Source: Gammaproteobacteria bacterium
GTDB taxonomy: Bacteria; Pseudomonadota; Gammaproteobacteria; UBA4575
Length of the DNA stretch: 64,000 bases
Assembly: GCA_965247265.1 (NCBI GenBank)
Contig: OZ252002.1
Location: 1,882,964 to 1,946,963, forward strand
Direction of reading: 5' to 3'
Shown here one piece after another: positions 1-64,000 of the stretch (within the stretch, counting starts at the first letter, position 1; each line of letters begins with the position of its first letter). Both the position numbers and the translations under genes were made by a program. The notes under the pieces are model-generated. The model was not told where the DNA came from and did no database searches. It worked only from the letters and a program-made list of their open reading frames with translations.

Positions 1-910
1 GCAGTGCATTTCCACCACTGCGATGAATAGTGCTTGTTAGTTTAACCTTACTATTACCAATGACTGCCTTAGTGGTTAAATTAAAGTAATCACTGGTTAC
101 GCTTAGATTTAAAACATCAATGGTAATGCCTTGTAAAAGTGGATGTCTTAGAAAATCGATAGGCTGCTCATATGGATCATCTTCGCGGTCCTTCACCAAA
201 TCATTGGCCAATTCTAGTGCAATTTTCGGGCTTAGACTTGCTAAAACTTCGGCTGATGCGGTATTAAGATTCAATGCCACATTGGCAGGTAACGTTGTGA
301 CATGAGGAAGCAAAATATTATAAGTATCCTGATCAAACCCTTTCACAAGGCGTAATTCTGAAATATCTGCCATGAGCTGATCGGCCGGTAAGTAAGCAAA
401 TTCCAATCCTATATAAATGTCTCGCTCTGCACCATCTGGACCCGCTGGGTTCACATCCTCGTCAATCCAATCAATAATGGCATCCACCAAACCTGGGTTT
501 AATTCAAGCAAGCTTAATAAACGTGATACGCGCTGTTTCATCGTTTCATCTACTTTTTTGTCTTTAATCAAACTGTTTAAATTAATTTTCCCCTGTGCAT
601 CTTCAATTTTTCCAATGATATATCCGCCCGGTAGTTCAAAAGGGGGAAGTTCAATGGCCCAATCTTCATCTAGACCATCGTAGCTACTGTTTTCCAGATC
701 ACGAGCAAGAATGGCTTGCGTCCATTGTTCAGCACCTTTTGCATAGGCCCATGCTTGGCTACTGTTAATCATATTTTCAGTTCGCCGCATATCTAATTGA
801 TAATTGGCGGCAATTGTCGTAGCCGCTGTTGCAGCAATGGCTAAAACAAGTATAGCTGTGATGGCTGCAACACCTTTATGTCTTTTAAAATTAAAAGTTT
901 TTTGTTTCAT
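1..910 (-). CDS. gspK: Type II secretion system protein GspK (partial, continues beyond window start)
   Basis: Minus-strand frame from ATG at 908-910 translates MKQKTFNFKRHKGVAAITAILVLAIAATAA... with an N-terminal TM helix and GspK-like body. The ATGA start overlaps the gspJ stop. No stop codon before position 1. Confidence 0.75.
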   Translation of the reverse strand, partial: MKQKTFNFKRHKGVAAITAILVLAIAATAATTIAANYQLDMRRTENMINSSQAWAYAKGAEQWTQAILARDLENSSYDGLDEDWAIELPPFELPGGYIIGKIEDAQGKINLNSLIKDKKVDETMKQRVSRLLSLLELNPGLVDAIIDWIDEDVNPAGPDGAERDIYIGLEFAYLPADQLMADISELRLVKGFDQDTYNILLPHVTTLPANVALNLNTASAEVLASLSPKIALELANDLVKDREDDPYEQPIDFLRHPLLQGITIDVLNLSVTSDYFNLTTKAVIGNSKVKLTSTIHRSGGNAL

Positions 911-1521
911 ATTGGTGCTGCAAAAACTCTTTTAATTTCGTCCCAGGGTTCCACTTTAATAGTGACTTCTAAAGCCTTGGGGATATTTACCTGATTTAGG
1001 TTACTATTTAAAGGCGGCCACGTCGTATGCCACTGGTTACTTTGATCAAGATAGCGCATGTTCCACGATTCAACGTTATTTAAAAGTTCTGTTTCAAAAT
1101 ATTCTTCTGCAATGGTGCCATCTAATTGTGCCCAGGTGTATCGAGTAAGTGTGTTTTCTGAAGCCTCATAGCTAATTCTTTGTAGCCGGCTACGAACAAG
1201 ATTTGCAGGATTTCTCCAACCAGAATGCGTAAAGCTTATTGCTTTATCCTCATCACCCACCAAAGCATGTTGTAAGTCACCATACTGATTTCGTACAGAT
1301 CGATTTATAATTTGTCCCATATCGCGCTCAATATATCGAAACGTCATCTGTAGATTCTTTAATCGAATCGCTGATTCTTGAAGGTGTTCTTGGCTATCTA
1401 AAACACGATTTAAACCTCCGTATGCCAGTACACTAACAACGGCAAAAATGGCAATTACAACTACCATTTCAATCAAAGTAAAACCTAAATAATTATTTGT
1501 AGTGTGAGCGCGTATAATCAT
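907..1521 (-). CDS. gspJ: Type II secretion minor pseudopilin GspJ
   Basis: 204 aa. Prepilin-type N-terminus GFTLIEMVVVIAIFAV. Position in gsp operon between gspI and gspK. Confidence 0.85.
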   Translation of the reverse strand: MIIRAHTTNNYLGFTLIEMVVVIAIFAVVSVLAYGGLNRVLDSQEHLQESAIRLKNLQMTFRYIERDMGQIINRSVRNQYGDLQHALVGDEDKAISFTHSGWRNPANLVRSRLQRISYEASENTLTRYTWAQLDGTIAEEYFETELLNNVESWNMRYLDQSNQWHTTWPPLNSNLNQVNIPKALEVTIKVEPWDEIKRVFAAPI

Positions 1522-1526
1522 AAAAT

Positions 1527-1910
1527 TTAGTTAGGCACATGCAGTAAACTAGTTAAGGCTGCATAGCTTTGTGCGTCTTTGTCTTTATCCATCCGCACTG
1601 ATATTTCTACGCGTTTAGTATCAGGATCTTCAGTACCGTCAATTTTTCTTGTCCAATACCACGTTAAACCTGCTAATTTTTCACTACCATCCGTAAATCC
1701 TATTTTTGGTTTAGCAGCGGTAAGTTCAATCTCAGCCATTTGGTTTTGTGCGACCCAATAGGCAAATGTTTTGTCTCGCAAATAAGCAGAATTAACAGTC
1801 GTAGAGGCTACGGTTTTGATTACAGCGGCCATCCCAAGTGCAATGATGGTTAACGCGACCATTACTTCTAAAAGTGTAAATCCTAAATAATGTTTTTGAG
1901 GAATTCGCAT
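1527..1910 (-). CDS. gspI: Type II secretion minor pseudopilin GspI
   Basis: 127 aa. Prepilin N-terminus GFTLLEVMVALTIIAL. Operon position. Confidence 0.85.
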   Translation of the reverse strand: MRIPQKHYLGFTLLEVMVALTIIALGMAAVIKTVASTTVNSAYLRDKTFAYWVAQNQMAEIELTAAKPKIGFTDGSEKLAGLTWYWTRKIDGTEDPDTKRVEISVRMDKDKDAQSYAALTSLLHVPN

Positions 1911-1914
1911 GATT

Positions 1915-2421
1915 TTAATTTACTGCTGCAAATTCTAATGCACCATTTTCTGCAATTTTTAAACGATAGGTATGATCGATCTTGTCTGTGATATTCACAT
2001 AAAAAGGTGTAATTGAACCATCAGAAAGAATATAAACCTGCGGCTTTACATCATCATCTTGCGCATAGGTAACTTTTATTCCTTCTAAAAACAATTTGAA
2101 CTCCAACCCTTCGGGCAAAGTGCGCTCACGCAAAAGGTTGTCATCAGTGACGGGTATCCAGCTAGTTTCTTCTTGATTTTCTGAGTCTAAGTGATAAAAC
2201 GAATAGCTCGTACGTGTAAATACAACACCAAACTCCTCAGAGTTGAATATTGCCTGCTCTTTAGCTAAATCTAATAATGCAGCCAGTTGTTGAGACTTTT
2301 GCTCGAGTCTTTTTCCTTGATTGTCACCAAGGGTAATAGTTGCCGCGGCTACAATCATTCCAATAATGAAAATTACAACCAGCAACTCTATTAACGTAAA
2401 TCCTCGAGATATATAGAACAT
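1915..2421 (-). CDS. gspH: Type II secretion minor pseudopilin GspH
   Basis: 168 aa. N-terminus GFTLIELLVVIFIIGMI. Operon position. Confidence 0.8.
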   Translation of the reverse strand: MFYISRGFTLIELLVVIFIIGMIVAAATITLGDNQGKRLEQKSQQLAALLDLAKEQAIFNSEEFGVVFTRTSYSFYHLDSENQEETSWIPVTDDNLLRERTLPEGLEFKLFLEGIKVTYAQDDDVKPQVYILSDGSITPFYVNITDKIDHTYRLKIAENGALEFAAVN

Positions 2422-2423
2422 AT

Positions 2424-2867
2424 TTAATTCAGGTCAGCAATTGACATATCCTTACTCATTTCTTCACCACCTACTTTTCCGTCAGCTCCAAATGAAAATA
2501 AATCGAAAGCAGTTCCTGATGATCCTGGAATCGCATATTGATATTCATTACCCCAAGGGTCTTTCGGAAGACTGCGAAGGTAACCACCTTGTTTCCAGTT
2601 TTTAGGCTCAGGCGCACCTAGTGGTTGTGTCACGAGGGCTTGTAATCCTTGTTCTGTAGAGGGGTAGTTGAAGTTATCTAATTTATATAAATTTAACGAT
2701 GCTTCAATTGCTCGAATGTCATTTGCAACTCTCACAATTTTGGCATCATCGGTGCGTTGCATCACTCTTGGTGCAACCATGGCGGCTAGCAATCTAATAA
2801 TTACGACTACAACAACAATCTCAATTAAGGTAAAGCCGTGAGTGCGGCTACGTGCATATCTAGACAT
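2424..2867 (-). CDS. gspG: Type II secretion major pseudopilin GspG
   Basis: 147 aa. HGFTLIEIVVVVVII prepilin peptidase site and conserved GspG body. Confidence 0.9.
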   Translation of the reverse strand: MSRYARSRTHGFTLIEIVVVVVIIRLLAAMVAPRVMQRTDDAKIVRVANDIRAIEASLNLYKLDNFNYPSTEQGLQALVTQPLGAPEPKNWKQGGYLRSLPKDPWGNEYQYAIPGSSGTAFDLFSFGADGKVGGEEMSKDMSIADLN

Positions 2868-3100
2868 TTATTTCTCTCTTAGTTATTAACTCGCTGATTA
2901 TTAATGATAAATACTTTAAAATTGTAACAAGAACTTGATTGCCACATGTCCTTCGATAGTCTTTATTGGTTAGGTTAGGCAGATGATTGGCAAAATTAGT
3001 TTACTGTATATTTAACTATAAATTATAAATAGTATAATTAAATACAGTAAGTTATATAACAATATTAAAGTAGGCTAGCTCACTTAAACAGTAGCCGTTT

Positions 3101-4318
3101 TTACTGTCCAACCATTTGGTTTAAATTAAAGATTGGCATCAATATGGCCATTACAATGGCAAGTACAAATACACCCATAAACACAATAATCATAGGTTCG
3201 AGCAGCTTCAATGTGGTGTTAATAATCATATTCAATTCACGCTCTTGCTGAGAGGCGGCACGGTCTAACATATCTTCTAAATTTCCACTTTGTTCGCCAC
3301 TTGCAATTAGGTGCAATGTCATAGGTGGAAAATGGCCTGAGCGTTCCAATGACGTGTGAATATTTGCGCCTTCACTAACACTTACAGCAGCTTCCTGAAC
3401 AGCTTGACGCATGGGCCGGTTGATGATTACTTCAGTAGCAATACGTAGTGAATCGAGTACAGGTACGCCAGAAGCTGTCATGATACTTAAGGTTCGTGCA
3501 AAGCGTGCTGTATTGAGTCCACGTGTGAGCTTTCCAATAATAGGAAGGCCTAAATAAAATTTTTGAACTTTTGCTCGAAATAGTTCACTTTTCATCGAGC
3601 GTTGAAACAGAACTATCGCAATTATTATAGCGATCAAAATAAAAATTCCATAGGAAATTAGAAAGTCACTTGTTGCAATCAAAATGGTAGTGGGTAATGG
3701 GAGCTCTTGACCCATATCTGTAAACACGTTTACAACTTTTGGTACAACAATCGTGACGAGTAAAACTACGACTGCAAGCGCAATTATTAGAAGTACGATT
3801 GGATAGAATAACGCACCAATTACACTTTGTTGTGTTTCTTGCCGAGATTCCGTGTAATCGGCTAGGCGTTTCAGAACGGCATCAAGGTGGCCTGATTTTT
3901 CTCCAGCTGAAACTGTAGCGCGGTACATCTCTGGAAATGCAGATGGGAATTCGTTCAATGCTTTTTCAAGCGAGAATCCTTCTGTAACACGTGATCGCAC
4001 GCCCATGATAATGCTCGACACACGAGGTTTTTCCGTGTGTTTAGCAACAATACGTAAGGATTCTTCGAGGGGAGTGCCCGAATTAACGAGCGTTGCAAGT
4101 TGGCGAGTAAATAATGCCAGATCAGTTGAACTAAACCCTCGTTTAAATAGTCTGCTTACAGATACTTTAGCTTGTCGTTCTTTTACTTGCGCAATTGCAA
4201 GTGGATCAAATCCTTTGGAACGTAGCTGTTGTCTAGCAGAACGCGGACTATCGCCTTCAATGACATCGTTTTTTTCACGGCCGTGACTGTCTAATGCGGT
4301 ATATTCAAATGCAGGCAT
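3101..4318 (-). CDS. gspF: Type II secretion inner-membrane platform protein GspF
   Basis: 405 aa. Two GspF repeat domains with three TM segments. Between gspG and gspE. Confidence 0.9.
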   Translation of the reverse strand: MPAFEYTALDSHGREKNDVIEGDSPRSARQQLRSKGFDPLAIAQVKERQAKVSVSRLFKRGFSSTDLALFTRQLATLVNSGTPLEESLRIVAKHTEKPRVSSIIMGVRSRVTEGFSLEKALNEFPSAFPEMYRATVSAGEKSGHLDAVLKRLADYTESRQETQQSVIGALFYPIVLLIIALAVVVLLVTIVVPKVVNVFTDMGQELPLPTTILIATSDFLISYGIFILIAIIIAIVLFQRSMKSELFRAKVQKFYLGLPIIGKLTRGLNTARFARTLSIMTASGVPVLDSLRIATEVIINRPMRQAVQEAAVSVSEGANIHTSLERSGHFPPMTLHLIASGEQSGNLEDMLDRAASQQERELNMIINTTLKLLEPMIIVFMGVFVLAIVMAILMPIFNLNQMVGQ

Positions 4319-4341
4319 GAGAGGATATGGATGTTAGTCAC

Positions 4342-5879
4342 TTAAATGACAATATCTTCTTTCGTTACGCGCATCACTTCTTCTAGCGTAGTGTCTCCTT
4401 CAAGCACTAAGCGCACTCCGTCTTGACGAATGCTATGTGTATGCAGATGTGCATATTTTTCTAGCTCTTGTTCTGCGCCCACATCATGAATCATTGTGCG
4501 CATGTTCTCATCGATGGATACCAATTCATAAATTCCTGATCTACCTGAATAGCCAGTACTGTTACAGGCATTGCATGAGCCTGGTGAATAAATAATGGGC
4601 GCATCATTCATTGCTACACCTGCTTGCGCCATTCTTAGTTGCTCATATTCCACTGAACTTGCGGTATGTGAAATTTTGCACTCATCGCACAACACCCGCA
4701 CTAATCTTTGCGCCAATACCGCGACGAGGACTGAAGCTAATAAGAAGGGTTCAACCCCCATGTCACGCATACGAGTGATAGCACCGACTGCTGTATTCGT
4801 ATGCAAGGTAGAGAACACCATATGCCCGTTAAACTTGCTTGCACTGCAATTTGCGCTGTTTCAAAATCACGAATCTCACCAACCATCACAACATCAGGGT
4901 CTTGGCGCAAAATAGCACGCAGACCTCGTGCAAAGGTCATGTCTACCTTTTGATTTACTTGAGTTTGCCCAATGCCATCTATGAAATATTCAATAGGATC
5001 TTCAACTGTCAGTATATTGCGTTTTTTATCATTAATTTCACTTAATGCTGCATATAGCGTTGTGGTTTTTCCTGATCCTGTTGGGCCGGTTACCAACACG
5101 ATACCATGTTGTTTTTCTATCGATAATTTAATCTTTTTGTGAATTTCAGACTGCATGCCGAGGTGACTTAAATCTAAACGCCCTGCTTGTTTATCTAGCA
5201 AGCGCAACACCACACGCTCTCCATGCCCAGAGGGTAGGGTCGATACACGTACATCTACGGGTCGTCCGGCAATGCGCAATGATATTCGACCATCTTGCGG
5301 TAAGCGTTTCTCAGCAATATCAAGTTGTGCCATAACCTTTATTCGCGAAACAACTAATGCACCAAGATTCCTTGGTGGTTGCAAAACTTCACGCAATACA
5401 CCATCAACACGCATGCGAACTGATAATCGAGATTCAAATGATTCAATGTGAATATCAGATGCATTCTCTTTAACGGCCTGTGTTAACAAAGCATTAATTA
5501 AACGAATAATTGGAGCATCATCGTCTGCGTCCATTAAATCTTGGGGTTCAGGTAGTGCTTCGGCAAGGCTTTCTAAATCAAGGTCATCTTCGAAACTTTC
5601 CATCATGGCGAGTGCGCCTGATGCGCTTTCGTCGTAAAGCTGCGTGAGCAATTCATCAAACTCTTCGTCTGATAAGGTGCGGATGTTTAATGGCTTGCCA
5701 ACAAAACGTCTGGCTTCTGCTAAGGATGGGGGTTTAACATCTGGACGCTGAAATATCATTACACGCCCATTGATTTCATTTCCAATTAGAATGCCATGCC
5801 GTTTGGCAAAACTAAATGGCGGCCTACGGACTTCGCGAGGTGCAAATGATGGTTGTGCTTTCTCGGCTTCCATGGTCAA
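4342..5879 (-). pseudogene. gspE: Type II secretion ATPase GspE, disrupted by a 1-nt deletion
   Basis: N-terminal ORF 4737-5879 ends ...AVQASLTG then leaves frame. C-terminal ORF 4342-4821 starts [16 protein letters not shown], the conserved His box. Walker [10 protein letters not shown] is present, as is the tetracysteine motif CDECK...CNAC. A missing C at about 4828 (ggcatatgg where ggccatatgg is expected) joins the halves. Confidence 0.8.
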
Positions 5880-5887
5880 TTGAATTT

Positions 5888-7997
5888 TTACTCAACAATA
5901 ATTACATCAGAATCAGAAGGTATAGAAACGTTTTCAACTTCAACTTCTTCTAATTCAACATTTTGACCATCTTCAACAGGCATGGTTTCAACTACAGGTG
6001 TTAGTTCTAAAAGTTGATCAACCGATACAGTTGGGCTTACCGAACCGCCGCCAGGTATTTGTGTAACGAGTTCATCAAGATCGGGGAATAATGTTGCACC
6101 TTCTTTAATTAGGCCGCGATCATCAAGTTTTGCATCTAATTGTCTGGCTTGGAGATACTTATACTTAGAATTGGTTGCTAAGCTGCCTAGAGCTTCATCA
6201 CGAATAATAATTGGATGAATAAACACCATTAAGTTTTGTTTATCTTTTGTTGTGGTTGTAATTTTGAACAAGTGCCCTAACAGCGGTATGTCGCCTAATA
6301 ATGGAACCTTTTGTACTACGTCACGATATGTATCTTCAATTAATCCACCTAACACAATTGTTTGCTGGTCTCTTACAAGCACACTTGTTTTTATTGCGCG
6401 TTTATTTGTAATCAGATCGGTTGCAACAGTTGAACTCGACAGGGTAGAGGCTTCTTGTTCAATATCTAGCTGGACACTATCTCCTTCATTAATTTGGGGC
6501 GTAATGCGCAACGTTATCCCTACATCTTGACGCTCAATGGTTTGAAACGGATTAACAGAGGTATCCGTACCAGATCCTGTGTTGGTGAATGAGCCTGTTA
6601 CAAACGGAACATTTTGAGCAACCACAATTTCAGCCTCTTCGTTATCAAGTGTCAAAATAGAAGGTGTTGATAAAATATTGGTCGCCGCATCTACTTCTAA
6701 GGCGCGTAATATCGCTGCCCAACGATCTTTACCACTTCTCTTTGCAGCGCCAGCAAAAAAACCATTGCCAATCCCTGTAATCGTATCGACAACTTCATCT
6801 GCAAAAAGACTGGGCAAAGTAAGATTGCTGTCCAGAAATCCAACAGCGGGAGTACCACTTCCTGATCTGTCTGTGGGCACATATGCAAATTGGAAACCTA
6901 GGTCTTTGGCAAGGCCTGTGCTGACTTCTGCAATGATTGCATCGACCAAGACTTGTGCACGGCGAATATCAAGTTGTTTGATGATACGGCGCAGACTTTC
7001 GAATTTTGCAGGGGATGCGGTAATAATTAATGCATTGGTAGTTTCATCGGCTTGAATATCGACATCTGAATTTTGAGCAAATGTTGTGACAGTTCCACCT
7101 TGTTGCTGTTCGCCTTGGGCTTCAAATTGAGTAATGCCCAGTAATATGGGTGCAAGCTCGGCTGCTTTGGCATACTTTAAGTAGACAACTTGCGAGTTGC
7201 CGCCGCCTTCAAGTGGGGTGTCTAAATGTGCAATTAACCCGCGAATTCTTAAACGTGCTGCGTTATCTCCTGACAACAAAATACTGTTGGAACGTTCATC
7301 TGCTGCAAGCGTAGCTTGACCCGGCACTTGTCCACCTTGTGCGTCTTTACGGTTAAGTGAATTGATAATTTGTACCACTTCATTTGCGGACGCGTGTTGA
7401 AGTGGCACGACTTCAATTTCTTGGCTATAGGGCCGGTCGATACGACCAATAATTGTAATTAAGCGATGTATATTTGCAGCACGGTCTGAGATCACGAGCA
7501 CATTACTACTAGGGTAGGCTGCGAGATGCCCTTGTTGAGGAACAAGGGGGCGTAGAATAGGTACCATCTGAGCAAGCAGGTACATTCTTTATAGAAATAA
7601 CGCGTGTGACGAGCTCATCACCGGTGCCTTGCTAATCACCACTCGCTGTTGCAACAGGTCCTTGCTTAGCATTTACATCTGGTAGGATTTTTACAATTTC
7701 ACCTACTTGTACTGCTGCATAGCCATGAACTTGTAAAACGGAGAGAAATACTTGATACACCTCTTCACGGTCCATGGGTCGTGCAGATATCACAGTGGCC
7801 TTAGCTTTTACGCGAGGATCTACTACAAAGTTTCTATCTGTAGCCGCCGCAACCGTTTCTATAAATGATCGTATATCGGCATCTTTGAGATTCAGCGTCA
7901 CACCTGTTTCAGCAAGCGATGTACTGAAAATTACAAAACATGCAGTAGCAATGCATATTAATTTACAAATCTTAGATTTTAAAAACATATATTTCAT
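5888..7997 (-). pseudogene. gspD: Type II secretion secretin GspD, disrupted by an in-frame TAG plus a frameshift between the N0 and N1 domains
   Basis: ORF 7632-7997 encodes a signal peptide plus secretin N0 domain (VTLNLKDADIRSFIETVAAATDRNFVVDPRVKAKATVIS). It ends at a TAG, after which the same frame continues GDELVTRVISIKNV. The body of the secretin (5888-7585, 565 aa, N1-N3 and secretin domain) is in another frame. Confidence 0.8.
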
Positions 7998-8148
7998 ATA
8001 GTTATGGCATTTTATTAAGATAAAATGGTATGAATAATGTATTGCCGTGCGATATACCCTTACTTAAAGTAAGCAAAGTATTTATACATGATATTTCCTT
8101 ATAAGACATAACGTTAAATCTCTGTGATCAGTATTCCTAGACTAACGG

Positions 8149-9039
8149 CTATTGAGTTAAATCCTGAAACAGTGTCAATTCAGTTCCTTCACGAATAACA
8201 ACCATTGTAATCTCATCGGCAGTGGCTAGCGTTTGTAGCGCTTTGGGACCCTTATCGGGTTGATCCAAAGGGATACCATTAAAATTGATGACAACGTCAC
8301 CAGGTTGGAAGCCCAGCGCATAAAACATATCTGGATTTTTACTTGGGATGACCTTGTAGCCTTGGAATTCACCGGTTTCTTCATTTTTCTCAGGTGTAGC
8401 ACGGATGAATTCAGTGAGTCGAGTTGGGTTTTTCATGACTTCTTGGCGAAATTGCCCGAGTGATTCAAAGTCACCACGAGCCTGTGTTGCCTGTGGTTGT
8501 GGTGTGGATCGAGGCGTTGCTACAGGCTCATTTCCAAAACCCTTGGCATTCGCTTTAGGCAGGCGCAGCGTTTCCATGCGAATATCGCGCTCTAAAATAA
8601 CACGGTCGGGATACACAGCATGCAATGTTGCACCACCAGGAATATCATCACCGAGTGAATAGTGTTTTACCTTGTTTGCCCCGCTTGAAATAATGGCATA
8701 GCCATATTCTTTATTACCAGCCAGGACACCTAATAATTTTAGGTTCAGTGTTGTGTCAGGCGCGTTCTCCACTTTTTTAGATGCATTGGGTATGACTTTT
8801 CCCATGATGTGCATTTGAGCAACATTGCGATCATAGTTTGGCCGGGGTTGTGGCTTAGCAGGGTTGGTGGCTGCTGTTGGGGCTGTAGCCGTAACTGTAT
8901 CGACGCCTGAATTAAAAAAGCTCAAAAATACCTTTACCAAAGTGATAATAATTAAGGCAATTAAGGCTAGATTAACCAGACGTGGTAGCTTCGTCTCTAT
9001 TTGAGGCCAAAGCGTATTAAATGAAGCCGCGAATTCCAT
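8149..9039 (-). CDS. gspC: Type II secretion protein GspC (N-terminal TM, C-terminal PDZ-like domain)
   Basis: 296 aa. TM helix near the N-terminus. The C-terminal region GFQPGDVVINFNGIPL...EITMVVIREGTELTL is PDZ-like. Lies upstream of gspD. Confidence 0.65.
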   Translation of the reverse strand: MEFAASFNTLWPQIETKLPRLVNLALIALIIITLVKVFLSFFNSGVDTVTATAPTAATNPAKPQPRPNYDRNVAQMHIMGKVIPNASKKVENAPDTTLNLKLLGVLAGNKEYGYAIISSGANKVKHYSLGDDIPGGATLHAVYPDRVILERDIRMETLRLPKANAKGFGNEPVATPRSTPQPQATQARGDFESLGQFRQEVMKNPTRLTEFIRATPEKNEETGEFQGYKVIPSKNPDMFYALGFQPGDVVINFNGIPLDQPDKGPKALQTLATADEITMVVIREGTELTLFQDLTQ

Positions 9040-9202
9040 AAAATTTAGTCGTTTGCGTCCTTATTTCCTGACTATGATTTTTCAATTAGGATTAGAGTTA
9101 TAAAATGTTTCATTTTACTTGACAGCAAAACCATGGTTAGCGTAACTTGCGCCGGCTCTAATGATTAAGTATTTCCCTAACCGAGTTAACTTTTTCACTA
9201 TT

Positions 9203-9278
9203 GTCCCCATCGTCTAGAGGCCTAGGACATCGCCCTTTCACGGCGACAACAGGGGTTCGAATCCCCTTGGGGACGCCA
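9203..9278 (+). tRNA. tRNA-Glu (anticodon UUC)
   Basis: gtccccatcgtctagaggcctaggacatcgccctTTCacggcgacaacaggggttcgaatccccttggggacgcca. Near-identical in architecture to the E. coli tRNA-Glu cloverleaf, anticodon loop CTTTCAC. Confidence 0.9.
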
Positions 9279-9384
9279 ATAAAATCAATAATTTATAATA
9301 ATATCCAGCTCTATAATTCAAACACGGGTAATAAACGGGTAAATTTCCCGATTTATTATTTCTATTTCTTTAGGCATAAATCGA

Positions 9385-9615
9385 ATGACAGAGCTATTCG
9401 AAAAACTAAAATTTGAGCTCTCAAATAAGTATTACCGCTCTAGACGTAACCTAATACTGGCAAGTTCTTTCGCAATTTTTTGTCTTCTTGCGGATGTTTC
9501 TCGCAATGAGATAAGACCAGGTTTCTCAGCAGTAGCAGTGATTGGACGAGAATTTATGATTCCTGTATTTCTTATCGTAATAATTTCCTATTTCTGGTTT
9601 TGTCCTGCCCTCTAA
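9385..9615 (+). CDS. hypothetical small membrane protein
   Basis: 76-aa ORF with a hydrophobic C-terminal half. No recognisable motif. AT-rich and lies between the tRNA and the IS remnant. Confidence 0.2.
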   Translation: MTELFEKLKFELSNKYYRSRRNLILASSFAIFCLLADVSRNEIRPGFSAVAVIGREFMIPVFLIVIISYFWFCPAL

Positions 9616-9689
9616 ACTTGAATCGGTTTTGAATGCGAGACTTTCATAAATAGTCCTTCCCCAAAAGCTGGGCCAGGCTTTATGCGACA

Positions 9690-10815
9690 TTCTGACTTAA
9701 ATTTGCCTGTTTTTCTGCCCGTTCCCGGTGCGCTTCAGCGAAAACTCCACCGGTGTTTTGTAACCCAGCTGGCTGTACGGCCTTTCGTGATTATGCATCT
9801 CTCTCCATCGGTAAATCTTGATCCGTGCATCGTCCAAAGACAAGCACCAGTTCCGGTTCGAACATTCCAGCCTCACACGGGCATTCAATGCCTCGATCAA
9901 CGCATTGCCCGCGGGCTTTCCAGGGCGTGATAAGTCCAGCGTCACACCGTTGGCATAGGCCCACAAGTCCACTTCTTTCGACACGAACCCCAGGCCACTG
10001 TCGTCTGCTCCCTGAATCGTACGCGGGATCTCGTACTCCCGGGTAGCCCGCTCCAGGGTGTGTACCACATCATAGCCCGTATACCTGCGGCGCACCTCCA
10101 TCGCAGGACTTACACGAGTAAAGTGATCCACTATCTTAACACCCTCAGCCTCTGGCCATCCAAGGTCTGGGCCGCCATACAATCCATGCTCCAGCAGTCA
10201 TTCTGGAAACGGACCGGGGTAATACGTGCTTTCCGCAGTTTCTCCTGCACTCGCCGCCGTGGGCGTTTGTGCCGCACCTGCAGCCCCATCTCGCAGTACA
10301 ATCGATAGACCTGCTTGCGACACTGACCGCCCACAGCCTTCCCGACGTAACAACGCATGTATGCGTAGATACCCGTACCGGGTGCGGGTGGGTCCGCGCA
10401 ATGTCCCGGATCCGCTACTTCAATGCCACCTGTTCCACCTTGCGTGACCGGTACAGCCAGGTCTATCGCGGCAAATACACCCCCTCGCAAGCCCGCCTGG
10501 CACTCACCCCAAAACCATCCATCCACCCGGCGCGCCAACTCCCTCATGCGCGCAGGCCTTAAAGCTTTTTTCGGATCACCTCCTACAGCATGTGACGGTC
10601 CAGGCTCAAGTCCGCCACCCTCTGCTTCAATCAATGGTTCTCAACCTCCAGCTTCTTCAACCGGCGTACCTCTGAAGACGCCAATCCCCCAAACTTCTTC
10701 TTTCACCGGTAACATGTCTGCTCCGAAATCCCCACCTCCGTGACACCCATACCGCCCTCATGCTGGTGCAGCGCATAGGCAATCTGCTCCTCGCTAAACT
10801 GCGACTTCTTCATGC
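9690..10815 (-). mobile_element. Degraded IS3-family insertion sequence (orfA/orfB remnants with multiple frameshifts and stops)
   Basis: The minus strand from 10812 encodes MKKSQFSEEQIAYALHQHEGGMGVTEV..., an IS3-family OrfA HTH start, interrupted by stops. The ORF at 10131-10634 and the ORF at 9697-10182 carry the IS3 OrfB integrase-core (DDE) homology (…KTPVEFSLKRTG). The element is GC-rich relative to the flanks. Exact ends are not determined. Confidence 0.75.
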
Positions 10816-11258
10816 AAAAACATCCTTCCCCTACAAGGACATCTTAACGAGATTTTTCGCACTATGCCTGGTTCAGTTTACGGGGAGAAGACCAATCATC
10901 ATCTTTTTCCTGTTCTTAGATTTGTGTCAGATTCTGGGTTTACCCACAAGAAGAAGCTTTTATGTTCATGGGCAGCATTACAATGCTCAAGACATACGGC
11001 CTGCACAATGGGTTTAGACCTAAATTGCCGATCACATTTGTCAGTGATGATTGGAACGTTGTTTTCGTGTGCCTTGGTCCATGCTCCTGAATTTCGCAAT
11101 AAAATTTTTCTGGGGCAATTCAGTTGTGAACAATGCCTTTTTATTTACTTTCCTCCTTGTAGCGAGTTTGCTCTGAGCTACATCCAATATTTGTGGTAGC
11201 CTTTAATATGTAAAGGTGTACAGTACACCGCACACCAATCCGGGAAAGTCAATATATT

Positions 11259-12359
11259 ATGCAGATGCTACCGCTAGCTATTGCCCTAGCCGCCAGCTCT
11301 GTATTTGGCTTTGCTGGCTTTGAGGCGGATGCCGCCTCAAAAACAATTGAGATTGATGGTGAAACCGTTGCATGCGTCGACCGGACTGTGCAATCCCAGA
11401 TGGCGGTTGTAGACGCCCACGTACATTTTCGCCCGTTCGGCGGCAAGGCTCTGCCGTTTGAGGAGGTAGTTCAGTATCTTGAAAAAGCTGGTGTACGATT
11501 CGTGACTGTATATGGTATCGGCCAGATGCTACCAGTGTCATCATCATGTACATACTATCTCGACTGTCCCGGAACACCGGTAATGCCTACTTTAAAGAAT
11601 GACTTTTTTAACGCCGTCAATTACATCACTAAGGGTTCAGGTACGGTCCACATAACATTATCTATGAGTTTCCCAGACCTCACCCAGCCGGAAACTGTGC
11701 TCGATGGTATACGGTTGCTGGATAAGGAGTTTCCTGGGGTGTTCAAGTGGATGGGTGAAGTCAACCTGGTTAAGCAGGCGCTCTTTGGTAATCACCGTCT
11801 TGCCGTTCCCATGACTAAGATTGAGAAATGGGCACCGTTCATGGCTGAACTGCGCAAACGCGACATGCCTATCTCCATTCACTCGGACCTGGGAAGTAAC
11901 GAGGAACCAACTCGTTACTTGCCTTGGATCGAAGAGGTGTTGCGTCTGTACCCTGACAACAAGATCATCTGGATGCATCTTGGTTTGTCGCGGGAACTTA
12001 CCATAATCGACGTCAACAACCATATCGCGGTTCTGCAGTCGCTACTAGACCGCTATCCAAATCTGATGCTTGACATTGCTTGGCGAGTGATTGATGACAA
12101 CTACTTCTCAGACCCCAAGTTACGTGTGCAGTACGTGCCGTTCCTGAACACCTACTCTGACCGCATTTTACCCGGATCAGACTTTGTTGCGTCCATCAAT
12201 AAGAACTTCGAGGTGTATCAGGAGGAACTTGAAGTCACCAGTCGGATTATCCGCTACCTCGATAACGATGCGTTCCGGAATATTGCCCTCGGCGAGAACT
12301 ACTTCAGGCTGCTTGGTCTAGATGAGAAAGCACCTGTAGTGTGCTCTCGCCCTGATTGA
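11259..12359 (+). CDS. secreted metal-dependent amidohydrolase (amidohydrolase-2 / TIM-barrel hydrolase family)
   Basis: 366 aa. Signal peptide. HxH metal motif VDAHVHF near the N-terminus of the mature protein, with later His and Asp residues typical of the family. GC-richer than the surrounding DNA. Confidence 0.7.
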   Translation: MQMLPLAIALAASSVFGFAGFEADAASKTIEIDGETVACVDRTVQSQMAVVDAHVHFRPFGGKALPFEEVVQYLEKAGVRFVTVYGIGQMLPVSSSCTYYLDCPGTPVMPTLKNDFFNAVNYITKGSGTVHITLSMSFPDLTQPETVLDGIRLLDKEFPGVFKWMGEVNLVKQALFGNHRLAVPMTKIEKWAPFMAELRKRDMPISIHSDLGSNEEPTRYLPWIEEVLRLYPDNKIIWMHLGLSRELTIIDVNNHIAVLQSLLDRYPNLMLDIAWRVIDDNYFSDPKLRVQYVPFLNTYSDRILPGSDFVASINKNFEVYQEELEVTSRIIRYLDNDAFRNIALGENYFRLLGLDEKAPVVCSRPD

Positions 12360-12514
12360 AGTCGATTCACTCAAAATTGCTGCACAAGTTTGGACCCATA
12401 AACTTGCTATGTTAAATGACTGACTTGATACATCTCATACCCACACACCCTTAAAATGATTAATATTTGTACAGATGTATAATGGCGAAAGCCGTTTAAA
12501 ATCAGTCAGATAGT

Positions 12515-12546
12515 TGGTGGATCTCATAGGATTCGAACCTATGACC
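12515..12546 (-). other. tRNA 3'-end fragment (T-arm plus acceptor 3' strand plus CCA), possibly an att-site remnant
   Basis: The minus strand reads ggtcATAGGTTCGAATCCTATgagatccACCA: a perfect 5-bp T-stem, a TTCGAAT loop, 7 nt of acceptor, a discriminator A and CCA. No matching 5' acceptor strand (ggatctc) lies upstream, so this is a fragment and not a gene. Confidence 0.45.
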
Positions 12547-13254
12547 ATTGAGTTGAAAAACCATTAAATAACCCTTTAAAATTAATATCTTACAAGTTTT
12601 TTTTGATTCTTCAATACCGTGTACCGTTAATCCGCCGATAGTCCCAGTTTTGTGGATCTTTTCGTTGTCTTTTACATAGTCAAATGGGAGTCAGCCTTGA
12701 TTGTTTCGAGCCTTTGGGTCTATACCGGCCCGTATAGGATGCCCCTCTACTATTAAATCTGAAGCAGTAGTTCACTGCGTTTTTTTTGATAATGTAAAAG
12801 TTTCCACAATATGATTGATCTTCTGGCTCAAACTCTTTCCCAATACGCGTCAGTTGGCGAAACGCTAACACAGATAACGGTCCAACTTAAAGAAAGTGTG
12901 TGAAGAACGCTTTGATTTAAGCGATCGTATGCAGTCACAGCTTGCAGAGACCAGTACAAACACAATGAACACGAAGCTTACAGAACAAGTCTGGTGATGC
13001 GGCCTCATGTCAAAGCCTCCGATCCAAAAACTTGGCGACACCTGGCAACCGGATTTGAATTGTTGTTGCCCTATAGAGGGCCGGTGGCTGGCGAAACTCT
13101 GCGCGCCTGCATCCCCGCTATGTGGTCACTCAGGAAGTACCTTTTGTTCAACCAGAATTGCCACTGAAAAATGTTTGCTTATGAGCAATGAACCAAAATG
13201 ACAGCCCTCTCACTGGCCCGCCATGTCCACACTTTAGACACAATCATAGCAATC

Positions 13255-13632
13255 CTACCAATTTAACAATTCTGATTCAGTCGGTTCGATCTGAGCCGCA
13301 AGATCTGATGTAATAAATTCTAGCATTTGCGCAAGTCTTCGGCGCACAATTGAATCGTTTTTATCCAAACCTAAAGCTAATGCCTCACGGTACATAACCT
13401 CTTCACGAATTTGCTGATTAATAAGGCCTTTTAATTCGGCTTGAGAAGATAGGCGTTGCCACCTTTTTTTCCATATAGCATTCAAGCGATCGATATCTGC
13501 GATAGAGAAGATTATGCGATTGTCACTATTATTAGTATCAACATCATTATTGATCAAAGAATATGTGACAAAAAGCAATCCTCCGATCACCAAAAAATGT
13601 AATAGCGGCTCACGCAACCATTTTTTTAACAA
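13255..13632 (-). pseudogene. Truncated periplasmic PPIase-like (SurA/PpiD N-terminal-domain family) protein, N-terminal 125 aa only
   Basis: MLKKWLREPLLHFLVIGGLLFV... TM anchor, followed by a conserved region (IREEVMYREALALGLDKNDSIVRRRLAQMLEF). The ORF ends where homologues continue for >100 aa further. Confidence 0.45.
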
Positions 13633-13662
13633 GCTTGTTCTCCGAAGTTAGGAGTTAATAAT

Positions 13663-13926
13663 TTAGTTGAATACTAAAATGAAAGACGACCGGCCCGCAG
13701 CGCAAGATTGCTCACCATAATAATCAATGAACATCATTCCTTCTTTGGCGATACGATCAATATTAGGCGTGTGATAGCCCATTAAGCCTATGCTATAGGC
13801 ACTGACATTGGTTTGACCAATATCATCCCCCCAGATGACTAAGATATTAGGTTTATCTGCTGCTGACGCTGTTATTGAGAAAATTGAAACGAATAGAATT
13901 AAACACAATTTGTTTAGCGTTATCAC
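13663..13926 (-). pseudogene. Sulfatase N-terminal fragment
   Basis: 87-aa ORF with a signal peptide, [13 protein letters not shown], and a C-x-A-x-R-S formylglycine-type motif (SCAAGRSS). The rest of the ~500-aa enzyme is absent. Confidence 0.45.
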
Positions 13927-14235
13927 AGTATCCCCCGATGTTTATAAATAGATGAACATGTTCTTATGTTTAGTGTATATAACAACATTTTTTTCTAATG
14001 TAGTACTTATCTAAATGTAGGTAATTACTGCTAAATTTGATGTTAGTTAGAGTATTTATATAATAAATTCTTTTATATTCAGATATTAACAATAAATACT
14101 TAAATTTTTACCTTATTATTTTAATCCTACAGCTGCCAAAAGCATGTCTGTGATGAGGTGGAATATCTATGATAAATCAGAATCATAAGTATACTTAGTC
14201 GTTAAGGTTGTTGGGTTCTTAAAATAAAAATAAAA

Positions 14236-14580
14236 ATGCAATTAGCAAATTTCAAACGACTGCGTGTCTTAATCCCTTTAGTATTTGTCACAGTACTTAT
14301 AGTCGTTTCAGTTGTCGTATTTCATCCTTCGTTTCAAAGGAAAATGCTACTCGATTATGTCGTACCACATGTCAGTGCACTGAGTTTTGACCTCGTCCAC
14401 ATCACACCCTGGTCGATGGATATCGAAAATTTAGCCATCGAGTATGAAGGTGGTCACTTCCAAATTGGAAAGGGTGCAATCAGATATTGTGGTTTGGTGA
14501 TAAAGGGCAAGCAAAAGAGCACAGCCAATAATTTTGATTATTCAGACAAATATAAGAACGTTATAAAAACTACCATATAA
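14236..14580 (+). CDS. hypothetical membrane-anchored protein
   Basis: 114 aa with an N-terminal TM helix. No recognisable domain. Confidence 0.3.
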   Translation: MQLANFKRLRVLIPLVFVTVLIVVSVVVFHPSFQRKMLLDYVVPHVSALSFDLVHITPWSMDIENLAIEYEGGHFQIGKGAIRYCGLVIKGKQKSTANNFDYSDKYKNVIKTTI

Positions 14581-14585
14581 GCATA

Positions 14586-15864
14586 ATGAACAAACCACTT
14601 TTAAAAGGGTACGGACTATCTATATTGCTCATTGCTGCGGGTTTTATACTTGCGTATCAATTTGTCGAACCTGCGCCGCCCAATCAATTAATTATGGCTA
14701 CTGGGAGCAAAACAGGTGCCTATCATAGTTTTGGCTTGGCGTTACAAAAAGTGCTTGCAGAAGATGGCATTGAACTGGAGTTGCGAAATTCTGATGGCAG
14801 TATGGAAAATGCAATGTTCATTGCAGATGGGACTGTCGATATATCAATCATTCAGGGTGGAACGCCTTTGTCTAAAATCGATAGAGGTGAAGAAATTCGA
14901 TCGCTTGGTAGTCTTTATTATGAGCCGATGTGGTTGTTTCACAAAATCAATCCACCACCACAAACCTTGCAACAGTTATCTCGTTTTCGAGTAAACAAAG
15001 GTAAAGAAGGGAGTGGAACGCTCCAACTCGTTAATGAGTTACCTAATCTGAATGATATGACCGAAGATAAGTTTTCTATGCTTGGTAATGCAGAGGCAAG
15101 TGAAGCGCTTGTAGCAGGAAAGTTAGATGCTGCATTCATAGTAAGCGGGGAAAAGTCTAAAGATGTTCAGAAGTTATTTGCAGCCAAAGATGTTGCAATT
15201 ATGGATTTTCCTCGTGCTGAAGCCTACCATTTACATCGCCGATATTTGTCAGTCCTTAAGTTACCGCCTGGTGGAATTGACATGGCAGATAATCGACCAG
15301 CTTTTGAACGCAGTCTAATTGCTGTGACTGCAGTTCTTGTTGCGCATGAAGATTTACATCCTGCGTTGGTAGATTTATTGCTGATGGCATCAAAGCGTAT
15401 TGTGGATAAACCCTGGCTTGTTTAACAAAAAAGGCCAATTTCCTTCTGGTAAATACCTATCTATTCCATTAGATAAAGATGCGGAACGAATTCATAAACG
15501 TGGACCATCATTTTTGCAACGCTATCTCCCATTTTGGGCGGCCACATTAGTGGATAGAATGATACTTATGCTAGTACCATTGATAGCAATTGTATTCCCT
15601 TTATTTAAAATTTTTCCACCTGTCTATCGTTGGCGAGTACGGTCACGTATTTATCGTTGGTATGCAGACTTGAAAAATATTGAAGTGAGACTCAATAAAG
15701 AAGAGTCAAGCAAAGATTTAATTAATGCAATTCAAGAACTCGAAAGCGAAGTCAAGCAGGTTGAAACACCATTATCTTATTCTGATGAGCTTTATCATTT
15801 GCGCAGTCATATTGACTTGGTATATGCGCGCATTAAAGAACGCGATGAGACTGGATACTTATAA
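14586..15864 (+). pseudogene. TAXI-family (TRAP-associated) periplasmic solute-binding protein with a C-terminal TM/coiled-coil extension, frameshifted
   Basis: ORF 14586-15425 has a TAXI-like body. ORF 15400-15864 in another frame continues with the conserved ...PGLFNKKGQFPSGKYLSIPLDKDAERIHKRGPSFLQRYLPFWAA... region and a TM helix. The two frames overlap by 26 nt. Confidence 0.55.
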
Positions 15865-16288
15865 GAATCTATTGAAATTAAAGTATTTAAAGTATAAAAA
15901 TAGTGTCTAGTAAAAATATTTTTTACTGCAGCATAAAACAAACAACATTTTTAAAGGATAAAACATGAGAACGTTGTTCACATTTAGCATTATTACTTTG
16001 ATGCTTATTACTGGCACTGCAATTGCTGAGAAAAAGCTTACACAAAAAGGTGCTGCAACCACTCACAGTCAGGTGAGCGATTGGTTGCTGCTAGTGAAGA
16101 ACGGTCAAATGCTAAAATCAAGGTAGGCGAGGGTGGTGAAGCATACAAAGGAACGCTTGACTATTGGTCTATAATAATAAGCAATCGGCTTTCAACTCAC
16201 GCTAAATAAGCATTTCAAAAACTATAAATATTATCCTCGTACGTATATTATGGCATACGAGGATTCATAAATTATTGAGAAATATCGT

Positions 16289-16781
16289 ATGAGAATATTA
16301 ATTTTATTATCTATGTCTGCGTTTTTATTTAGTTATGCAATAGTATCTGTAGCGCAAGATTTTTTCGTCTACCCATCAAAAGGCCAGTCATCGGAGCAAA
16401 CCGAAAAAGATAAATTTGAATGTTACGGTTGGGCCAAAAATGAAACCGGATTTGATCCAATTCAAACACCGACTGCAACTCGACCGCCTCCGCAAAAAGA
16501 GCAAGAAAAAGTAGGTGCTGCAGGCGGTGCTGTTGGCGGTGCAATAGTGGGCGGAGCGATAAGCGGCCTACTAGGTGGTGATGTTGAAGCCGGTGCAGCA
16601 GCAGGTGCTGTTGGAGGCGGTTTATTTGGCGGCGTGCGTAGAAGCGGACCAAAAAAAACGTGAGGCAGCGGCCCAACAACAATGGGAACAGGAACAAATG
16701 CAAAAATATGCGGGCGGACGAAATGCCTACAATCGTGCCTATGTCGCATGTTTAGAAGCACGTGGTTACTCGGTAAAATAG
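16289..16781 (+). CDS. Glycine-zipper family secreted/lipoprotein, reading frame broken at an A8 homopolymer
   Basis: Signal peptide, then FECYGWAKNETGFDP, then a Gly/Ala zipper (GAAGGAVGGAIVGGAISGLLGG...). The frame shifts at aaaaaaaa (16651-16658). The second frame ends ...NAYNRAYVACLEARGYSVK, which is typical of the family. Confidence 0.6.
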
Positions 16782-16793
16782 CAGGAGAAAAAT

Positions 16794-17177
16794 ATGAATA
16801 TGTCAATACGAATTTTAATAATATTGATGTTGATACTCAATACAACATTGATCCATGCCAATGAAATTGACTCCTCAAAACCTTTAGTCTGTGCAATAGT
16901 AGAAGTTATAGATTGTGGCGTGAAGGGTGATTGCGAACCGGTTGATCCCGAATTTGTAAATTTACCCAATATTTTTAAAGTCGATACGGAAAGTAAAGTA
17001 CTGCACAGTGGAGAACGCAAAACAAAAATTGATCATGTCACAAAAAATAAACAGGTAACCAGTGATGATAACAAAGCATGGTCTTTTGTGTTGTCTAACA
17101 ATACAGGCAAATTTACAGGTGCCATAGCTGCCTATGATTATGGCTTTCTCTTATTTGGATCATGCATCGTTGATTAA
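16794..17177 (+). CDS. hypothetical secreted protein
   Basis: 127 aa, signal peptide, four Cys residues. No recognisable family. Confidence 0.35.
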   Translation: MNMSIRILIILMLILNTTLIHANEIDSSKPLVCAIVEVIDCGVKGDCEPVDPEFVNLPNIFKVDTESKVLHSGERKTKIDHVTKNKQVTSDDNKAWSFVLSNNTGKFTGAIAAYDYGFLLFGSCIVD

Positions 17178-17323
17178 TTAGATTTTTAGATCACTAGCTC
17201 ATTGACCTTGAAGGTTGTTAATTTTATGTATGATGAGAGATTTTAATACTTACAGTTCATATATTTTTTACTCATTCAAATTTTGAGCTCCATGCATGAA
17301 ACATTCGTTTCCAGTATGCGTTT

Positions 17324-18510
17324 ATGCATAAAACACTTCTAATACTATTAATTTCAATACTTTGTTCGGCATGTGCAAGTATTAGTCGTGGCATTACTGA
17401 AGGCGTACTTAGTAGTAAAAATCAGGACTTAGTGGATGAGCGCGAATGCAATATACGCGGAACTAAATTTGATGGTCTCGATTCATCTTTTAATACACAA
17501 GGGAAAAGCCCTACATTAAAAGTATTAATGGTGCATGGTATTGGTGAGCATCTTCCCGGGTATTCAACCCGCATGGCTGAAAATTTAGCAACAGCCTTAA
17601 ATTTAAATGTTGGGAGCGCACGTTTTAAAGAAATTGACATAGTAGCAGGCCGATTTCCAAATGAAAATCTTGGAAAATTACGTATTGACCGTTACATAAA
17701 TCAGGAAGAGTCACAAGAAATGCTCTTTTATGAGCTGACTTGGTCGCCAATTGCTAAAAAAGAGAAAGATATTCTTGCCTATGATAACTCTGGTGAACAT
17801 TCGTTTCGTCGTGCCAACATTAACAACATCATGAAACCTTATATGAACAGTCATGTATCGGATCCACTTATTTATCTTGGTGCATCGCAAGAAAAAATAC
17901 AGGTATCTGTCATTACTTCAATATGCTGGATGATGAGCCGCGACTGGAAAGAAATCGATGAACATACACAAGGGCGGTGTGTAGCCGAACACACCAAATA
18001 TAATAAAGTATTAGATGATGAATTTGCTTTTATTACTCACAGCATGGGGAGTCGAATCGTCACAGATTCTTTTCAGGCGCTAATTCAGTACTTAGATAAT
18101 GAATTACAAACCAATTGCCGCTATTACAACTTGGCCGTGATAATCCTGAAGTGACCAATCAACATGAGGAATATTGTATGTCGGATGGAGAAAATTATGA
18201 CAAACGTTTCTTCAAAGAACTTACCGTTGTGGCATTTAGTGACCCGAATGACATAGTAAGTTATGACGTGCCACCCAAATTTGTTGATGAATATATGGAT
18301 TCCAGGCTATGCGTGAACTTAATTAACATCACAATAAATATCGCGCACGTAAAAGAACTTTTTGGATTAGGCTCATTCGCTAACCCATGTTTCGCACATC
18401 GACAATATGATAATGATGAGCGGGTAGTCGGAATTATTTCACACGGGCTACACGATCAGAATATTGCAGCTGTAGTAAAAGAACGCTGCGAATATCAAGA
18501 AACGAGATAA
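17324..18510 (+). pseudogene. Lipoprotein alpha/beta-hydrolase (lipase-like, GxSxG = THSMGS), frameshifted
   Basis: ORF 17324-18154 has a lipobox LCSAC and the nucleophile elbow ITHSMGSRIV. ORF 18115-18510 in a different frame carries candidate Asp and His catalytic residues (DPNDIV, HGLHD). Confidence 0.5.
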
Positions 18511-18718
18511 ATATATTTAACTTTATATAAGTAATATAACAATTTGTAATTAATACATGTTCTATTAATCAATCAATCATTGAGGCAAATTAGACACATC
18601 ATGTATCTAAAATGGATGACGCAACAATAACGTTTAATTTGCTAAAGTCAAAACATTAGCTGTTGCTAATATATGATTTTGTAATTTCCTAGCATTATTT
18701 CTATTTGGAGCTGTTGAT

Positions 18719-19333
18719 ATGTCTAGTGCACCCGAATCAATTTCCCCTAATTCCTGCGACATGGAAGCCTTAAATCAATGGTTTGATGAACGATTAGAGC
18801 AAAAGCTGCAGGAACGAGACGAAGCAAAAATTCCGCAACTTTCATTGATTGTCACAAAAGGCACAATGGATATGGCGTATCCGCCCTTTATTCTGGCTTC
18901 AACCGCTGCAGCGTTAGATTGGGAAGTATCCTGTTTTTTTACCTTCTATGGCTTAAATTTACTTAAGAAAAACCTTGATCTAGAAATTTCCCCACTGGGT
19001 AATCCTGCTATGCCAATGAAAATGCCATTTGGACCTGATTGGTTTCAGAACATTAAATGGGATATACCGAATGCGTTAAGCAGCAATATCCCAGGATTTG
19101 AAAAATTTGCGACCACAATGATGAAGCAAACGCTTAAAAACAAGGGTGTGGCAAGTGTTCAGGAGTTACGCGAGCTAAGCGTTGAAGCCGATGTAAAACT
19201 CATCGCTTGTCAAATGACGGTAGATTTATTCGGTTATAGTAAAGATGAGTTTATTGATGATGTGTCTGAATGGGTAGGTGCAGCTTCATTTTTACCTGCC
19301 GCTCAAAAGTCTGATATCTGCTTGTTCATTTGA
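18719..19333 (+). CDS. DsrE/DsrF-like (DsrE2-type) sulfur-transfer family protein
   Basis: 204 aa. Motifs TMDMAYPPFILASTAAA, FFTFYGLNLLKK and conserved Cys in IACQMTVDLFG match the DsrE2 family signature (FFTFWGL...C-x-M). Confidence 0.6.
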   Translation: MSSAPESISPNSCDMEALNQWFDERLEQKLQERDEAKIPQLSLIVTKGTMDMAYPPFILASTAAALDWEVSCFFTFYGLNLLKKNLDLEISPLGNPAMPMKMPFGPDWFQNIKWDIPNALSSNIPGFEKFATTMMKQTLKNKGVASVQELRELSVEADVKLIACQMTVDLFGYSKDEFIDDVSEWVGAASFLPAAQKSDICLFI

Positions 19334-19893
19334 ACAAAGTATTTTTTTCTATTTGTTGCGCACTGTTTTTGTGTTCATTGGTCCATGGAGAAGATATTGA
19401 TGAGCAACTCTTTGCTAGTAAAGACGCCACGCAACACCTTGCTCGCCAACTAAGAAGCAAGCTGATAAGCAGCTTAGAAGAAAGTGGTGCGGTTAATTCA
19501 ATCAGTGTATGCAATACAGAAGCTTTTAAAATATCAGCGGAGTTGTCTAAAAAATATAACGGCAAGGTCAGCCGCACTTCATTAAAAATTCGCAATCCAG
19601 AGAATAAACCCGATACTTGGGAACGTAACACGCTATTAGAATTTGAAAATCAGAAACAAGCAGGTACCGATACTTCTCAATTAGAATCATATAAGGTCAT
19701 TAAAAATGATAACGGAAAATGGTTTCGCTATTTGAAAGCCATTCCAACCGGTGATGTGTGTTTAATGTGTCATGGTGAGCATATTGCACCGGATGTTGAA
19801 GATAAAATAAAGACTTTATATCCAAATGATTTAGCAACAGGTTATGAAGTAGGGGACATTCGCGGTGCGTTTACCATCAAGCTACGCATGTAA
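19330..19893 (+). CDS. Secreted c-type haem protein, DUF3365 (Tll0287-like PAS-fold) family
   Basis: 187 aa. Signal peptide and a single C-terminal CLMCHG haem-binding motif, as in DUF3365 proteins. Confidence 0.6.
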   Translation: MNKVFFSICCALFLCSLVHGEDIDEQLFASKDATQHLARQLRSKLISSLEESGAVNSISVCNTEAFKISAELSKKYNGKVSRTSLKIRNPENKPDTWERNTLLEFENQKQAGTDTSQLESYKVIKNDNGKWFRYLKAIPTGDVCLMCHGEHIAPDVEDKIKTLYPNDLATGYEVGDIRGAFTIKLRM

Positions 19894-19916
19894 TTTGCTT
19901 TTGTTTTAATACATAA

Positions 19917-19943
19917 AAGAAGGGGCTCTAAGAGCCCCTTTTT
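19917..19943. terminator. Bidirectional rho-independent terminator between convergent genes
   Basis: aaaagaaGGGGCTCtaaGAGCCCCttttt. 7-bp GC stem with flanking A- and T-runs on both strands. Confidence 0.65.
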
Positions 19944-19963
19944 AATGTGATATTGTTAAATAG

Positions 19964-21247
19964 TTATCCAAACATTTCTGCAGTCATGTTGTTAAACCAG
20001 CTGTAAGCATAGTGCACTTCTCGCTTACGTGCTTCTGCTGACGCATCTGCTGGAGTAAGTCCTCCACCGAGTTTCTCAATCGCTGAACGATCACCTTTAA
20101 GCTTGTACACCGCAACAACGGATATGCCGTAATCAGGTGCAATTATGCTGTAACAAGCATTTGCATAGGATGGTGTTGGTGGCTCTTTGCCGTTTAACAT
20201 ACTCACAACGGCTGCTGCACAAACTTTCGCTTCTGTACTGGCAGCATAACCCGATTTTGGAAGACCAGTTGCAATACTTGCATCACCGATAACATGAATA
20301 CCTTTATGTTTTTTGGATTCAAATGTTCCAAGATCAACTGGACACCAACCCGAATCATCAGTAAGGCCTGCATCGATAGCAATTTGCGCTGCATTTTGTG
20401 GTGGAATGATATTGGCAACTGCTACTTTATAGTCATCAAAATCTGTGCTGACCGTCATATCTTTTGTATTTACACGTTTAACACCACCACCCGTATCTGC
20501 GCCGGCAACCCATTCAATCATGTCCCCATAAACATCTTTATAGCCTTGCATGAACAATCCTTGCTTAGAAAATTTATCTTTTGCATCAAGGATCATAATT
20601 TTTGATTTAGGCTTGTTGTGTTTCAAATAATGTGCAATTAGTGCAGCACGCTCATAGGGTCCTGGAGGACAGCGGAATGGATTTCCTGGTGGAGCTAAAA
20701 CGACTAGGCCTCCATCATCCATAGCTTCGAGCTGACTTCGCAACAATGCAGTTTGTGCACCAGCAATCCATGCATGAGGCATAACTTCAGAAGCTGCTTC
20801 ATCATAACCTTCAATTGCACCCCACTTGAATGCAATACCAGGTGACATTACTAAACGGTCATATTCAAGCGTAGTACCACCGGCAGTGGTTATTTTTTTG
20901 CTTTCTGCATCAATGGCTGTGGCTTTGTCTTGTACAAGCTTAATACCATGATCTGCAAGTTTATCGTAGCCAAATTTGATGGTTGAAATATCGCGATCAC
21001 CACCAATTACTTCATTACTCATAAAGCATGTATGATGATGTGCTTCTGATTCTACGATTGTCACTTCTGTAGAAGAATCTCCCTTAGCAATATACTTCGC
21101 GGCAATCATTCCACCTACACCACCACCAATTACAACGACACGATGTTTTGCTGCACAGGCGATATGTGGGAAACCAAGACCTACAGTAGTAGCGGCAAAA
21201 CTACTGCCCGTAACTTTTAAAAATTCTCTTCTTGTAACTTTCGACAT
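19964..21247 (-). CDS. fccB: Flavocytochrome c sulfide dehydrogenase, flavoprotein subunit
   Basis: 427 aa. Tat signal RREFLK. FAD dinucleotide-binding motif VVVIGGGVGGMIAAKYI. Lies directly upstream of a dihaem cytochrome gene. Confidence 0.85.
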   Translation of the reverse strand: MSKVTRREFLKVTGSSFAATTVGLGFPHIACAAKHRVVVIGGGVGGMIAAKYIAKGDSSTEVTIVESEAHHHTCFMSNEVIGGDRDISTIKFGYDKLADHGIKLVQDKATAIDAESKKITTAGGTTLEYDRLVMSPGIAFKWGAIEGYDEAASEVMPHAWIAGAQTALLRSQLEAMDDGGLVVLAPPGNPFRCPPGPYERAALIAHYLKHNKPKSKIMILDAKDKFSKQGLFMQGYKDVYGDMIEWVAGADTGGGVKRVNTKDMTVSTDFDDYKVAVANIIPPQNAAQIAIDAGLTDDSGWCPVDLGTFESKKHKGIHVIGDASIATGLPKSGYAASTEAKVCAAAVVSMLNGKEPPTPSYANACYSIIAPDYGISVVAVYKLKGDRSAIEKLGGGLTPADASAEARKREVHYAYSWFNNMTAEMFG

Positions 21248-21277
21248 TTTTATGACTCCTAACTTAAACCTGTGCGA

Positions 21278-21943
21278 TCAATTTTGATTGCCATAGAACT
21301 GAATTAAATCAACAGTAGCCCCTTCTTTATGTGCCTCATGCATTTCTTCCATTTTCTTTTTCATCTTCTTAGGCATGGCTCTGTTACCATCGAAATAATC
21401 AGCCATGGTGTAGTCTAGATAGGGCAGCCATTGACCTGCTAAAACACCTGCATCGTCTTCTGCAGATCCTCCACCATCTTCATGGCACTTTTCACAAAAT
21501 TTATCATGTCGTTTTGCGCCGGTTTTTGCTTTACCAGCATCGGCATCTTGATCTGCTGTTTGAAACGGCATTTCAGCAAAGTGTTTAGCAATAAGCTTAA
21601 GTTCTTCTACTGAATAACCCTGTGCAATTCGATTCATTACTGTTGAAAATCTGGGGAAATATTCTACCTCTTCAAGATCTGGATCAGCTTCAATGGCTTC
21701 TTCAGCTTTATCTTCATCGTCACCAAATTTATATGCCAACATTGCGCCAATAATATAAATTTCAGACATTCCAGATATTGTAGGTATTGCTGGTCCTTCG
21801 CTGACCCCGCTTGGTCCATGACAACCCAGGCAGGTGTTTGAAAGCATAGATGGGCTCGCTGTCCCTTCAGCCCATGCAGTATTCAGAGATAATAATCCAA
21901 TTACACTTAATATAAGTGATTGACGGATGAGTTTGTAAAACAT
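21278..21943 (-). CDS. fccA: Flavocytochrome c dihaem cytochrome subunit
   Basis: 221 aa. Signal peptide. Two CXXCH motifs (CLGCHG, CEKCHE). Adjacent to fccB. Confidence 0.7.
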   Translation of the reverse strand: MFYKLIRQSLILSVIGLLSLNTAWAEGTASPSMLSNTCLGCHGPSGVSEGPAIPTISGMSEIYIIGAMLAYKFGDDEDKAEEAIEADPDLEEVEYFPRFSTVMNRIAQGYSVEELKLIAKHFAEMPFQTADQDADAGKAKTGAKRHDKFCEKCHEDGGGSAEDDAGVLAGQWLPYLDYTMADYFDGNRAMPKKMKKKMEEMHEAHKEGATVDLIQFYGNQN

Positions 21944-22056
21944 AGCTGTCCTCCGCTTTGAGTTAAATTCTTGTTATGTCTTTTATTTAACTGATTTTTA
22001 ATTCTTATTTATAAATGTTAACACAGTAATTTATTGGCTTTTAGAGCTGATTTCAT

Positions 22057-22596
22057 TTACTTTTTAAACGCAACTTCTTCTTCTAAATACGGTTCATCGG
22101 GCTCTTCATGAGCAACACCTTTATGGCAATCGATACAGGTTTTGCCGCTAGTTTCTATTTTTTTGTGTTTTTTGCGTGCTGATCTGTCCTGTTCTTCTAA
22201 ATCCATCGCTGCTACCGTGTGGCAAGACTTGCATTCACGAGAATCCGTAGCTTCCATACGATTCCATACTGCATTCGCCATTTGCCAGCGATGGTCTTCA
22301 AATTTTTCTTCAGTATCGATGGTACCCAGAATTTCATGCCAAACATCTTTTGCAGCGCGAAGTTTTGCATAGAGTTTAGGGCCAAGATTATGCGGCACAT
22401 GACAATCTGAACAATTCGCGCGAACACCTGAAATATTGGAATAGTGGAGGCTTTCCATCCATTCTTGTTTTACCCATTGCATGGAATGGCAAGACGTACA
22501 AAAATCTGTTGAATTAGTGGCTTCCAATGAAAGAGATGATCCTATAGCCGCAGCAAATCCTACAATCAACATCAATACGATAACTATTATTTTCAT
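22057..22596 (-). CDS. NapC/NirT/CymA-family membrane-anchored tetrahaem cytochrome c
   Basis: 179 aa. N-terminal TM helix. Four CXXCH motifs (CTSCHS, CSDCHV, CKSCHT, CIDCHK) with family-typical spacing. Confidence 0.8.
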   Translation of the reverse strand: MKIIVIVLMLIVGFAAAIGSSLSLEATNSTDFCTSCHSMQWVKQEWMESLHYSNISGVRANCSDCHVPHNLGPKLYAKLRAAKDVWHEILGTIDTEEKFEDHRWQMANAVWNRMEATDSRECKSCHTVAAMDLEEQDRSARKKHKKIETSGKTCIDCHKGVAHEEPDEPYLEEEVAFKK

Positions 22597-23033
22597 GGGG
22601 TTTAAATGAAAAATATCTTATATACGATTTAATTATTTAATTATTTAATTTTTTAAATTGGTGATGCTAATCAGTTTGCCTATAACATTAATTGATTGTG
22701 CCACTGCGCGGCAACCATACCAAGCCTTGAAGGAATAAATACCAATGTCGAGGTTGAAAATGGTAGGACGACTTTAATTAATTTACACTTATTTACCAGC
22801 TGAATACGTATGATTACTGCTATGACATCGGCATAAGCAGTAGCTGCATGAATTAGTTTATAATAATATAGATTAATAACATTAAGTAACTAACTGTTAT
22901 ATATATAGATAAAGTATTTGTTATAGGTATAAGTAAATTAACTGGATTAGTATTTATTAATATTATAATATAGTGTAAATAGTGGCCGTCCGCTTACTCC
23001 AGACAATAAAAATCAATCAAAGACCTAATGTAA

Positions 23034-24350
23034 ATGAAACCATTAATAATACTGTTATTCGTAATCGGATTTGGAATCTGGATGATTGCTACAGGGTCTG
23101 CAGATATTTTTTTAACTACCACAGACTCATCTGCTGAAGTCGTCAGTGAGGACAGCAGCAAAGAATCAAGCATTACAGATAATGCTGAGCCTATTCAAGA
23201 AATAGAAAGCTCAACGCTTGAAGAGATTAGCGCTGAGACTTTATTAGTGGCAGAAAATGATGTCATTGAAAATGACTCAGAAAGTATAAATGAAGCTCAA
23301 TATTCTGAAAAAGACACATATAATACTAAAAATACCTTAGCAGAGGATGATTTAGATTCACTGGGTTCTGATACGAGTGAAGTAACTGATGAGCCAACTA
23401 TTGTTGCAGAAGCTAATACTGCTGCAGAAACTACTACAACTGAATCAAACCAAGAATCTTCAGATAGCACGCCATCAACAACAATCCCGCCCACTAATCC
23501 ACATTTGGGTAGTATGTGGATGTCGCCTATGCAAAACCCCATGAATAATTTTTGGATGAATCCAATGTTCAATATGATGATGCAGATGATGGGGCCTATG
23601 ATGAATCCCGCAATGTATATGAATCCCATGAGCATAATGAATCATCCCATTAATGCCATGACCCAAGCGCAAAGCATGGATTACATGATGCGCTCAATGG
23701 ATCCACATTTACTATTTGGAATGTTTGGACAAACAAGTGAAGGCTATAAAAACGGTGAAGTGCCTGACCAACTTCCAGTCGTCACAATCCCCGGATTTCC
23801 TACTCAAACTTATCAAAATTGGCCTAGAAATAAAGTATCTCCTGGTGTTTCGCGCGAAGCTAAGAAAAACGCATTTCAAACAATGATGGGAATAAGCCCG
23901 CTTTCCATGCGAGACATGCTAGGAATAATTACGGATAAAGTTCCTGTTGCGGAAGATGTCACTTGGGATGATGCCGTTGAAGCTATGAAACTTCGCGCCA
24001 ATGAAGTTAATTTTAAATTTGTCGGATCAAGCCCCCTATGGAAAGAAATTGAAGCCGTTACTGGCGAGCCTTCAGCACGAGTTGAGATGTTTCGGTTCTG
24101 TGATGCTGCCGTGGCACGAAAGATTTTAGATGAAATCCCAGAGTTTATTGTGTTTCTTCCCTGCAAAATTGCGTTGATTGAAGATGGAGATGGAAAACTT
24201 TGGGTCATGACACTTGATTGGGATGTGAGTTGGTTGGACTTTGCACAGAATCCGAATAATCATTTAGCAAAGGATTTACGTGAAGACGCAACACGAATTA
24301 GGGAAAACATGCGCTACATTATGGAAGGGGCCGCAACCGGTGACTTTTAG
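23034..24350 (+). CDS. Secreted modular protein: signal/TM, acidic Ser/Thr/Glu-rich linker, Met-rich NPM-repeat segment, C-terminal DUF302 domain
   Basis: 438 aa. The Met-rich block is SMWMSPMQNPMNNFWMNPMFNMMMQMMGPMMNPAMYMNPMSIMNHP...SMDYMMRSMDPH. The C-terminal FRFCDAAVARKILDEIPEFIVFLPCKIALIEDGDGKLWVMTLDWD matches the DUF302 (TT1751-like) motif (CNP..A...LPC..V). Confidence 0.6.
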   Translation: MKPLIILLFVIGFGIWMIATGSADIFLTTTDSSAEVVSEDSSKESSITDNAEPIQEIESSTLEEISAETLLVAENDVIENDSESINEAQYSEKDTYNTKNTLAEDDLDSLGSDTSEVTDEPTIVAEANTAAETTTTESNQESSDSTPSTTIPPTNPHLGSMWMSPMQNPMNNFWMNPMFNMMMQMMGPMMNPAMYMNPMSIMNHPINAMTQAQSMDYMMRSMDPHLLFGMFGQTSEGYKNGEVPDQLPVVTIPGFPTQTYQNWPRNKVSPGVSREAKKNAFQTMMGISPLSMRDMLGIITDKVPVAEDVTWDDAVEAMKLRANEVNFKFVGSSPLWKEIEAVTGEPSARVEMFRFCDAAVARKILDEIPEFIVFLPCKIALIEDGDGKLWVMTLDWDVSWLDFAQNPNNHLAKDLREDATRIRENMRYIMEGAATGDF

Positions 24351-24411
24351 TGAGTGTTATTCATATTCATAAACTTATATTTGAAAACTATACACGACAG
24401 AGGTAATTAAA

Positions 24412-25101
24412 ATGTTCTTACGACAAAAGTTAATCCAATTATTTGCGGGTGCATTGATAATTGTTATTGCAGGTGCCACGAGCTTACAAGCAGAAGATGC
24501 GAGCTCTGCATCTACAGGCATGACACCTGCCATGCAAAAGGCCATGGACCCAAATGTTTGGACAAACATGATGGCAATGATGATGAATCCAGAAAAGGCA
24601 ATGTCTATGGAATCGTGTGCAGAATGTCATGACGGTGAAGATGTGGCGCGCTATCAAAAAGATTTTGGCCCAATGATGGAAGCCATGAAGCCAATGATGA
24701 GTATGATGAATCCTCATATGATGACCTCCATGATGAACCCTATGATGGGCATGATGAACCCTATGATGGGCATGATGAACCCTATGATGGGCATGATGAA
24801 CCCTATGATGGGCATGATGAACCCTATGATGGGTGGCATGATGAACCCTATGATGGGTGGCATGATGAACCCTATGATGGGTGGCATGATGAACCCTATG
24901 ATGGGTGGCATGATGAACCCCATGACCATGATGAACATGATGTATCCGATGATGGGAATGATGGGCCCAATGATGGGAATGGGTGGCATGGGTAATCCAA
25001 TGATGGGTGGCAACCCAATGGGACAAATGATGGACCCTAAACAATATGAGAATTGGTTTAACGAAATGATGAAAGGCTTTACACCACAAGCACAAAAGTA
25101 A
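24412..25101 (+). CDS. Secreted methionine-rich tandem-repeat protein with one CXXCH motif
   Basis: 229 aa. Signal peptide, then SMESCAECHDGEDV (CXXCH), then MMNPMMG x5 and MMNPMMGG x4 repeats. Shares the MDPNVWTNMM and C-terminal QYENWF motifs with the two neighbouring genes. Confidence 0.6.
   Translation: MFLRQKLIQLFAGALIIVIAGATSLQAEDASSASTGMTPAMQKAMDPNVWTNMMAMMMNPEKAMSMESCAECHDGEDVARYQKDFGPMMEAMKPMMSMMNPHMMTSMMNPMMGMMNPMMGMMNPMMGMMNPMMGMMNPMMGGMMNPMMGGMMNPMMGGMMNPMMGGMMNPMTMMNMMYPMMGMMGPMMGMGGMGNPMMGGNPMGQMMDPKQYENWFNEMMKGFTPQAQK
24730..24935 (+). repeat. Intragenic tandem repeat: about five 21-bp units followed by about four 24-bp units
   Basis: atgatgaaccctatgatgggc is repeated about 5 times, then atgatgaaccctatgatgggtggc about 4 times, all in frame. 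Confidence 0.9.
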
Positions 25102-25134
25102 TCAGATAATATTCTCTATCTACTATCAAACAAT

Positions 25135-25650
25135 ATGGGCGTAAAAAAATTACTTACACAAGCAATTTTTGTAGTGCCCATCTTGGCCATTATTACAGTG
25201 CCGGTGATATTGCATTTTAAAAGTCAAAGTACTACGCCAGCAGAGAATAATAATGCTGGCCCAACTTATCAAAACAATCTTTCTACACACAGTTTCACAA
25301 ATACAATTTCTTCTGCTCAGGCATATGATAAATTCGCAATTCCTGAACCATTCTCTGCTGCAAATTCAACTTTAGGGCTGACGTATGCCATGACTAAATC
25401 CATGGATCCGAATACGTGGATGAAGATGATGATGAATATGATGAATCCAGCCATGATGACTCAAATGATGCACCAGATGATGCAAATTCCCACTAAAATG
25501 ATGGTGCCTTTCATGAATAATGGATTCAGTATGGGCCCGGCTATGTTACCGCAATCACATGCGATGGGCTCTGCACCAAATATAATGACCCCTGCACAAT
25601 ATAAAGATTGGTACACAAAGCAACAGAATAAGCTTAACAATGTCAAATAA
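25135..25650 (+). CDS. Secreted methionine-rich protein, paralogous to the two upstream genes
   Basis: 171 aa. N-terminal TM/signal. SMDPNTWMKMMMNMMNPAMMTQMMHQMMQIP block. C-terminal PAQYKDWY resembles PKQYENWF of the preceding gene. Confidence 0.5.
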   Translation: MGVKKLLTQAIFVVPILAIITVPVILHFKSQSTTPAENNNAGPTYQNNLSTHSFTNTISSAQAYDKFAIPEPFSAANSTLGLTYAMTKSMDPNTWMKMMMNMMNPAMMTQMMHQMMQIPTKMMVPFMNNGFSMGPAMLPQSHAMGSAPNIMTPAQYKDWYTKQQNKLNNVK

Positions 25651-25814
25651 CAGTATTAGCAAATTATACTGGTTAAATAATTATTAACTATAACGTGCAT
25701 GAATTTTTTGCTCTTACTTTGATCATGCGCTACACAAAATTTATTGGTTCAATGTACATAATATTAAGCACTGGTATAATCCGCCAGCTTTATTGACGCA
25801 CTTTAGAATATTAC

Positions 25815-26960
25815 ATGGAAGAATTGTCTAACCTTCATTTAATCGCCTTACTAGGCTTTGTGATAGCTATGGTGTTTGGCTTTATTGGAAATAAAACCCA
25901 CTTTTGTTCCATGGGAGCGATAAGTGATGTGGTGAATATGGGTTCAAAAGGACGTTTAGGCGCTTGGTTTTTAGCAATAGGCGTCGCAATTTTAGGTGCA
26001 CAGTTTTTGTTCATACGTGGATTGGTAGATCTGAATTCATCAGTTTATCTTGCACCAAATTTATACATATTAAGTTACATCCTTGGTGGAATAATATTTG
26101 GCATCGGAATGACCCTGGCGGCAGGCTGTGGACAGCGCAATTTGGTTAGGCTGGGAGGCGGAAACTTAAAAGCGCTTGTTGTTGTCATTGTTTTAGGTGT
26201 GACCGCATATATGACAATGCGCGGAATTTTGGCAGTGGTACGTTTAAATTGGGTGTATGCCGTGAACTCTGATTTGACTACGTATGGAATTAATGACCAA
26301 GGCTTATTTAGTTCCCTTGGTGCATTATTTAATCTTGAAAATACTAACTTGCTCAGAAAAATTGGTGGATTCTTAATTGCGTTTGGTTTTATTGCCTATG
26401 CATTTAAACAAAAAGAATTTAGATCAAGTGTTGACAATATGCTAGCTGGATTTGTAATTGGTGGATGCGTCATTGCCGCATGGTTTGTAACAGGTTATAT
26501 CGGTCAGGACGACTTTGATCCAGTTACTCCTCAAGGCATGGCATTTATTGGGCCAACGGGTAATACAATAAGCTATTTAATGACATTTACAGGTGCCGAA
26601 ATTAATTTCGGTATCGCCGTTGCAATGGGGATGATTGCAGGTTCATTTTTGTATGCAGCTCTTTCTGGTAACTTCCGTATTGAAACATTCAGCAATAAAT
26701 CTGAAATGGTAAGTCATTTAATTGGTGCGGTATTGATGGGATTTGGTGGTGTACTTTCATTCGGATGCACCATAGGGCAGGGTGTGACGGGAATGTCTAC
26801 GTTAGCAATGGGATCTATTTTAGCGTTGATCTCTATTATTTTTGGATGTGCGCTTACAATGAAGATTCAATACCACATGCTGGACGAGAAGGGATTTACA
26901 GTTGCATTAGTATCTGCACTAAAAGAGTTACTTACACCTTGGAATAAAGAAGCTGCTTAG
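25815..26960 (+). CDS. YeeE/YedE-family sulfur-compound (thiosulfate) transporter
   Basis: 381 aa, polytopic. Two internally repeated halves, each with a conserved Cys-containing G-C-x-x-G region (AAGCGQRN, SFGCTIGQG). Confidence 0.8.
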   Translation: MEELSNLHLIALLGFVIAMVFGFIGNKTHFCSMGAISDVVNMGSKGRLGAWFLAIGVAILGAQFLFIRGLVDLNSSVYLAPNLYILSYILGGIIFGIGMTLAAGCGQRNLVRLGGGNLKALVVVIVLGVTAYMTMRGILAVVRLNWVYAVNSDLTTYGINDQGLFSSLGALFNLENTNLLRKIGGFLIAFGFIAYAFKQKEFRSSVDNMLAGFVIGGCVIAAWFVTGYIGQDDFDPVTPQGMAFIGPTGNTISYLMTFTGAEINFGIAVAMGMIAGSFLYAALSGNFRIETFSNKSEMVSHLIGAVLMGFGGVLSFGCTIGQGVTGMSTLAMGSILALISIIFGCALTMKIQYHMLDEKGFTVALVSALKELLTPWNKEAA

Positions 26961-26987
26961 TAAAACGAGAATATAAGCATCTATCTT

Positions 26988-27302
26988 TTATTTTATTTCT
27001 GCTTCGCCGCTGCCTGACTCACCTTTATTGTCTGTCCAGGTGATTTTGACAACATCACCCGCTTTACCACCATCAAATTCAAATGACCAGTAAGGGTTTT
27101 TTGAAATTCCTGTTCCCCAGTCTGCAGAGATAATCACTTCGCCATTTAATTCTGCTTTAACTTCTTTAATAAAATGGGCAGATATTAGCTCACCCGTGTC
27201 TTTGTCTTTTCGACTACCAGATTCCATTTCGTGATACATAATAGTTTTAACAGTTGTCACGCCATCTTTAATTTTTGCTCTAATTTTCATTTCTTCAGCC
27301 AT
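26988..27302 (-). CDS. soxZ: Thiosulfate oxidation carrier protein SoxZ
   Basis: 104 aa. SoxZ-like sequence and size. Lies immediately downstream of soxY. Confidence 0.85.
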   Translation of the reverse strand: MAEEMKIRAKIKDGVTTVKTIMYHEMESGSRKDKDTGELISAHFIKEVKAELNGEVIISADWGTGISKNPYWSFEFDGGKAGDVVKITWTDNKGESGSGEAEIK

Positions 27303-27321
27303 CGAATTATTCCTTCATCTT

Positions 27322-27780
27322 TTATACACAACCGCCAGCAGTAACTTTAACAACACTCTTGCTAGCGTATAACTTGCCGTCAGCTTTAACGATGGCAACT
27401 ACATTAGATGTTTCACGCAATTTAATGCGAGTTGATACAAACGGTTTAGATTTTCCATGAAAATAAAATCGTGAAATCCAAGGTCTTGGATTTTTATCTC
27501 CAAATATACTAATCCACTCTACATTCCCTAAATCTGTTGAAACTTTTACCGGTACGGTTGCACCATTTTCAGCGATTTCGGGTGCATCTAGTGTTACATG
27601 CCCATCAAGTAATTCCTGATCGCCTACGAGCCCTTTTAAGGATGCTTCATATTCTGTCTCGTCAAACGCCGCAGAAGGCCATTCTGCGATCGCAACGCGA
27701 GAAAGAATTCCAGTACTTAATGCTGCAAAGAGACTTGTATAAGCACTATGTTGAATAAATTTTCTTCGTGAAATTTTCAT
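27322..27780 (-). CDS. soxY: Thiosulfate oxidation carrier protein SoxY
   Basis: 152 aa. Tat/Sec signal MKISRRKFIQHS. C-terminal ...VTAGGCV with the carrier Cys in a Gly-Gly-Cys context. Confidence 0.8.
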   Translation of the reverse strand: MKISRRKFIQHSAYTSLFAALSTGILSRVAIAEWPSAAFDETEYEASLKGLVGDQELLDGHVTLDAPEIAENGATVPVKVSTDLGNVEWISIFGDKNPRPWISRFYFHGKSKPFVSTRIKLRETSNVVAIVKADGKLYASKSVVKVTAGGCV

Positions 27781-27948
27781 AATTCCCTCATTAGATTATC
27801 GGAATTTTAATTAACTTTTTATTTTAAATATTAATGTTTTACAGAATACTCCTATGACAGTTCTTAATTATTCAAATTCTATGTATTTTTATAATTGTAA
27901 TAATTTAAATGTTATACCACACCTAAGTATCTGCTCGTAAGTGCCTAG

Positions 27949-28614
27949 CTAAAATTTTGAGGCTAGATCAGATAATGTGTTAATCTCAATATCTGCCATA
28001 AAAGGTAAACGCTCGGGTTTGCGTTCATAACGATTAATCCACACTGAGTAAAACCCATATGCGACTGCTCCAGCAATATCCCATGAATTTGAAGAAATAA
28101 AGCTTATTTTACTGCGTGGTAAAGCCAGTTGTTCTTCTACAAATTCGTAAACTGCAGGGGAGGGCTTATAAGCCTTTATTTGTTCGGTTGAATAAATACC
28201 ATTAAACAAGTGGTCGACCTCAGCATGCTTTAGAGATGTTGCTAATTTCTGCGGGGATCCATTAGATAAAACCGCAGTTACAATTCCTTTGTCTTTAATT
28301 GTTTGCAACGCATCTTTAACGTCTGGATAAGCCGCTAAATTTGCATGTGCCTGGAGAATATTATTTTTGATATTGTCATCTTCTATCCCATATACATCGC
28401 ATGCAAAATCAAGTGCTGACTTTGTAATTTTCCCATAGCTTGTAAATTTGTTCATCAAGCTCAATTGAGAAGAGTATTGGAGACGTTTCGCCCGCCATAG
28501 CTTATATATTACCAACGCATTTTCACCGAGCTGATCGCGATATTCTTCAAAGGGCAAATAGGTATCCAAAACGGCTCCATAGGCATTGAATACGCATGCT
28601 TTTATCTTACTCAC
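27949..28614 (-). CDS. Haloacid dehalogenase type II (HAD superfamily)
   Basis: 221 aa. HAD motifs (N-terminal Asp region, YKPSPAVYE, SSNSWDIAGA). Confidence 0.75.
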   Translation of the reverse strand: MSKIKACVFNAYGAVLDTYLPFEEYRDQLGENALVIYKLWRAKRLQYSSQLSLMNKFTSYGKITKSALDFACDVYGIEDDNIKNNILQAHANLAAYPDVKDALQTIKDKGIVTAVLSNGSPQKLATSLKHAEVDHLFNGIYSTEQIKAYKPSPAVYEFVEEQLALPRSKISFISSNSWDIAGAVAYGFYSVWINRYERKPERLPFMADIEINTLSDLASKF

Positions 28615-29041
28615 TGATTTTCTTTCCTTAGACTGGCACTCACGTATTTACATTAGATTGGAATGCGTGAGAGGTATAAATATTAATATCTGCTAATATT
28701 CTTATTTATTTGTGTTAATTCCCATATTCCTAATGAGATGTACAACTCAACGTGTCGTAATACGTTTATATATTTGCTTTTCTAGCTAACTTGAAATAAG
28801 CATTGATAGGTTCAGGGCAACTATTTGTTTAATCACTAGTAGTATCTTAGAGCTTTTAAAGCTTGGTAAGAATCTCAAATACAGGTTGTAATCGCTAAGG
28901 ATTGATAAAATTTGTAAAGTCACACTAATAGCTGACGCTGTATTAACTTCGCATAATATATATTATGTTAAAATTTAAATATTCACTAATACTAGATTAC
29001 TCGCCTCTTATCCTAAAATATAACATCAGTGGGTTTCTCAC

Positions 29042-29788
29042 TTAGAATTTATATTTAGAACGATATCCTACAGCTACACGAAAACTTGTGTCTGGATAAT
29101 ATATGAAACCAACATTCCATCCATACCCCCAGTCATCACCCTCTACTTTTGAAAAACCTTCTGATACACCAAGTATCGTAGGACCATTTGATATAGCCTG
29201 GCTCAGAGTTGCATCTGCATACTGTGCACTGAACCCTATCCTTATTGATAATGCATCGCTCATCTTATAAGCCAAAAGATGGATTTAAATTGACTGTGAG
29301 CAATTCTGATCAACTGCATGAAAACCGCCCAACCCATTCCCGATTATAATCCGTTTTGAGGCCATATGGAGCCATTACTGCAAAACCGTATTTCAGATTA
29401 TCGGTTGTTAGGTCCGTTACAAAATATAAACTTGGTACAAATAATAATGAGCTACCATCTTTATTACTTCCAGTTCTAGGACTATTTATAATTAGTGGAG
29501 GAAAACATTGTGTAGAGCCCTCATTTGAAAACGACCTTTCCCGTCAACGAAATAGCCGGTAAGTTGAACTTGTGTACCATGTTGTAGCGTAATGCCTGCA
29601 GTATTGTAAAAAGCCATCGACAAGTCATCACCAATTACCCCGAATCCTGCAAAAGCGCGCTCTAAACCTGTTCCACTTTGCTCGCTAATTTGAAATCCAG
29701 CACTATACACGTTTGACGTATTTAAGATTACGATACTTGCAATAAGAAAAATATGCAGTTCCCTCTTAATCAGGCATCTTCGTTTCAT
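29042..29788 (-). pseudogene. FadL/OmpP1-family outer-membrane transporter remnant (N-terminal and internal fragments only)
   Basis: ORF 29492-29788 has a signal peptide plus AGFQISEQSGTGLERAFAGF...FYNTAGI, the FadL N-terminal hatch. ORF 29042-29275 is an internal barrel segment. About 750 nt remain of a roughly 1.3-kb gene, in several frames. Confidence 0.55.
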
Positions 29789-29967
29789 GGCATAATTTTA
29801 ACTATTGGCAAATTTATTTTTATTGTAACGTGAGTATATTTTGTTTTTTAACATATATAACAATGAGTAATATTAAAAATGATATTTATTATGATCTGTT
29901 GTTACTGTGAATTTATTGAGCTAAATATGGTTGCAAATTATAAATTTTATTTTCCTATACACATTTC

Positions 29968-30642
29968 ATGCTAAAGCTGTCAATTATTATCCCTGCGCTT
30001 AATGAAGCGCAATTCTTATCTGAGCATCGTAATTTTTTCAAATCCTTATTAAGAGAAGGCCATGAAATCATAATCGTCGATGCTGGCAGTGTAGATAATT
30101 CTGTCCAGATTGCACGTTCAGTTTTGTGTGAAACATTTATTACAAAAGCCTCTCGTGGCTATCAAATGAATTTTGGCGCCATGAAAAGCAAAAACGACAC
30201 TTTATTATTTTTGCATGCAGATACCCTTCTACCAAAATCTGCCCCAGCTTTAATTTCGAACGCATTGACTCGCAGTGATAAGCACTGGGGTCGTTTTAAT
30301 GTCTCATTCAACAATTCAAGCCTGATATTTAGTGTTGTTGCGTGGTTTATGAATAAACGAAGTTGCCTGACCGGTATTGTCACGGGTGATCATGCTATTT
30401 TTGTTAACCGAGACATTTATAATCGCTGCGGAGGATTTGCAGATATTCCAGTCATGGAAGATATTGATATAAGCACACGTTTAAAAACGTTTTCGATGCC
30501 AATATGTATACAAAACTCAGTTATTACTTCATCTAGAAAGTGGGAAACTCAAGGCTTGATGAGAACAATTATAAAGATGTGGACCTTGAGATTCCTTTAT
30601 TTCTGCGGTATACCAGCGCAAAATATTGAAAAATTATATTAG
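29968..30642 (+). CDS. Family-2 glycosyltransferase of the rSAM/selenodomain-associated transferase 2 type
   Basis: 224 aa. LSIIIPALNEAQFL GT2 N-terminus and DxD-type region. Overlaps the start of a DUF2064 gene, as in the conserved pair. Confidence 0.65.
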   Translation: MLKLSIIIPALNEAQFLSEHRNFFKSLLREGHEIIIVDAGSVDNSVQIARSVLCETFITKASRGYQMNFGAMKSKNDTLLFLHADTLLPKSAPALISNALTRSDKHWGRFNVSFNNSSLIFSVVAWFMNKRSCLTGIVTGDHAIFVNRDIYNRCGGFADIPVMEDIDISTRLKTFSMPICIQNSVITSSRKWETQGLMRTIIKMWTLRFLYFCGIPAQNIEKLY

Positions 30643-30649
30643 TCATACT

Positions 30650-31306
30650 ATGGATGTTAAAACTTTAATATGTTTCTGCAAATATCCGAACCCTGGATTT
30701 GTGAAATCTCGTCTATCTAAAGATGTTGGCAATTTACAAGCATCAAATATATATAAAATAATTTTAGAACATACTATACAGAATATTTGCACTAATGAAT
30801 TTAAGGTCGAGTTGTATTGTTACCCAAATACAGAACATTCTTTTTTTAATTACCTAAAAGATAAATATAAAGTAAGTTTACATTGTCAGGTTGGAGATGA
30901 CTTAGGAATACGCATGTGTAACGCGTTTAATGAGTGCCTTAAAAATAACTTAAAGGTTGTGTTAATTGGTTCGGATTGTGTTGAACTTACCAGTGCATAT
31001 ATCGCTAATGCATTTCAGGAACTTGGAAATGGCAGTAATATTGTACTTGGGCCTACCTATGATGGCGGTTATGCGTTAATAGGCCTTTATCAAGTAGATA
31101 AATCCTTGTTTAAAAATATATCTTGGAGCACAGATAAGGTATTAGAACAAACAAAAGAATGTATTATACATAACAATTGGTCTTGTACGTTTCTACACAA
31201 AATACGTGATATCGATACAATTTCAGACTATAGGTATTTTTGCAGTCACAAAACATATTCTCATTTATTTTCAAGTATCAAAAAGGAAAATAATTTAGCC
31301 TGCTAG
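30650..31306 (+). CDS. DUF2064 protein (rSAM/selenodomain-associated transferase 1 type)
   Basis: About 218 aa. ICFCKYPNPGFVKSRL...VLIGSDCVELT...LGPTYDGGYALIG matches the DUF2064 nucleotidyltransferase-like pattern. The start was chosen at the MDVKTL methionine. Confidence 0.65.
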   Translation: MDVKTLICFCKYPNPGFVKSRLSKDVGNLQASNIYKIILEHTIQNICTNEFKVELYCYPNTEHSFFNYLKDKYKVSLHCQVGDDLGIRMCNAFNECLKNNLKVVLIGSDCVELTSAYIANAFQELGNGSNIVLGPTYDGGYALIGLYQVDKSLFKNISWSTDKVLEQTKECIIHNNWSCTFLHKIRDIDTISDYRYFCSHKTYSHLFSSIKKENNLAC

Positions 31307-32293
31307 CGCTACATCGCTACTATCCGAAACAAAATTAGCGGCTTCGTTAATTATTTCCAATCCAGCATTCTTTTTATAAACGTTTTCACTCAAATATCTA
31401 CGCCATGCTTTTGCGCCAGGCTTGCCGCTGAACAATCCAAAAAGGTGACGCACAAATGTTTTTAAAGGAACTCCATTCTCTAATTGCCGCTGCACATACT
31501 CTTTGTACAAATTTAGTACTTGATCTCTTGATAATTGATCACTAGGACTATCAAATATAAGTGCGTCTACATCTGCTAAAAAAAACGGATTATCATAAAT
31601 CTCTCTACCAACCATTACTCCATCTAAATAATTTAAATGATTTTGAATTTCATTCATGTCATCAATTCCGCCATTGATTATAATTTTTAAAGTCGGATAT
31701 TCTTCTTTAAGTCTATACACGTAATCATAACGAAGAGGTGGAATAGTTCGATTTTCCTTTGGGCTCAATCCCGACAAATAGGCTTTTCTAGCATGTACTA
31801 TTATGGTCTTGCAGCCTGCCCTAGCTATTATTTCTACAAACCTACTCAAGGTTTCGTATTCGTCTTGATCATCTACACCAATGCGAGTTTTTACTGTTAC
31901 ATCAATATCGGCGGTATTGGAAATGGCTTTTATACAGTCTGCAACAATCGTTGGTTCTAGCATTAAACATGCACCAAACTTTCCCGACTGAACTCTTTCA
32001 CTTGGACAGCCAACATTGATATTTACTTCATCAAAACTGAAATCGCTTGCAAACTCTGCACATTTTCCCATCTCAATAGGATTGCTTCCCCCTAACTGCA
32101 ATGCAATGGGATGCTCACATGCTTCAAATTGTAGCGTGCGATCACGATCACCATAGATTAACGCGCCTGTAGTAATCATTTCTGTATATAGCATGCTGTG
32201 TTTCGTTAAGAGTCTAGCTAAATAACGAAAGTGACGATCTGTACAACGCAACATGGGCGCGATACAAAATTGGTGTGCATTATGTGATTGCAT
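31295..32293 (-). CDS. dusA: tRNA-dihydrouridine synthase A
   Basis: 332 aa. PMLRCTDRHFRYL, GGSNP, NINVGCP and the Dus TIM-barrel/FMN motifs. Confidence 0.9.
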   Translation of the reverse strand: MQSHNAHQFCIAPMLRCTDRHFRYLARLLTKHSMLYTEMITTGALIYGDRDRTLQFEACEHPIALQLGGSNPIEMGKCAEFASDFSFDEVNINVGCPSERVQSGKFGACLMLEPTIVADCIKAISNTADIDVTVKTRIGVDDQDEYETLSRFVEIIARAGCKTIIVHARKAYLSGLSPKENRTIPPLRYDYVYRLKEEYPTLKIIINGGIDDMNEIQNHLNYLDGVMVGREIYDNPFFLADVDALIFDSPSDQLSRDQVLNLYKEYVQRQLENGVPLKTFVRHLFGLFSGKPGAKAWRRYLSENVYKKNAGLEIINEAANFVSDSSDVALAG

Positions 32294-32338
32294 TAAAAAT
32301 TCTTCAGCAGGAGATAATCATAAACAAATTATTTACTA

Positions 32339-33733
32339 TTAAGTCGAATATTGCTGTTGCAAGTATTCGACAACAGCTCGCAATCCCATTGCCTCACCAC
32401 CTTTTTGCCTACCCGATCTTGTGCGCGTGTTCCAAGCCATTACATCAAAATGAACCCAGCGCATTGTTTCAGGCACAAACTCTTTAAGAAACAAGGCAGC
32501 TGTAATTGAACCACCAAAACCGCTTGTAGCGCAGTTTGAAATGTCTGCAATATCACTATTCAGCATATAGCGATATGGTTTATGTAGCGGTAGTTGCCAA
32601 ATTGGATCATTTGCAATTTTTGAAGCTGAATTGAGTCCATCTGCAACAGATTCATCATTGGTAAAAAATGCCGGAATTTCAGTTCCTAGTGCAACCCGTG
32701 CTGCACCTGTAAGTGTTGCGAAATCGATGATTAAATCTGGCGTATCTTCAGAAGCCCTGGTGATTGCATCACATAAAATCAAGCGACCTTCAGCATCAGT
32801 ATTATCAATCTCAATTGTTTTAGCGCTTCTTGATGTTAAAACATCGCCCGGTCTGTACGCATTCCCTGAAATGGCATTTTCGACCGTTGGAATTAGTACG
32901 TGAAGATGAATTGGCAAATTCAAGTCCATTATTGCTGAGGCGAGGCCCAAAGCATGTGCAGCACCTCCCATATCTTTTTTCATCAACCGCATTCCTTGCG
33001 AAGATTTAATATCTAAACCCCCGCTATCAAATGAAACACCCTTGCCTATCAACGCAATTTTTGGATGGTTTGGTTTTCCCCATTTCCATTGAATTAATCG
33101 TGGCGGATGAATACTTGCACGTCCTACTGCATGTACAACAGGATAGTTTTCTTTTAGAAGGTCTTCGCCTATACATATTTCTAATTTTACTTGATGTTGC
33201 TGTGCTAATGTTTCGCATTGCTCGTGTATATGTTGAGGTTGCATATCTGATGCAGGTGTATTCACTAAATCACGGACTAAAGTAATAGCCTTAAGTAAAG
33301 TTACTACGAAATCTTTGTTACTTGCTCTATCTATTGATAGTCTACAAAGCTTGCTTTTAGCCTTTTTATATTGCTGAAATTTATATGCTCCCATTCCCCA
33401 ACCAATAAGATATGAATCGATATCAGAACTTTCAGTAAGTGATGAAATGTGATAGTCCCCTTCTGGAAGCGAACCAGGACAATTTCCTAACGCCCATATT
33501 GAATTTTCATGCTCTGAAATTGCCAGTACACTACCCAACTTTCCTTGCGCATTTGGAATGCATAAGTGATGATTAGACTTAGGTTCAAAACCTGAGGACT
33601 GTAACCAGTTTTGTAATAATTCTGATTGTTCGCGCAACCATTTTTTATAGTCAGCTCGAGATATGATTTTAATCGGTGTACTTTTTGCACTAATCCCTTC
33701 ATAAAAATTTTGCATCACTTCAGTGCTAGCCAT
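32339..33733 (-). CDS. M17 leucyl aminopeptidase family protein
   Basis: 464 aa. NTDAEGRL signature and surrounding metal ligands. Confidence 0.85.
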   Translation of the reverse strand: MASTEVMQNFYEGISAKSTPIKIISRADYKKWLREQSELLQNWLQSSGFEPKSNHHLCIPNAQGKLGSVLAISEHENSIWALGNCPGSLPEGDYHISSLTESSDIDSYLIGWGMGAYKFQQYKKAKSKLCRLSIDRASNKDFVVTLLKAITLVRDLVNTPASDMQPQHIHEQCETLAQQHQVKLEICIGEDLLKENYPVVHAVGRASIHPPRLIQWKWGKPNHPKIALIGKGVSFDSGGLDIKSSQGMRLMKKDMGGAAHALGLASAIMDLNLPIHLHVLIPTVENAISGNAYRPGDVLTSRSAKTIEIDNTDAEGRLILCDAITRASEDTPDLIIDFATLTGAARVALGTEIPAFFTNDESVADGLNSASKIANDPIWQLPLHKPYRYMLNSDIADISNCATSGFGGSITAALFLKEFVPETMRWVHFDVMAWNTRTRSGRQKGGEAMGLRAVVEYLQQQYST

Positions 33734-33793
33734 TAAGTTCCTCGCAAACGTCTAAAAGAAATATAAAAATAATTATAGTAACAATATTTAATT

Positions 33794-34708
33794 ATGACTG
33801 AGCATGCCATATCCATTAGCGGGCTTTGTAAAACCTATCGTAATCAGGTCAAAGCATTGGACAATATCGATCTACAGGTAATAAACGGAGATTTTTTTGC
33901 CCTACTGGGGCCTAATGGGGCTGGAAAATCCACGCTAATTGGCATAATAACATCTTTAATTAATAAGACCGCAGGAAAAGTACATGTAATAGGGTTTGAT
34001 ATCGACACCCACTTTTCCCAGGCTAAAAACAATATTGGTTTGGTACCGCAAGAATTTAATTTCAATAATTTTGAGCCGTTACTTGAGATAGTAAAAAATC
34101 AGGCTGGCTATTTTGGATTAAGCAGCTCTAACGCTAAAGAAGCAGCAGAACATTGTCTAGAAAAATTAGGCTTATGGGAAAAACGTAAAGAAACGCCAAG
34201 AGAGCTATCAGGTGGCATGAAACGCAGGCTCATGATTGCACGCGCGCTGGTGCATAACCCAAATTTACTAATTTTAGACGAACCAACCGCAGGGGTTGAT
34301 ATTGAGATTAGGCGATCTGTGTGGGAGTTAATGCAAAAATTCAACGATGAAGGGAAAACAATTATTCTAACCACACATTACCTTGAAGAGGCTGAACGTC
34401 TTTGTAGAAATATTGCAATCATTGATCAAGGTAAAATAATTGTAGACACATCCATGCGAGAGCTTTTAGATAAACTAATAGAAGAAAGCTTTATTTTATA
34501 CTTGCAGCACCCGCTTAAAAAACATTTAGATCTTGCCAATTATAACCATAAAGTCGTAGACAAAAAAACAATTGAAGTAACACTGTCTAACAATAAAACA
34601 TTATATGAATTATTTAATGACTTGAACCAGCAAGGGATAATGGTTTTAAGTATAAAAAATAAATCAAATCGATTAGAAGAATTATTTCTCAAGCTCACAA
34701 GAAGTTAA
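33794..34708 (+). CDS. ABC-2 type exporter ATP-binding protein
   Basis: 304 aa. Walker A GPNGAGKST, signature LSGGMKRR, Walker B ILDEPT. Confidence 0.9.
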   Translation: MTEHAISISGLCKTYRNQVKALDNIDLQVINGDFFALLGPNGAGKSTLIGIITSLINKTAGKVHVIGFDIDTHFSQAKNNIGLVPQEFNFNNFEPLLEIVKNQAGYFGLSSSNAKEAAEHCLEKLGLWEKRKETPRELSGGMKRRLMIARALVHNPNLLILDEPTAGVDIEIRRSVWELMQKFNDEGKTIILTTHYLEEAERLCRNIAIIDQGKIIVDTSMRELLDKLIEESFILYLQHPLKKHLDLANYNHKVVDKKTIEVTLSNNKTLYELFNDLNQQGIMVLSIKNKSNRLEELFLKLTRS

Positions 34709-34721
34709 AGTTATTTTCGCT

Positions 34722-35495
34722 ATGACATTTACTAAGCAACTTGTCTCACTACAAACTATTGTAATTAAAGAGGTGCTTCGATTTTCTCGAATTTGGATTC
34801 AAACCATTCTACCGTCTGCGATTACTGTTTCGCTTTACTTCGTAATTATGGGCACTTTTATTGGCTCACAAATTAATGATATAGATGGTTATTCCTATAT
34901 AGAGTTTATTGCGCCAGGGCTTATCATGATGGGAATAATTACGAATTCATACGCCAACGCAGTTTCATCATTTTACAGTTCTAAGTTTCAACGCCATATT
35001 GAAGAGATGCTTGTGTCTCCTATGCCTAATTACATCATAATACTTGGCTTTATGCTTGGCGGCATTGCGCGAGGCATCACTGTGGGAATTGTGGTGACGT
35101 TTGTCTCTTTTTTATTTACGGACCTACAAATTCATAGTTTAAGCATTGTATTATTAACTTCTACACTAACAGCTGCCCTATTCTCACTCGCTGGAATCAT
35201 AAATGGCATCTATGCTAAAAGTTTTGACGATATTTCAATCATACCTACTTTCGTATTAACGCCTTTAACATACCTTGGAGGGATATTTTTCAGCATTGAA
35301 ATGTTGCCAGAATTTTGGCAAAAGGTTTCCTTGGCTAACCCAATTTTATATATGATCAATAGCTTCAGGAGGGGATTACTGGGTGTGTCAGATGTTAGTT
35401 TTGCCACATCAATATCTGTAATTCTTGCATTTTTAACTGTGCTATTTTTGTTATGTCTTTATTTGCTAAATAAAGGAATTGGCATACGTAACTAG
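34722..35495 (+). CDS. ABC-2 type exporter permease
   Basis: 257 aa with six predicted TM segments. Directly downstream of the ATPase. Confidence 0.85.
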   Translation: MTFTKQLVSLQTIVIKEVLRFSRIWIQTILPSAITVSLYFVIMGTFIGSQINDIDGYSYIEFIAPGLIMMGIITNSYANAVSSFYSSKFQRHIEEMLVSPMPNYIIILGFMLGGIARGITVGIVVTFVSFLFTDLQIHSLSIVLLTSTLTAALFSLAGIINGIYAKSFDDISIIPTFVLTPLTYLGGIFFSIEMLPEFWQKVSLANPILYMINSFRRGLLGVSDVSFATSISVILAFLTVLFLLCLYLLNKGIGIRN

Positions 35496-35502
35496 TTGGT
35501 TA

Positions 35503-36795
35503 CTATTTGCTATTTGCAGCAGCAGGTCCACGTACAATTGTATCTTCCAACACGACTACATTATTATCTGTCGTATCATTAACATCGGGCGTTCCGTTTA
35601 ATAACGCAGATGTATCCATGTGAAATAACATTTTGTATGGTCCAAATGCTAGCTTATCACCATCTTTGAGAACGCATTTCTTTATTCGCTTACCGTTTAC
35701 AAATGTTCCATTCGTACTGATAAGATCGCTTATGAAGTAATTATTTTGAAATCGAAGAATTTTTGCGTGATGACCACTAACCATATCATCTTGCAGAAAT
35801 ATATCATTTGTTTCAATTCTGCCAATTGTAGTGATGTCATCAGATATAAAATACTCACTAACACTTTCATCATTCATAACATCTACTAACTTAGCTGTAG
35901 GATTAAAATCTATTGCTGTTGTTGGTTTGCCTTTTAAAGACTGTATTCCTATTCGTTCTTCATAAGGAACCCACTGTAATTCACTCACTGCTTCCATAAT
36001 AATATTTTCATTTACCACGGTTTTTTCTTCGACAAATGCGCAGATGAGCGCGGTATCACAAAGTGTATTGATAAGTCGTGGTATTCCACCTGTATAGCGA
36101 TGTATTGCGGGAATACAGTCACTGTTGATTAGTGAATATTTGGCATCAAATACACTCTTTTTCTTTTGCAGCCCTGCAATTTCAAGTCTGTGGTTAATGT
36201 AATGATCAATATCATCTTTATCAAGGGCAGACAAGTGGAACCTAAAACGAATACGCTGCACAAGTTGTTCCATACCTGGCGCATCAAGTAAATTTTTTAA
36301 TTCGAGCTGCCCCACAAGTATTAGATTAAGAATTCTTTCCTGTTCTGTCTCCATCCCTGTAAGCATGCGTAATTCTTCCAACACACGTTTACTTAAATTC
36401 TGCGCCTCATCAATGATTAATATGACTTGACGCCCATGTGCATATTGTTCAACTAAAAATTTATTAAGAATACTGATGAGTTCTACCTTACCTGCATTAA
36501 ACGCTTCTAAGCCTAATTCAAGCAAAATAGCTTGGAAAAATTCAATTTCATTTAGCTGAGTTTGATAAATACGTGCAATGAGGACATCCTCATTCACACT
36601 ACGTAATAATTGTTGAATGAGCGTTGTTTTACCAGAACCTATTTCCCCAGTAATGACTACAAAACCATCACGATTCCATACGGTATACTCCATATAAGAT
36701 TTCGCACGCGCATGCGCTTTGCTTAGATACAGAAAATCTGCATCGGGCGTCAGCTGAAATGGCTGCTGCTCCAACCCAAAATGTTGTAAGTACAT
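35503..36795 (-). CDS. ExeA/GspA-like AAA ATPase fused to a C-terminal FHA domain
   Basis: 430 aa. N-terminal MYLQHFGLEQQPF...GEIGSGKTTL (ExeA-type P-loop). The C-terminal TIGRIETNDIFLQDDMVSGHHAKI...SDLISTNGTFVNGKRI is a canonical FHA fold signature. Confidence 0.65.
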   Translation of the reverse strand: MYLQHFGLEQQPFQLTPDADFLYLSKAHARAKSYMEYTVWNRDGFVVITGEIGSGKTTLIQQLLRSVNEDVLIARIYQTQLNEIEFFQAILLELGLEAFNAGKVELISILNKFLVEQYAHGRQVILIIDEAQNLSKRVLEELRMLTGMETEQERILNLILVGQLELKNLLDAPGMEQLVQRIRFRFHLSALDKDDIDHYINHRLEIAGLQKKKSVFDAKYSLINSDCIPAIHRYTGGIPRLINTLCDTALICAFVEEKTVVNENIIMEAVSELQWVPYEERIGIQSLKGKPTTAIDFNPTAKLVDVMNDESVSEYFISDDITTIGRIETNDIFLQDDMVSGHHAKILRFQNNYFISDLISTNGTFVNGKRIKKCVLKDGDKLAFGPYKMLFHMDTSALLNGTPDVNDTTDNNVVVLEDTIVRGPAAANSK

Positions 36796-37023
36796 CCTTA
36801 ATTACGACTCTTATATCGAGATCTAATTCTAGCTTTTTTAAGTTTCACTACTATTTATATGAAGATTATAAGGTTTTTATGGATTGATCTAGGCGATGCA
36901 ATTCACAGAATTCTCAAAAATGTGTATCTACCCGCCTCTCAGATAATGACTTATGAACCAGATAACGGTTAGCCAATTGCAAAATCCCTATAGTTAGTCT
37001 AAGGATTTCTTAGGAGTATTGCT

Positions 37024-37179
37024 ATGGATAAGCAACCCGAAGAGCTATATGAGGACAAAGTAAATGCGGGCCGTGGTGTCGCTAAAGACCTAGATACCGA
37101 GTCCAATTCAATTAATTTGGATGATAAATCCGCAGAAAACGACCGTCCTGATGATCGAGCTCGAAAAGCTGGTTACTGA
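37024..37179 (+). CDS. possible small acidic protein (51 aa)
   Basis: MDKQPEELYEDKVNAGRGVAKDLDTESNSINLDDKSAENDRPDDRARKAGY in an otherwise empty 400-bp gap. Below the length cutoff of the ORF track. No other support. Confidence 0.2.
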   Translation: MDKQPEELYEDKVNAGRGVAKDLDTESNSINLDDKSAENDRPDDRARKAGY

Positions 37180-37192
37180 ATTAAATAACGCT

Positions 37193-38551
37193 TTAAACAG
37201 CTAATCGCTCAATATTCATTTTCATACCAAATTTAGGCCGCATTGTTGTTGCAGCGTGTGGCTCTATTTTATGGCCTGGAGTGAGGCTTAGCCTATATCG
37301 CTGAGCTATCAGCGCGACGATCAGCTTGCTTTGCATAATTGCCAGATAAGAACCAATACAACTTCTATGCCCCGCCCCAAAGGGCAGATATGCAAATCGC
37401 GACCTCCCTACAGAGCGATCTTTTGTAAACCGGTCTGGATCAAACTCATATGGATTTTCCCAGTATTCAGGAAGCCGGTGAGTTGCATAAAAAGAGATAG
37501 TAACTGTCACACCTTTTGGCACGGTATATCCACCTACAGTATTTTTTACTAAAGCAACGCGAGACACAGAGTGAATAGATGAATAGAGACGCAAAGACTC
37601 TCTTATAACATTTTCAGTGTAATTTAATTTGTTTAGCAACTCTGCTGTTGGAATTTTTTTGCCTAACACATTATCTACTTCTTGATACACGCGTTGTCTA
37701 ATTTCAGGATGCTGATCAAGTGCATACATTGTCCAACATAAAGAAGTTGCCGTAGTTTCAAAAGCCGCAACAAATAATGTCAACATTTGATCTCTGTAAG
37801 CACGTTTGTTTTTCTTTATTGATTTTCTAGCATTGCCATCATTTATTAAATGCTTTAAAAACCCTACATCTTGTTCAATGATGCCTGGATAGTCATCTAA
37901 TAAATCGTATACACTTGAATTTAGTTGTTTTAATGCACGTCGAAAATTAAGTTCCCTTTTTATATTCTTTGTTTTGAAGAAATTGCTTTTTGTGTCAGTC
38001 ATTTCTGGCCAGTTCAATCGAATTTGATTATAGATATTAAAAATATCCGCGGCTCGAGATTCGTATCCACGTCCCATTACCCAAACACCTGCGAGTAATT
38101 GAGTTAACAGATTGAATTGATATTCGAGCTCAAGAGGTTTATCGCTCTCAACATTAGTATCCCAGTTATCAATAAACGATTTTGCTAAATCCGCAATCCA
38201 GTCTACTTGAGGCTGTAATGATTTTGCTGTGAATTTTGGTTGAGCATGCATGCGTTGTTGTTTCCAAATGTCCAATTCGCTTAACAACATGCCCTCACCC
38301 AGTACCATACGTATTTGTTTATAATGTGTACTTTTACGGTAATGATCTGAATTGTCGACAAGCAATTCTTTTATGAACTTTGGCTCTGTTACTAAATAGA
38401 AACTGTAGGAGCCCATATTAACGCAAGCTATTCCACCATATTCTTTTGCAACATCTTCAAGAAATTGCATGGGATTTCGACGCATATCAGGCAGGCAACC
38501 TGTACTGCCATCACCTTTGGGCCCGGGCGGCATAATTAAATCTTGCATCAA
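37193..38551 (-). CDS. Cytochrome P450
   Basis: 452 aa. Haem-thiolate signature FGAGHRSCIG, ExxR (ESLR) and the I-helix AAFETTA. Confidence 0.9.
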   Translation of the reverse strand: MMQDLIMPPGPKGDGSTGCLPDMRRNPMQFLEDVAKEYGGIACVNMGSYSFYLVTEPKFIKELLVDNSDHYRKSTHYKQIRMVLGEGMLLSELDIWKQQRMHAQPKFTAKSLQPQVDWIADLAKSFIDNWDTNVESDKPLELEYQFNLLTQLLAGVWVMGRGYESRAADIFNIYNQIRLNWPEMTDTKSNFFKTKNIKRELNFRRALKQLNSSVYDLLDDYPGIIEQDVGFLKHLINDGNARKSIKKNKRAYRDQMLTLFVAAFETTATSLCWTMYALDQHPEIRQRVYQEVDNVLGKKIPTAELLNKLNYTENVIRESLRLYSSIHSVSRVALVKNTVGGYTVPKGVTVTISFYATHRLPEYWENPYEFDPDRFTKDRSVGRSRFAYLPFGAGHRSCIGSYLAIMQSKLIVALIAQRYRLSLTPGHKIEPHAATTMRPKFGMKMNIERLAV

Positions 38552-38575
38552 ACTAGAAATGTATAGTGATTTCTA

Positions 38576-39004
38576 TTAATGACTCGCGCCTTGCTGGCAA
38601 GACTCATTATCACAGATGCCATAAATTATTAGAGAATGATCGGAGATACGAAAGCCATTTTCATTAGCAATTTCTTTCTGCCTAGTTTCAATTGATTCGT
38701 CAAAAAACTCAACAATTTTTCCACACTTTACACATATAAGATGATCATGGTGTTTTCCTCGTTCCAGCTCAAATACTGCTTGACCTGTTTCAAAATGATG
38801 ACGGATTACCAAACCCGCACCCTCAAATTGTGTAAGCACCCTATAAATTGTTGCTAATCCAATTTCTTCACCTGCATCAAGTAAAACGCGGTAAATATCT
38901 TCTGCACTTAAATGTCTTTTAGCAGAATTCTCTAAAATTTCTAATATTTTCATACGAGGCAACGTGACTTTAAGCCCTGCTCTTTTTAAATCCTGATTTT
39001 CCAA
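38576..39004 (-). CDS. fur: Fur-family metalloregulator
   Basis: 142 aa. HHDHLICVKCGKIVEF metal site and an N-terminal winged helix. Confidence 0.8.
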   Translation of the reverse strand: MENQDLKRAGLKVTLPRMKILEILENSAKRHLSAEDIYRVLLDAGEEIGLATIYRVLTQFEGAGLVIRHHFETGQAVFELERGKHHDHLICVKCGKIVEFFDESIETRQKEIANENGFRISDHSLIIYGICDNESCQQGASH

Positions 39005-39021
39005 TGAAATGCCTATCTAAT

Positions 39022-39420
39022 TTAATAATCGTAATAATTTTTTTGCTTTGAATATTCGAGGCTTCTAACCAAGCCTTTTACGGCTTGCTCATATGTATGG
39101 CTCGTATTGGCAAAGCAATTGTCACGTAACCATGTTTCTAAATCAGATACAGATTTTTTATGAACAATGCTATATGTATCTTCCGAATTATAATTATGTG
39201 CTGTGATATAGCCTGATAACCAAGTTCGATAATACGCTCGTCCCTCGTAATCTGCATCTATATAACTGATGCAAGAGTCTTTACCAATGCCCGATACTAA
39301 ATATCGCCCTGCCATATCAGCTGCAAATAGCCATCCTGAAATAACAAGGCATAATAAGAAAACACCAAATATTTTTGTTTTAAAAAATAATAGTGGTGAA
39401 AATTTAGACATGGTACGCAT
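39022..39420 (-). CDS. hypothetical membrane-anchored protein
   Basis: Likely start at MRTMSKFSPLLFF (39420), since the longer ORF would run through an upstream terminator hairpin. One TM helix. No recognisable domain. Confidence 0.35.
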   Translation of the reverse strand: MRTMSKFSPLLFFKTKIFGVFLLCLVISGWLFAADMAGRYLVSGIGKDSCISYIDADYEGRAYYRTWLSGYITAHNYNSEDTYSIVHKKSVSDLETWLRDNCFANTSHTYEQAVKGLVRSLEYSKQKNYYDY

Positions 39421-39472
39421 TATTTTAAAGACCGAAATTAAAATTCGGAATGTAGTGTACCCATGAAAAATA

Positions 39473-39505
39473 AAACCCGCCACGGCGGGCGGGTTTATAT
39501 ATGCC
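39473..39505 (-). terminator. Rho-independent terminator (minus-strand sense)
   Basis: aaacccgcc-acggcg-ggcgggttt, a 9-bp stem, followed on the minus strand by tttatttttt. Confidence 0.5.
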
Positions 39506-39952
39506 TTTCTTTGCGTGAAAACTTTAGCGTTTATACGTTTTAATTGATGACCCAACTAGAGGAGAAAGGGCTGCTAAATATTCTCTACACTAGGCTGATG
39601 GTTACTAGAAGTATTTTATATAGTTATTGCTCCTTCTGGATTCTCTTACTCGCCTCTCAACGTTTCAGAGATCTTTGAAACCACCAGACGCTAAATTACC
39701 ACACCTATTTACAAAGAGGTACATTAAAAATGAAGTTAAGTTACTTGATGTATAAATAGATTTTCCGTTTATAATAAAAATTATCATAATATCAATTATT
39801 TATATCATTTATATAATTTTAAATATATTTAAACTATGTATAGTATTGAATTTAATATAGAATTAGTCTGCACATAAAAATTGCTCAAATACTATACAAA
39901 CCAGCGGTGATATAAATTTTAAGACGTTCTAAAAACAAATTATTAATTAACG

Positions 39953-40448
39953 TTAGATGACCTGCCAGCCTCCACCAAGTGCTTTATATAACTGTACAAC
40001 AGAGTTGATATATTGCTGTAGCACATCGGATTCAGCCAGCTCAGCATTAAATAACGTTCTCTCTGTATCAAGAACTTCTAAATAATCTACAAATCCGCTG
40101 TCATAACGTGCGCGGGAGAGGCGTGCAGCATTGTGCGCCGCTTTAACCTGTCTGGCGCGTGCAGCATGTTCATTTTTATAGGTGCGTATTGCAACGAGTG
40201 CGTCTTCCACATCACGCAATGAGCGTTGAAATGTTTGCTTTTGAACTACTTCCAATTACTAATTTTTCACCTTGATTTAAGGTAAATACAAATCCAATTA
40301 TAGACCCGCCAACAACAGCAAAAACGCCATGTCTTTGAACATCAACATCACGTAGTATTGTGGTTGATGGATTTCCCAGCCAGGGCTTCTTCTTGGGTGG
40401 ACGAACGATGCTGCTGTTAATATCCATATAGTCTAGTCCTAATTTCAT
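39953..40448 (-). pseudogene. NodT/OprM-family outer-membrane efflux factor remnant (C-terminal ~100 aa plus a short N-terminal piece)
   Basis: ORF 39953-40255 matches the C-terminus of the family (...RYDSGFVDYLEVLDTERTLFNAELAESDVLQQYINSVVQLYKALGGGW). The ~350 aa in between are missing, and no RND pump or adaptor genes are adjacent. Confidence 0.55.
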
Positions 40449-40684
40449 TAATCCATACGATATGCAAGGTATACAGTTATTATCTAGTTACCAACCTTCG
40501 AGTATTTTACAGTATCCATTCTCTAATTGAGAAACTATTGGCTGCCAATTAGATTAAAAAATTTGTAAGCTCATCTAGTATTTTGCTAACTATGTGATGT
40601 TTATCTCACTGGCCTAATATTTTATAAAAACTAATCTATGCGCATTGTTACTTATATTTTATTTCTACATACCACACTGTATTT

Positions 40685-41167
40685 TTGCTAGTTATGAGAA
40701 ATTTACCAATTTGTTTAAAAAGCATATGCATTGCAATTGGATTTTTATCACTAAATGCTGTTTACAGCGAAAGCGAAACTCAACCTAATGTCCGTAACAC
40801 ACACTGGTACGACACTCTTGAGCAAGTAAAAGAAAATGAAACAGCAGAATTTGTTGAGCATAGTCAAGTGCTTGTTGAGTATGATAGCGGCAAACCAATA
40901 TATTTTGACTCTGAAGAAGATGTGCTTGCGTATAAAGACACTTTCCATACAAAACCTATTATTTTAGCTTATCATTTTGATTCAATATGCAAACAACTAT
41001 ATTTTGTAAAATATATAATCAATGACGTACTTTCTTCAGATGATGCAAATGAAATAGCCAAATATTTAGAAAACAGATTTGCCATAAAATTGCAGCGCGA
41101 ACAGTTAGACGATGAAATGACCCTGGATATTCCTACTATGGGAATGCACTGGAAAGACAAATATTAG
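40685..41167 (+). CDS. hypothetical secreted protein
   Basis: 160 aa with a signal peptide. No recognisable family. Confidence 0.35.
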   Translation: MLVMRNLPICLKSICIAIGFLSLNAVYSESETQPNVRNTHWYDTLEQVKENETAEFVEHSQVLVEYDSGKPIYFDSEEDVLAYKDTFHTKPIILAYHFDSICKQLYFVKYIINDVLSSDDANEIAKYLENRFAIKLQREQLDDEMTLDIPTMGMHWKDKY

Positions 41168-41745
41168 TATTTGGAATGAGCGTGAAGATTTAAAATTCAC
41201 GGAAATATCTTTTTCGTCAATTGACTTTGAATAATCATGTCCTGCAAAAGATGCTTTATATGAAAATAAATCGCATTCAGAAAATTGAATTAGCCAAGGG
41301 TAATGTGTAATTGATACTTAGTAGTTTAATTTGCTTGTGATTGCAGCTTAAATCCGCACACGCCATTAATCAAATTTTCATAACCTCTTAAAGATCATTT
41401 GTGTGTGATACACTCATTAATCAGTAAACTATATACAAACAAATGGTTGGTATTTGTTATGTGGTTTAAACGCAAAAAGCCTAAGTGAATAATCAAAGCT
41501 AAAGTAAATGAAATTGATCGACGCCAATCAGGTGATCGACGTTCGTTTAGTTCGCAGTCTCAATTTCCCTTAAAAGATAGTGACGGCAAATTAATTAATA
41601 AAGACCGGCGCTCAGCGCCAGATCGGCGCATTGCAAATATTCAAGCCCAAGAACATCACGTTCATATAATTAAAAACAAATCTAAGACTAGTTAGCCGAC
41701 AAGCGACAGCTCAATCGCGCGTGTAGATTCAACATTGGCCATTCA

Positions 41746-42183
41746 CTAATTAGTTTTCATCATATTTAAATGACCCAGTTGTTTCATAGATGTGTAATTG
41801 TCCCATTCCATCCATGCTTCAACAATAATGCTATCTTCAATACGATAGATTGCGAGGTATTCAATATCCATGTCTTTACATGTAACTGGATATGACCCCA
41901 TTTTTCCAAGTTGTGTCCCTTTAAAATGATGCCGTGCAGCAACTTTATCCCCTTCTGCCACTAAATCTAATATTTTTTCTTTAAACTTAGGAAAAATGCT
42001 CTCTTGAGTTTGGAAAAATTGGATTAATTCTTCGCGGCTTTTAACGCCAGGATCACCCGCAGCATAACTATGTCGTATAAAGTGCGGTGATATAACAGTG
42101 TCTAACTTAGACCAATTGCGTTCATTGATGGCATGGACAAATGCATATACTAGTGCCTTGTTATTTTCTGCCTTATCAACCAT
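41746..42183 (-). CDS. SnoaL-like / ester cyclase (NTF2-like fold) protein
   Basis: 145 aa. LVYAFVHAINERNWSKLDTVISPHFIRH... is typical of SnoaL-like polyketide-cyclase-family proteins. Confidence 0.6.
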   Translation of the reverse strand: MVDKAENNKALVYAFVHAINERNWSKLDTVISPHFIRHSYAAGDPGVKSREELIQFFQTQESIFPKFKEKILDLVAEGDKVAARHHFKGTQLGKMGSYPVTCKDMDIEYLAIYRIEDSIIVEAWMEWDNYTSMKQLGHLNMMKTN

Positions 42184-42300
42184 ACATCTATCTTAATGCG
42201 ATGTAGCTAATAGTTAAATTTTTCTGAAGGATGCAACTATTTAATTAGCAGACATTCCGTTTACATAGTGCGTATAGAAGGTGACTAGGCACGGGGTCAA

Positions 42301-42337
42301 CTCAGTACCGTATTTCTACCGAGGGATTTCAAGTCCG
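42301..42337. repeat. Direct repeat copy A (about 30 nt, 2 mismatches to copy B)
   Basis: cagtaccGTATTTCTACCGAGGGATTTcAAGTcCGA versus copy B GTATTTCTACCGAGGGATTTtAAGTtCGA. Confidence 0.7.
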
Positions 42338-42493
42338 AATAACTTAATAATATAGTTTAGAGTACTTATTTATCTAGTTGATTAATTAATTGAATATAAG
42401 GAATGATAATAGTGCCATTTTGAATATGCACAGGTAATAGTGCCCCTATTCTACCCCTGACTTACCTACAACTGAGGTTCTATCAATTTGATG

Positions 42494-42715
42494 CTAGGAC
42501 GAATGAATGTCCTGATCTGCATCCCATGCGACGTGCATGAATAAGGGGTTCCTTTTTTCCTTTGTAAATAATTCGTCGCGACTGCGCGTGACGATAGGGC
42601 CACTATCAAGTTGAATGCGAAAGCTCTCTATGATGTTTCCGCGTTTTATCACTTCAATTATTTTGCCATGTGATTTACTAAGAACATCTTTGACTCGAAT
42701 TCCAAGAAAGATCAT
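42494..42715 (-). CDS. hypothetical protein, enclosed by the direct repeats
   Basis: 73-aa ORF. No recognisable domain. Confidence 0.3.
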   Translation of the reverse strand: MIFLGIRVKDVLSKSHGKIIEVIKRGNIIESFRIQLDSGPIVTRSRDELFTKEKRNPLFMHVAWDADQDIHSS

Positions 42716-42867
42716 GATATTTGCCTCTAGTCAAAATATCGTAATAATTAGACAGCGAACCTTACTCTACTAATACAGCAACTATTTTGGCAATTTCAAA
42801 GATAAATAGGCTATTTTTTACGATAGCCTATTAAACAAGCCTAAATATATGTTTTATTAAGTGGTGC

Positions 42868-42925
42868 CGGTGACGGAATCGAACCGGCACAGTATTTCTA
42901 CCGAGGGATTTTAAGTTCGATTCCC
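42868..42925. repeat. Direct repeat copy B, preceded by a perfect 8-bp hairpin (gtgccggt-gacggaatcga-accggcac)
   Basis: Copy B lies at 42890-42919. Immediately 5' is a hairpin whose minus-strand reading, ...gtgccggTTCGATTccgtcaccggcACCA, resembles a tRNA acceptor/T-arm minihelix ending in ACCA. Confidence 0.6.
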
Positions 42926-43532
42926 TACCCTTTGTAATCAACAACTTATAAAGCATTAACAGATGCTTATGGTTTGCAGTTCGTCGCTAACTTTAATGAA
43001 TTGTTGTGCTTATTTGCAGTCATTTACGCCAAAATTACGCCACAAATGTGGGTCGTTATCGATTATTTAAGGTCGCCGCATCATTTGATCTATTGCACCT
43101 GAAACATAATCATCAAGATAGCCGTCCGCCATAACTAGGCGTCAAATACCCCATCTTTTTCAAATAGCGAATATCAATACGTCGGCATTTCTCAACAGTC
43201 GTTTTTCGACTCAAACGAAACCTACGACCTGAATTAACACCGCCCACAACTGTTGTATAACAAAGAAATTATTGATTTATATATAATTAATTTGTTTTGT
43301 TTTCACTAACTCCTATTTGTTATCTGTTGTAATTTTTGTGACTATTTGCTAGTTAGTGCACAAAAATTGCACCTAATTAAACGAAATGTCTGCTTTCGGC
43401 AATATGCGGACATAACGCCATGCATCATCGGCAGAAAAAAGCAGAGCGGCGATTTTTGCAGTCCAAGTACATGTGATTGTTAGGCTTTTTGTATTATCCA
43501 GCGTAACCACATGATTATGGATATAAGTGTTT

Positions 43533-44321
43533 TTACAATTTATTACAAAACGTAAACAGCACATTTTCATCCAACCATTTAACCTTATCTGGATCAGAAA
43601 AGATTTTTTGTATATTCTCTTCAAATTCTAGTAATGCGGCACGAAACTCATCACCTGAATAAAGAGAAAATGTTGAATAATGCTTGCCTTCAGCTTGGCT
43701 TATGAGTTGTTTTAAGGATGAATTACGCTTGAACTGAAAAAAACGTATACTTTCCAATCTTGCGGAAACAATTTGATCATTCAAGTTATCCACCTGTGCG
43801 ATTTCCAAAAGCCTGTTTTCCTTTTCCGTAAATTTCGGAAAATATTTTCCCCAGACACTTTGTCTGTTTTGATTTTGTAAACGGGTGTAGATAAAAATAC
43901 GCCCGTTGTTATTAAGAACTTTGCTTGCATTTTCAACAAATGTAGGCAGTGAAAAATGGTGTATTGCATTAAAGCTGCTGACAAAATCAAGTGAACCAGG
44001 GGAAATATCCATTTTCTCCGCATCCATTACTTTTGTGGTAAAACTGCTTTGTCCATGGATTCTAAGATATTTTTCTGTCTCATCCACCATTGCCTTGTTG
44101 AGGTCCGTGCAAGTAAGATGAAGGTCAGGTATTTTTTGCAACATCAGCAAGTCGTATCGCCCACTACCGCAACCAATATCAACCCCTCTAATGGTTTCTT
44201 TACCGCTTAACTGCTCTTTTATGTAGTCAATTAGCTCTGGATCAGTTGTGCGCAACTCATTGTACGAAGCAGAGATTTCGTTAAAATGTTGAGTCATGTC
44301 TCGCATTATCAGTCTCCACAA
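43533..44321 (-). CDS. Class I SAM-dependent methyltransferase
   Basis: 262 aa. Motif I VDIGCGSGRYDLLMLQK and a post-I acidic residue. Confidence 0.8.
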   Translation of the reverse strand: MWRLIMRDMTQHFNEISASYNELRTTDPELIDYIKEQLSGKETIRGVDIGCGSGRYDLLMLQKIPDLHLTCTDLNKAMVDETEKYLRIHGQSSFTTKVMDAEKMDISPGSLDFVSSFNAIHHFSLPTFVENASKVLNNNGRIFIYTRLQNQNRQSVWGKYFPKFTEKENRLLEIAQVDNLNDQIVSARLESIRFFQFKRNSSLKQLISQAEGKHYSTFSLYSGDEFRAALLEFEENIQKIFSDPDKVKWLDENVLFTFCNKL

Positions 44322-44763
44322 TTGATGAATTCTTCTGTTAAACGATGAAGAATCATTCAGCTATCTTGAGTATAAAACTGGATGTTTCCGTTGGTAGCCT
44401 AATATTTTAATACAGAGCACTTTTGCTTAGTTATCACACTATGCGTGTAGAATCTGCGATATTCCTCATTAACGTGCACTAATATTAATTAAATAGTGAT
44501 ATCTGAGTATTTCTGCATGAATATCCCATATATTTGGTTAATATTGCTAAGTCCGCTTTGGGTCATTAGCAGTCATTAAACATTAAGTAGCAATTTATTT
44601 GGATATGCAATCAACCTTGGCGGATGATAACCACACCACAACGTCGGCACTTTGCTTTCTCGATATTGCCTACGGCGCCAAACCCGAAGGGTTGTATCGA
44701 TAACGACATAAAATTCCTCCCCCCGCCCCACGGCCTCCAGGACAGTGCGGATAACACGTTCAA

Positions 44764-45978
44764 TCAGGGGGATCCCGAGGATGGGGATGAGAGGCTTGCT
44801 GTCACCCCTTTGCTTGCAGCAGGCTGCCTTTGCCCGCTGCGATGATCAGGCACTTCATGCACTCTCCCCAGTTTATTATTGATAAAGGCTTCTGTCATAC
44901 GATGGGCTTCATCATCAGTGAACTGCCGTGACGGATGTTTGCAGAAATAGGCCGATGGTGCTTCCAGTACGCCACTCTGGCCCCGGTCCAATGCCAGCTT
45001 GGCACAACGAATCATATCGATGGCCACGCCCGCCGAGTTGGGCGAATCCTCCACCGACAGACGCATCTCGAGATTCATTGGTATGTCGCCAAACAGTTTG
45101 CCTTCCATGCGCACGAAGGCGATCTTGTTGTCATTCTGCCAGGGTACATAGTCACTGGGACCGACATGGATATTGTCGTCGTCTAAACGGCGGTCGGTCA
45201 CGGCCTGCACCGCCTCGGTCTTGGATTCCTTTTTGGAAGCCAGACGGTGGCGGTTCAGCATGTTTAGAAAGTCGGTATTGCCGCCAGTATTAAGTTGATA
45301 GGTGCGTTCCAGCTTAACCCCTCGTTTGGCAAATAGGTCAGTCAGTACGCGGTGGGTAATGGTTGCCCCCAACTGGGATTTAATATCATCGCCGATAAGG
45401 GGCAGTCCGGCCTCTTTAAAATGATCTGCCCACGCTCCTTCAGGATCGCTGGCGATGAAGACCGGGATATTGTTGACAAAGGCCAAACCGGCCTTCAATG
45501 CGCAGCCGGCATAAAACCGGGTCGCCTCCTCAGAGCCGACAGGCAAATAGTTCACCAGGACTTCCGCACCGGATTCCTTGAGCGCTTTGATAATTTCTTC
45601 TTCCGCAGGCTCTGGTTCATCGGCCAGAATAAAAGTACGTTTTTCGTCGTAATTTTTCATGTGGTCCGAAAACCCGTCGAGGATTCTGCCCATCCGTACA
45701 GTGACACCGGATTCAGGGAGTTCAGAACAGAAAACCGTCGTGCAGTTGGGTGGGGAATAAATGGCCTCGTGCACATCGACGCCGACTTTTCGCTGGTCGG
45801 TATCGAAGGCCGCGACGACCTCTATGTCGCCGGGTTTGTATCCGCCAATCTCCCAATGCATCAGACCGATGGCCTCCAGCGGCGTCTTTTCCCGATAGTA
45901 GTGGAGGCCCTGTATTAAAGAGCTCGCACAGTTTCCAATCCCGATGATTGCAATCTTAATCTTATTCAAATTCATCAC
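44764..45978 (-). CDS. myo-Inositol-1-phosphate synthase (bacterial/archaeal type) with a read-through C-terminal extension
   Basis: 404 aa. N-terminal Rossmann IKIAIIGIGNCASSLIQG plus the central and C-terminal MIPS regions. The last ~30 aa (LGRVHEVPDHRSGQRQPAAS...) look like read-through into GC-rich non-homologous DNA. The locus is strongly GC-richer than its surroundings. Confidence 0.75.
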   Translation of the reverse strand: MMNLNKIKIAIIGIGNCASSLIQGLHYYREKTPLEAIGLMHWEIGGYKPGDIEVVAAFDTDQRKVGVDVHEAIYSPPNCTTVFCSELPESGVTVRMGRILDGFSDHMKNYDEKRTFILADEPEPAEEEIIKALKESGAEVLVNYLPVGSEEATRFYAGCALKAGLAFVNNIPVFIASDPEGAWADHFKEAGLPLIGDDIKSQLGATITHRVLTDLFAKRGVKLERTYQLNTGGNTDFLNMLNRHRLASKKESKTEAVQAVTDRRLDDDNIHVGPSDYVPWQNDNKIAFVRMEGKLFGDIPMNLEMRLSVEDSPNSAGVAIDMIRCAKLALDRGQSGVLEAPSAYFCKHPSRQFTDDEAHRMTEAFINNKLGRVHEVPDHRSGQRQPAASKGVTASLSSPSSGSP

Positions 45979-46451
45979 TTGCCTCTCATTATTGTTGTGT
46001 TTAGCTAACTGCTATCTTGTCGAAGATAGCATACTCGCGATCACTACCCCGTATGCCGGCAAAAATGGCGCCAACTTTTTTTGCTGCTGGCACCCCAGCC
46101 CAGATCTGCGCCGCGAAAGGTGGTCAGAGTTGGTCCTTTCATCTCAAGGAGTTGTTCTTGATCAATAACCACAGTTTAAATGTGGATTAAAACGCTTAAA
46201 TTATTTTAATAAATTAATTTAGATATAGATTTTATCTAATTGTTTTTGAATGGAGCCGGGGCCGGAGCCATAAAGAATGGATAAGCTTTTGTTTTTAAGA
46301 ATGATGCACGGATGTGCATACTAGCTATACCCCCAAACATACCCCCAATATAGAAAAATCATTGGCTCATGAAAATGAATGTCTGACAACGTTTCATAAT
46401 AATCTAAGGGATAGCTTTTTGAACAAATAGTGACTGGGGAGACAATAATCT

Positions 46452-47237
46452 ATGGCAAATTCTTGGGAAACTGATAACTGTGCTTCTATGCAGGCACACT
46501 ATGCGGTTTATTTAATTCCGCAAGCAGCAGCTCTTTGGTGTGGCATACCTGAAGATCAAGTTCCAACAATCCTCAAGGAAGCTAAGCAACTTACGCCAAC
46601 AGGACTAGGTAGAAGCATCTGGACACACCGAAATGTCCCGTGCATTGAGCCCCGAAGTCGGGCTATAGCAGAAACCATTGAACATAATTTACTACCGCAT
46701 GGTAGAGAGGATGCTCAGACTGTTAGTAGTGGTGAACATGTAGCCTATGAACGCAGGCATTTTTTTGGACGCGATCTTAGAGAGTGGATGGAAAAAGCTT
46801 TCCCAAATGAAAAACCTGCTTTCCTTTTTGATGACATTGAACGAAATACTCATTCTGCTATCAGTGCAGATGCTTACAGGGCATTGAAAGCCGAACGGGA
46901 CGCGCTACAAAAACGTATTGAAAATGCAACTGAATCCTATAAAAAGCTCAGACAGGAGAAGGAATCCATTGAAACGGAGCGTGATTCGCTAAAGACAAAG
47001 GTAGAAAACTTGGGTGTTCCTGGGGAACGAGCCGAGTCTACCTACCAGAACATTATTGCCGCACTTTTGGATTGTATTGCGGGCAGTCTTCCTAACATTG
47101 AAAAACACCCTTCATTTGAAAGTGAAGCAAAATTGATTGATGCAATAGAAGCTCACTACCGTGGCTATGGTGGCTTATCAAAAAGCAACCTATCTCGCAA
47201 ATTTCCCGAGGCCAAGAAAGCCCTTCAGTCCAAGTAG
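46452..47237 (+). CDS. hypothetical protein with a coiled-coil segment
   Basis: 261 aa. No recognisable domain. Sits at the edge of an integrase/AlpA module. Confidence 0.4.
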   Translation: MANSWETDNCASMQAHYAVYLIPQAAALWCGIPEDQVPTILKEAKQLTPTGLGRSIWTHRNVPCIEPRSRAIAETIEHNLLPHGREDAQTVSSGEHVAYERRHFFGRDLREWMEKAFPNEKPAFLFDDIERNTHSAISADAYRALKAERDALQKRIENATESYKKLRQEKESIETERDSLKTKVENLGVPGERAESTYQNIIAALLDCIAGSLPNIEKHPSFESEAKLIDAIEAHYRGYGGLSKSNLSRKFPEAKKALQSK

Positions 47238-47339
47238 TTCAGCAACTGCGTCCCTGACCCGCTGCAATTGCGGTGTTGCACGAGAGTCATTCCATAACAA
47301 TCTGTAACCATGTTCAACAACGCGCCAGGAGGTGCATAC

Positions 47340-47537
47340 ATGGCTACAAAAATTCTACGACTTCCATCTGTAAAACAACAAACAGGATTATCACGCTCTA
47401 CTATCTATCTTCGTGTTAAAGAAGAGAAATTCCCAACTCCAGTGTCCTTGGGTGGTAGGGCTGTAGGTTGGGTAGAAACTGAAATACAAGAATGGCCTGA
47501 AGAACAGATTAGTGCAAGCCGCAATGATTCTGAATAA
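47340..47537 (+). CDS. AlpA-family phage-type transcriptional regulator/excisionase-like protein
   Basis: MATKILRLPSVKQQTGLSRSTIYLRVKEEKFPTPVSLGGRAVGWVETEIQEW is the canonical AlpA HTH pattern. Confidence 0.7.
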   Translation: MATKILRLPSVKQQTGLSRSTIYLRVKEEKFPTPVSLGGRAVGWVETEIQEWPEEQISASRNDSE

Positions 47538-47554
47538 TTTCTGAATCGCAATTC

Positions 47555-47998
47555 ATGAAGAAACGCAGGCCAAATCCACGGTTGGTAAAAATTCATCGTA
47601 ATTACACAGTGGAGGAAATATCAAACCTATATGGTATTCACAAAAACACAGTTAGGCAGTGGATAAAACGAGGGTTACCCATCTGTGATGATAAACGACC
47701 AATGCTAATTCTGGGCAAGGATTTGTACAGTTACCTTTTGAAGCAACGAAACAAAAATAAGCAGCCATGTGGACCGGGCGAAATTTATTGTGTGCGATGT
47801 CGTACAACAAAATCTCCAGCTGGTGATATGGCTGATTATCAGGAGCTTACACCAACACAAGGTAATTTAATCGGCATCTGCCCTACTTGTGACGCAATGA
47901 TTTATAGACGAGTCAGTTTGAGAAAAATGGAAGCCGTAAAAGGTTTATTGGAAATTAATTTACCGCAAGCATCTCAACACATAAGTGAGAGCAGTTAG
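47555..47998 (+). CDS. HTH plus zinc-ribbon protein of an integrative element
   Basis: 147 aa. EEISNLYGIHKNTVRQWIKRG HTH and paired Cys pairs (CGPGEIYCVRC...CPTC). Confidence 0.45.
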   Translation: MKKRRPNPRLVKIHRNYTVEEISNLYGIHKNTVRQWIKRGLPICDDKRPMLILGKDLYSYLLKQRNKNKQPCGPGEIYCVRCRTTKSPAGDMADYQELTPTQGNLIGICPTCDAMIYRRVSLRKMEAVKGLLEINLPQASQHISESS

Positions 47999-48011
47999 TC
48001 CTCCGTAAACA

Positions 48012-49139
48012 GTGACTTTAACTAATGTGGTGAATACTATGAAAAATTACAACCCAAATAATGAACGTATTAAACGTAAATATTTTATATTTACTAAAGA
48101 AGCAAAGCGTCAAAATGAAGCTACAATTGACGCAATAGCAAAAGCTATGAATAGATTTGAAGTGTACACAAAGTTTCGTGACTTTAAGGCATTTCACTAC
48201 GAACAGGCCATTGCCTTCAAGAAACATTTATCTGAACAGAAAAATCAACAAACAGGTAAGAATTTAAGCAAGGCCACGCTAAGTACGACACTTGGACATA
48301 TAAAGCGTTTTTTTCAATGGCTCTCAGAGCAGCCTGGCTATAAATCCCGTATATCCTATTCAGAGGCCGAGTATTTCAATTTATCTGAAAAAGACGCACG
48401 TATTGCCACAGCTCATAGGACCAAGCCAGTACCCACACTTGATCAAATCAAACATGTCATCGATTCAATGTCAGGAGATTCTGACATAACACAAAGAAAT
48501 CGCGCGATAATTGCTTTTACGATCCTGACTGGAGCAAGAGACAGTGCTATTGCTTCATTGAAATTAAAACACATAGATTTTACATCTGGATACGTATTTC
48601 AGGACGCTAGAGAAGTACGTACAAAATTTAGCAAAACGTTTAATACGTATTTTTTCCCGGTCGGCGATGAAATTCGTCAAATTGTAGAAGTCTGGGTAAC
48701 ACACTTAATTGAGGATTTACTATTTAGTCATGACGATCCTATGTTTCCTTCAACACAAGTATCTGTCGGCGAAAACCAGTTATTTGAAGCAGTTGGGATT
48801 ACGCGAGAACATTGGAGTAATTCGTCGCCTATACGCAAAATATTTAAAGATGCTTTTACAAATGCTGGTCTGCCCTATTTCAACCCACACAGTTTTAGGA
48901 ATACCCTTTCTATGTTCGGTCAATCTGTCTGCAAAACACCAGAGGACTTTAAAGCATGGAGTCAAAATCTTGGACATGATGATGTTATGACTACATTTAT
49001 TAGCTACGGTGAAGTTCCAAATCAGCGTCAGGCTGAGATTATTCATGGCATGGGGTCAATACCTACTCAAACTAACCATCCTGATATTGAACTACTTGCG
49101 AATGCTATAGCTAGAGAATTGCGTAATTCATCATGCTAG
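48012..49139 (+). CDS. Tyrosine site-specific recombinase (phage integrase family)
   Basis: 375 aa. Catalytic-domain residues in the ...HSFRNTLSMFG... and ...GHDDVMTTFISYG... context are consistent with the R..HxxR..Y arrangement. Confidence 0.8.
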   Translation: MTLTNVVNTMKNYNPNNERIKRKYFIFTKEAKRQNEATIDAIAKAMNRFEVYTKFRDFKAFHYEQAIAFKKHLSEQKNQQTGKNLSKATLSTTLGHIKRFFQWLSEQPGYKSRISYSEAEYFNLSEKDARIATAHRTKPVPTLDQIKHVIDSMSGDSDITQRNRAIIAFTILTGARDSAIASLKLKHIDFTSGYVFQDAREVRTKFSKTFNTYFFPVGDEIRQIVEVWVTHLIEDLLFSHDDPMFPSTQVSVGENQLFEAVGITREHWSNSSPIRKIFKDAFTNAGLPYFNPHSFRNTLSMFGQSVCKTPEDFKAWSQNLGHDDVMTTFISYGEVPNQRQAEIIHGMGSIPTQTNHPDIELLANAIARELRNSSC

Positions 49140-49283
49140 AAGGGGCAACTTTTGGGGCTACTCGCAAATTGAAAACTACACATTTCATTGAATATCAAAT
49201 ATTTATATAACTAACTCGATTGATGCTAGATCAACAACATATACCACATAAGTTCGAATTAAGAGACTAAAGGAGCAACTAAA

Positions 49284-49605
49284 ATGACTGAAAAACTCGA
49301 ACTCTCAAGAGGCAGCGGCAATGTATTCCGTGATTTTGGTTATGCAAATGCAGATGTTGAACAACTTAAATCACAACTGGCCGCAGAAATTATCCGTGAG
49401 CTTGATAAAAAAAGCTTTGTCTGTACGAAAAGCTGGCACTTTAACCGGCTTTGCAGCTGCTGATATCTCACGAATTCGCAAAGCCGACCTTGGCCGTTTT
49501 ACCATCGATAGACTGGTAAAACTTTTAGGCCGGTTAAATCGCAAAGTTGAAATTAAAGTTTCCCATATGCTTACGGCTGAAGCTGACGCACATGCGAGCG
49601 CTTAA
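49284..49605 (+). pseudogene. HigA-like XRE-family antitoxin/regulator, frame broken at an A7 run. No toxin partner present
   Basis: MTEKLELSRGSGNVFRDFGYANADVEQLKSQLAAEIIRELDKK in frame 1, continuing ...SVRKAGTLTGFAAADISRIRKADLGRFTIDRLVKLLGRLNRKVEIKV in frame 2 after gataaaaaaagc (49407-49413). Confidence 0.55.
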
Positions 49606-49701
49606 TAAAATTCAATACTAACTGCCACCAGAAAAACGTGTTATTTTCCGTAAAAAACATTATCCGACAATATTAAACAGAAGTATTTATTTTGTAACTA
49701 A

Positions 49702-51980
49702 TTAACAATGACCAGCAATCTTTAATGATTTTTCAACGTAATCTTGTAGTTCACCACTATCAATTAATACGCCATCTCTTGGTTGTCCATCGTCGTGATG
49801 ATATCGTCTACAATACTCATTTATTTCCTCTAGCTCTTCATGCAATTCCCAGAGTATGTGACCGCCACCAATCTCTTTAATTTTTTCTACTATGCTACCA
49901 AGTGCATCATTGTTACCAAAATGCCTTGGGTAAGCCAATTTGCAATACCCTTCTAAAACTATTCTCAATTTTTTAATAATCTCACCTTCATCGCCTGATC
50001 CATCTGATAAATATTCCAGTAACGCATCGATATCTTTGTGATATGTCCATTTAAGCGCCTCTTCAATGTCCCATTCCGTGATCATTGTATTTTTTTCTTG
50101 CACGCGTGTTAATTGAAGTGTTTTTTGTTGTCCTGGACTTAAACGTTCCCAAAGCAACCCCAAAAAGTTGGGATCATGAGATAAGACGATAACTTGTTTA
50201 CATCGTTCACCACATTTTTTTATTTGATATACAGTTTGAGACTGTCTAAAACGGTCTAAACTCGTAAAAGGATCATCAAAAATTATAATTTTATTAGATT
50301 TCTCGTCATCTTGTTCAATCTGAGCCAAAAAAAATGCCAAAGCAAGAGTGCTTCTATCACCAGAACTCAAAGTATTTTTAAAACTGGGTTCACTTAATGG
50401 AGTTCTTTCGTCCCCTAGTTTTATAGGCCGATCGTTAATAATAATGTGATAGCTAGAGCTGGCTACACCGCCTGCAAAAGTATGTGATGTTTTGCCAATT
50501 CTGAAACCTGCGTTTATTTTCCTTAGATATTCATTAATAATGTTTTCGTAATCCCTTACTACGTTATTGCTATGATTTTTTAAGGCAGTTTTCTTCTCTT
50601 CTTTTTCATGATCTAAAATATTTTTTTCTGTAATAAGATCACTATATTCTGAACATGCTTCTACTACCTCTTTTTCATGGCGCTTTTTTGTTGCTATTAG
50701 TAATATAAATTCGTTTTCAACGGTTTCTAAAAGTGCACCCTCTACTTCTTCTTTCTTTAAACTGATGTTTTTGTTAGAAGCAATAATACTTGCATTATAG
50801 GCATCTATTATTGTCCCTAACTCTAATAGATTAGATAATGCGTCTGAATACGTATTGTCTGTTTTAATCTCTTCAAGAGGCGATTGAACTTTTTTCTTTA
50901 GCAAATTTAATGTTATTTCTCTATATGCTTGGAGAACTTTTTCAATATCTAATTTTTCATTTATTTTGGGTAATTCAATTTCGCAATATTCCTGCCAAAA
51001 TTCACATTTACTTACATTTTTTTCTATTTCCGCTGTAATCTCAGATATTACTCTGTCGCTAAACCCTATTTGTATTTTGCTACTTTTCCCATTTATCGAT
51101 GCCTTTAATTCATTATACGCATCGCTAAAATGTGTTTTATAAGCATCTATAAGTGCTATCCCCTCTGTACTCTGTCCACAGAAGCTACATGCATCATCTT
51201 TTAAATATTTTAAGCCGTCTGATAACCATGTTTCACCTGATTCATCCATGTTATGTTTAGCTAAATGTGCACTAAGCATGATTTCTGCGTCACTACTAAC
51301 CCCCTCAATACCTTTTGATAGAATATCTGTAAAATCGTTATCTATCTTAGGTAATTCTATTGTTTTTAATAATTGCTTCTTTTGTATAACATCAGATATT
51401 TTTAAAGATGCTAGTTCTTTTTCTATTTTTTAATTTTCTGTTCTATATTTTCATCTGCTTCAAGTTTCAAAAAATCATTCAGGTTAATACGTTCTTGAAA
51501 AAAGGCGGAAACTGCAGTTCTAGCCTCAGCAATTTCCCTATTTTTCTCTCTAACTTCGCCATCAATTTCATTAATACGTCGCGCTATAGAGACACCTTCT
51601 TTTCCAACAATAACCTCAGCAAGATTTTTTCGTTGTTCTGTACCAATAATTTCACCAGAAAAAACATTGTCTGAAATAAATGTATTATCAAAAATTTCTA
51701 TTTCATTGATGTTATCTGTCCAAATACCGTTTTCAAATCTTATATTGCCAGTGTCAAATAAAATATTTACTTCTGGTTGATCTTGTATCCCTAACGTTTT
51801 GCGACCAAATATATGATTACAATCATTAGTTTTAAGTGATCTTAAGATTGCACATAAGGTTGTTTTCCCGCGTCCATTTTCAGCAAATATAAGATTGTAA
51901 TCTCTAAGTGTTACATCGCCAGCCGAATTAGAATTCAAAAAACGACCAATATTTTTTATGCTTACAAATTTAGATAACAT
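49702..51980 (-). pseudogene. Large P-loop ATPase of the ABC/SMC-like AAA_13 type, frameshifted
   Basis: ORF 51423-51980 has N-terminal Walker A ENGRGKTTL. ORF 49702-51279 contains long coiled-coil stretches and the C-terminal D-loop/Walker B IIIFDDPFTSLD. The roughly 140-nt junction is out of frame. Confidence 0.55.
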
Positions 51981-51990
51981 TTAAAATCTC

Positions 51991-53279
51991 TTAAAAATCT
52001 CCATCATCCCCGATATTTTTATCTGGCCCAGCTATCGCGATTAGCTCCAGTCCTTCAATTTCTTGAATGGCTTTACCTGCAATGCCCTGAAGATCACCAT
52101 ACATACCAACTGTTGATTCAATAACACCCTGAATCTGAGCTTCGCGTTTAGCCCATAAACGCATTGTTGATTTGCGTTCCTTATCCAAATCCGTTTGCAT
52201 ATCCGTAAATTTTTCAACAATGGCTTCAATGCGATGTCTGAACTTAGGCCCTGTTAAATACTGATAAACAAGTTCCATTTTTGTTTCTTGACCTTCCTGT
52301 GCTAGTCGAGTATTCGCAACTTCAATGAGCGATTGGCGAAGCGTAATTGCAAGTGGCATTGCATAGCGTGGCTGTGTAATACAGATGCCATCAATATTTC
52401 CAAATGTTTCAAGTTCTTTGGGGAGTGCATTAGACACAAGTACAGCAATCACTGCATTTGCTGCACGTCGATCCCCTCTTAGCTTTGCAAGCCAGCCATC
52501 ACTCCAGTTTTTTGTTCTTTTAGACTCCCAAAGAATCGCACCACAAACTTGGCCTGTTTGTGAAACAACTGCTTGTAACACATCACCACCAAACTCGCCT
52601 TTTGCAACCGGTTCTATGTTATCAAATGGAAACTTGGTTTTTAGATTTGTCTCAAGCTCTAATTCAAGCGCTTCGCCTTGTAGCTGTTGAGAGCCCTGCT
52701 CTGCTTTTCTTTTTAAATCTTCAATTTGCCGCTGCATGGAAGCGATTTGTTCTTCCTTTTCGGTAACCCTTAGTTTAAGGTCCTCTTCCGCTTCTAGTTT
52801 TGCTTTTTTATGAACTTCTCCAAGGGATGCCTGAATACGCTTTTCTGCGGTAAGATCAAGTTCACGTTTTGCATCGTCTAATTCTCGTTCCTTACGGAGT
52901 AGATCTGCCTGAGCCTTCTGAGCTTCTTCTAGCTTTTTGTCTCGTTGTTTAAAACTTCTTGTAATTCTTCTACTTGTTTTGTTTTATTTTGTATATCTGT
53001 TGTCGCAGCCAATTTTGCTTTCTTCGCTTCTTCCTGAGCGATAGCAGCACGCTCAGTTTTTAATTTTTCAGCAACTTGTTCATCTATAGCCTTCCGTGCA
53101 TCGGCAACTGCTCTTTGTTGAGCACGCAATTCTGCTTCGCGTTTTGAGATATCAGATTCTTTTTCAGCAATCTTCTTTTCGTATTCTGTACGAACAGATT
53201 GAATAAGTGGTGCAGCAAGTGATTCTGTTAGTTTGATCTCTGTTTTACAGCTAGGGCAGACGATTGTTGGTTCTGTCAT
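51991..53279 (-). pseudogene. DUF2130-family protein, frameshifted
   Basis: ORF 52929-53279 encodes an N-terminal zinc-ribbon CPSCKTEIKL followed by a Lys/Glu/Ala coiled coil. ORF 51991-52737 carries the conserved C-terminal domain. The 190 nt between them are in another frame. Confidence 0.5.
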
Positions 53280-53532
53280 AATTGAGCCTTGCTACTAAAT
53301 AATTGTCGATGTTAAATCCCACATATAGGTTATCAATTTTCGTTTAACTTGCCGTAGATATAATGGTCCACTTTTGTCCTGATAGCCGCCGGCTTACGAT
53401 CAGGGGCGTAAAAATCCATCCTTCCGATTTCCTTTTATTCGGAATTGAAATCCGTAGCTGTATCGCACGCGTCATCTATTCAGATCTTTACATACTATCC
53501 ATTTCGGCACTTATAATTATATTCAGGTACTA

Positions 53533-54561
53533 TTAGACTCCTTCAGTCTCAGATAACAGCCCGCATTTACCATAGGCCTGCAATAAGCGGAACGTGTCAT
53601 AACCGTTTATCAGACAGAACAATCGTGGATGGCCTATCTGCTGTGCATAGGCGCGCATCATTCCACGCACCGGCGGCGTGATCTCATGGCAATGCTGCAA
53701 GACTAGAAGATCGGCAGGTTCGGCGAATAGTCGGTCTATCTGATTTCCATTTTTTCCAAGATCAGCAACTGTCATTGGATGGAACTTGGCAGGCCCTTTG
53801 AGCAAAAAGGCTACCGAAATACGTTTCCCATCAATCATTACACGGCTTGTAAACAGATCGGATTTTTCACCACCCCAGTCTTTCGGCACAGTCGGTTCTC
53901 TGATGATCTCAGCGAGAGAAGCCTTGACCTCCGCCTCGGGAATATCACGCAGATACTCAAGGTCTTTCTTCTTCCGCGACGGTACCAAGTTTTGTACCAG
54001 AGAAAAGTTGTCAATGCTGTCTATATGAACTTCTAGCCGGTTGTTCCAGTGTCCGCCAACTACACTATGAGGCCGAAAAAGATCTGGAATAGGATTGGCG
54101 ATCACCCAAGGTATAGCCTCGATTACAATATCAGTGATCCGAGTTGCTGCTCCAAGCACGAGCAACCGCTTTTGTCCAGAAAGCTCCGCCCATGCAGAAT
54201 TAGATGTCAGATGCTCATGATGAAACCGAAAACTGATTTTTTGACCCGGTCGAAATTCATCAAGCTTTGCATAGGCTTCGGCCATTGGGACAGAGTTGTG
54301 CTCTTTTCTTAATGCTTCGCTGACATGCGATAAACCTTTACAGTAATAGTTTGTGTAGTGAGTAAACATTGTATTCGGTCGAAGATTCCCGGTGACAAGC
54401 AACTGTCCGAGCGTTGGCGGATTGGCCGCTCGTAGCCACTCGGTTAGATGGTCCTTCATGATCGAGAGAACCATACTTTGCCGCAACGCATCTGCGTTCT
54501 TCCCAAGCGCGTCGATATCTTTTAGATCGGCTGCTATATTTTGGGCACCAACCAGTTCCAT
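53533..54561 (-). CDS. hypothetical protein (342 aa, GC-rich, within a mobile region)
   Basis: Intact long ORF. No motif I can assign. Composition differs sharply from the AT-rich flanks. Confidence 0.45.
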   Translation of the reverse strand: MELVGAQNIAADLKDIDALGKNADALRQSMVLSIMKDHLTEWLRAANPPTLGQLLVTGNLRPNTMFTHYTNYYCKGLSHVSEALRKEHNSVPMAEAYAKLDEFRPGQKISFRFHHEHLTSNSAWAELSGQKRLLVLGAATRITDIVIEAIPWVIANPIPDLFRPHSVVGGHWNNRLEVHIDSIDNFSLVQNLVPSRKKKDLEYLRDIPEAEVKASLAEIIREPTVPKDWGGEKSDLFTSRVMIDGKRISVAFLLKGPAKFHPMTVADLGKNGNQIDRLFAEPADLLVLQHCHEITPPVRGMMRAYAQQIGHPRLFCLINGYDTFRLLQAYGKCGLLSETEGV

Positions 54562-54992
54562 TACTCGTCGGACATTGAGATACCAGCATGTGAGATCATA
54601 ATCTACGGGGTATTATCTTGATTATTACTATTCATGACACCCGCGGTATATACCTAAAAAATGGCTTTAGCCACCTATAAAAGGGGTATGTTTCATTATT
54701 ACACAGACCCCTTTTACGCGTATTTGTGGGCTTGTTAAACAAGCTCAAGTCTGATTGCTCGTCTTAGTACAGATGCCGGCTTTTAAAATAGTATCGAGCT
54801 GAATTTAGAATTTTCATGGTGAAGAAATAAAGACTTTTACCTGTTTTTGCCGCTTTCCGTTAAATGAAAGTCTTTGAAAATTTAGAATTCTAACTTATAT
54901 TTTTATATTGCTAATTTTGGGGCAACTATGGGGGCATTTTTCAACAGTGAAGCAAATCAATACTATGTTACTCAACAGTTTATGGCATAAGT

Positions 54993-55985
54993 TTGATTGC
55001 CGCCGCCGAACGCAAAGCGAAAAAACAACATGATGTTGAGATTTATGAAAACCAATTCGCCAGCATTGTGCACGAATGGTTTGCAAAAAAATATACCAAC
55101 TTAAATCCAAGTTATGCCAAGCGTGTATGGCGTGCATTAGAGAAAGATATTCTTCCTTACATTGGAAAATTACCGATCACCAAAATTGACGGTCCTGCAC
55201 TACGCAAATGTTTAATGAAAATTGAAGAACGTGGCGCACATGAAACCGCGCATCGCACCTTACAAATCTGTGCACGCATTTATGGCTACGCGAATGCCTG
55301 CGGCTATTGCACTCATGATCCAACTCGCGGCATGAAAACCGTCCTCACCCCTGCAAAAACGGAACACTTCCCTGCCATTACCGACCCCAAACTCTTAGGT
55401 GAGTTATTACGTGCCATGGAGAGTTACGATTCACTCCTCACCCGCTCAGCCTTATTTGTGGGCGCCTATACCTTTGTGCGTCCGGGTAATTTACGCCAAG
55501 CCGAGTGGCAGGAAATTAGCTTGGAAGACAAGGTGTGGAAGATCCCTGCAGAGAAAATGAAACTTAAAAAACCGCATATCGTCCCGCTTGCGAATCAAGT
55601 GAAACGCATTTTTGAAGAACTTCATCCTCTCACCCATAAAAGTGACTACGTGTTTCCAAGTGTGCGCGATCGACGTCGTCCCATGAGTGAAGCCACAGTC
55701 AATGCAGCATTAAGACGCATGGGTTACGGCACAGATGAAATGACCGGGCACGGTTTTCGACACATCGCCTCCACATTATTAAATGAACAAGGCGTTTGGA
55801 ATGCCGATGCAATTGAGCGCCAACTTGCACATACCGATCGCAGTAAAATCAGAGCAACCTACGATCACTCGAACCACTTACCGGAGCGACGCAAAATAAT
55901 GCAAGCCTGGGCGGATTATCTTGATGGCTTGCGTACCGGGAACAATGTCGTGTCGTTCAATGAACTGAAAATGGCCAGTTCATAA
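54993..55985 (+). pseudogene. P4-type tyrosine integrase lacking its N-terminal ~100 aa
   Basis: The sequence begins inside the family at ...AAERKAKKQHD...FASIVHEWFAKK...LPITKIDGPALRK. The catalytic C-terminus HGFRHIASTLLNEQG...ERQLAHTD...Y is present. There is no ATG and no DUF4102-like arm-binding domain upstream; the frame opens just after a TGA. Confidence 0.7.
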
Positions 55986-55995
55986 AACAAGTACG

Positions 55996-56493
55996 TTGGC
56001 TGTGAGTCTTACGGAAGAGTTAGTCTGCATGAAAGTGGAAGAAGCAGCCTCTGGAAACGCAGAATCTGCACGATGGTGTATACAAGAATTTTGTAATTCA
56101 ATAAAAGCTGACGTCAATCCAGATTATTTATCCAATATGGATTCTTATAGTGCCCTTTCGGACCTTAAAGTTGACCCACAAATTCTTATTTATTTACACG
56201 CCTGCTTTGAATTACTGCTTGAAGATGATGAATTGGATGCAGCTTTAGTACTCGGTTTGAAACAAGGGTTATCAACAAATCCTGATAACGATCTGAATGT
56301 ACAGGATATTGGATTTTGTCAATCCATCATGGTCAAAGTGGCGCAAGAAGTACCGATCGAAAAAGCCTTAATGCTCACAGCGAAAGAATTTCATGTCAGT
56401 CAAAGCATACTAAAAGCAATTTGGCGCAATGCTAACAATAGGTTAACGACTGAAATGATGGCGGAATTTGAAAAACGTCTAGAGATTAGATAA
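55996..56493 (+). CDS. hypothetical protein
   Basis: 165 aa, acidic. No recognisable domain. Confidence 0.35.
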   Translation: MAVSLTEELVCMKVEEAASGNAESARWCIQEFCNSIKADVNPDYLSNMDSYSALSDLKVDPQILIYLHACFELLLEDDELDAALVLGLKQGLSTNPDNDLNVQDIGFCQSIMVKVAQEVPIEKALMLTAKEFHVSQSILKAIWRNANNRLTTEMMAEFEKRLEIR

Positions 56494-56584
56494 CTCTTTA
56501 ACAAATCCTCTTAACAGCATGTTTTAAATGAACTTCTACTTTACTACCATATGAGCATCTTGTTATTAATTCAAAGGTATTCAT

Positions 56585-56821
56585 ATGAAAAACCTACCCG
56601 ACACGGGATTTCTGAGAATCCAACAAATTATTGGTAATCCTAAAGCAACCCCGCCGATACTCGCTATTATTCCAATCGGTAAATCAACGTGGTGGCAAGG
56701 TGTAAAAACGGGCCGATTCCCTAAACCAATTAAGTTATTTGAACGTATTACGGTATGGCGCGCAGATGATATTCGCACCCTTCTTGAATCTTATGAGATA
56801 TTCTCGGATGCTGAATCATGA
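56585..56821 (+). CDS. AlpA-family phage-type transcriptional regulator
   Basis: FLRIQQIIGNPKATPPILAIIPIGKSTWWQGVKTGRFPKPIKLFERITVWRADDI is the AlpA HTH pattern. Confidence 0.7.
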   Translation: MKNLPDTGFLRIQQIIGNPKATPPILAIIPIGKSTWWQGVKTGRFPKPIKLFERITVWRADDIRTLLESYEIFSDAES

Positions 56822-57285
56822 GCAAACTAACCGATAAACAAAACGTATTTATTCAAGAATACTTGCTAGATCTAAATGCAACACAAGCTGCAATCCGTGC
56901 AGGATATAGTGTTAAAGCTGCTTCAGAAATTGGCTATGAGAACCTGAGAAAACCTCAGATTCAAAACAAACTTGAGGATCTAATAAATGAGAGAGCAAAT
57001 CGATTAGAAATTGATTCAGATTGGGTAGTTAAAGAACTAAGGGGTCTATACGAATTATGTAGAGTGCACAGAGAGTATTCTACTGCTCTTAAAGCCTTAG
57101 AATAGATGGGTAAACACCTTGGTATGTTTAGTGAAAAAGCAAATCCATCGAACAATGTGCAGTATATTTTATCAGACAGGCCAATGACTGAAGAGGAGTG
57201 GGAAGAAAATACTATAAGGATCCAGAATCTTCAAATAATCATTAGCGTAAATAGATATTTAGACATTTCTAATTGCACGAAATGA
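56818..57285 (+). pseudogene. Phage terminase small subunit (P27/Terminase_2 type) with an in-frame TAG
   Basis: The N-terminal FIQEYLLDLNATQAAIRAGYSVKAASEIGYENLRKPQI is the family hallmark. The frame reads ...KALE-TAG-MGKHLGMFSEK..., continuing the family sequence after the stop. Confidence 0.6.
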
Positions 57286-57310
57286 ATTATGTTTCCACTA
57301 GCAAAAAGTT

Positions 57311-58705
57311 TTAGGATGTTAAGTATGCTTGATATATCTCCGACGACTTCAGAATATAGCTTCGCCCTTCAACTACAAACCCATCCAACTTATGTTCTAT
57401 GGCAAATGATGAAAGATCATCTATTTTGTTTATAAATCCTTTACCATTGAAGTTCAGTGAAGTGTTGCATAAGACTCCGTAACCAGTACGTTTCTTGAAT
57501 GCTATTAACAAGTTGTACAAGTTTAGATTTGTCGCAGACGACACTGTCTGAATTCGAGCAGTTTTATTCACATGAGTAACTGCCGCTAGCGCATCCATCG
57601 TTACATTATAAGTATAAAGCATATGCGGACTCTCGTGGTTACAACCAAACCAACGTGCACCATCTTCTTCTAAACATACAGGAGCGATAAGGCGAAATTG
57701 CTCGCGCTGTTTGATCTCATTCAACCGCGTTTTAGTGCTTTCTCGGAATGGCGCAGCAAGAATTGAACGGTTACCTAAAGCGCGCGGCCCGATTTCATAT
57801 TTACCATTGACCCACCCAAGAATAAGGTCTTTTGCCAACATGTCGGCAATCATCTTGTCATCAGCTTCGTATAGGTCATACAGTTTCTCATTGAAAGACT
57901 CGGTTGTGTCGAATTACAGGCCTGAATAGACATTCCAATCGATTTCTGGATTACCTGTATAGTGAAACTGAGCATCAATGGCTGTCCCAATTGCAGAACC
58001 TGAATCGTTAGCAACGGGTGGCACGAAGACCTCTGGAAAAAGGCCCGATTCCTTCCATTTAGTGTTCCAGTCACAATTCAGACCACATCCACCAGCGATG
58101 ATCAGAGGAATTCTCTTATTCATGTTCGCTTTAGCGAATTGATAAAAAATATCAAAAATTTTGTCACTAAAAATACCTGCAAAATTCCGAAATTCTGGAT
58201 CATCTATCCCTACGTTGTAGTATCGCGAATGCTCAAGATCTTTGTACAAACTTAGTCGAATATGTGATGAACCCAATAGAAAGTCGATCAACTCAATCTC
58301 TTCTGAAGAAGGTGTGCTCCGATTCGAGAAAGAAGCTAAAGCCATAAGTTTCCCAGCATCTGAAAAGCGAGAAAAGGGTGCATTCTTTGGGAAGGTTGGA
58401 TCGGCCAAGCCGTAAATCGAGGTATAGCGATTACCAGGCTCATTCAGAACATTGGCAAGCAGTGTTATTTTCAGACTAGAATCAATTTCGTAGAAAGCTC
58501 CGATCGCACCTTCCCAAATTAACGCATAACAAGGATCACCTTTCGGTAGATTTGACATACCGAAAGCACAGAGTAAATGCGACCGCTCGTGAGATGACGA
58601 AAAATAGTGGACTGGCTTTCCTAAAAAGTGCCGTTTGTCTTGTATGATGTCATCCATAGTCAAGCCACGATAACCGACATAAGGTTGTGGCCCGAACAAC
58701 CTCAC
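57311..58705 (-). pseudogene. NodU/CmcH-family carbamoyltransferase, N-terminally truncated and with an in-frame TAA
   Basis: The body matches carbamoyltransferases (SHERSHLLCAFGMS = HxxxHxxxAF region, C-terminal domain). The ORF opens with a GTG and lacks about 70 N-terminal residues. A TAA at 57914-57916 is followed in frame by FDTTESFNEKLYDLYEADDKMIADM... Confidence 0.6.
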
Positions 58706-58714
58706 TCTGCATTT

Positions 58715-58735
58715 AAGTATGTCCGCTTTAGGTCG
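58715..58735 (-). promoter_or_regulatory. Conserved upstream motif copy 1 (minus-strand reading AAAGCGGACATACTTAAAT)
   Basis: About 10-20 nt upstream of the carbamoyltransferase ORF start. Shares AAAGCGGACAT..TTAA with copies 2 and 3. Confidence 0.5.
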
Positions 58736-58765
58736 TTAACGGTCATTAATAAATTGAGGCTATAT

Positions 58766-59170
58766 TTAGACTTGTGAGCGCAGTTCAACGGTGTTGCCTT
58801 CTGGATCTTTAATATAAACTGATCTGCCTGTACCTTGAGCACCATATCGATCAGAAAATTCACCAACGTCAATGCTGTGAGATTTGAGGTAGTTTCTTAT
58901 TTCTTCTTCACTGATCATCTTCAATTACAAACAAAAATGATCCATATTATTTTCTGTTTTACTGGGTGGCCCACCACCTAATTTTCCTATTTTACTTTCT
59001 ACTCTAACAAAATCTATTAAAGCATTCCCAGCTCTTAATTGTGTTATACCAAATTCTGGCGAAGATTCTCGCTCAACTTTACAACCTAAAACTCCGGTAT
59101 AGAAATCGAGCATTTCATTTATTTTTGAAGCTCGTAAAACTACATGATCAATTCCAACTATCTCAAACAT
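58766..59170 (-). pseudogene. VOC (glyoxalase/bleomycin-resistance) family protein with an in-frame TAA
   Basis: MFEIVGIDHVVLRASKINEMLDFYTGVLGC...HFCL, then TAA, then LKMISEEEIRNYLKSHSIDVGEFSDRYGAQGTGRSVYIKDPEGNTVELRSQV in the same frame. Confidence 0.6.
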
Positions 59171-59193
59171 AATTAGCTACTCCAACTTTAATT

Positions 59194-59221
59194 AAATGTC
59201 CGTCCGCTTTGGTTCGAAAGC
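59194..59221 (-). promoter_or_regulatory. Conserved upstream motif copy 2 (AAAGCGGACGGACATTTAATTAAA), with the small palindrome gctttggttcgaaagc
   Basis: About 35 nt upstream of the VOC start codon and just downstream of the DUF427 stop. Confidence 0.5.
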
Positions 59222-59246
59222 AGTCAAAGAATGTATACAATTATCT

Positions 59247-59528
59247 CTATTCAATAACTTCAACCCCACGCCAGAAAGCAACATATCCTTCAATATTCTT
59301 CACTTTATCTTTTGCGTCTGGATAACACCATGCAGAATCTTCGTTTTTCTCTCCGCGGACATTAATTGTGTAGTAGCTCGCTTGTCCTTTCCAGTAACAC
59401 GTAGTTTGTTTACTGCTTTTTTCTAAATACTCATAATTAACCGAGTCAGACGGAAAGTAGTAGAAAGTATCGACAATAATCGTTTCATCACTCTCTGCAA
59501 TAACTTCATTATTCCAAATTGCTTTCAT
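59247..59528 (-). CDS. DUF427 family protein
   Basis: 93 aa. ...FYYFPSDSVNYEYLEKSSKQTTCYWKGQASYY... matches the DUF427 pattern. Confidence 0.7.
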   Translation of the reverse strand: MKAIWNNEVIAESDETIIVDTFYYFPSDSVNYEYLEKSSKQTTCYWKGQASYYTINVRGEKNEDSAWCYPDAKDKVKNIEGYVAFWRGVEVIE

Positions 59529-59545
59529 AATTCATTTCTATATTA

Positions 59546-59566
59546 AATATGTCCGCTTTCGGCCAA
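59546..59566 (-). promoter_or_regulatory. Conserved upstream motif copy 3 (AAAGCGGACATATTTAATATA)
   Basis: About 20 nt upstream of the DUF427 start codon. Confidence 0.5.
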
Positions 59567-59607
59567 TAGAGACTATTCAACTTAATATTGTTGTTATATC
59601 ATAACAT

Positions 59608-59940
59608 TTGTATATGAAGCTTTATAAGTCACAAAAACTAATCATAGCCTACTTTGTGCTTGCGTTAGTTAGCACTCAATTCGTGTTGGCTCAGCATAGC
59701 GCAACCCATCTTGATTCTGATAGTCACTCTCAACAAGATAACGAGGATAGTAAAGGTGCCATTTGTCAAATTTGTGTTACTTCAAAAAATCTAGGTCAAG
59801 AATTTCTAGTTCAGTCACATTTATCATTTTCTGCATCTAAATCAAAACAACTTTCATCAAGCGTATTAAAGTACACTCCTCGATCAACTTGTAATAAGCC
59901 TTTTCGATCACAAGCGCCCCTACTCTTTTCTCTTAAATAA
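59608..59940 (+). CDS. hypothetical secreted protein
   Basis: 110 aa. Signal peptide, His/Asp/Ser-rich stretch, CQIC pair. Confidence 0.35.
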   Translation: MYMKLYKSQKLIIAYFVLALVSTQFVLAQHSATHLDSDSHSQQDNEDSKGAICQICVTSKNLGQEFLVQSHLSFSASKSKQLSSSVLKYTPRSTCNKPFRSQAPLLFSLK

Positions 59941-59971
59941 ACATTTTAATTAATTTTAAAGGGGGAAGATT

Positions 59972-61327
59972 ATGTCCAGATTATATTGCTGGGCGACTGT
60001 TTTTGCAGCAGTTGCCTTAATTACCTGTAGTCAAAATGTATTTTCAGCTGAAAATACAGATTTGATAAGTTTAAAAAATGAAATAGCTGAAATGCGAAAG
60101 CTCTATGAGCAAAAAACAATGCTCTTAGAACAGAAAGTATCGTCATTGCAGTCACAACAAGAGGAACTTAAAAAGCAAGAACCCGCTACTCAAGTAGCGC
60201 GAACTCCTGCGACTAGCCAACGTAGTATTGGCTCAAATGATTTCAATCCATCGATTAGCGCAATTCTGCAAGGGAAATATAATAGCTTTTCTAAACGAAA
60301 TTCTGAATTTTCAGGCTTTGCAGTGGGCGAAGAAGGTGAACGGTCATCAAAAGGATTTACGCTCGATGAGACCGAGATTAATCTTGCTGCAAGCATCGAT
60401 GACAAGTTCCGAGGAAGCTCAACTATTGCATTGGTGCAAGAAGATGGTACACAAGTAGAACTTGAAGAAGCATATATCGAAACCATTGGCCTGCCCTTTG
60501 GTGTTAGCGCAAAAGCGGGAAGATTTTTTGCATCCATTGGATACTTAAATGAATACCATAGCCATGCAGATGACTTCACGGATCGTCCATTACCGTATCG
60601 GGTATTTCTAAACAAACAATATAACGATGATGGAATTCAAGCCTCATGGATTGCACCTACAGATTTATACACTGAGCTAGGTTTTGGATTATTCCGCGGC
60701 GGTGATTTCCCCGGTGGTGGAGAAGGTGATTCTAATGTCGGTGCGTGGACTGCTTTTGGTCGCATTGGTGGTGATATAGGTGACAACTCTGCCTGGCGAT
60801 TGGGCTTATCAACATTACAAGTTGATGACTTAGAACGATCCAGCAATGAAGATGAATTAGATTTTGTCGGCGATAACAAAATGTATATCGTTGATGGTCG
60901 TTATATTTGGGCGCCCACGGGAAACAATCGTGAGAAGGAACTAATTCTGCAAGCAGAGTATATGCGTCGCGATGAAGATGGAATCTACGATGATTTAGCT
61001 GCGGGTTCTGGCCCTGTTTCGTATGATGAAGATCAATCTGGTTGGTATGCGCAAGGTATTTATAAGTTTCACCCACAATGGCGGTTAGGTGCACGCTACA
61101 GTCAACTTAACCCTGGCGATGTACCCACCGCATTAGTTGGAACAGCTTTGGATGATCAAAATCATGATCCGGAAAGTCTATCCTTGATGGCGGATTGGAC
61201 GAATAGCGAATTTGGTCGTTTGCGCTTGCAATACAACATGGAAGAGCTTGCAGATGACAATCGTGACCATCAAATCACTCTTCAATACATTATGAGCATG
61301 GGTGCACATGCCGCACATCCATTTTGA
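59972..61327 (+). CDS. Putative outer-membrane beta-barrel protein (N-terminal coiled coil, C-terminal Phe), possibly a metal-uptake porin
   Basis: 451 aa. Signal peptide, coiled-coil segment, alternating amphipathic beta-strand pattern, terminal ...HAAHPF. Immediately upstream of a znuA-like gene. Confidence 0.5.
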   Translation: MSRLYCWATVFAAVALITCSQNVFSAENTDLISLKNEIAEMRKLYEQKTMLLEQKVSSLQSQQEELKKQEPATQVARTPATSQRSIGSNDFNPSISAILQGKYNSFSKRNSEFSGFAVGEEGERSSKGFTLDETEINLAASIDDKFRGSSTIALVQEDGTQVELEEAYIETIGLPFGVSAKAGRFFASIGYLNEYHSHADDFTDRPLPYRVFLNKQYNDDGIQASWIAPTDLYTELGFGLFRGGDFPGGGEGDSNVGAWTAFGRIGGDIGDNSAWRLGLSTLQVDDLERSSNEDELDFVGDNKMYIVDGRYIWAPTGNNREKELILQAEYMRRDEDGIYDDLAAGSGPVSYDEDQSGWYAQGIYKFHPQWRLGARYSQLNPGDVPTALVGTALDDQNHDPESLSLMADWTNSEFGRLRLQYNMEELADDNRDHQITLQYIMSMGAHAAHPF

Positions 61328-61335
61328 GGTGAAGA

Positions 61336-62235
61336 ATGAATAAATATGTATTTTTTCTATTAATACTTTCATTTTTCCCAACGGCTTCTATAGCTAAATT
61401 AGACATTTTTGCGTGCGCTCCAGAATGGGGCGCACTTGCAAAAGAAATTGGTGGTGAAGAAGTTAAAGTATTTACTGCATCCAAGGCCTCGCAAGATATT
61501 CATCATCTTCGCGCAAAACCTAGTTTTTTAGCCAAAATGCGAAAAACAGGGCTTGTGTTTTGCACCGGCGCATCACTTGAGTCAGGATGGCTTCCTGTTC
61601 TTTTGCAAAAAGCCGGAAGCTCTAAAGTACAGGCAGGACAAGTGGGTCATTTACTTGCGAGTGAATACGTAGAAAGACTTGAACAAACCGAATCAGTAGA
61701 TCGCTCTATGGGTGATGTACATGGTGAAGGCAACCCTCATGTTCACTTAAATCCAAATAACTTAATCTTAATAGCAGATGAACTAGCGGAACGATTATCG
61801 ATACTTTCTCCTGATAAAGAGATGTATTTTTATAATAGGCTAGAAAACTTTAAGAAAAACTGGCAGCAATATATCGAGAATTGGAAACAAAAAGCTCAAT
61901 CTATAACTAATAAAAATGTAGTGGTATATCATCAAAATTGGATTTATTTACTGAATTGGTTAAATATAAATCGAGTTACCACGCTTGAACCTGTACCTGG
62001 CATTCCTCCACGTATTTCTCATTTAGAAAATGTTCTTGCATCCGTTAAAAACAAAGACATTACTGCAATATTGTTAACGCCCTATCAACAAAACAAAGCG
62101 GCTGCTTGGCTCTCTGAACATGCAAACATACCTGTGGTTACTCTTCCCTATACTGTTGGTGGGAGTAAAAATGCTACAGATTTGAAATCCTTATTTGATG
62201 AAACTCTGCATCTATTGCTTGAAGCGAGCGCGTGA
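61336..62235 (+). CDS. Metal (Zn/Mn) ABC transporter periplasmic binding protein, ZnuA/TroA-like
   Basis: 299 aa. Signal peptide. Conserved metal-site region GNPHVHLNP (compare DPHxWLxP). Confidence 0.75.
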   Translation: MNKYVFFLLILSFFPTASIAKLDIFACAPEWGALAKEIGGEEVKVFTASKASQDIHHLRAKPSFLAKMRKTGLVFCTGASLESGWLPVLLQKAGSSKVQAGQVGHLLASEYVERLEQTESVDRSMGDVHGEGNPHVHLNPNNLILIADELAERLSILSPDKEMYFYNRLENFKKNWQQYIENWKQKAQSITNKNVVVYHQNWIYLLNWLNINRVTTLEPVPGIPPRISHLENVLASVKNKDITAILLTPYQQNKAAAWLSEHANIPVVTLPYTVGGSKNATDLKSLFDETLHLLLEASA

Positions 62236-62996
62236 TTATGTCTGCTGATTTAATTATTTTATTGCTTCCTGCCTTTGTAGCTGGGTGTTTAGTTGCATCA
62301 ACACACGTGCCTCTTGGTATTGAAGTTTTAAAACGTGGAATTATTTTTATCGATCTAGCGATTGCACAAGTCGCGGCGATGGGTGTTGTGATTGGCCACG
62401 TGATTTTCCACAATTCAGGACAATTTCAATCACTTGCGCTTGCTTTAGTATTTGCCTTATTAGGGGGCGGATTATTTGCTTGGCTAGAATCAAAACAGTT
62501 TAAACATTTAGAAGCAATGATCGGCGCAGTTTTTGTAGTGAGTGCATCCATTACGATTCTTCTTCTTACCAAAGATCCTCATGGGATTGAAGCAATGGAA
62601 AAATTACTGGCCGGACAAGTGCTTTGGGTAAAATGGTGGCCAGATTTAGTCGTTACTTTAATCGTTTATTTAATGATTTTACTGGTCTGGTTTCGACGAA
62701 ATATGAATAATTCATCTTTATTTTATTTCATATTTCCAATTGTGGTTACTTTTTCAGTTCAGATCGCTGGTATTTATCTAGTGTTTGCAAGCTTGATCTT
62801 GCCCGCAATTGCTACCTGCCAAATTAGCGGGAAATCTAAGTTACTAAGTGGTTACGCTGTAGCATTGCTGAGCGTAACTCTAGGATTAGTTTTCGCAGTA
62901 TTCTTTGATCTTCCAACTGGGCCTATGATTGTATGCACATACTTTGTAATATCCATGTTGCTGCTTCTAAGTACTTATAGATTCATCAAAATTTGA
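62232..62996 (+). CDS. Metal ABC transporter permease, ZnuB-like (ABC-3 family)
   Basis: 254 aa, polytopic. Start overlaps the stop of the binding-protein gene. Confidence 0.75.
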   Translation: MIMSADLIILLLPAFVAGCLVASTHVPLGIEVLKRGIIFIDLAIAQVAAMGVVIGHVIFHNSGQFQSLALALVFALLGGGLFAWLESKQFKHLEAMIGAVFVVSASITILLLTKDPHGIEAMEKLLAGQVLWVKWWPDLVVTLIVYLMILLVWFRRNMNNSSLFYFIFPIVVTFSVQIAGIYLVFASLILPAIATCQISGKSKLLSGYAVALLSVTLGLVFAVFFDLPTGPMIVCTYFVISMLLLLSTYRFIKI

Positions 62997-63206
62997 TTGA
63001 TAATCCAATATGATTTATTTACAGATATTTCGGTACAAGGAAGTTCAAAGAAGTTTATCTACAGCCAGATAATTTGAGGGCCAGTATTGGGGCAAAATTG
63101 CATGTGATATTGAATTAAATCTATATAATTCAATTACATAAGTTAATTATCAAATAGCTACCGCCCCAGCTAAATGGCACTAATTTTGTTTTACTTATCC
63201 GGGAAT

Positions 63207-64000
63207 CTAGTCCACACCATCAATAAACGTTTCAACGAATGATTTTATCTTGCCAATAATGCGTTCTGTGATCGTGCCGCGTTCTTTGAGATTTGGACGC
63301 GTTTGCATGATGGCTATAACATCATCCCGTAATGGTGTTTTCTCGGTAAATAAATAATCGCCAATTACTTTTTGTAAGCCGTCAACATCAAGTTCCTCTG
63401 CCTCACTCAATTCTTGTACAGCTTTTTGCTTTTCTGTGTTCCAGTATTTCTCAAATGCTTCTCCTACATCGCCATCTTTGGGTATATCTGGGAAATGCTC
63501 TGCAATAAAGCGTTCGAAAAGTTCCTTTTTGCTGCGCAATTGCGTTTCAGAATCAAGAATACTAAGAATCGCTTTATGTTGTTTCTCCTGATCGGCTGGC
63601 TTGGCAGCCTGCATATTCTGCAATAGCGCAATGATATAGCTGACATTGATTTCATCTCGGTGAATCAACTCCAGCTCAAAATCTATATCATCAAGGACCG
63701 AGACTTTTTCCTTCTGTTGATTGGTTTTTACCTTGTCATACAAATCGAGACATTTGCTTTTGTAATCTTCAAAAAGTTGCTCATCCATAGCCAGATCATC
63801 AAAACTAAACTCAGTAAAACAGTTGAGTACGTTTTTAATGCGTATGATTTCTCGGAAAGCTTGGATAAAACTGGCTTCGTCTTCTTCAGTATGTAATTCG
63901 TTCACACTATCAACCGTCGGAGCAATTGATAGCAATTCTGCAACTGCCTCGGCAAACCGCTCAATGTATTTCTCATAGGGCTGCAAAGTGATTTCTTCAA
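63207..64000 (-). CDS. Type I restriction enzyme R subunit, C-terminal region (partial, gene continues past window end)
   Basis: C-terminal domain pattern of HsdR (DUF3387-like: ...FDDLAMDEQLFEDYKSKCLDLYDKV...). The ORF is open to the window edge. Confidence 0.55.
   Translation of the reverse strand, partial: EEITLQPYEKYIERFAEAVAELLSIAPTVDSVNELHTEEDEASFIQAFREIIRIKNVLNCFTEFSFDDLAMDEQLFEDYKSKCLDLYDKVKTNQQKEKVSVLDDIDFELELIHRDEINVSYIIALLQNMQAAKPADQEKQHKAILSILDSETQLRSKKELFERFIAEHFPDIPKDGDVGEAFEKYWNTEKQKAVQELSEAEELDVDGLQKVIGDYLFTEKTPLRDDVIAIMQTRPNLKERGTITERIIGKIKSFVETFIDGVD

Follow-up and report, generated by a model that had tools for sequence, protein, structure and literature searches.

Gene breakage in a 64-kb window of the genome of an uncultured marine sulfur-oxidising bacterium is better explained by decay of acquired islands, together with recent losses affecting type II secretion and the outer membrane, than by host-restricted genome reduction (probability roughly 0.6). 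The window is the whole stretch of DNA analysed and makes up 2.3% of the genome, a 2.76-Mb contig. All 17 loci listed as disrupted in a first-pass annotation were found disrupted in the sequence as given, out of ~65 loci in the window (~26%), whereas 0 of ~131 ORFs at the corresponding syntenic positions in relatives were broken (Fisher p ~1e-9), and no split genes were found across 21–43 kb of each relative.

Relatives sharing the gsp genes and the tRNA-Glu/dsrE-like synteny (L001, L002, L004 and L005) were used for the upstream part of the window and L081/L082 for the downstream backbone. Contig L083, the independent assembly of a JGI strain with 98.5% identity, was used for part of the 9.4-kb insertion described below. 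In the proposed model the window is a mosaic, in which a conserved backbone (gsp operon, sulfur-oxidation cluster, dusA-pepA-ABC-fur) is interrupted by two acquired blocks. The first is the insertion beside tRNA-Glu (9.3–18.7 kb), and the second a mobile/defence region (~41–59 kb) that carries two integrases along with phage, toxin-antitoxin and defence genes and probable tRNA-like remnants of attachment sites. No longer maintained, both blocks would be eroding through the kinds of mutation usual in bacteria (single-base indels, nonsense substitutions, deletions small and large), a process that would explain 13 of the 17 disruptions. As a separate matter, type II secretion would have been inactivated recently; fadL (older, several lesions) is lost as well, and nodT is deleted.

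The type II secretion operon was read as follows.

1..4318, minus strand: gspK (runs off the window), gspJ, gspI, gspH, gspG and gspF, intact; full-length single-frame matches to L001 orthologs, and synteny
4342..5873, minus strand: gspE pseudogene; a 1-bp deletion (GGCCAT to GGCAT) near 4825 splits the ATPase
5888..7997, minus strand: gspD pseudogene; in-frame TAG at 7632-7634 and a 1-bp insertion (GCTGCT to GCTTGCT) near 7574
8149..9039, minus strand: gspC, intact; matches the L001 ortholog over residues 1-299 without a change of frame

The Pfam T2SSE profile was matched on two ORFs of gspE (positions 2-236 and 238-370), a gene that is a single ORF of 508-533 aa in five relatives. In gspD, the N0 domain lay on a separate ORF (Pfam), and the lesions were placed by alignment to L001 GspD (703 aa). 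The window therefore holds an incomplete gspC-K set, in which gspC, F, G, H, I, J and K (partial) are intact and gspD and gspE are each broken. Genes gspL and gspM would fall beyond the window edge. Since the gsp genes carry few lesions and are still 77-95% identical to their orthologs, the lesions appear to be recent. Three lesions confined to gspD and gspE, with the other gsp genes untouched, suggest that the type II secretion system was probably inactivated recently in this lineage, a reading that shares its probability with that of island decay.

Immediately downstream, a dsrE-like gene directly follows the tRNA in L001, L002, L004 and L005, and the DNA from 9.3 to 18.7 kb is absent there. 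In the window this interval held the following features.

9203..9278, plus strand: tRNA-Glu(UUC) (ARAGORN, Rfam), left edge of the 9.4-kb insertion
9700..10815, minus strand: dead IS3-family element, GC 49-61% (Pfam, GC profile)
13255..13632, minus strand: PPIase-like N-terminal fragment that ends at a breakpoint near 13267; homologs extend further
13663..13926, minus strand: sulfatase 5' fragment; Pfam profile positions 1-57 of 301 remain
14586..15864, plus strand: TAXI-family solute-binding gene, frameshift near 15400 (GATAAACCCTGG)
16289..16781, plus strand: glycine-zipper protein gene, frameshift in an A8 run at 16651
17324..18510, plus strand: lipase-like (alpha/beta hydrolase) lipoprotein gene, out-of-frame internal deletion of ~70 bp near 18120

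The HTH_Tnp_1, HTH_21 and rve/rve_3 domains of the IS3 remnant each lie in a different frame, and its orfA contains three stops. Nothing recognisable of the PPIase-like gene was found past ~13267, the position at which L083 diverges from the window. The first TAXI ORF matches NMT1_3 (1-241/289) and TIGR02122 (9-271/320), and a second ORF carries on in another frame. Glycine-zipper homologs are ~165 aa long, and their C-terminal 45 aa (residues 122-166) can still be aligned once the frame is changed. Homologs of the lipase-like hydrolase are single proteins of 415-446 aa spanning both ORFs, with ~23 residues gone at the junction. The cargo of the insertion consists of metabolic and envelope genes; no integrase is left in it, and no repeat of the tRNA-Glu 3' end was found flanking it.

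The backbone resumes at 18.7 kb.

18719..27780, no strand assigned: sulfur-oxidation cluster, intact (Pfam; synteny and identity with relatives; exact protein look-up)
28615..29788, minus strand: fadL pseudogene with at least two frameshifts, one in-frame stop and loss of the C-terminal ~200 codons
29968..39555, no strand assigned: backbone genes, intact, in order and lengths as in L081/L082
39953..40255, minus strand: NodT/OEP remnant, the final 95 of 466 residues (Pfam OEP 99-187/187)

The sulfur cluster comprises dsrE-like, Tll0287-like cytochrome, fccB, fccA, napC-like, DUF302/Met-rich, yeeE-like, soxZ and soxY genes, and the stretch at 29968..39555 encodes GT2, DUF2064, dusA, pepA-like, ABC ATPase and permease, AAA/FHA, P450, fur and a small conserved protein. 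The first-pass claim that core metabolic genes are intact thus held: fccAB, soxYZ, dusA, pepA-like and the ABC transporter are intact, and lengths match those in relatives where checked. In fadL, Toluene_X was matched in three stretches (Pfam). Against the syntenic FadL of L082 (439 aa), where the gene is intact at the same position, residues 1-87, 87-171 and 171-241 were found in alternating frames and 242-439 were lost. The NodT remnant is 89% identical to residues 372-466 of the L081 OEP (466 aa), likewise intact in place. Synteny with L081/L082 stops at ~40.3 kb. Relatives also carry ribBA and a flavodoxin gene, both missing here.

Beyond the end of synteny, the mobile/defence region was annotated as follows.

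42291-42338 and 42873-42920, minus strand: two tRNA-like 3' fragments of 48 nt each (direct repeat D3 and sequence reading)
47555..49139, plus strand: HTH_17 (excisionase-like) gene and an apparently intact tyrosine recombinase (Pfam)
49284..49605, plus strand: HigA-like HTH_37 antitoxin gene, +1 in an A7 run (~49408) (Pfam, three-frame reading)
49702..51980, minus strand: AAA_13 / PADLOC PDC-S06 candidate defence gene, -1 in an A6 run (~51425)
51991..53279, minus strand: DUF2130 gene, 1-bp frameshift near 52940; DUF2130 15-253/255 on the downstream ORF
54993..55985, plus strand: P4-type integrase with Phage_int_M and Phage_integrase only (Pfam), lacking the N-terminal arm-binding domain
56818..57105, plus strand: terminase small subunit, first half only (Pfam profile 1-71 of 141)
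57311..58705, minus strand: carbamoyltransferase, in-frame TAA at 57914-57916 and ~120 N-terminal residues missing
58766..59170, minus strand: VOC/glyoxalase gene, one in-frame TAA at 58925-58927, otherwise full length

The 48-nt fragments, situated in a 5-kb stretch with an ORF coverage of only 47%, were not called as tRNA by ARAGORN or Rfam and are probably attachment-site leftovers; clear attachment-site repeats were found for neither island. The true start of the HigA-like gene is at 49284, with no toxin gene upstream. The AAA_13 gene matches Pfam AAA_13 over 13-144 and 240-660 and PDC-S06 over 1-187 and 252-730 of 784. Nothing upstream of the P4-type integrase in any frame supplied its missing domain, and no remainder of the terminase was found downstream. 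The N and C domains of the carbamoyltransferase (Pfam) lie on two ORFs in the same frame; compared with PDB 7xb6_A (597 aa), the protein starts at chain residue ~156 (a weak stretch) and the match is significant over 324-574. The VOC protein matches Glyoxalase over 1-121/121 once the stop is masked. Integrase, HTH_17, HigA-like, PDC-S06, DUF2130 and terminase genes all lie at 46-57 kb, and the integrase and mobile-element genes of the acquired DNA were the tyrosine recombinase with HTH_17, the truncated P4-type integrase, the terminase fragment and the IS3 remnant.

Lesions were of mixed types, as the first-pass annotation had described (TAG/TAA codons and large deletions, not only homopolymer indels), and at 14 of the 17 loci they are independent of A6–A8 run length. 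Single-base indels outside long homopolymers were found in gspE, gspD, TAXI, fadL and DUF2130; in-frame TAG/TAA codons in gspD, carbamoyltransferase and VOC; and large truncations in NodT, sulfatase, PPIase-like, P4 integrase, terminase, carbamoyltransferase and fadL. It is highly improbable that long-read assembly or consensus errors mimic the frameshifts and that the genes are intact in the organism. Single-base changes in homopolymer length are the typical residual error of long-read consensus, and such a change, in an A6, A7 or A8 run, is the only lesion in three loci (AAA_13, HigA-like and glycine zipper), which could be assembly errors. Most lesions cannot be homopolymer errors, however: the other 14 loci carry stop substitutions, indels in runs of 1-4 bases, the ~70-bp deletion or truncations of hundreds of bases, and several genes have multiple lesions. 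Only 3 of 90 homopolymers of at least 6 nt within recognisable genes coincide with a lesion, and 34 kb of neighbouring genes contain none. The L083 assembly had no gap over 864 bp, agreed at all nine homopolymers of at least 5 nt (including three T7 runs), and contained the same sulfatase fragment with its stop at the same position.

Breakage was unevenly distributed, affecting 13 of 32 loci in accessory DNA (41%) versus 4 of 33 in the backbone (12%; Fisher p = 0.012). Coding density and IS content were among the checks proposed in the first-pass annotation. ORF coverage was 79% versus 82-91% in relatives by the same method, and intact genes spanned ~53–56% of the window. By segment, ORF coverage was highest in 1-9.3 kb and 18.7-28.6 kb (88-89%), stood at 80% in 28.6-41.2 kb, where fadL and nodT lie, and was lower in 9.3-18.7 kb (70%) and 41.2-46.4 kb (47%). 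The dead IS3 was the single IS copy, with no IS expansion in the window, and no dispersed repeats of at least 30 nt were found there besides coding repeats and one 48-nt pair.

The backbone pseudogenes (gspD, gspE, fadL and nodT) are intact in the closest relatives (five for gspD and gspE, one each for fadL and nodT). Four of 33 also exceeds 0 of 131 in relatives when the backbone is taken alone (p = 0.0014). In free-living bacteria, pseudogenes usually amount to 1-5% of genes, and the 12% of the backbone lies above that. Because the backbone exceeds both figures, something beyond island decay seems to be at work. The whole lineage could be under relaxed selection, through recent host restriction or small population size, and at an early stage of genome reduction, with the window representative of a genome-wide load. 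We consider this unlikely. It would accommodate the share of broken loci, the low intact coding span, the presence of every lesion type, the broken backbone genes and the loss of ribBA and the flavodoxin gene. An unreduced genome would also fit an early stage, as in recent insect symbionts, whose erosion is at an early stage and whose size is not yet reduced according to PMC3056288 and PMC4760077. Against it stand the concentration of breakage in acquired DNA, the absence of IS expansion and a GC content (0.394, or 39%) within the range of relatives (0.365-0.419, or 37-42%). The contig (2,764,221 bp) is not reduced relative to the closest complete relative, OZ244982.1 (2,667,808 bp). Protein evolution does not appear consistently faster either: the distance of the Gsp proteins to the outgroup equals that of relatives, and the terminal branch is shorter when Gsp proteins are used and longer when sulfur-cluster proteins are used (~2,900 aligned sites only). 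One named relative, KW1-S05_58, is a free-living sulfur oxidiser described from deep-sea nodule sediment. Further relatives come from coral skeleton and from the DONG22 metagenome (by record name), and none of the relatives compared carried an obligate-symbiont description.

The first-pass reading of ongoing genome reduction in a host-restricted lineage under relaxed selection was thus partly supported: the lesions are real and the backbone excess stands, but island concentration, size, GC and IS content speak against the remainder, and lineage-wide relaxed selection, host restriction and reduction go beyond what the window shows. Early or partial erosion may be under way, because four backbone pseudogenes were found versus none in relatives; genome-wide reductive evolution is not demonstrated by these data. 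The rest of the genome may be equally eroded.

Known systems were compared. In the genomes of Serratia symbiotica, Sodalis glossinidius and Mycobacterium leprae, erosion is found everywhere, with massive IS proliferation and faster protein evolution. The window resembles early erosion in these recently host-restricted bacteria in its many pseudogenes arising via frameshifts, stops and deletions, its unreduced genome size, a local functional coding density near 50% and its secretion/envelope losses. It differs in having one dead IS, unchanged GC, no consistent rate rise and lesions mostly in acquired DNA. Cryptic (defective) prophages and decaying tRNA islands of Escherichia coli K-12 share with it a tRNA-adjacent insertion missing from relatives, a truncated integrase, half a terminase, an orphan antitoxin, broken defence genes, atypical GC and low coding density. 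Unlike those islands, the tRNA-Glu insertion lacks recognisable attachment-site repeats and its cargo is metabolic/envelope rather than phage, and the four backbone pseudogenes are unexplained by island decay. Vesicomyid clam symbionts have gene-dense genomes of ~1-1.2 Mb that retain few pseudogenes, and their reduction includes envelope and secretion losses. These reduced chemosynthetic sulfur oxidisers resemble the present organism as a sulfur-oxidising gammaproteobacterium with fcc and sox, but its genome measures 2.76 Mb and the relatives nearest to it are MAGs from the environment, one of them described from deep-sea sediment (for chemosynthetic symbiont context, see PMC7473567 and bioRxiv 10.1101/2020.02.01.930370).

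Losses in gsp, fadL and nodT point to lost selection on secretion and envelope functions. Products of the exported type, that is, secreted, periplasmic or outer-membrane proteins or parts of a secretion machine, account for 9 of the 17 broken genes (GspD, GspE, sulfatase, PPIase-like, TAXI, lipoprotein hydrolase, glycine zipper, FadL and NodT) and for all four backbone losses. This bias and the recency of the gsp lesions would suit inactivation for advantage, whether by escape from phages or host recognition via outer-membrane proteins or by cost saving in a new niche. Such adaptive loss is decidedly unlikely, given that non-envelope genes are broken as well and that neutral loss after a niche change predicts the same pattern. 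Returning to island decay with recent secretion loss, we infer that the islands decay for want of any use to the cell and that the loss of secretion reflects a niche change.

A bolder and still unlikely reading is that a lineage with free-living sediment relatives has only just begun to change its lifestyle. It would be specifically dismantling its secretome and its outer-membrane uptake and efflux (type II secretion, exported hydrolases, FadL, NodT) while keeping energy metabolism intact, with a similarly raised pseudogene load elsewhere in the 2.76-Mb genome. On the preferred reading the phenomenon would be of an ordinary kind, local gene decay accompanied by the recent loss of a secretion system.

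Exact look-ups placed the window proteins, gene fragments included, on public record (NCBI, ENA) from one 2,764,221-bp contig. The window (64 kb, 39% GC) represents 2.3% of the genome and carries a single tRNA gene, tRNA-Glu at 9203-9278; no other RNA gene was found in it with Rfam and ARAGORN. The closest species-level relatives were uncultured gammaproteobacterial MAGs (protein identities to the window of 50-95%), and no close cultured relative occurred among its protein matches. Loci used for comparison came from a relative's 2.67-Mb chromosome (OZ244982.1; L001 and L082), KW1-S05_58 (L002), a denitrifying sulfur oxidiser from deep-sea ferromanganese-nodule sediment (PMC10367259), IP29b_bin.12 (L005) from coral skeleton, a metagenome contig with sample name DONG22 (L081), and a further relative (L004). 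Backbone gene order was common to relatives and comprised, with the tRNA gene:

1-9039, type II secretion operon, gspK to gspC
18.7-27.8 kb, sulfur-oxidation cluster: dsrE-like gene, Tll0287-like cytochrome gene, fccBA, napC-like gene, DUF302/Met-rich genes, YeeE-like transporter gene, soxZY
27.9-39.6 kb, genes for HAD, fadL, GT2, DUF2064, dusA, pepA-like, ABC transporter, AAA/FHA protein, P450 and fur

Methionine-rich proteins were encoded by three neighbouring genes at 23034-25650 (+), the first ending in a DUF302 domain and the middle one (24412-25101) carrying tandem MMNPMMG(G) repeats. This set adjoins fccAB and the napC-like gene, is kept in L001, L004 and L005, and may form a module that works in the periplasm on metals or sulfur. 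In L081 (2125-4850), ribBA (DHBP synthase/GTP cyclohydrolase II) and a flavodoxin-like gene sit between the outer-membrane efflux gene and a small-protein-fur pair, and ribB is also present in L082 (3084-3728); no trace of ribBA or the flavodoxin-like gene was found within the whole window (equivalent site 39556-39952).

Two blocks interrupt the shared order. The dsrE-like gene follows tRNA-Glu directly, within about 450 bp, in L001, L002, L004 and L005, and window positions 9.3-18.7 kb are therefore an insertion. Synteny with L081 and L082 stops near 40.3 kb, at the NodT remnant, and the following were located between ~40.3 and ~59 kb:

a stretch only 47% ORF, with two tRNA-like 3' fragments
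a GC-rich inositol-phosphate-synthase-like gene
a recombinase gene and its HTH_17 partner
genes for a HigA-like antitoxin, a PADLOC PDC-S06 candidate defence protein and DUF2130
a P4-type integrase gene and a terminase small-subunit fragment
carbamoyltransferase and VOC genes

The block at 9600-12300, GC-rich (49-61% over the IS3 remnant, 43-50% over an amidohydrolase gene) against a genome of 39% GC, is foreign DNA and probably arrived together with the IS. A 48-nt direct repeat (42291-42338 and 42873-42920, - strand sense; copies 79% identical) resembles, in reverse complement, the anticodon-loop-to-acceptor 3' part of a tRNA (GGTTCGATTCC T-arm). Neither copy was called by ARAGORN or Rfam even at relaxed thresholds, and no intact tRNA lies nearby; the repeats are probably attachment-site leftovers from integrated elements. 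The broken AAA_13 gene (49702-51980) matches PDC-S06, a PADLOC candidate defence family, and the C-terminal domain of a type I restriction enzyme R subunit (63207-64000) is cut off by the right end of the window. ORFs of 114-451 aa at 14236-14580, 16794-17177, 40685-41167, 53533-54561, 55996-56493 and 59972-61327 had no Pfam match; among them, 14236-14580 and 53533-54561 had no NCBIfam match, and 53533-54561 and 55996-56493 no PADLOC match.

All 17 loci named as disrupted in the first-pass annotation were broken in the sequence as read, and its statement that the lesions go beyond homopolymer indels was borne out: in-frame stops, deletions, truncations and frameshifts outside long homopolymers were all present. 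Lesions were as follows:

gspE, 1-bp deletion (GGCCAT to GGCAT)
gspD, in-frame TAG and 1-bp insertion (GCTGCT to GCTTGCT)
TAXI solute-binding protein gene, frameshift within GATAAACCCTGG
fadL, two frameshifts, one of them G to GG, with residues 242-439 gone
DUF2130 gene, frameshift in an A3/A4 run
carbamoyltransferase gene, in-frame TAA, with the N-terminal ~120 residues gone
VOC gene, in-frame TAA; glyoxalase profile matched over 1-121/121 once the stop was masked
lipase-like hydrolase gene, about 23 codons missing, out of frame, by reference to 415-446-aa homologs
NodT gene, residues 372-466 of 466 left, the rest gone
sulfatase gene, profile positions 1-57 of 301 left
PPIase-like gene, cut near 13267
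P4 integrase gene, arm domain missing
terminase small-subunit gene, positions 1-71 of 141 left
IS3 element, three domains in three frames, orfA with three stops
glycine-zipper gene, sole lesion a poly-A run-length change (A8)
HigA-like gene, sole lesion a poly-A run-length change (A7)
AAA_13 gene, sole lesion a poly-A run-length change (A6)

Gap regions were searched against protein families as six-frame translations with stops masked. No gene remnants beyond fadL, VOC and IS3 were recovered by this search in 12.3-13.3, 39.6-40.7, 41.2-46.5, 53.3-55.0 and 56.5-57.3 kb. The in-frame stops were not attributed to recoding or to an alternative genetic code: intact genes end in TAA and TAG as well, and frameshifts or truncations occur at the same loci.

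Most of the lesions cannot be put down to sequencing error. Only 3 of ~18 point lesions fall in runs of ≥6 nt, of which 90 lie inside genes, and several genes carry multiple lesions with zero in 34 kb of neighbouring genes. A metagenome contig of a closely related strain (L083; JGI 3300023223, Ga0255802_10020976; 98.5% identity over 864 bp, window 13267-14130) has the same sulfatase fragment with the same stop, and aligned gap-free over the 864 bp, nine runs of 5-7 nt included. These 864 bp constitute the independent confirmation of the window sequence; a six-segment query (gspD, gspE, fadL, lipase, TAXI, VOC) against JGI metagenome contigs returned only distant relatives (≤80% identity). The PPIase-like gene extends 120 bp further in L083 and is followed by different genes, ZnuA and MacB-like genes standing past 13267 in place of those in the window. 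The island therefore differs between strains, and so does its decay.

ORF coverage, determined by the same method, was 79% in the window versus 82-91% in relatives. Intact genes alone cover about 53-56% of the window. In a reciprocal tblastn screen, the real genes split or truncated in the window only were gspE, gspD, fadL and nodT. Flags in relatives were mainly short opposite-strand shadow ORFs, with low-coverage variable-gene matches and start-codon extensions; no split genes were found there by this screen. Broken loci numbered 17/65 in the window versus 0/131 in relatives (Fisher, p about 1e-9), and the backbone alone gave 4/33 versus 0/131 (Fisher, p = 0.0014).

Breakage is uneven across the window, affecting 13/32 accessory loci versus 4/33 backbone loci (Fisher, p = 0.012). 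The evidence favours a pseudogene load restricted to islands. On the simplest account, acquired DNA that has lost its use is being worn down by mutations and deletions of the normal spectrum.

A separate signal comes from the four losses in the backbone. Identity to the L001 orthologs is still 95% for GspE and about 77-82% for GspD, gsp lesions are few, and the remaining gsp genes are intact and have evolved no faster; the loss of type II secretion is therefore a recent one. For NodT, the 89% identity between the remnant and its ortholog suggests that the deletion was also recent. Loss of fadL, with several lesions and a deletion, looks older. Of the 17 broken genes, 9 code for parts of the secretion machine or for proteins that are exported or located in the periplasm or outer membrane, a pattern compatible with a niche change, neutral or adaptive.

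The first-pass annotation read the lesions as ongoing genome reduction under relaxed selection. That reading is partly supported: backbone losses do exceed those of relatives, but breakage is mostly in accessory loci and the usual companions of reduction were not found in the window. IS content, checked in the window, amounted to one dead IS without dispersed repeats. GC content was not lowered in the window relative to relatives and, since these share the same GC, a GC shift was rejected as a mark of mutational decay. Genome shrinkage was not found, the size being equal to or greater than that of the closest complete relative, and protein evolution showed no consistent acceleration. That one named relative is a free-living sediment sulfur oxidiser also counts against reduction. 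The backbone losses may nevertheless represent a very early stage of reductive evolution.

Pseudogenes, island decay and secretion loss are a well-known kind of phenomenon; the genome itself is apparently undescribed so far. If the load were genome-wide, it would offer a rare snapshot of the first erosion steps in a chemosynthetic sulfur oxidiser; to our knowledge, almost every example studied in that group is intact or has already undergone reduction. If it is island-confined, the value is practical. Because public gene calls list each fragment as a gene in its own right, gene counts are inflated and reconstructions of metabolism could be misled; for this organism, absence should be recorded for type II secretion, FadL and NodT in particular.

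Follow-up and report, generated by a model that had tools for sequence, protein, structure and literature searches.

The locus raises the question of whether a type II secretion system (T2SS) has been lost through mutation of its secretin and ATPase genes, or whether these genes only appear broken in the assembled sequence. The window, i.e., the whole stretch of 64,000 nucleotides that was analysed, comes from an uncultured marine sulfur-oxidising gammaproteobacterium, and relatives are found in the GTDB order/family UBA4575. The ORF map and the protein family models placed the gsp operon on the minus strand in the order gspC-D-E-F-G-H-I-J-K (Table 1), in agreement with the canonical order originally predicted. 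The same gene order, with the GspE ATPase, the GspF platform, GspC and the pseudopilins GspG-K, was observed in the operons of nine relatives. The gspC, F, G, H, I and J products matched NCBIfam equivalog models essentially over their full length, and the expectation that the pseudopilins, gspF and gspC are intact was thus confirmed, with gspK being cut by the window end. In relatives the operon comprises 12 genes, with gspL, M and N located after gspK (as seen in relative L003), and these three genes are expected beyond the left end of the window.

Table 1. Positions of the gsp genes, gene fragments and lesions in the window.
Feature	Position	Strand	Support
gspK, 5' part	2..931	-	Pfam T2SSK_1st and T2SSK; aligns with GspK of relatives; leaves the window at its left end
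gspJ, intact	907..1521	-	TIGR01711 positions 2-189 of 192
gspI, intact	1527..1910	-	TIGR01707 positions 1-100 of 101
gspH, intact	1915..2421	-	TIGR01708 positions 1-168 of 169
gspG (major pseudopilin), intact	2424..2867	-	TIGR01710 positions 1-132 of 134
gspF, intact	3101..4318	-	TIGR02120 positions 1-401 of 401; 405 of 405 residues align to relatives
gspE 3' fragment, 159 aa	4342..4821	-	TIGR02533 positions 339-486 of 486
gspE lesion, 1-nt deletion in the Gly codon between SLT and H	4824..4825	-	DNA alignment with relatives
gspE 5' fragment (N1E, N2E, Walker A, Asp box, Walker B), 380 aa	4737..5879	-	TIGR02533 positions 2-337 of 486
gspD 3' fragment (N1-N3 and secretin domain, no signal peptide, other frame), 565 aa	5888..7585	-	TIGR02517 positions 110-593 of 600; Pfam Secretin_N and Secretin
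gspD lesion 2, +1 T insertion at the start of N1	7574..7575	-	GCTTGCT in the window, GCTGCT in L001
gspD lesion 1, TAG nonsense codon in the N0-N1 linker	7632..7634	-	TTG (Leu) in L001
gspD 5' fragment (signal peptide and N0), 121 aa	7632..7997	-	TIGR02517 positions 1-83 of 600
gspC, intact	8149..9039	-	TIGR01713; 98% identity to GspC of L001

The reading frames of the secretin and the ATPase, both of which are essential, were interrupted: gspD carried a TAG codon and a +1 frameshift and gspE a 1-nt deletion. At position 7633, an A in the window replaced the T of L001, a metagenome contig of the same species that was 98.9% identical over 1.9 kb, and this difference turned a Leu codon into a stop. 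The residue at this site was variable (I, V, S, T or L) among relatives. At the site of the inserted T, all 14 relatives had NVPAAQMVPILRPLV. Reading the sequence against L001 and the relatives therefore bore out the predicted combination of a nonsense codon and a frameshift in gspD. The frame change had been placed before the N1 domain, whereas it was found inside the first strand/helix of N1 (NVPA/AQMVPILRPLV). With both lesions repaired, GspD aligned in full with homologues carrying PF21305, PF03958 and PF00263. The gspD ORF fragments occur as such in a public protein collection, and hence at least the gspD lesions belong to the deposited record. A different gspD lesion, a deletion of about 40 codons with a frame change, was seen in relative L052. 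Two GspD homologues without N0 (P0080 and P0121) were considered as a recurrent "split secretin" and were rejected, as L051 is a noisy contig of 3.2x coverage, L052 has the lesion just described, and no architecture is common to them.

In gspE, the two ORF fragments overlapped in different frames. The 5' fragment ended in a 28-aa out-of-frame tail, and the 3' fragment held the C-terminal part of the protein with the Cys-rich zinc-binding region and, from MVFSTLHTN on, what remains of the His box. The DNA alignment showed ACGGG-CAT in the window and ACNGGNCAT in five relatives. The missing base was the third position of a Gly codon (ACG-GG?-CAT, compared with GGN-CAT in the five relatives) at about 4824/4825. 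The deletion thus lies just before the His box as predicted, although the coordinate given for it, about 4828, was wrong by 3-4 nt. Adding one base back restored a protein that aligned over residues 1-512. Full-length GspE was encoded in all nine orthologous operons. No gspE sequence of the same species was found among the genome and metagenome contigs or in the protein collection. The closest relative at this site, L047 (94% amino acid identity), was intact there. L047 was also considered as a second broken operon, and this was rejected because its frame changes fall where the sequence is masked or N (runs of X).

The comparison with the operons of close relatives that had been suggested as a check found both gspD and gspE intact in all nine. 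When the three bases were repaired, the resulting GspD (702 aa) and GspE (512 aa) aligned end to end with these nine orthologous operons, and the breaks, being defined against intact orthologues, are not a chance pattern. L001 has TTG at the first site and no extra T at the second, which makes both gspD lesions specific to this strain and very young. For gspC and the 5' end of gspD, the search, which covered contigs from genomes and metagenomes as well as the protein collection, yielded same-species sequences from L001, L048 and L049 only, and L048 stops 5 nt short of the TAG site. With L048 as the outgroup, 7 private substitutions were counted in the window and 7 in L001 over 1,594 nt. On these two short branches, the nonsynonymous to synonymous counts were similar, at 5:1 for the window and 4:2 for L001. 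Private changes at otherwise invariant columns amounted to 24 of 668 in GspD and 10 of 506 in GspE, compared with 54 of 1562 in the control genes, and no excess of private amino acid changes over the neighboring control genes was detected in the gsp genes. Judged from these sequence comparisons, the private-change rates and substitution counts would fit either a very recent inactivation or none. The intact gspD sites of L001 and the lack of a private-substitution excess agree with the earlier suggestion that any inactivation was recent. The description of the operon as decaying was correct in that gspD and gspE are broken, but it was a slight overstatement, since the lesions are in two genes only and no operon-wide relaxed constraint was detected.

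Our best reading, to which we assign a probability of roughly 70% from the sequence data, is that gspD and gspE carry real mutations and are young pseudogenes. Alternatively, the genes may really be intact, with one or more of the three lesions introduced during long-read (metagenome) assembly or consensus calling, perhaps where coverage was locally low or strains were mixed; we regard this as unlikely. In favour of such an artefact, the gspE lesion and one gspD lesion are 1-nt indels, but the nonsense change is a T-to-A transversion and not an indel. Neither indel is in a long homopolymer; their contexts are T1-to-T2 and G3/C. In 31.3 kb of intact ORFs supported by family models, 47 A/T runs of at least 6 and 66 G/C runs of at least 4 were all in frame, as were the A7, T6, G5 and C5 runs within gspD and gspE. 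Indel errors as frequent everywhere as in gspD and gspE (2 per 3.65 kb) would have produced about 17 frameshifts over these 31 kb, while none was seen. Six differences from L001 are clustered within 120 nt (7575-7694), which could indicate a poor spot in the consensus, but three of the six are derived in L001 and not in the window, and the private substitutions are symmetric between the two sequences. The original prediction had judged a pure sequencing artefact unlikely, and this judgement was strengthened by the non-homopolymer contexts, by the symmetric substitutions and by other real pseudogenes in the window.

The contigs of relatives from the same public series bear metaMDBG/Flye-style long-read names with coverage tags (e.g., ctg321906_63x.rc and ctg162123_3.23x_l). 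The window may thus likewise derive from the long-read assembly of a metagenome, a kind of assembly in which isolated indel errors are found. Frameshifted GspE fragments are also common in public protein sets. However, the window is part of a single 2.76-Mb contig (2,764,221 bp), which implies adequate coverage. One relative, L051 (ERZ25072490 ctg162123_3.23x_l, 3.2x), shows the same operon of the same clade shattered by indel noise, and it resembles the window in having split gspD and gspE ORFs. In L051, gspC is in three pieces, gspD and gspE are in two each, and paired compensating indels lie a few codons apart. In contrast, the window has three lesions only, one of them a transversion, and the seven remaining gsp genes are clean, as are 31 kb of further ORFs.

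Another possibility is that the lesions are real and the contig is a strain consensus, with T2SS-defective cells, for example cheaters using public goods secreted by others, coexisting with T2SS-proficient cells of the L001 type. An intact allele with 99% identity was found in another metagenome and further gspC variants of the same species in two Logan runs, suggesting that the species is polymorphic. L001, however, came from a different data set than the window, and we consider such coexistence quite improbable.

The lesions could in principle also be sites of programmed recoding or phase variation, where a -1 frameshift in gspE, and readthrough plus a +1 frameshift in gspD, would yield full-length proteins in a regulated manner. 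As read from the sequence, a -1 slip right after the GGC codon would exactly restore the gspE frame. However, no X_XXY_YYZ heptamer was present throughout the zone with both frames open, the downstream RNA fold was no better than that of shuffled sequence (z = -0.41), and the frameshift and the stop were found in none of the relatives, which have plain in-frame sequence there. Programmed frameshifting was rejected on these grounds. In addition, gspD would require two different events 58 nt apart, the sites are not simple-sequence repeats, and TAG is a normal stop here. Reassignment of TAG was likewise rejected, as it terminates 23 of the 71 ORFs in the window. Regulated recoding of any kind is therefore extremely improbable.

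If the lesions are real mutations, three independent point lesions, the T-to-A nonsense change and the +1 T in gspD and the 1-nt deletion in gspE, would have inactivated the outer-membrane secretin together with the assembly ATPase. Going by what is established for T2SSs, the 121-aa GspD product would consist of the signal peptide and N0 only, and the 565-aa remainder without a signal peptide would be unable to reach the outer membrane. GspE would be left without the conserved His of its His box, and the C-terminal domain would be cut off from the Walker A/B half of the protein. With GspD and GspE broken, the secretion system is expected to be non-functional even though gspC and gspF-K look intact. 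Once one essential part was dead, the rest of the system would no longer be under selection and further hits could accumulate, which would account for the finding of three lesions in a pair of adjacent genes.

Other dead genes were found in the window. Two were badly degraded: of FadL, residues 1-241 of 439 were left, broken by frame changes into three pieces, and of a TolC-like OEP only residues 372-466 of 466 remained; the two genes are intact in L053 and L054, respectively. A sulfatase stub and IS3 fragments were also present, as were two further nonsense codons, a TAA in a carbamoyltransferase and a TAA within the span of the Pfam domain of a VOC/glyoxalase, and adding one A to an AAA_13 ATPase restored 759 aa. 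The crude coding density was 79% in the window and 86-91% in the loci of relatives. Our best explanation includes the proposal that the loss of gspD and gspE belongs to a broader gene inactivation in this genome region, and the loss of the T2SS would be ordinary gene loss in a stretch with several other dead genes. Many of the other broken genes of the window sit in accessory or island DNA. Pseudogenes are common in such DNA even in healthy genomes. An att repeat of the tRNA-Glu 3' end was not found on the far side of the 9.5-kb island.

Three outer-membrane proteins (the secretin GspD, FadL and the TolC-like OEP) and the T2SS motor GspE are dead within 64 kb. It is conceivable, though we think rather unlikely, that the T2SS knock-out forms part of a non-random loss of envelope functions that is still under way. 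Such a loss could mean that this UBA4575 sulfur oxidiser has recently adopted a sheltered or host-associated lifestyle, or that the shedding of phage receptors was selected for. If true, the genome would be at an early stage of erosion while still full-sized, within a clade of chemoautotrophs whose other known MAGs are all free-living or loosely associated.

The T2SS is intact in all nine sequenced relatives with a comparable operon, and the relatives are free-living or loosely associated sulfur oxidisers from sediment, sponge and coral skeleton. If the lesions are real, the strain would be unable to secrete folded proteins via the only T2SS seen here, which would imply a niche without need for secreted hydrolases or adhesion factors, or dependence on neighbors for them. 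The lesions flag the genome as relatively pseudogene-rich, which matters for metabolic reconstruction or for its use as a species representative. If they are artefacts, they would show that the quality of a "complete" long-read genome is locally poor. In either case the finding is routine and raises no new question.

Compared with the canonical Gsp-type T2SS (Vibrio cholerae Eps and Klebsiella Pul type), the operon has the same gene set and order from C to K, with L-M-N next in relatives, but the secretin and ATPase frames are interrupted and the system is thus not counted as functional. Young pseudogenes are a general pattern in recently host-restricted or small-population lineages undergoing gene loss. 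No genome shrinkage is visible here, as the contig (2.76 Mb) matches the 2.4-2.7 Mb of the relatives. The window resembles the young-pseudogene pattern in that there are one or two point lesions per gene, the sequence is otherwise unworn and orthologues are intact in close relatives, and also in its other pseudogenes, nearby IS remnants and lowered coding density.

The type II secretion operon was found on the minus strand in the first 9 kb of the window. The ORF map gave the order gspC-gspD-gspE-gspF-gspG-gspH-gspI-gspJ-gspK, and the NCBIfam and Pfam matches agreed with it, so the canonical order in the original prediction was confirmed for all nine genes. GspG, GspH, GspI and GspJ are essentially full-length matches to NCBIfam equivalog models. 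The last ORF, gspK, contains two T2SSK domains (Pfam) and is cut by the left window end; gspL, gspM and gspN, which continue the operon in relatives, would here fall outside the window. The genes of the secretin, gspD, and of the motor ATPase, gspE, are each in two pieces, as listed in the table with the other features.

Coordinates of the features in the window
Feature	Position	Strand	Remarks
gspF	3101-4318	-	NCBIfam equivalog match, essentially full length
gspE piece 2	4342-4821	-	159 aa; TIGR02533 positions 339-486 of 486; overlaps piece 1
gspE piece 1	4737-5879	-	380 aa; TIGR02533 positions 2-337 of 486; overlaps piece 2
gspD piece 2	5888-7585	-	565 aa; TIGR02517 positions 110-593 of 600
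gspD piece 1	7632-7997	-	121 aa; TIGR02517 positions 1-83 of 600
gspC	8149-9039	-	NCBIfam equivalog match, essentially full length
tRNA-Glu	9203-9278	+	Island insertion next to it
~9.5-kb block (island)	9279-18757		Directly 3' of tRNA-Glu; absent from all relatives
IS3 transposase fragments	9697-10634		In island; local ~51% GC segment at 10-12 kb
Sulfatase stub	13666-13926		In island
fccAB	19964-21943		Sulfur oxidation
soxYZ	26988-27780		Sulfur oxidation
FadL/Toluene_X outer-membrane transporter pseudogene	~29054-29788	-	Residues 1-241 of 439; three frame pieces, two frameshifts
TolC-like OEP remnant	39956-40240	-	Last 95 residues (372-466) only; 466 aa intact in L054
Myo-inositol-1-phosphate synthase-like gene	44764-45978		In ~48% GC segment at 44-46 kb
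Tyrosine integrases (two)	48012-49139, 54993-55985		In 44-56 kb accessory stretch
AAA_13-family ATPase, split in two	49702-51980	-	Adding one A to the A6 run (~51426-51431) gives a single 759-aa ORF
Carbamoyltransferase (NodU/CmcH-like)	57311-58735	-	TAA at 57916-57914
VOC/glyoxalase	58769-59170	-	Adjoins carbamoyltransferase; TAA at 58927-58925, mid Pfam domain

Alignment with L001, a 98.9%-identical metagenome contig (JGI 3300023223), defined two lesions in gspD. A T-to-A change at 7633 turned TTG (Leu) into TAG, and an extra T is present at 7575/7574 (GCTTGCT in the window, GCTGCT in L001). Comparison of the relatives placed the TAG in the variable linker between the N0 and N1 domains and the extra T in the invariant N1 segment NVPAAQMVPILRPLV. 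In gspE, the Gly codon of SLTG-H is without its third-position base (ACGGG-CAT), where five relatives have GGN-CAT. The predicted nonsense codon, frameshift and 1-nt loss thus all stood, and only small details of coordinates and domain boundaries had to be corrected. With three bases changed, a 702-aa GspD and a 512-aa GspE are obtained. In the comparison with the orthologous operons, each can be aligned over its whole length to intact orthologues from nine relatives, with no further gaps or stops. Both gspD fragments are called proteins on the 2,764,221-bp contig in NCBI/ENA, and therefore at least the gspD lesions are in the public record.

From established T2SS biology, a product consisting of N0 only would be unable to form the channel, and the 565-aa remainder of GspD would be made without a signal peptide. 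Walker A and B are retained in the N-terminal fragment of GspE, which lacks the histidine of the His box as well as the zinc-binding domain at the C-terminus. The GspD defect or the GspE defect would by itself be expected to abolish secretion. Recoding by programmed frameshift or readthrough was also considered, and the evidence does not support it: no slippery heptamer was found at the gspE frameshift zone, the RNA structure downstream of it is nothing unusual (z = -0.41), the lesion sites are not conserved among the relatives examined, and TAG is a normal stop codon in the window.

The best-supported reading is that the secretin and ATPase genes were recently inactivated while the rest of the operon stayed intact, and we assign it a probability of roughly 0.7. 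The main alternative, that the three lesions are a consensus artefact of the assembly, is considered unlikely. The judgement between the two was built on indirect tests. In favour of an artefact, contigs of relatives from the same public series are named in the style of long-read assemblers, with coverage tags, and frameshifted GspE fragments are common in the protein collection. In one related species, represented by contig L051 at 3.2x coverage (ENA ERZ25072490, ctg162123_3.23x_l), the operon is shattered by indel noise at 2497-7257, with gspC broken into three pieces and gspD and gspE into two apiece, and with paired compensating indels. Its gspD has a +1/-1 pair eight codons apart, which gives GR*ISYTCN where GDELVTRV is expected, and this contig is a useful picture of assembly artefacts in a gsp operon. 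In the window, however, one of the three lesions is a transversion, and neither gsp indel falls within a long homopolymer. Among ORFs with full-length or nearly full-length family matches (31.3 kb in total), all A/T runs of at least 6 (47/47) and all G/C runs of at least 4 (66/66) are in frame, and so are the A7, T6, G5 and C5 runs within gspD and gspE themselves. By our arithmetic, about 17 frameshifts would be expected in the 31 kb at the gspDE indel density, and none was seen. Uniform error would also not cluster, whereas of the 6 single-nucleotide lesions definable in about 39 kb of coding sequence, 3 fall in gspDE, which makes up 3.65 kb (binomial probability about 0.013 by our own post hoc calculation). 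Such clustering is expected of real inactivation, in which the first hit would free the rest of the T2SS from selection.

L001 has neither of the gspD lesions, which dates both of them to within about 1% of nucleotide divergence. Amino acid changes private to the window at columns invariant in all other relatives (GspD, 24/668; GspE, 10/506; GspF, 10/405) are no more frequent than in six neighbouring control genes (54/1562). Over 1,594 shared nucleotides, with contig L048 as the outgroup, the window and L001 have seven private substitutions each, which speaks against extra base-call noise; the ratio of nonsynonymous to synonymous changes is 5:1 on the window branch compared with 4:2 on the L001 branch. 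The equal counts and the lack of excess private changes leave no footprint of long neutral evolution. By these sequence comparisons, the inactivation is very recent, or else it is not real.

Several other genes in the window are broken, among them two degraded core genes, FadL and the TolC-like OEP. The rest of the FadL gene is gone, with no recognisable ORF from ~29054 down to 28650; in the related contig L053, an intact gene (439 aa) adjoins the same glycosyltransferase at the syntenic position. In L054, the closest relative, ribBA and flavodoxin genes lie between the OEP gene and fur, and these are missing in the window. The AAA_13 lesion is the only one in the window in a classical homopolymer context; ATPases of this family are of a type that frequently occurs in defence or abortive-infection loci. 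The TAA codons in the carbamoyltransferase and VOC/glyoxalase genes add a further two nonsense lesions of the substitution type. In the carbamoyltransferase, the N-terminal Pfam domain was matched poorly and over no more than its final ~45 positions, a possible truncation. Consensus indel noise cannot account for large truncations or for nonsense codons, and hence real pseudogenes, differing in age, are demonstrably present in the genome.

Many of the pseudogenes are located in accessory DNA, including the block next to the tRNA-Glu, which looks like a decayed genomic island. In relatives, a DsrE-like gene immediately follows this tRNA. The island also holds an amidohydrolase, a TAXI-type solute-receptor ORF whose match ends short of the Pfam profile end, and a short tandem array of imperfect GGY-rich 12-nt units (16509-16632) encoding a Gly/Ala-rich stretch. 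No att repeat of the tRNA-Glu end was found at the island. Compared with L001, the tRNA has three differences (9246, 9251 and 9267), all in its 3' half, about 4% versus 1% in the flanks. By our reading, two of them together make one compensatory G-C to A-U change in the T stem, and the remaining one is U-G to U-A in the anticodon stem; replacement of the 3' half by an integrating element would fit. Another accessory or mobile stretch, at 44-56 kb and 63207-63998, also holds a DUF2130 gene and, at the window end, the C-terminal part of a type I restriction R subunit.

The gene content of the window is that of a sulfur oxidiser and, besides fccAB and soxYZ, includes a sulfur transporter and a DsrE-like gene. 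The lineage UBA4575 (an order and a family in GTDB) has been described as oxidising thiosulfate and bearing RuBisCO. Between a DUF302 protein gene and a sulfur-transport gene, two adjacent secreted-looking proteins (24412-25647, plus strand) are extremely methionine-rich with MMNPMMG-type repeats; they had no Pfam match, and a role in metal binding would be a guess. MAGs from tidal-flat sand, deep-sea nodule sediment and coral skeleton are the nearest relatives sequenced, with GspE identities of 89-92%. One of them, IP29b_bin.12 (GTDB family UBA4575), has 2.70 Mb, 38.4% GC and 89.9% coding sequence. By one crude measure, coding density is 79% in the window versus 86-91% in the relatives' loci. 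The probable T2SS loss in the window adds one more case to a well-known phenomenon; its only mildly unusual angle is that four envelope or secretion genes (GspD, GspE, FadL and the TolC-like protein) are dead within a single 64-kb stretch, with no shrinkage of the genome.

Follow-up and report, generated by a model that had tools for sequence, protein, structure and literature searches.

As purified from Allochromatium vinosum, flavocytochrome c is soluble, a heterodimer able to reduce soluble cytochromes in vitro, and sulfide oxidation in this organism is normal even when fccAB is knocked out. The fcc locus of A. vinosum was reportedly cloned by Dolata et al. in 1993 (J Biol Chem 268:14426). 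It comprises, as Alvin_1095-1092, genes for a NapC/NirT tetrahaem protein, a periplasmic ankyrin-repeat protein, FccA and FccB, and pyrite induces these four genes 42-, 28-, 175- and 72-fold, respectively, with no such rise in the flanking genes (PMC11267869). Since the archetypal locus has the order napC-like–ankyrin–fccA–fccB, the pairing of a napC-like gene with fccAB addressed here is not new but a known arrangement that has been overlooked.

We analyzed a 64,000-nucleotide stretch of gammaproteobacterial DNA (the window), in which genes were called as open reading frames and assigned to families with Pfam and NCBIfam profiles. As in A. vinosum, napC-like, fccA and fccB follow one another in this order on one strand: on the minus strand lie a NapC/NirT tetrahaem gene (22057-22596; PF03264, 222 bits; four CXXCH motifs and an N-terminal membrane helix), the dihaem gene fccA (21278-21943; CLGCH and CEKCH motifs) and fccB (19964-21247; PF21706, PF09242 and PF07992). 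The haem motifs of the tetrahaem protein are spaced exactly as in its A. vinosum counterpart (29 and 60 residues), the chains of the A. vinosum crystal structure are matched by FccA (E = 4e-37) and FccB (E = 1e-142), and the NapC-like protein groups with ankyrin-type loci including that of a Chromatiaceae MAG. Annotation, motif spacing and this Chromatiaceae relative suggest that Alvin_1095 belongs to the same fcc-linked clade. In contrast to A. vinosum, the window lacks the ankyrin gene, and its FccA contains a 22-residue acidic insertion (approximately residues 76-99) that is restricted to the ankyrin-less subclade and missing from ankyrin-type FccA. It is an ankyrin-less variant of the locus with an acidic FccA insertion.

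FccA (221 aa) carries a Sec signal peptide, and its structural matches are 1fcd_C (E = 3.9e-37) and 3vrd_A (7e-33); on the PdsA model it reaches 112 bits, which is under the cut-off. FccB (427 aa), the flavoprotein subunit of sulfide dehydrogenase, has a Tat signal (RREFLK), has 5n1t_A and 1fcd_A as structural matches (E about 1e-142) and possesses the motif cysteines C74 (TCFMSN), C193 (FRCPPG) and C365 (NACYS). The same-strand gap between napC-like and fccA, put at about 110 nt in the original prediction, measures 113 nt (21944-22056, minus strand). This AT-rich spacer holds a strong Shine-Dalgarno sequence, GGAGGA, ahead of fccA and one weak promoter-like match, in a region where such matches are fewer than expected by chance, and neither folding (z = +0.9) nor a terminator scan detected a terminator-like hairpin in it. 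Spacers of 110-145 nt recur in relatives, the Shine-Dalgarno sequence being their only conserved part. Beyond fccB, a bidirectional intrinsic terminator (19920-19940) separates it from a convergent gene for a Tll0287-like protein; its 9-bp GC-rich stem (AAGGGGCTC...GAGCCCCTT) is accompanied by T-runs on both strands, and its fold energy of -24.9 kcal/mol (z = -3.9) was equalled by none of 200 shuffles. The genes napC-like, fccA and fccB make up one operon-like, same-strand unit that is real and conserved and has no terminator between its genes; this lack of a terminator is the one indication that napC-like may be co-transcribed with fccAB in the source organism.

The tetrahaem protein has a hydrophobic N-terminus (KD19 = 2.65), and its nearest solved structure is that of NrfH (2j7a_C), with which it shares the CXXCHxM motif as well as Lys78 and Asp84, aligned to K82 and D89 of the NrfH quinone site. 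It is about 46% identical to E. coli NapC. Under NCBIfam it scores below the cut-offs for both NapC/NirT (213.7 versus 310.6) and NapC (192 versus 349), and it resides in a clade of its own within the NapC/NirT family (neighbor-joining bootstrap 286/300), the sister group of which is formed by dihaem-plus-NapC-like loci from Gallionellaceae, Sideroxydans and Nitrosomonadales. An acidic C-terminal tail is common among the fcc-linked tetrahaem proteins (mean net charge -5.9 versus -1.2 in canonical NapC) but not universal, as two loci (L001 and L002) are devoid of it. Judged from these sequence features, the gene is not a canonical napC, and the label of nitrate reductase subunit that such cytochromes usually bear is a misnomer.

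Far from being absent from relatives, the arrangement recurs across them. The napC-like gene adjoins fccAB in 18 of the 22 sampled clade members, which stem from Gamma- and Alphaproteobacteria and have varied flanks, and none of the 22 has napAB next to it; conversely, fccAB is adjacent to none of 34 canonical NapAB-linked napC genes. The fcc-linked members comprise uncultured Gammaproteobacteria, Thiotrichales, Chromatiaceae, Sedimenticolaceae, Ca. Poriferihabitaceae, tubeworm and clam symbionts and the alphaproteobacterium Thermopetrobacter. Flanking genes differ between loci (close relatives have DUF302 and Tll0287 genes, L083 has ccm and mfd, and L086/L087 have hemerythrin), which indicates that the unit travels as one block. 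In a motif-based metagenome sample, independent of the clade sample, 8 of 11 dihaem-type fccAB loci carry a NapC-like gene, versus 0 of 31 other fccB loci (Fisher p = 1.4e-6, uncorrected for relatedness), which makes the NapC-like pairing the commonest context of dihaem-type fccAB in that sample. A second, unrelated NapC-family lineage is likewise linked to fccAB (L185, L190 and L200; bootstrap 200/200; about 52% identity to NirT/NapC-like sequences). FccA-like dihaem genes also adjoin NapC-like genes without fccB in MtrC/MtrA-type clusters, pointing at the dihaem protein as the likely direct partner. In most relatives, an ankyrin-repeat gene with a periplasmic product is situated between napC-like and fccA. 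Four clade members (L010-L013) contain napC-like and ankyrin genes but no fccB in the available DNA, which extends over the full 8 kb on each side for L010 and L013, and the tetrahaem protein may therefore serve other partners as well.

All five genes of the original prediction were recovered at their places by gene calling and profile searches, but its grouping of them into one module holds only for the conserved trio, which is co-regulated in A. vinosum. The remaining two lie on the plus strand behind the terminator. The first, dsrE2 (18719-19333; PF13686, 164 bits; NF047629 equivalog, 215.5 bits versus a cut-off of 210), encodes a sulfur-carrier protein of 204 aa that has no signal peptide and is cytoplasmic. 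Its stop overlaps by 4 nt (TTGA), as had been noted before, the TTG start of a Tll0287-like (formerly DUF3365) mono-haem gene (19330-19893; PF11845, 90 bits; one CLMCH motif). The latter specifies a periplasmic mono-haem PAS-like protein of 187 aa with a good signal peptide, which matches Tll0287 (5b82_A) at E = 1e-6; the alignment has a gap at the cysteine (SVCN opposite AVC-A), such that Cys61 comes within one residue of the cysteine that serves as axial ligand in Tll0287. The overlap also exists in L003 and L004 and is absent in L001, L005 and L081. Only the seven closest loci (L001-L005 and L081/82) have both genes beside fccAB. Because an Rrf2 gene (in L081/82) or a gap of 17-36 nt intervenes between the two genes in some of these loci, their membership in the module is weakly founded. 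The context genes at 23034-27780, assigned by domain matches (DUF302-domain, two Met-rich, YeeE/Sulf_transp membrane protein, SoxZ and SoxY), lie outside the unit and recur in the same seven loci but not in more distant fcc loci. The dsrE2/Tll0287-like pair is a separate, convergent and lineage-specific unit outside the core.

From the identities of the genes, their topology signals and the way in which they stay linked and are inherited together, we propose that NapC-like, FccA and FccB form a periplasm-facing, membrane-attached system for sulfide oxidation. FccB, exported via Tat and equipped with covalent FAD and a redox-active disulfide, would oxidize sulfide and hand the electrons to the two haems of FccA; the membrane-anchored NapC/NirT-family protein would take them up with its four haems and reduce quinone. 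Delivery of FccAB electrons to quinone by the tetrahaem protein, by analogy with cM552 of ammonia oxidizers, has in our estimate an even chance of being correct. The trio would then be a three-subunit sulfide:quinone oxidoreductase, and electrons would enter at the level of quinone, upstream of bc1 and usable for reverse electron flow, instead of at the level of cytochrome c; the unit thus provides a path, open to experimental test, by which electrons from sulfide would reach the quinone pool. Potentials of near -270 mV for the sulfide/S0 couple and near +100 mV for ubiquinone favor this path, as do the FCSD haems, which at near 0 mV are of unusually low potential for class I cytochromes c. 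Against it, haems of the NapC/NirT family are typically low-potential, so that electrons from FccA would face an uphill step; the soluble state of A. vinosum flavocytochrome c, its reduction of soluble cytochromes and the normal sulfide oxidation of the fccAB knock-outs also count against it. The proposal presumes that FccA makes contact with the tetrahaem protein and, most of all, that the flow ends in quinone reduction; the choice between this direction and quinol-driven reverse flow, both considered in the original prediction, is beyond what sequence settles. Of the non-canonical route suggested there, the link between FccAB and quinone is reasonable, but the arrangement itself is that of the archetypal fcc locus and the commonest one for dihaem-type fccAB.

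Were the NapC-like gene just a coincidental neighbor, namely a napC or nirT that serves a nitrate or nitrite reductase with its genes at another site of the genome, this would agree with the database name of its homologues, 'cytochrome c-type protein NapC', and with a view of the genome that is confined to the window. The original prediction had noted that Nap, Nir, Tor and Nrf reductases are missing here, and indeed tblastn with E. coli queries for NapA/B/G/H and TorA gave no match in the window, no large open reading frame of the window carries a reductase domain, and no reductase partner was found at any fcc-linked locus sampled. The separate clade without adjacent napAB, the linkage to fccAB across classes and contexts and the scores below both NCBIfam cut-offs largely refute this explanation, which we regard as very improbable. 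It is also unlikely, if less so, that DsrE2 and the Tll0287-like protein act together with NapC-like and FccAB in sulfide oxidation. Their proximity to fccB in the closest loci, the wider island with SoxYZ and a YeeE-type transporter and the position of Cys61 beside the axial cysteine of Tll0287, His/Cys haems being common in sulfur enzymes, would fit such an extended module, but the pair is convergent and behind a strong terminator, absent from all more distant fcc loci and interrupted by the Rrf2 gene in L081/82, and cytoplasmic DsrE2 is separated from periplasmic FccAB.

Concerning the core itself, the NapC-like protein could be an ordinary quinol dehydrogenase that reduces FccA, which would then shuttle electrons to other acceptors or drive FccB backwards. 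All biochemically tested NapC/NirT proteins (NapC, NirT, CymA, NrfH and TorC), and likewise ImoA, oxidize quinol, which argues against quinone reduction; the relatedness of FccA to the PdsA family of periplasmic dihaem shuttles (112-124 bits) and the occurrence of NapC-like/dihaem pairs in MtrC/MtrA-type clusters, where flow is usually outward, point in the same direction. Yet the unit lacks a conserved acceptor enzyme, transfer from ubiquinol to the low-potential FCSD haems is uphill, NapC-like is co-induced with fccAB in a phototroph on a reduced-sulfur mineral, and FccB is present at most clade loci, so that we rate reverse flow as unlikely. Alternatively, the tetrahaem protein, together with the ankyrin-repeat protein where present, might be a tether or relay without quinone chemistry that keeps FccAB at the membrane and wires it to a further membrane complex, for example the reaction centre, cbb3 oxidase or bc1. 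Membrane-bound flavocytochromes c have been reported, ankyrin-repeat proteins are typical scaffolds for protein-protein interaction, and the acidic tail would suit such a function; the tail is missing in two loci, however, and the conservation of the NrfH quinone-site residues would be unexpected in a pure tether, which we therefore consider quite improbable.

A precedent for electron transfer to quinone is the HAO–c554–cM552/CycB system of ammonia oxidizers, the hydroxylamine:ubiquinone redox module, in which a protein of the NapC/NrfH/cM552 superfamily is proposed to deliver electrons to the quinone pool. In both cases a periplasmic dehydrogenase is encoded together with a soluble cytochrome of the c type and a tetrahaem protein of the membrane, but the dehydrogenases are unrelated, HAO being an octahaem protein and FccB a flavoprotein; the likeness is one of superfamily and gene arrangement, and quinone reduction by the fcc-linked protein is a proposal. 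ImoA (Slit_2495) of the Mto Fe(II)-oxidation pathway in Sideroxydans lithotrophicus is likewise a lithotroph's NapC/NirT tetrahaem protein, encoded with periplasmic cytochromes, for which quinone reduction at the expense of an inorganic donor has long been proposed, although its partner is the monohaem MtoD and not a flavocytochrome. It acted as a quinol oxidase in Shewanella, and this result from a heterologous host therefore calls for caution in assuming inward flow. With canonical NapC (NapABC/NapFDAGHBC; E. coli b2202) and NirT (nirSTB), the window protein shares the Pfam family, the membrane anchor and four haems, whereas it differs from NapC in clade, neighbors and profile scores and in the replacement of invariant NapC residues (R to A77, E to D84 and E to S38). 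The proposed overall reaction, from sulfide to quinone, is that of SQR, and FccB is a homologous flavoprotein (E of about 1e-12 to SQR structures); but SQR, a monotopic membrane flavoprotein, reduces quinone directly and on its own, whereas here three proteins would be involved, with six haems between flavin and quinone.

The five genes of interest in the window form two convergent units, [napC-like–fccA–fccB] on the reverse strand and [dsrE2–tll0287-like] on the forward strand. The former starts with a gene for a NapC/NirT-family tetrahaem protein of 179 aa with four CXXCH motifs and a hydrophobic N-terminus (22057-22596, termed napC-like here). It continues with fccA (21278-21943), which encodes a dihaem cytochrome of 221 aa, and, after a gap of 30 nt, with fccB (19964-21247), encoding a flavoprotein of 427 aa. 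The other unit comprises dsrE2 (18719-19333) and a mono-haem gene (19330-19893) whose product belongs to the Tll0287-like family, formerly DUF3365. A bidirectional terminator hairpin (19920-19940) with a 9-bp GC-rich stem and T-runs on both strands sits between the stop codons of fccB and the tll0287-like gene. Its calculated folding energy of -24.9 kcal/mol (z = -3.9) was not reached by any of 200 shuffled sequences.

The original prediction had combined all five genes into a sulfide-oxidation module with a non-canonical electron route. Its factual statements are all correct. Gene calls together with Pfam and NCBIfam place the five genes where it had put them, and the same-strand distance between napC-like and fccA, given as about 110 nt, measures 113 nt. 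The 4-nt stop/start overlap of dsrE2 and the DUF3365 gene is likewise confirmed, the latter having a TTG start followed by a signal peptide. Nap, Nir, Tor and Nrf reductases had been reported as missing from the window, and indeed neither a Pfam search of all ORFs of at least 375 aa for a terminal reductase nor a tblastn search with E. coli NapA, NapB, NapG, NapH and TorA gave a match.

The 113-nt spacer ends with a strong GGAGGA ribosome-binding sequence for fccA and lacks a hairpin (z = +0.9) as well as a terminator. When it was aligned across nine loci in search of a regulatory element, again no hairpin emerged, and the only parts in common were the fccA Shine-Dalgarno sequence and a short segment behind the stop codon of napC. 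A promoter scan around the spacer yielded matches below shuffled expectation and a single, weak promoter-like match; an internal promoter ahead of fccA may exist. For the window, the missing terminator suggests co-transcription of the trio; co-regulation has been shown for Allochromatium vinosum. An Rfam search of the whole window returned one tRNA and nothing else.

FccA contains two CXXCH motifs and is homologous to A. vinosum FccA (1fcd_C, E = 3.9e-37). The adjoining FccB carries a Tat signal (RREFLK at residue 6) and the FCSD central and flavin-binding domains (PF21706, 163 bits; PF09242, 84 bits), and aligns with 1fcd_A and 5n1t_A at about 1e-142. Its cysteines C74 (TCFMSN), C193 (FRCPPG) and C365 (NACYS) reside in conserved motifs and presumably correspond to Cys42, Cys161 and Cys337 of 1FCD, which we take to be the site of covalent FAD attachment and the redox-active pair. 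By these features the window FccAB is a flavocytochrome c sulfide dehydrogenase, with a putative sulfide:cytochrome c reductase activity.

The napC-like protein matches PF03264 over residues 3-167 with 222 bits (gathering score 24.1). An N-terminal membrane helix (residues 3-21, KD19 2.65) is followed by CXXCH motifs at residues 33, 62, 122 and 154. Its CTSCHSM motif, Lys78 and Asp84 are conserved in its clade and align with CXXCHxM, Lys82 and Asp89 of NrfH (2j7a_C), which we assume to constitute the quinone site. The protein stays below the NCBIfam cut-offs for NapC (NF007906, 192 vs 349) and the NapC/NirT subfamily (TIGR02161, 213.7 vs 310.6). Scanning one genome per species with it yielded 80 loci. 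All homologues above approximately 53% identity adjoin fccA-fccB, a gene for a periplasmic ankyrin-repeat protein, or both, while those at 52% or less mostly reside in napAB(GH) operons. A neighbor-joining tree of 85 sequences, calculated and bootstrapped with our own code and rooted with E. coli TorC, united the window protein with 21 others in an fcc-/ankyrin-linked clade of 22 sequences (bootstrap 286/300). Outside this clade fall 34 NapAB-linked NapC sequences including that of E. coli; none of the 22 clade members has a napAB neighbor, as opposed to these 34 canonical genes. Where NapAB-linked NapC has an invariant arginine and two invariant glutamates, the clade has Ala77, Asp84 and Ser38, respectively. 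Given the scores below cut-off, the separate clade and the lack of a napAB neighbor, we rejected an identification as canonical NapC. The C-terminal tail was considered as a docking signature; its acidity significantly exceeds that of canonical NapC, but it was dropped as a defining feature because the acidic tail is not found clade-wide.

Within the available flanking sequence, fccB is found near the napC-like gene in 18 of the 22 clade members. The fcc-linked cases stem from uncultured Gammaproteobacteria, Thiotrichales, Chromatiaceae, Sedimenticolaceae, Ca. Poriferihabitaceae, endosymbionts of Escarpia and Solemya and the alphaproteobacterium Thermopetrobacter. The flanks differ: L083 has ccm and mfd genes, L086 and L087 have a hemerythrin gene, and close relatives of the window have DUF302/Tll0287 genes. 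The trio of napC-like, fccA and fccB therefore moves as a unit. In L086 (7746-11974), from a 5-Mb genome, napC-like, ankyrin, fccA and fccB genes are directly followed by a second fccA-fccB pair.

The association was also approached from the fccB side by scanning metagenomes for the motif FRCPPGPYERA, i.e., in a sample not ranked by similarity to the window. Of the 112 loci with fccB, upstream sequence of 2.6 kb or more was available for 42, and eight of these contained a NapC-like gene. All eight belong to the 11 loci with a dihaem FccA of the A. vinosum type, while the other 31 had none (Fisher p = 1.4e-6, relatedness not corrected for). Three of the eight (L185, L190, L200) feature a NapC-family protein of another lineage (bootstrap 200/200), the nearest sequences to which are NirT/NapC-like at about 52% identity, and have a monohaem gene with an EB_dh domain in place of the ankyrin gene. 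This second, independent association of a NapC-family gene with fccAB speaks for a functional link rather than simple inheritance. The three loci, on high-GC metagenome contigs, make up a third form of the arrangement (NapC-family gene, gene for a 313-aa EB_dh protein with one CXXCH, fccA, fccB; for example L200, 4650-8193). The survey of fccAB neighborhoods suggested along with the original prediction has thus revealed linkage in 18/22 clade loci and 8/11 dihaem loci. Judged from gene neighborhoods, the pairing is real and functional and constitutes the rule for dihaem flavocytochromes, not the exception. The designation "non-canonical" is not borne out, since the arrangement is canonical for this type and the same genes occur in A. 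vinosum.

In that organism, the 2024 transcriptome tables (PMC11267869) list four consecutive genes, Alvin_1095 (NapC/NirT), Alvin_1094 ("Ankyrin", 320 aa, signal peptide), Alvin_1093 (FccA) and Alvin_1092 (FccB). On pyrite compared to sulfide they are up 42-, 28-, 175- and 72-fold, respectively, with unchanged flanking genes, and the authors left the function of Alvin_1095 unresolved (PMC11267869). In Alvin_1095, haem motifs one to three are spaced by 29 and 60 residues, as in the window protein. When a Chromatiaceae sequence was used as query in a homology search, Alvin_1095 was not among the top 120 matches; the published annotation and supplementary tables are thus what links the window to A. 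vinosum. The A. vinosum fcc gene arrangement is reported to have been known since 1993 (Dolata et al.). A comparative survey from 2019 described the neighbors of fccAB as not conserved, and our literature search found no paper treating napC-like, ankyrin, fccA and fccB genes as one functional unit. The pairing is hence archetypal, though little discussed, and not new, and would not surprise a specialist familiar with the A. vinosum locus.

Most relatives encode a periplasmic ankyrin-repeat protein of about 315 aa with a signal peptide between napC-like and fccA (L007-L009, L014, L016-L018, L028, L086, L087, L107, L127, L140, L158; for example L017, 8534-9499). In at least five loci the ankyrin gene stands beside napC-like without fccB nearby. 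No ankyrin match was obtained anywhere in the window, where the gap between napC-like and fccA amounts to just 113 nt. The nine ankyrin-less loci (window, L001-L006, L081, L083) form a subclade (bootstrap 277/300), and in all nine the first haem domain of FccA contains a 22-residue acidic insertion (DDEDKAEEAIEADPDLEEVEYFPR, residues about 76-99), which is found in none of the 11 other aligned FccA proteins from ankyrin-type or unassigned loci. Since all nine belong to one clade, the correlation amounts to one evolutionary event, and it is speculation to let the insertion substitute for the job of the ankyrin protein. Proteomic work on tubeworm symbionts assigned an ankyrin protein to host interaction and "NapC" to nitrate respiration. 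In the Escarpia symbiont locus L008, both kinds of gene lie inside an fcc cluster.

All proteins of the trio face the periplasm, by a membrane anchor in the napC-like protein, a Sec signal in FccA and the Tat signal in FccB. Electrons could pass from sulfide via FccB, FccA and the tetrahaem protein to quinone. We regard this quinone-reducing reading as evenly balanced between right and wrong and as the most likely one, because the unit is not accompanied by an acceptor enzyme, because it is co-induced with fccAB in a phototroph on a reduced-sulfur mineral, and because the same role is ascribed to a NapC/NrfH-superfamily protein in HURM, the hydroxylamine:ubiquinone module of ammonia oxidizers. 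The overall reaction from sulfide to quinone is strongly downhill, and the FCSD haems are, as we assume, of unusually low potential. The tetrahaem protein probably makes contact with FccA, since FccA-like dihaem genes adjoin NapC-like genes even without fccB, in MtrC/MtrA-type clusters and in clusters of iron oxidizers. The nearest curated family of these dihaem proteins is PdsA, a periplasmic dihaem shuttle, below the cut-off of which they stay. Such pairs (L026, L076; L020, L022, L043, L056) were observed in Thalassotalea and Nevskiales beside MtrC/OmcA-like and MtrA-like decahaem genes, and in Gallionellaceae, Sideroxydans and Nitrosomonadales MAGs beside genes for a multihaem protein of about 800 aa, a PpiC-type isomerase and a thioredoxin-like protein. 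The tree places the latter group as sister to the fcc-linked clade.

Several observations speak against quinone reduction. All tested family members oxidize quinol, including ImoA, the NapC/NirT protein of the Mto pathway that had been predicted to be a quinone reductase. The reverse direction of electron flow would agree with this behavior; with no acceptor enzyme traveling along with the unit, we consider it unlikely. Purified FCSD is a dimer in soluble form and reduces soluble cytochromes. The tetrahaem protein might be a tether or a relay without quinone chemistry, which we deem still less probable, the residues aligning with the presumed NrfH quinone site being conserved in the clade. A. 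vinosum fccAB mutants are without phenotype, which SQR could mask. Four clade members have no fccB nearby. We consider it very improbable that napC-like is a coincidental neighbor, since the linkage to fccAB recurs in different classes and gene contexts.

The part of the original prediction that survives is the pairing of FccAB with a NapC-like protein, i.e., a three-gene core of napC-like, fccA and fccB. The exceptional status and the five-gene module do not survive; dsrE2 and the DUF3365 gene are two neighbors of the core. They accompany fccB in the seven closest loci only, with the 4-nt overlap also in L003 and L004, gaps of 17-36 nt in L001 and L005, and a gene for an Rrf2 regulator between the two in L081 and L082. 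DsrE2 just passes the cut-off of equivalog NF047629 (215.5 vs 210) and is predicted to be cytoplasmic, the Tll0287-like haem protein to be periplasmic. The latter matches PF11845 with 90 bits (cut-off 24.1) and has a single CLMCH motif. In the alignment with Tll0287 (5b82_A), its SVCN stretch (Cys61) is opposite AVC-A and a gap of one residue falls at the cysteine, such that the two cysteines are adjacent and not in the same column. The Tll0287 cysteine is, we assume, an axial haem ligand, and the window protein may by this resemblance be a His/Cys haem sensor. Nothing mechanistic ties it to FccAB. We treat both genes as neighbors in a lineage-specific sulfur island that also encodes SoxYZ, a YeeE-type transporter, a DUF302 protein and Met-rich proteins.

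Two of the latter (24412-25101 and 25135-25650) are secreted or anchored. In the first, a 24-nt DNA repeat (24685-24925, 89-97% matches) encodes MMNPMMG(G) about 10 times in tandem, and there is one haem motif, CAECH. The 438-aa protein encoded upstream (23034-24350) combines an acidic region of low complexity and a Met-rich stretch with a DUF302 domain at its C-terminus. DUF302 is the sole family assignment in this set, which is kept beside the fcc unit in L001-L005 and L081/82. Directly upstream of dsrE2, overlapping ORFs of 276 and 131 aa in different frames without Pfam match (17324-18510) may represent a single gene interrupted by a frameshift. Traces of mobile DNA comprise a tRNA (9203-9275) followed, within 9203-12400, by rve-type integrase fragments (9697-10634) and a GC-rich stretch (0.51 vs about 0.38), and two phage-type integrases (48012-49139, 54993-55985) around an AAA_13 ATPase (49702-51279), with a low-GC patch (0.32) at 50-52 kb. 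Genes for a cytochrome P450 (37193-38551) and, in a GC-rich patch (0.48), myo-inositol-1-phosphate synthase (44764-45978) are unusual companions for a small-genome sulfur oxidizer.

The in vivo role and electron acceptor of FccAB have been an open question for decades. A dedicated NapC-type clade accompanies most dihaem-type fccAB loci and is co-induced in the genetically tractable A. vinosum, which leads to the testable hypothesis that electrons from sulfide enter at the quinone level. Old as the A. vinosum arrangement itself is, the breadth and specificity of the association make the in vivo acceptor directly testable. Quinone-level entry would change the energy yield assigned to the pathway. 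If FccAB is the head of a membrane-attached sulfide:quinone module, as considered below, this would supply its long-missing physiological electron acceptor and explain the masking of fccAB knock-outs by SQR. Database homologues of the napC-like protein are routinely named "NapC", and symbiont studies count them as components of nitrate respiration; many "NapC" and "ankyrin" calls in genomes and proteomes of thiotrophic symbionts would in that case have been wrongly taken for signs of nitrate respiration or host interaction.

With canonical NapC the window protein shares the family PF03264, but differs in clade, reductase context and NCBIfam scores. With the A. vinosum-type locus the window appears to share a same-strand NapC/NirT-type gene of the same clade upstream of fccAB, while lacking the ankyrin-repeat gene between napC-like and fccA; it is an ankyrin-less variant of that arrangement. 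It is conceivable, at somewhat less than an even chance, that dihaem flavocytochrome c acts in vivo not as a soluble feeder of cytochrome c but as the catalytic head of a membrane-attached module FccB-FccA-[ankyrin]-NapC-like. In HURM, too, a periplasmic dehydrogenase, a c-type cytochrome and a membrane protein of the NapC/NrfH/cM552 superfamily are encoded together, and electrons are proposed to flow into quinone; the likeness of the window trio would be one of working principle. With similar reserve, we propose that FccAB and its partners may make up a three- or four-subunit sulfide:quinone redox module comparable to HAO-c554-cM552.

Follow-up and report, generated by a model that had tools for sequence, protein, structure and literature searches.

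Three consecutive genes (A, B and C) in a 64,000-nucleotide stretch of gammaproteobacterial contig OZ252002.1, hereafter the window, encode exported Met-rich proteins located among sulfur-oxidation genes. Judging from sequence, they comprise a member of a particular DUF302 subfamily (A), its Met-rich CxxCH partner (B) and a further Met-rich protein (C), the families of B and C having no Pfam or NCBIfam model. Since versions of the set lie beside SoxYZ and YeeE genes in several lineages, it may have a part in the transfer of periplasmic sulfur to the cell interior. We tentatively propose, as a plausible reading, that A-B-C could be a periplasmic accessory module handling zero-valent sulfur on its way from SoxYZ/FccAB to the importer YeeE; the functional support for such a module is guilt by association. 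The features of the locus are listed in Table 1.

Table 1. Features of the Met-rich trio and of its surroundings (positions in the window)
Feature	Residues	Position	Strand	Remarks
DsrE2-like sulfurtransferase		18719-19333	+	Pfam DrsE_2, E 2.7e-48; upstream edge of conserved locus
Tll0287-like protein		19330-19893	+	Pfam Tll0287-like, E 2.6e-25
fccB		19964-21247	-	Pfam
fccA, dihaem cytochrome		21278-21943	-	Pfam
napC/nirT-like tetrahaem cytochrome		22057-22596	-	Pfam; divergent from A
AT-rich intergenic region, napC-like (-) / A (+), divergent		22597-23033		GC 0.28
Conserved motif CATTGTGCCAYTG ... TACCAAG		about 22693-22745		kept in 10 related loci
Putative sigma-70-like promoter site		22938-22966		sequence match
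A		23034-24350	+	438 aa, DUF302 family
A, N-terminal hydrophobic segment	1-23		+	predicted exported or membrane-tethered
A, variable acidic/Ser/Thr linker	24-160		+	
A, Met-rich block	163-232	23520-23729	+	
A, subfamily-specific conserved extension	233-300		+	
A, DUF302 core	about 301-438	23934-24347	+	bounds from exhaustive phmmer search
A, invariant C356	356	24099-24101	+	alignment of homologues
A, invariant C377	377	24162-24164	+	alignment of homologues
B		24412-25101	+	229 aa, secreted, Met-rich
B, signal peptide	1-27	24412-24492	+	classical LQA-ED cleavage site
B, helical N-domain	about 36-105	24517-24726	+	
B, CxxCH	69-73	24616-24630	+	
B, Met/Asn/Pro/Gly repeat	88-208	24673-25035	+	
B, 24-bp DNA tandem repeat		24685-24925	+	
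B, conserved C-terminal helix MDPKQYENWF	204-225	25021-25086	+	
C		25135-25650	+	171 aa, membrane-anchored, Met-rich
C, TM anchor	5-27	25147-25215	+	apparently uncleaved
C, invariant EPF	71-73		+	alignment of C-type proteins
C, Met block	88-150	25396-25584	+	
C, C-terminal PxQYKxWY motif	152-165	25588-25629	+	
YeeE/SoxT-type sulfur transporter		25815-26960	+	Pfam Sulf_transp, E 2.7e-62; directly downstream of A-B-C
soxZ		26988-27302	-	Pfam SoxZ, E 8.9e-36; convergent with yeeE
soxY, periplasmic sulfur carrier		27322-27780	-	Pfam SoxY, E 1.6e-31
Degraded FadL/Toluene_X channel, fragment 2		29042-29275	-	blastp vs L001 FadL, 57% identity
Degraded FadL/Toluene_X outer-membrane channel, fragment 1		29492-29788	-	blastp vs L001 FadL, 66% identity

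The Met-rich trio

A preliminary description of this DNA had presented the three genes as adjacent, co-directional, exported and extremely Met-rich, and our analysis agrees with it in all these respects. When the 76 window ORFs with 110 aa or more are ranked by Met content, A, B and C take the first three places (7.8, 32.3 and 12.9% Met, respectively, the median being 2.44%). Most strongly enriched is one block in each protein, with 31% Met in A, 50% in B and 30% in C; N, P and G are abundant in these blocks, and H, C, D and E are nearly absent. Each of the three proteins has a single N-terminal hydrophobic segment, followed in B by a cleavage site.

The Met-richness of A-B-C is neither a matter of chance nor an assembly artefact. 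The arguments are the many homologue clusters (more than 300 for A, about 207 for B and 35 for C) and the plus frame, which is unbroken in every related locus. Absence of the genes from all related genomes, which according to the preliminary description would have spoken against its interpretation, is not what was found. We discarded a His-rich ORF on the opposite strand (24484-25095), which merely shadows the ATG repeats: antisense ORFs are short, variable and inconsistent in the relatives.

The view that the trio is an apparently undescribed family was supported for B and C, which match no Pfam or NCBIfam model, while the DUF302 domain of A and the haem c motif of B had been overlooked; the NCBIfam search gave no match for A either.

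Protein A

The C-terminus of A matches DUF302 (Pfam PF03625) at residues 342-395, scoring 37.8 bits where 23 are required (E 1.8e-9), and its homologues from the related loci L028 and L022 score similarly. The subfamily of A is small, comprising about 280 clusters at 50% identity in an exhaustive phmmer search. Both Cys motifs are present in all 120 A homologues listed, and the two Cys are missing from some distant DUF302 relatives; a segment with at least 20% Met likewise occurs in 120 of the 120 listed, reaching at least 30% in 117 of them. The subfamily includes fusions of dihaem cytochrome c with DUF302, which tie this domain to periplasmic c-type cytochromes. A resembles other proteins of the DUF302/TT1751-like family (PF03625; 1J3M) in its C-terminal 135 residues, with a score above the Pfam gathering value, but differs from them in the added extension (residues 233-300), the Met-rich block and the long linker, and in that a Met-rich CxxCH protein comes after it in every case. 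With a 32-sequence alignment, AF2 modelled A poorly (mean pLDDT 46). As regards a TT1751-like fold, the profile of A gave a weak match to PDB 1J3M (E 1.3), the PDB sequence searches with A and its profile yielding otherwise low-complexity noise.

Earlier papers report DUF302 genes from sox clusters (PMC5037610, PMC11034169), from an operon with sqr (PMC5061849) and from a module of PDO and rhodanese (PMC6305408). The linkage of DUF302 to YeeE, sox, sqr and PDO genes repeats observations of earlier genome papers, the sox setting being common to A and the DUF302 genes of the Acidithiobacillia and Sulfitobacter sox clusters.

Proteins B and C and other Met-rich families

B is probably a monohaem c-type cytochrome, exported and bearing a haem c motif. 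Like c-type cytochromes, it has a Sec signal and an invariant CxxCH, of which each of the 120 B homologues listed contains exactly one; P47, C69, C72, H73, A79 and G86 are invariant in 40 aligned sequences. Unlike them, it consists of a helical domain of about 70 residues with no match among solved folds, followed by a disordered repeat with 50% Met. In the AF2 model pLDDT was 80-89 for the N-domain and below 50 for residues 117-206, a C-terminal helix being predicted. No cytochrome Pfam model matched B above threshold, only weak matches of B and its relatives to DUF1924 and Cytochrome_C7 being obtained, and comparison of the N-domain with solved structures gave no cytochrome fold. Met-richness is kept in 119 of the 120 B homologues listed, and the length and sequence of the repeat vary freely between relatives. 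The copy number of the 24-bp repeat is the only detail that the assembly could have distorted.

As its sequence indicates, C is a paralogue of B which has lost the haem module. The C-terminal motif is common to both (profile-profile comparison, 97.8%, E 8e-13), and the CxxCH module is kept in 6 of 35 C-type proteins, the C-type ORF of locus L002, for example, retaining CASCH; the 35 C-type clusters retrieved by a profile search all lack Pfam domains. The short motifs from which paralogy of the whole trio had been concluded (SMDPH, AMDPNVWTNMM and SMDPNTWMKMM; PKQYENWF and PAQYKDWY) were all located in the sequences. The conclusion holds for B and C and does not extend to A, a DUF302 protein, whose profile aligns with that of B only over the low-complexity Met block.

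Relatives carry zero to four extra Met-rich ORFs per locus beside A-B. Two Met-rich proteins of Betaproteobacteria, with which a further family (D) aligns (93%, E 3e-7), gave a local Pfam match to UBQLN1 (E 1.3e-10), which may be compositional. The repeats, M-x-(D/N)-P-x-x-(W/M)-x-x-M, do resemble the ubiquilin/STI1 "DP" domains and the SRP54 M domain, but those belong to cytosolic eukaryotic or SRP proteins. A general ubiquilin/STI1 likeness of the Met-rich proteins was rejected, as only the two betaproteobacterial proteins match: the ubiquilin/STI1-like model PF23195 matched neither A, B and C of the window nor family D nor the L035 protein. A betaproteobacterial Met-rich protein and family D, when searched against PDB sequences, returned low-complexity noise only.

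Genomic context

The sulfur-oxidation neighbourhood described earlier (fccAB, a NapC-like gene, yeeE-soxZY) was confirmed by Pfam matches. The YeeE transporter has Cys31, Cys105 and Cys318 in FCS, GCG and GCT contexts, which we take to be the equivalents of the TsuA cysteines. No soxCD was seen near the locus.

As for conservation of the genes as a unit, it is the A-B pair that is kept, being adjacent in 25 of the 25 distinct fetched loci that reach past A (L025 repeats L001, and L027 stops within A). The consensus order is DsrE2-[Tll0287]-FccB/A-NapC, then A-B-[0-4 Met-rich ORFs]-YeeE, then SoxZY. DsrE2 is present in 25 of the 27 tabulated loci, and FccAB with NapC in 24 (23 distinct places, given the repeated locus); Fcc/NapC are absent from L022-L024, where DsrE2-A-B-YeeE-SoxZ(Y) is retained (SoxY was not detected in L023), and from distant lineages. 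YeeE adjoins A-B in most related loci, and TusA is encoded in L028 and L031. In one distant lineage of Gammaproteobacteria, A-B and the genes soxXYZA-tusA-dsrE2-fadL-yeeE are divergently oriented.

At least two other lineages have the DUF302 subfamily of A next to YeeE and to a secreted but unrelated Met-rich repeat protein. Betaproteobacteria of the Polaromonas/Rhodoferax type possess soxYZA(B), then tusA-dsrE2-yeeE-[Met-rich repeat protein]-DUF302-dsrC, the Met-rich partner (405/577 aa) being secreted and built of MxDPK repeats, and in another lineage YeeE-[415-aa Met-rich repeat protein]-DUF302 lies beside DsbD_TM and thioredoxin genes. Such recurrence of unrelated repeats by DUF302 and YeeE in other classes, together with the retention of Met-richness, points to selection on the composition itself.

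Possible role in sulfur import

The proposed module would take over the zero-valent (sulfane) sulfur that SoxYZ and/or FccAB produce in the periplasm and would present it to YeeE, from which the sulfur would be passed on to cytoplasmic DsrE2/TusA. The DUF302 domain of A could be the carrier or catalytic part, and the haem of B could deliver electrons to it or receive them from it; in SoxAX, haem c is able to drive the oxidation that joins sulfur to a cysteine of the carrier. The Met-rich segments, punctuated by DP/NP, may form pliable, uncharged, thioether-lined surfaces holding hydrophobic sulfur chains or rings, or docking partners, and the C-terminal helix MDPKQYEQWF, common to B, B-lite and C, might be a shared docking element. 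We know of no case in which S8 or polysulfide is bound by the thioether groups of Met. The preliminary description had considered interaction with sulfur species as one of several equally open options; the option stands, and equality does not, for the synteny conserved across classes favours sulfur.

In Hyphomicrobium and Paracoccus, sulfur import by SoxT/YeeE-TusA involves SoxS or a DsbA-like thioredoxin as the periplasmic presenter, and SoxYZ-bound sulfur is stated to reach the cytoplasm "by unknown means", with a YeeE-like SoxT as the importer (PMC11582611). The locus described here is similar in having a YeeE with context-conserved Cys beside SoxYZ and DsrE2 (and TusA in L028 and L031), and small exported proteins encoded beside the transporter. 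However, these neighbours are DUF302 and Met-rich proteins, not thioredoxins, and their role as presenter is a proposal.

A more far-reaching and rather doubtful version of the proposal is that the Met-rich DP/NP-repeat proteins are a novel class of periplasmic chaperone or matrix for hydrophobic zero-valent sulfur and, with a cytochrome-coupled DUF302, provide the missing hand-over from SoxYZ/FccAB to YeeE/SoxT. To our knowledge, no DUF302 protein has a known function, and if this version is true, it would give the domain its first one. Binding of sulfur, and not metal, by the Met segments would in turn be a new use of Met-rich low-complexity sequence. The periplasm-to-cytoplasm route in organisms with truncated Sox or flavocytochrome c is an acknowledged gap, for which the locus supplies named, cross-class candidates: one DUF302 subfamily, a Met-rich CxxCH protein and several Met-rich repeat families, physically linked with a YeeE-type importer, DsrE2, TusA and SoxYZ and, as far as we know, never studied. 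The same arrangement in cultivable Betaproteobacteria makes genetics feasible.

Alternative explanations

Binding of Cu(I)/Ag(I) by Met thioethers, which would keep copper away from SoxY and its persulfide reactions or provide it to a periplasmic enzyme, is suggested by the periplasmic location of the proteins and by their dense MxxM, MxM and MM motifs (36 MxxM and 9 MxM in B). Clusters of MxxM and MxM are well known as ligands of Cu(I)/Ag(I); CusA, CusB and Ctr1 contain established sites in which Cu(I) is held by Met only, and SoxAX is reported to be a haem-copper protein. The trio shares with CusF, PcoE/SilE, CopK, the Met-rich insert of CueO and the Mets motifs of Ctr1 the periplasmic or extracellular site and the clustered motifs, and with PcoE/SilE the intrinsic disorder of the Met blocks. 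However, neither A, B and C nor 51 related Met-rich ORFs match any copper family of Pfam or NCBIfam, and their Met blocks lack the His, Asp and Trp which accompany Met in PcoE/SilE, CopB and CusF. Scanning of most window ORFs of at least 110 aa and of about 30 related loci revealed no cop, cus, pco, cue or metal-sensor genes. Moreover, thioethers should be poor competitors for Cu(I) in a periplasm rich in sulfide and persulfide, and the linkage to DUF302, haem and YeeE is left unexplained. Cu(I) buffering or delivery, put forward in the preliminary description, is chemically plausible and has no contextual support (no cop/cus/pco genes among the ORFs and loci scanned); we regard it as unlikely, though as a live alternative. 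Still less probable is a sacrificial redox sink, in which exposed Met would scavenge periplasmic oxidants and be re-reduced by MsrP. The very high content of exposed Met in the periplasm fits it, and the MrpX peptide with YedYZ of perchlorate reducers offers a precedent (PMC5358917). Yet no msrP/msrQ (YedYZ) or Oxidored_molyb genes came to light, either among the scanned ORFs of the window or in those related loci that were inspected, and the haem, DUF302 and YeeE/SoxYZ linkage again has no explanation, so that this alternative seems very improbable.

B, B-lite, C and D might instead be structural proteins of a sulfur-globule envelope or matrix, analogous to SgpA-D of purple sulfur bacteria, and not transfer factors. 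Compared by description, both groups are exported, repetitive, low-complexity and multi-paralogue proteins; signal peptides, repeats, variable paralogue number (here zero to four extra ORFs) and fast change of repeat length are hallmarks of the Sgp families, and a locus encoding FccAB and SoxYZ with no soxCD seen nearby is in line with such a role. But Sgps are Gly/Tyr-rich, whereas the present proteins are dominated by Met, Asn and Pro, and the invariant haem motif of B and the tight operonic pairing with DUF302 and YeeE, not an Sgp feature, would be odd for a pure coat; we hold this role to be improbable. Little likelihood likewise attaches to the simplest possibility, that B does no more than shuttle electrons for FccAB, NapC or Sox and is unrelated to A, the Met stretches being tolerated linkers which arose by ATG slippage and have no binding role. 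It would account for the 24-bp tandem repeat, the freely varying repeats, the predicted disorder and the cytochromes FccA and NapC encoded next door, but not for the near-universal Met-richness of the A and B homologues listed, nor for its recurrence with unrelated repeats by DUF302 and YeeE in other classes.

Other features of the locus

The region upstream of A, described earlier as AT-rich, has a measured GC content of 28%, and its conserved k-mers outnumber those of shuffle controls in 10 related loci. A TGGCAC-containing motif of this region was considered as a sigma-54 promoter and rejected, the -12 element being missing or misordered. The fadL gene, degraded in the window, is intact in L001, where it has the same position, and in L028, where it adjoins yeeE; FadL-type channels, which serve hydrophobic solutes, share clusters with A-B, in keeping with the proposed handling of sulfur.

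Three Exported Methionine-Rich Proteins

The set of A, B and C is real, widely conserved and undescribed. The three ORFs lie exactly where the preliminary description placed them, all on the forward strand, and are full-length when set against homologues. Among the 76 ORFs of the window they rank 1-3 for Met content (A 7.8%, B 32.3%, C 12.9%; median 2.44%), Met reaching 31, 50 and 30%, respectively, within their Met-rich blocks, the remainder of which is rich in Asn, Pro and Gly, with hardly any His, Cys, Asp or Glu. All three are exported proteins: as described earlier, each begins with a signal or transmembrane sequence, which is its single hydrophobic segment. The signal-peptidase site of B is a classical one (LQA|ED); the N-terminal segment of C looks like an uncleaved anchor. 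At the DNA level, the repeat of B is a tandem array of 24-bp units (24685-24925). An antisense ORF (24484-25095, reverse strand, 203 aa, His-rich) spans nearly all of B; we rejected it as a gene, as it mirrors the ATG-rich repeat on the opposite strand, where CAT reads as His. In relatives, the forward frame alone is consistently open over B, antisense equivalents being short and inconsistent.

The preliminary description took the trio for an apparently undescribed family. This does not hold for A, which ends in a DUF302 domain recognised by Pfam (37.8 bits vs a cutoff of 23). The alignment of 32 homologues showed an acidic linker (variable or absent), the Met-rich block and a highly conserved region of 230 residues in which two cysteines, those of FRFC356DA and FLPC377KI, are invariant. 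All 120 A homologues listed have both Cys motifs together with a stretch of at least 20% Met, and in 117 of them the stretch reaches 30%. The AlphaFold2 model of A is poor (mean pLDDT 46). By its architecture, A represents a new variant within DUF302.

As for B and C, neither matched a Pfam or NCBIfam family. The CxxCH haem motif of B had been overlooked. It is formed by residues 69-73 (CAECH); across 40 aligned sequences C69, C72 and H73 never vary, and each of the 120 B homologues listed has a single CxxCH. In the AlphaFold2 model of B, the N-domain is helical and confidently predicted (pLDDT 80-89), the repeat (residues 117-206) is disordered and a conserved helix forms the C-terminus; a search for structural relatives of the N-domain found none. 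B represents a new family of Met-rich CxxCH proteins.

The proposed paralogy of the trio stands for B and C, which have in common a C-terminal MDPKQYEQWF-type motif (hhalign 97.8%, E 8e-13), and fails for A, whose alignment with B is confined to the low-complexity block. Since some C-type proteins (L002; 6/35 clusters) retain the CxxCH module of B, C is a haem-less, membrane-anchored derivative of B. Related genomes also encode B-lite copies, with signal peptide, repeats and C-terminal motif and without the haem site, and a fourth Met-rich family, D (about 200 aa, MNPQxYxNWM repeats). Family D aligns with betaproteobacterial repeats (93%, E 3e-7) and weakly with the B N-domain (79%), which suggests, and does not prove, a common M-x-(D/N)-P-x-x-(W/M) repeat type.

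Conserved Gene Neighborhood

The scan of species-representative genomes yielded 26 loci, all from MAGs of uncultured Gammaproteobacteria/Thiotrichales. A is followed by B in all 25 distinct loci extending past A (L027 stops inside A). The locus order is DsrE2-[Tll0287], then FccB-FccA-NapC on the reverse strand, A-B-[0-4 Met-rich ORFs]-YeeE on the forward strand and SoxZ-SoxY on the reverse strand. The more distant L022-L024 retain DsrE2-A-B-YeeE-SoxZ(Y) but have lost Fcc/NapC, SoxY not being detected in L023; in a GC-rich gammaproteobacterial lineage, soxX-Y-Z-A-tusA-dsrE2-fadL-yeeE is divergent from A-B.

The window has no family D gene; the site that this gene occupies in L001 and 12 other distinct loci corresponds to 28614-29968, where the window is without a long ORF and holds two FadL/Toluene_X fragments. 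The window also lacks a small cytochrome c gene located after yeeE in L001-L005, L010 and L020.

The intergenic region upstream of A is AT-rich, as reported earlier (28% GC). It contains a conserved motif, CATTGTGCCAYTG followed about 12 nt on by TACCAAG (22693-22745), which lies 230-350 nt ahead of A in 10 loci (the window, L003-L005, L010, L011, L015, L018-L020) and may be a regulator site; its identification as a sigma-54 promoter was rejected. In a second clade the element upstream of A is instead sigma-70-like: ATGACA-N17/18-TATACT, at a distance of about 60 nt.

The Wider DUF302 Subfamily

With A residues 205-438 as query, an exhaustive phmmer search gave only 280 representative clusters, including tandem DUF302 proteins, short proteins with a signal peptide, forms extended N-terminally by Met/Pro-rich sequence and natural dihaem cytochrome c-DUF302 fusions (P0323, P0369, P0380). 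Among the fusions, one cluster member is from Cocleimonas. The gene types flanking the fusion in L033, HAD hydrolase and glycosyltransferase-2, also flank the degraded FadL region of the window.

Polaromonas/Rhodoferax-type Betaproteobacteria possess soxYZA(B) next to tusA-dsrE2-yeeE-X-DUF302-dsrC, where X is a secreted protein (405/577 aa) built of MKMADPKMMDSY-type repeats. In another lineage, YeeE-X'-DUF302 adjoins DsbD_TM and thioredoxin genes, X' being a 415-aa MTDPKxMNSMM repeat protein. These proteins (L031, L032, L035) consist nearly throughout of M-x-DPK-M-M repeats, with about 30% Met; those of L031 and L032 have a local match to Pfam UBQLN1, and we treat the ubiquilin/STI1 resemblance as a lead only.

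DUF302 genes have been noted, without explanation, in sox clusters of Acidithiobacillia and Sulfitobacter (PMC5037610, PMC11034169), in the Synechocystis sqr operon (PMC5061849) and in a PDO/rhodanese module of Arthrobacter plasmids (PMC6305408). Our literature search found no paper joining "methionine-rich" with SoxYZ, YeeE, DsrE2, TusA or sulfur globules.

Possible Role

Synteny with YeeE, DsrE2, TusA and SoxYZ extends across classes. The triad of YeeE, a secreted Met-rich protein and the DUF302 subfamily of A recurs with unrelated repeat sequences, and nothing speaks more strongly for selection on Met-richness itself and for its tie to sulfur handling. Sulfur destined for cytoplasmic oxidation enters through YeeE-like SoxT importers; how it passes to them from SoxYZ is not settled in the literature (PMC11582611), and periplasmic sulfur hand-over still awaits an explanation. 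The genomic wiring of A-B-C points to this hand-over. Our tentative proposal, the likeliest of the readings yet not quite an even chance, is that the module would handle zero-valent sulfur between SoxYZ/FccAB and YeeE, with B as the redox partner of A and the Met-rich segments as pliable surfaces, uncharged and lined with thioethers, that would bind hydrophobic sulfur or serve for docking. The FadL-type channels in the same clusters are consistent with hydrophobic cargo.

Cu(I) binding by the Met-rich blocks, raised in the preliminary description, is chemically natural; however, no copper or sensor gene was found among the window ORFs scanned or in any related locus examined, which leaves it without genomic support, and it would not explain the haem, DUF302 and coupling to YeeE. 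We consider it rather unlikely. Structural proteins like Sgp, or an ordinary electron carrier whose linkers are neutral, seem to us decidedly improbable, both to the same degree, and a methionine redox sink, for which no msrPQ gene was found nearby, is the least probable of all.

Other Features of the Window

Splitting of gspE and gspD suggests frameshifts, due to genome erosion or assembly indels; together with the split AAA_13 and carbamoyltransferase genes, it makes some indel error or genome erosion likely. The gene-poor region 12359-18700 has only short ORFs, none with a Pfam match, and 47555-58705 is probably a mobile or defence island.

Coordinates of features in the window and, where a locus is named, in related loci
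Feature	Position	Strand	Remarks
Type II secretion cluster gspC-D-E-F-G-H-I-J	907-9039	-	
gspE	4342-4821; 4737-5879	-	split in two ORFs
gspD	5888-7585; 7632-7997	-	split in two
tRNA gene	9203-9275		
Integrase-core (rve) fragments	9697-10634		after tRNA gene
A	23034-24350	+	438 aa
B	24412-25101	+	229 aa
C	25135-25650	+	171 aa
FadL/Toluene_X outer-membrane channel fragments	29042-29275; 29492-29788	-	intact in relatives, next to family D there
Cytochrome P450 gene adjoining Fur-family regulator	37193-39004	-	about 10 kb off sulfur locus
Phage-type integrases, two	48012-49139; 54993-55985		
AAA_13 gene	49702-51279; 51423-51980		split
DUF2130 gene	within 47555-58705		
Carbamoyltransferase	57311-57853; 57914-58705		split
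Type I restriction R-subunit fragment	63207-63986		beyond the island
Dihaem cytochrome c-DUF302 fusion gene	L033 8001-9212		flanked by HAD hydrolase and glycosyltransferase-2 genes
Secreted Met-rich repeat proteins, 400-580 aa	L031 6660-7877; L032 6144-7877; L035 6672-7919		between yeeE and DUF302 gene

In Hyphomicrobium, a P450 gene also adjoins soxT-tusA (PMC11582611); the parallel may be a coincidence.
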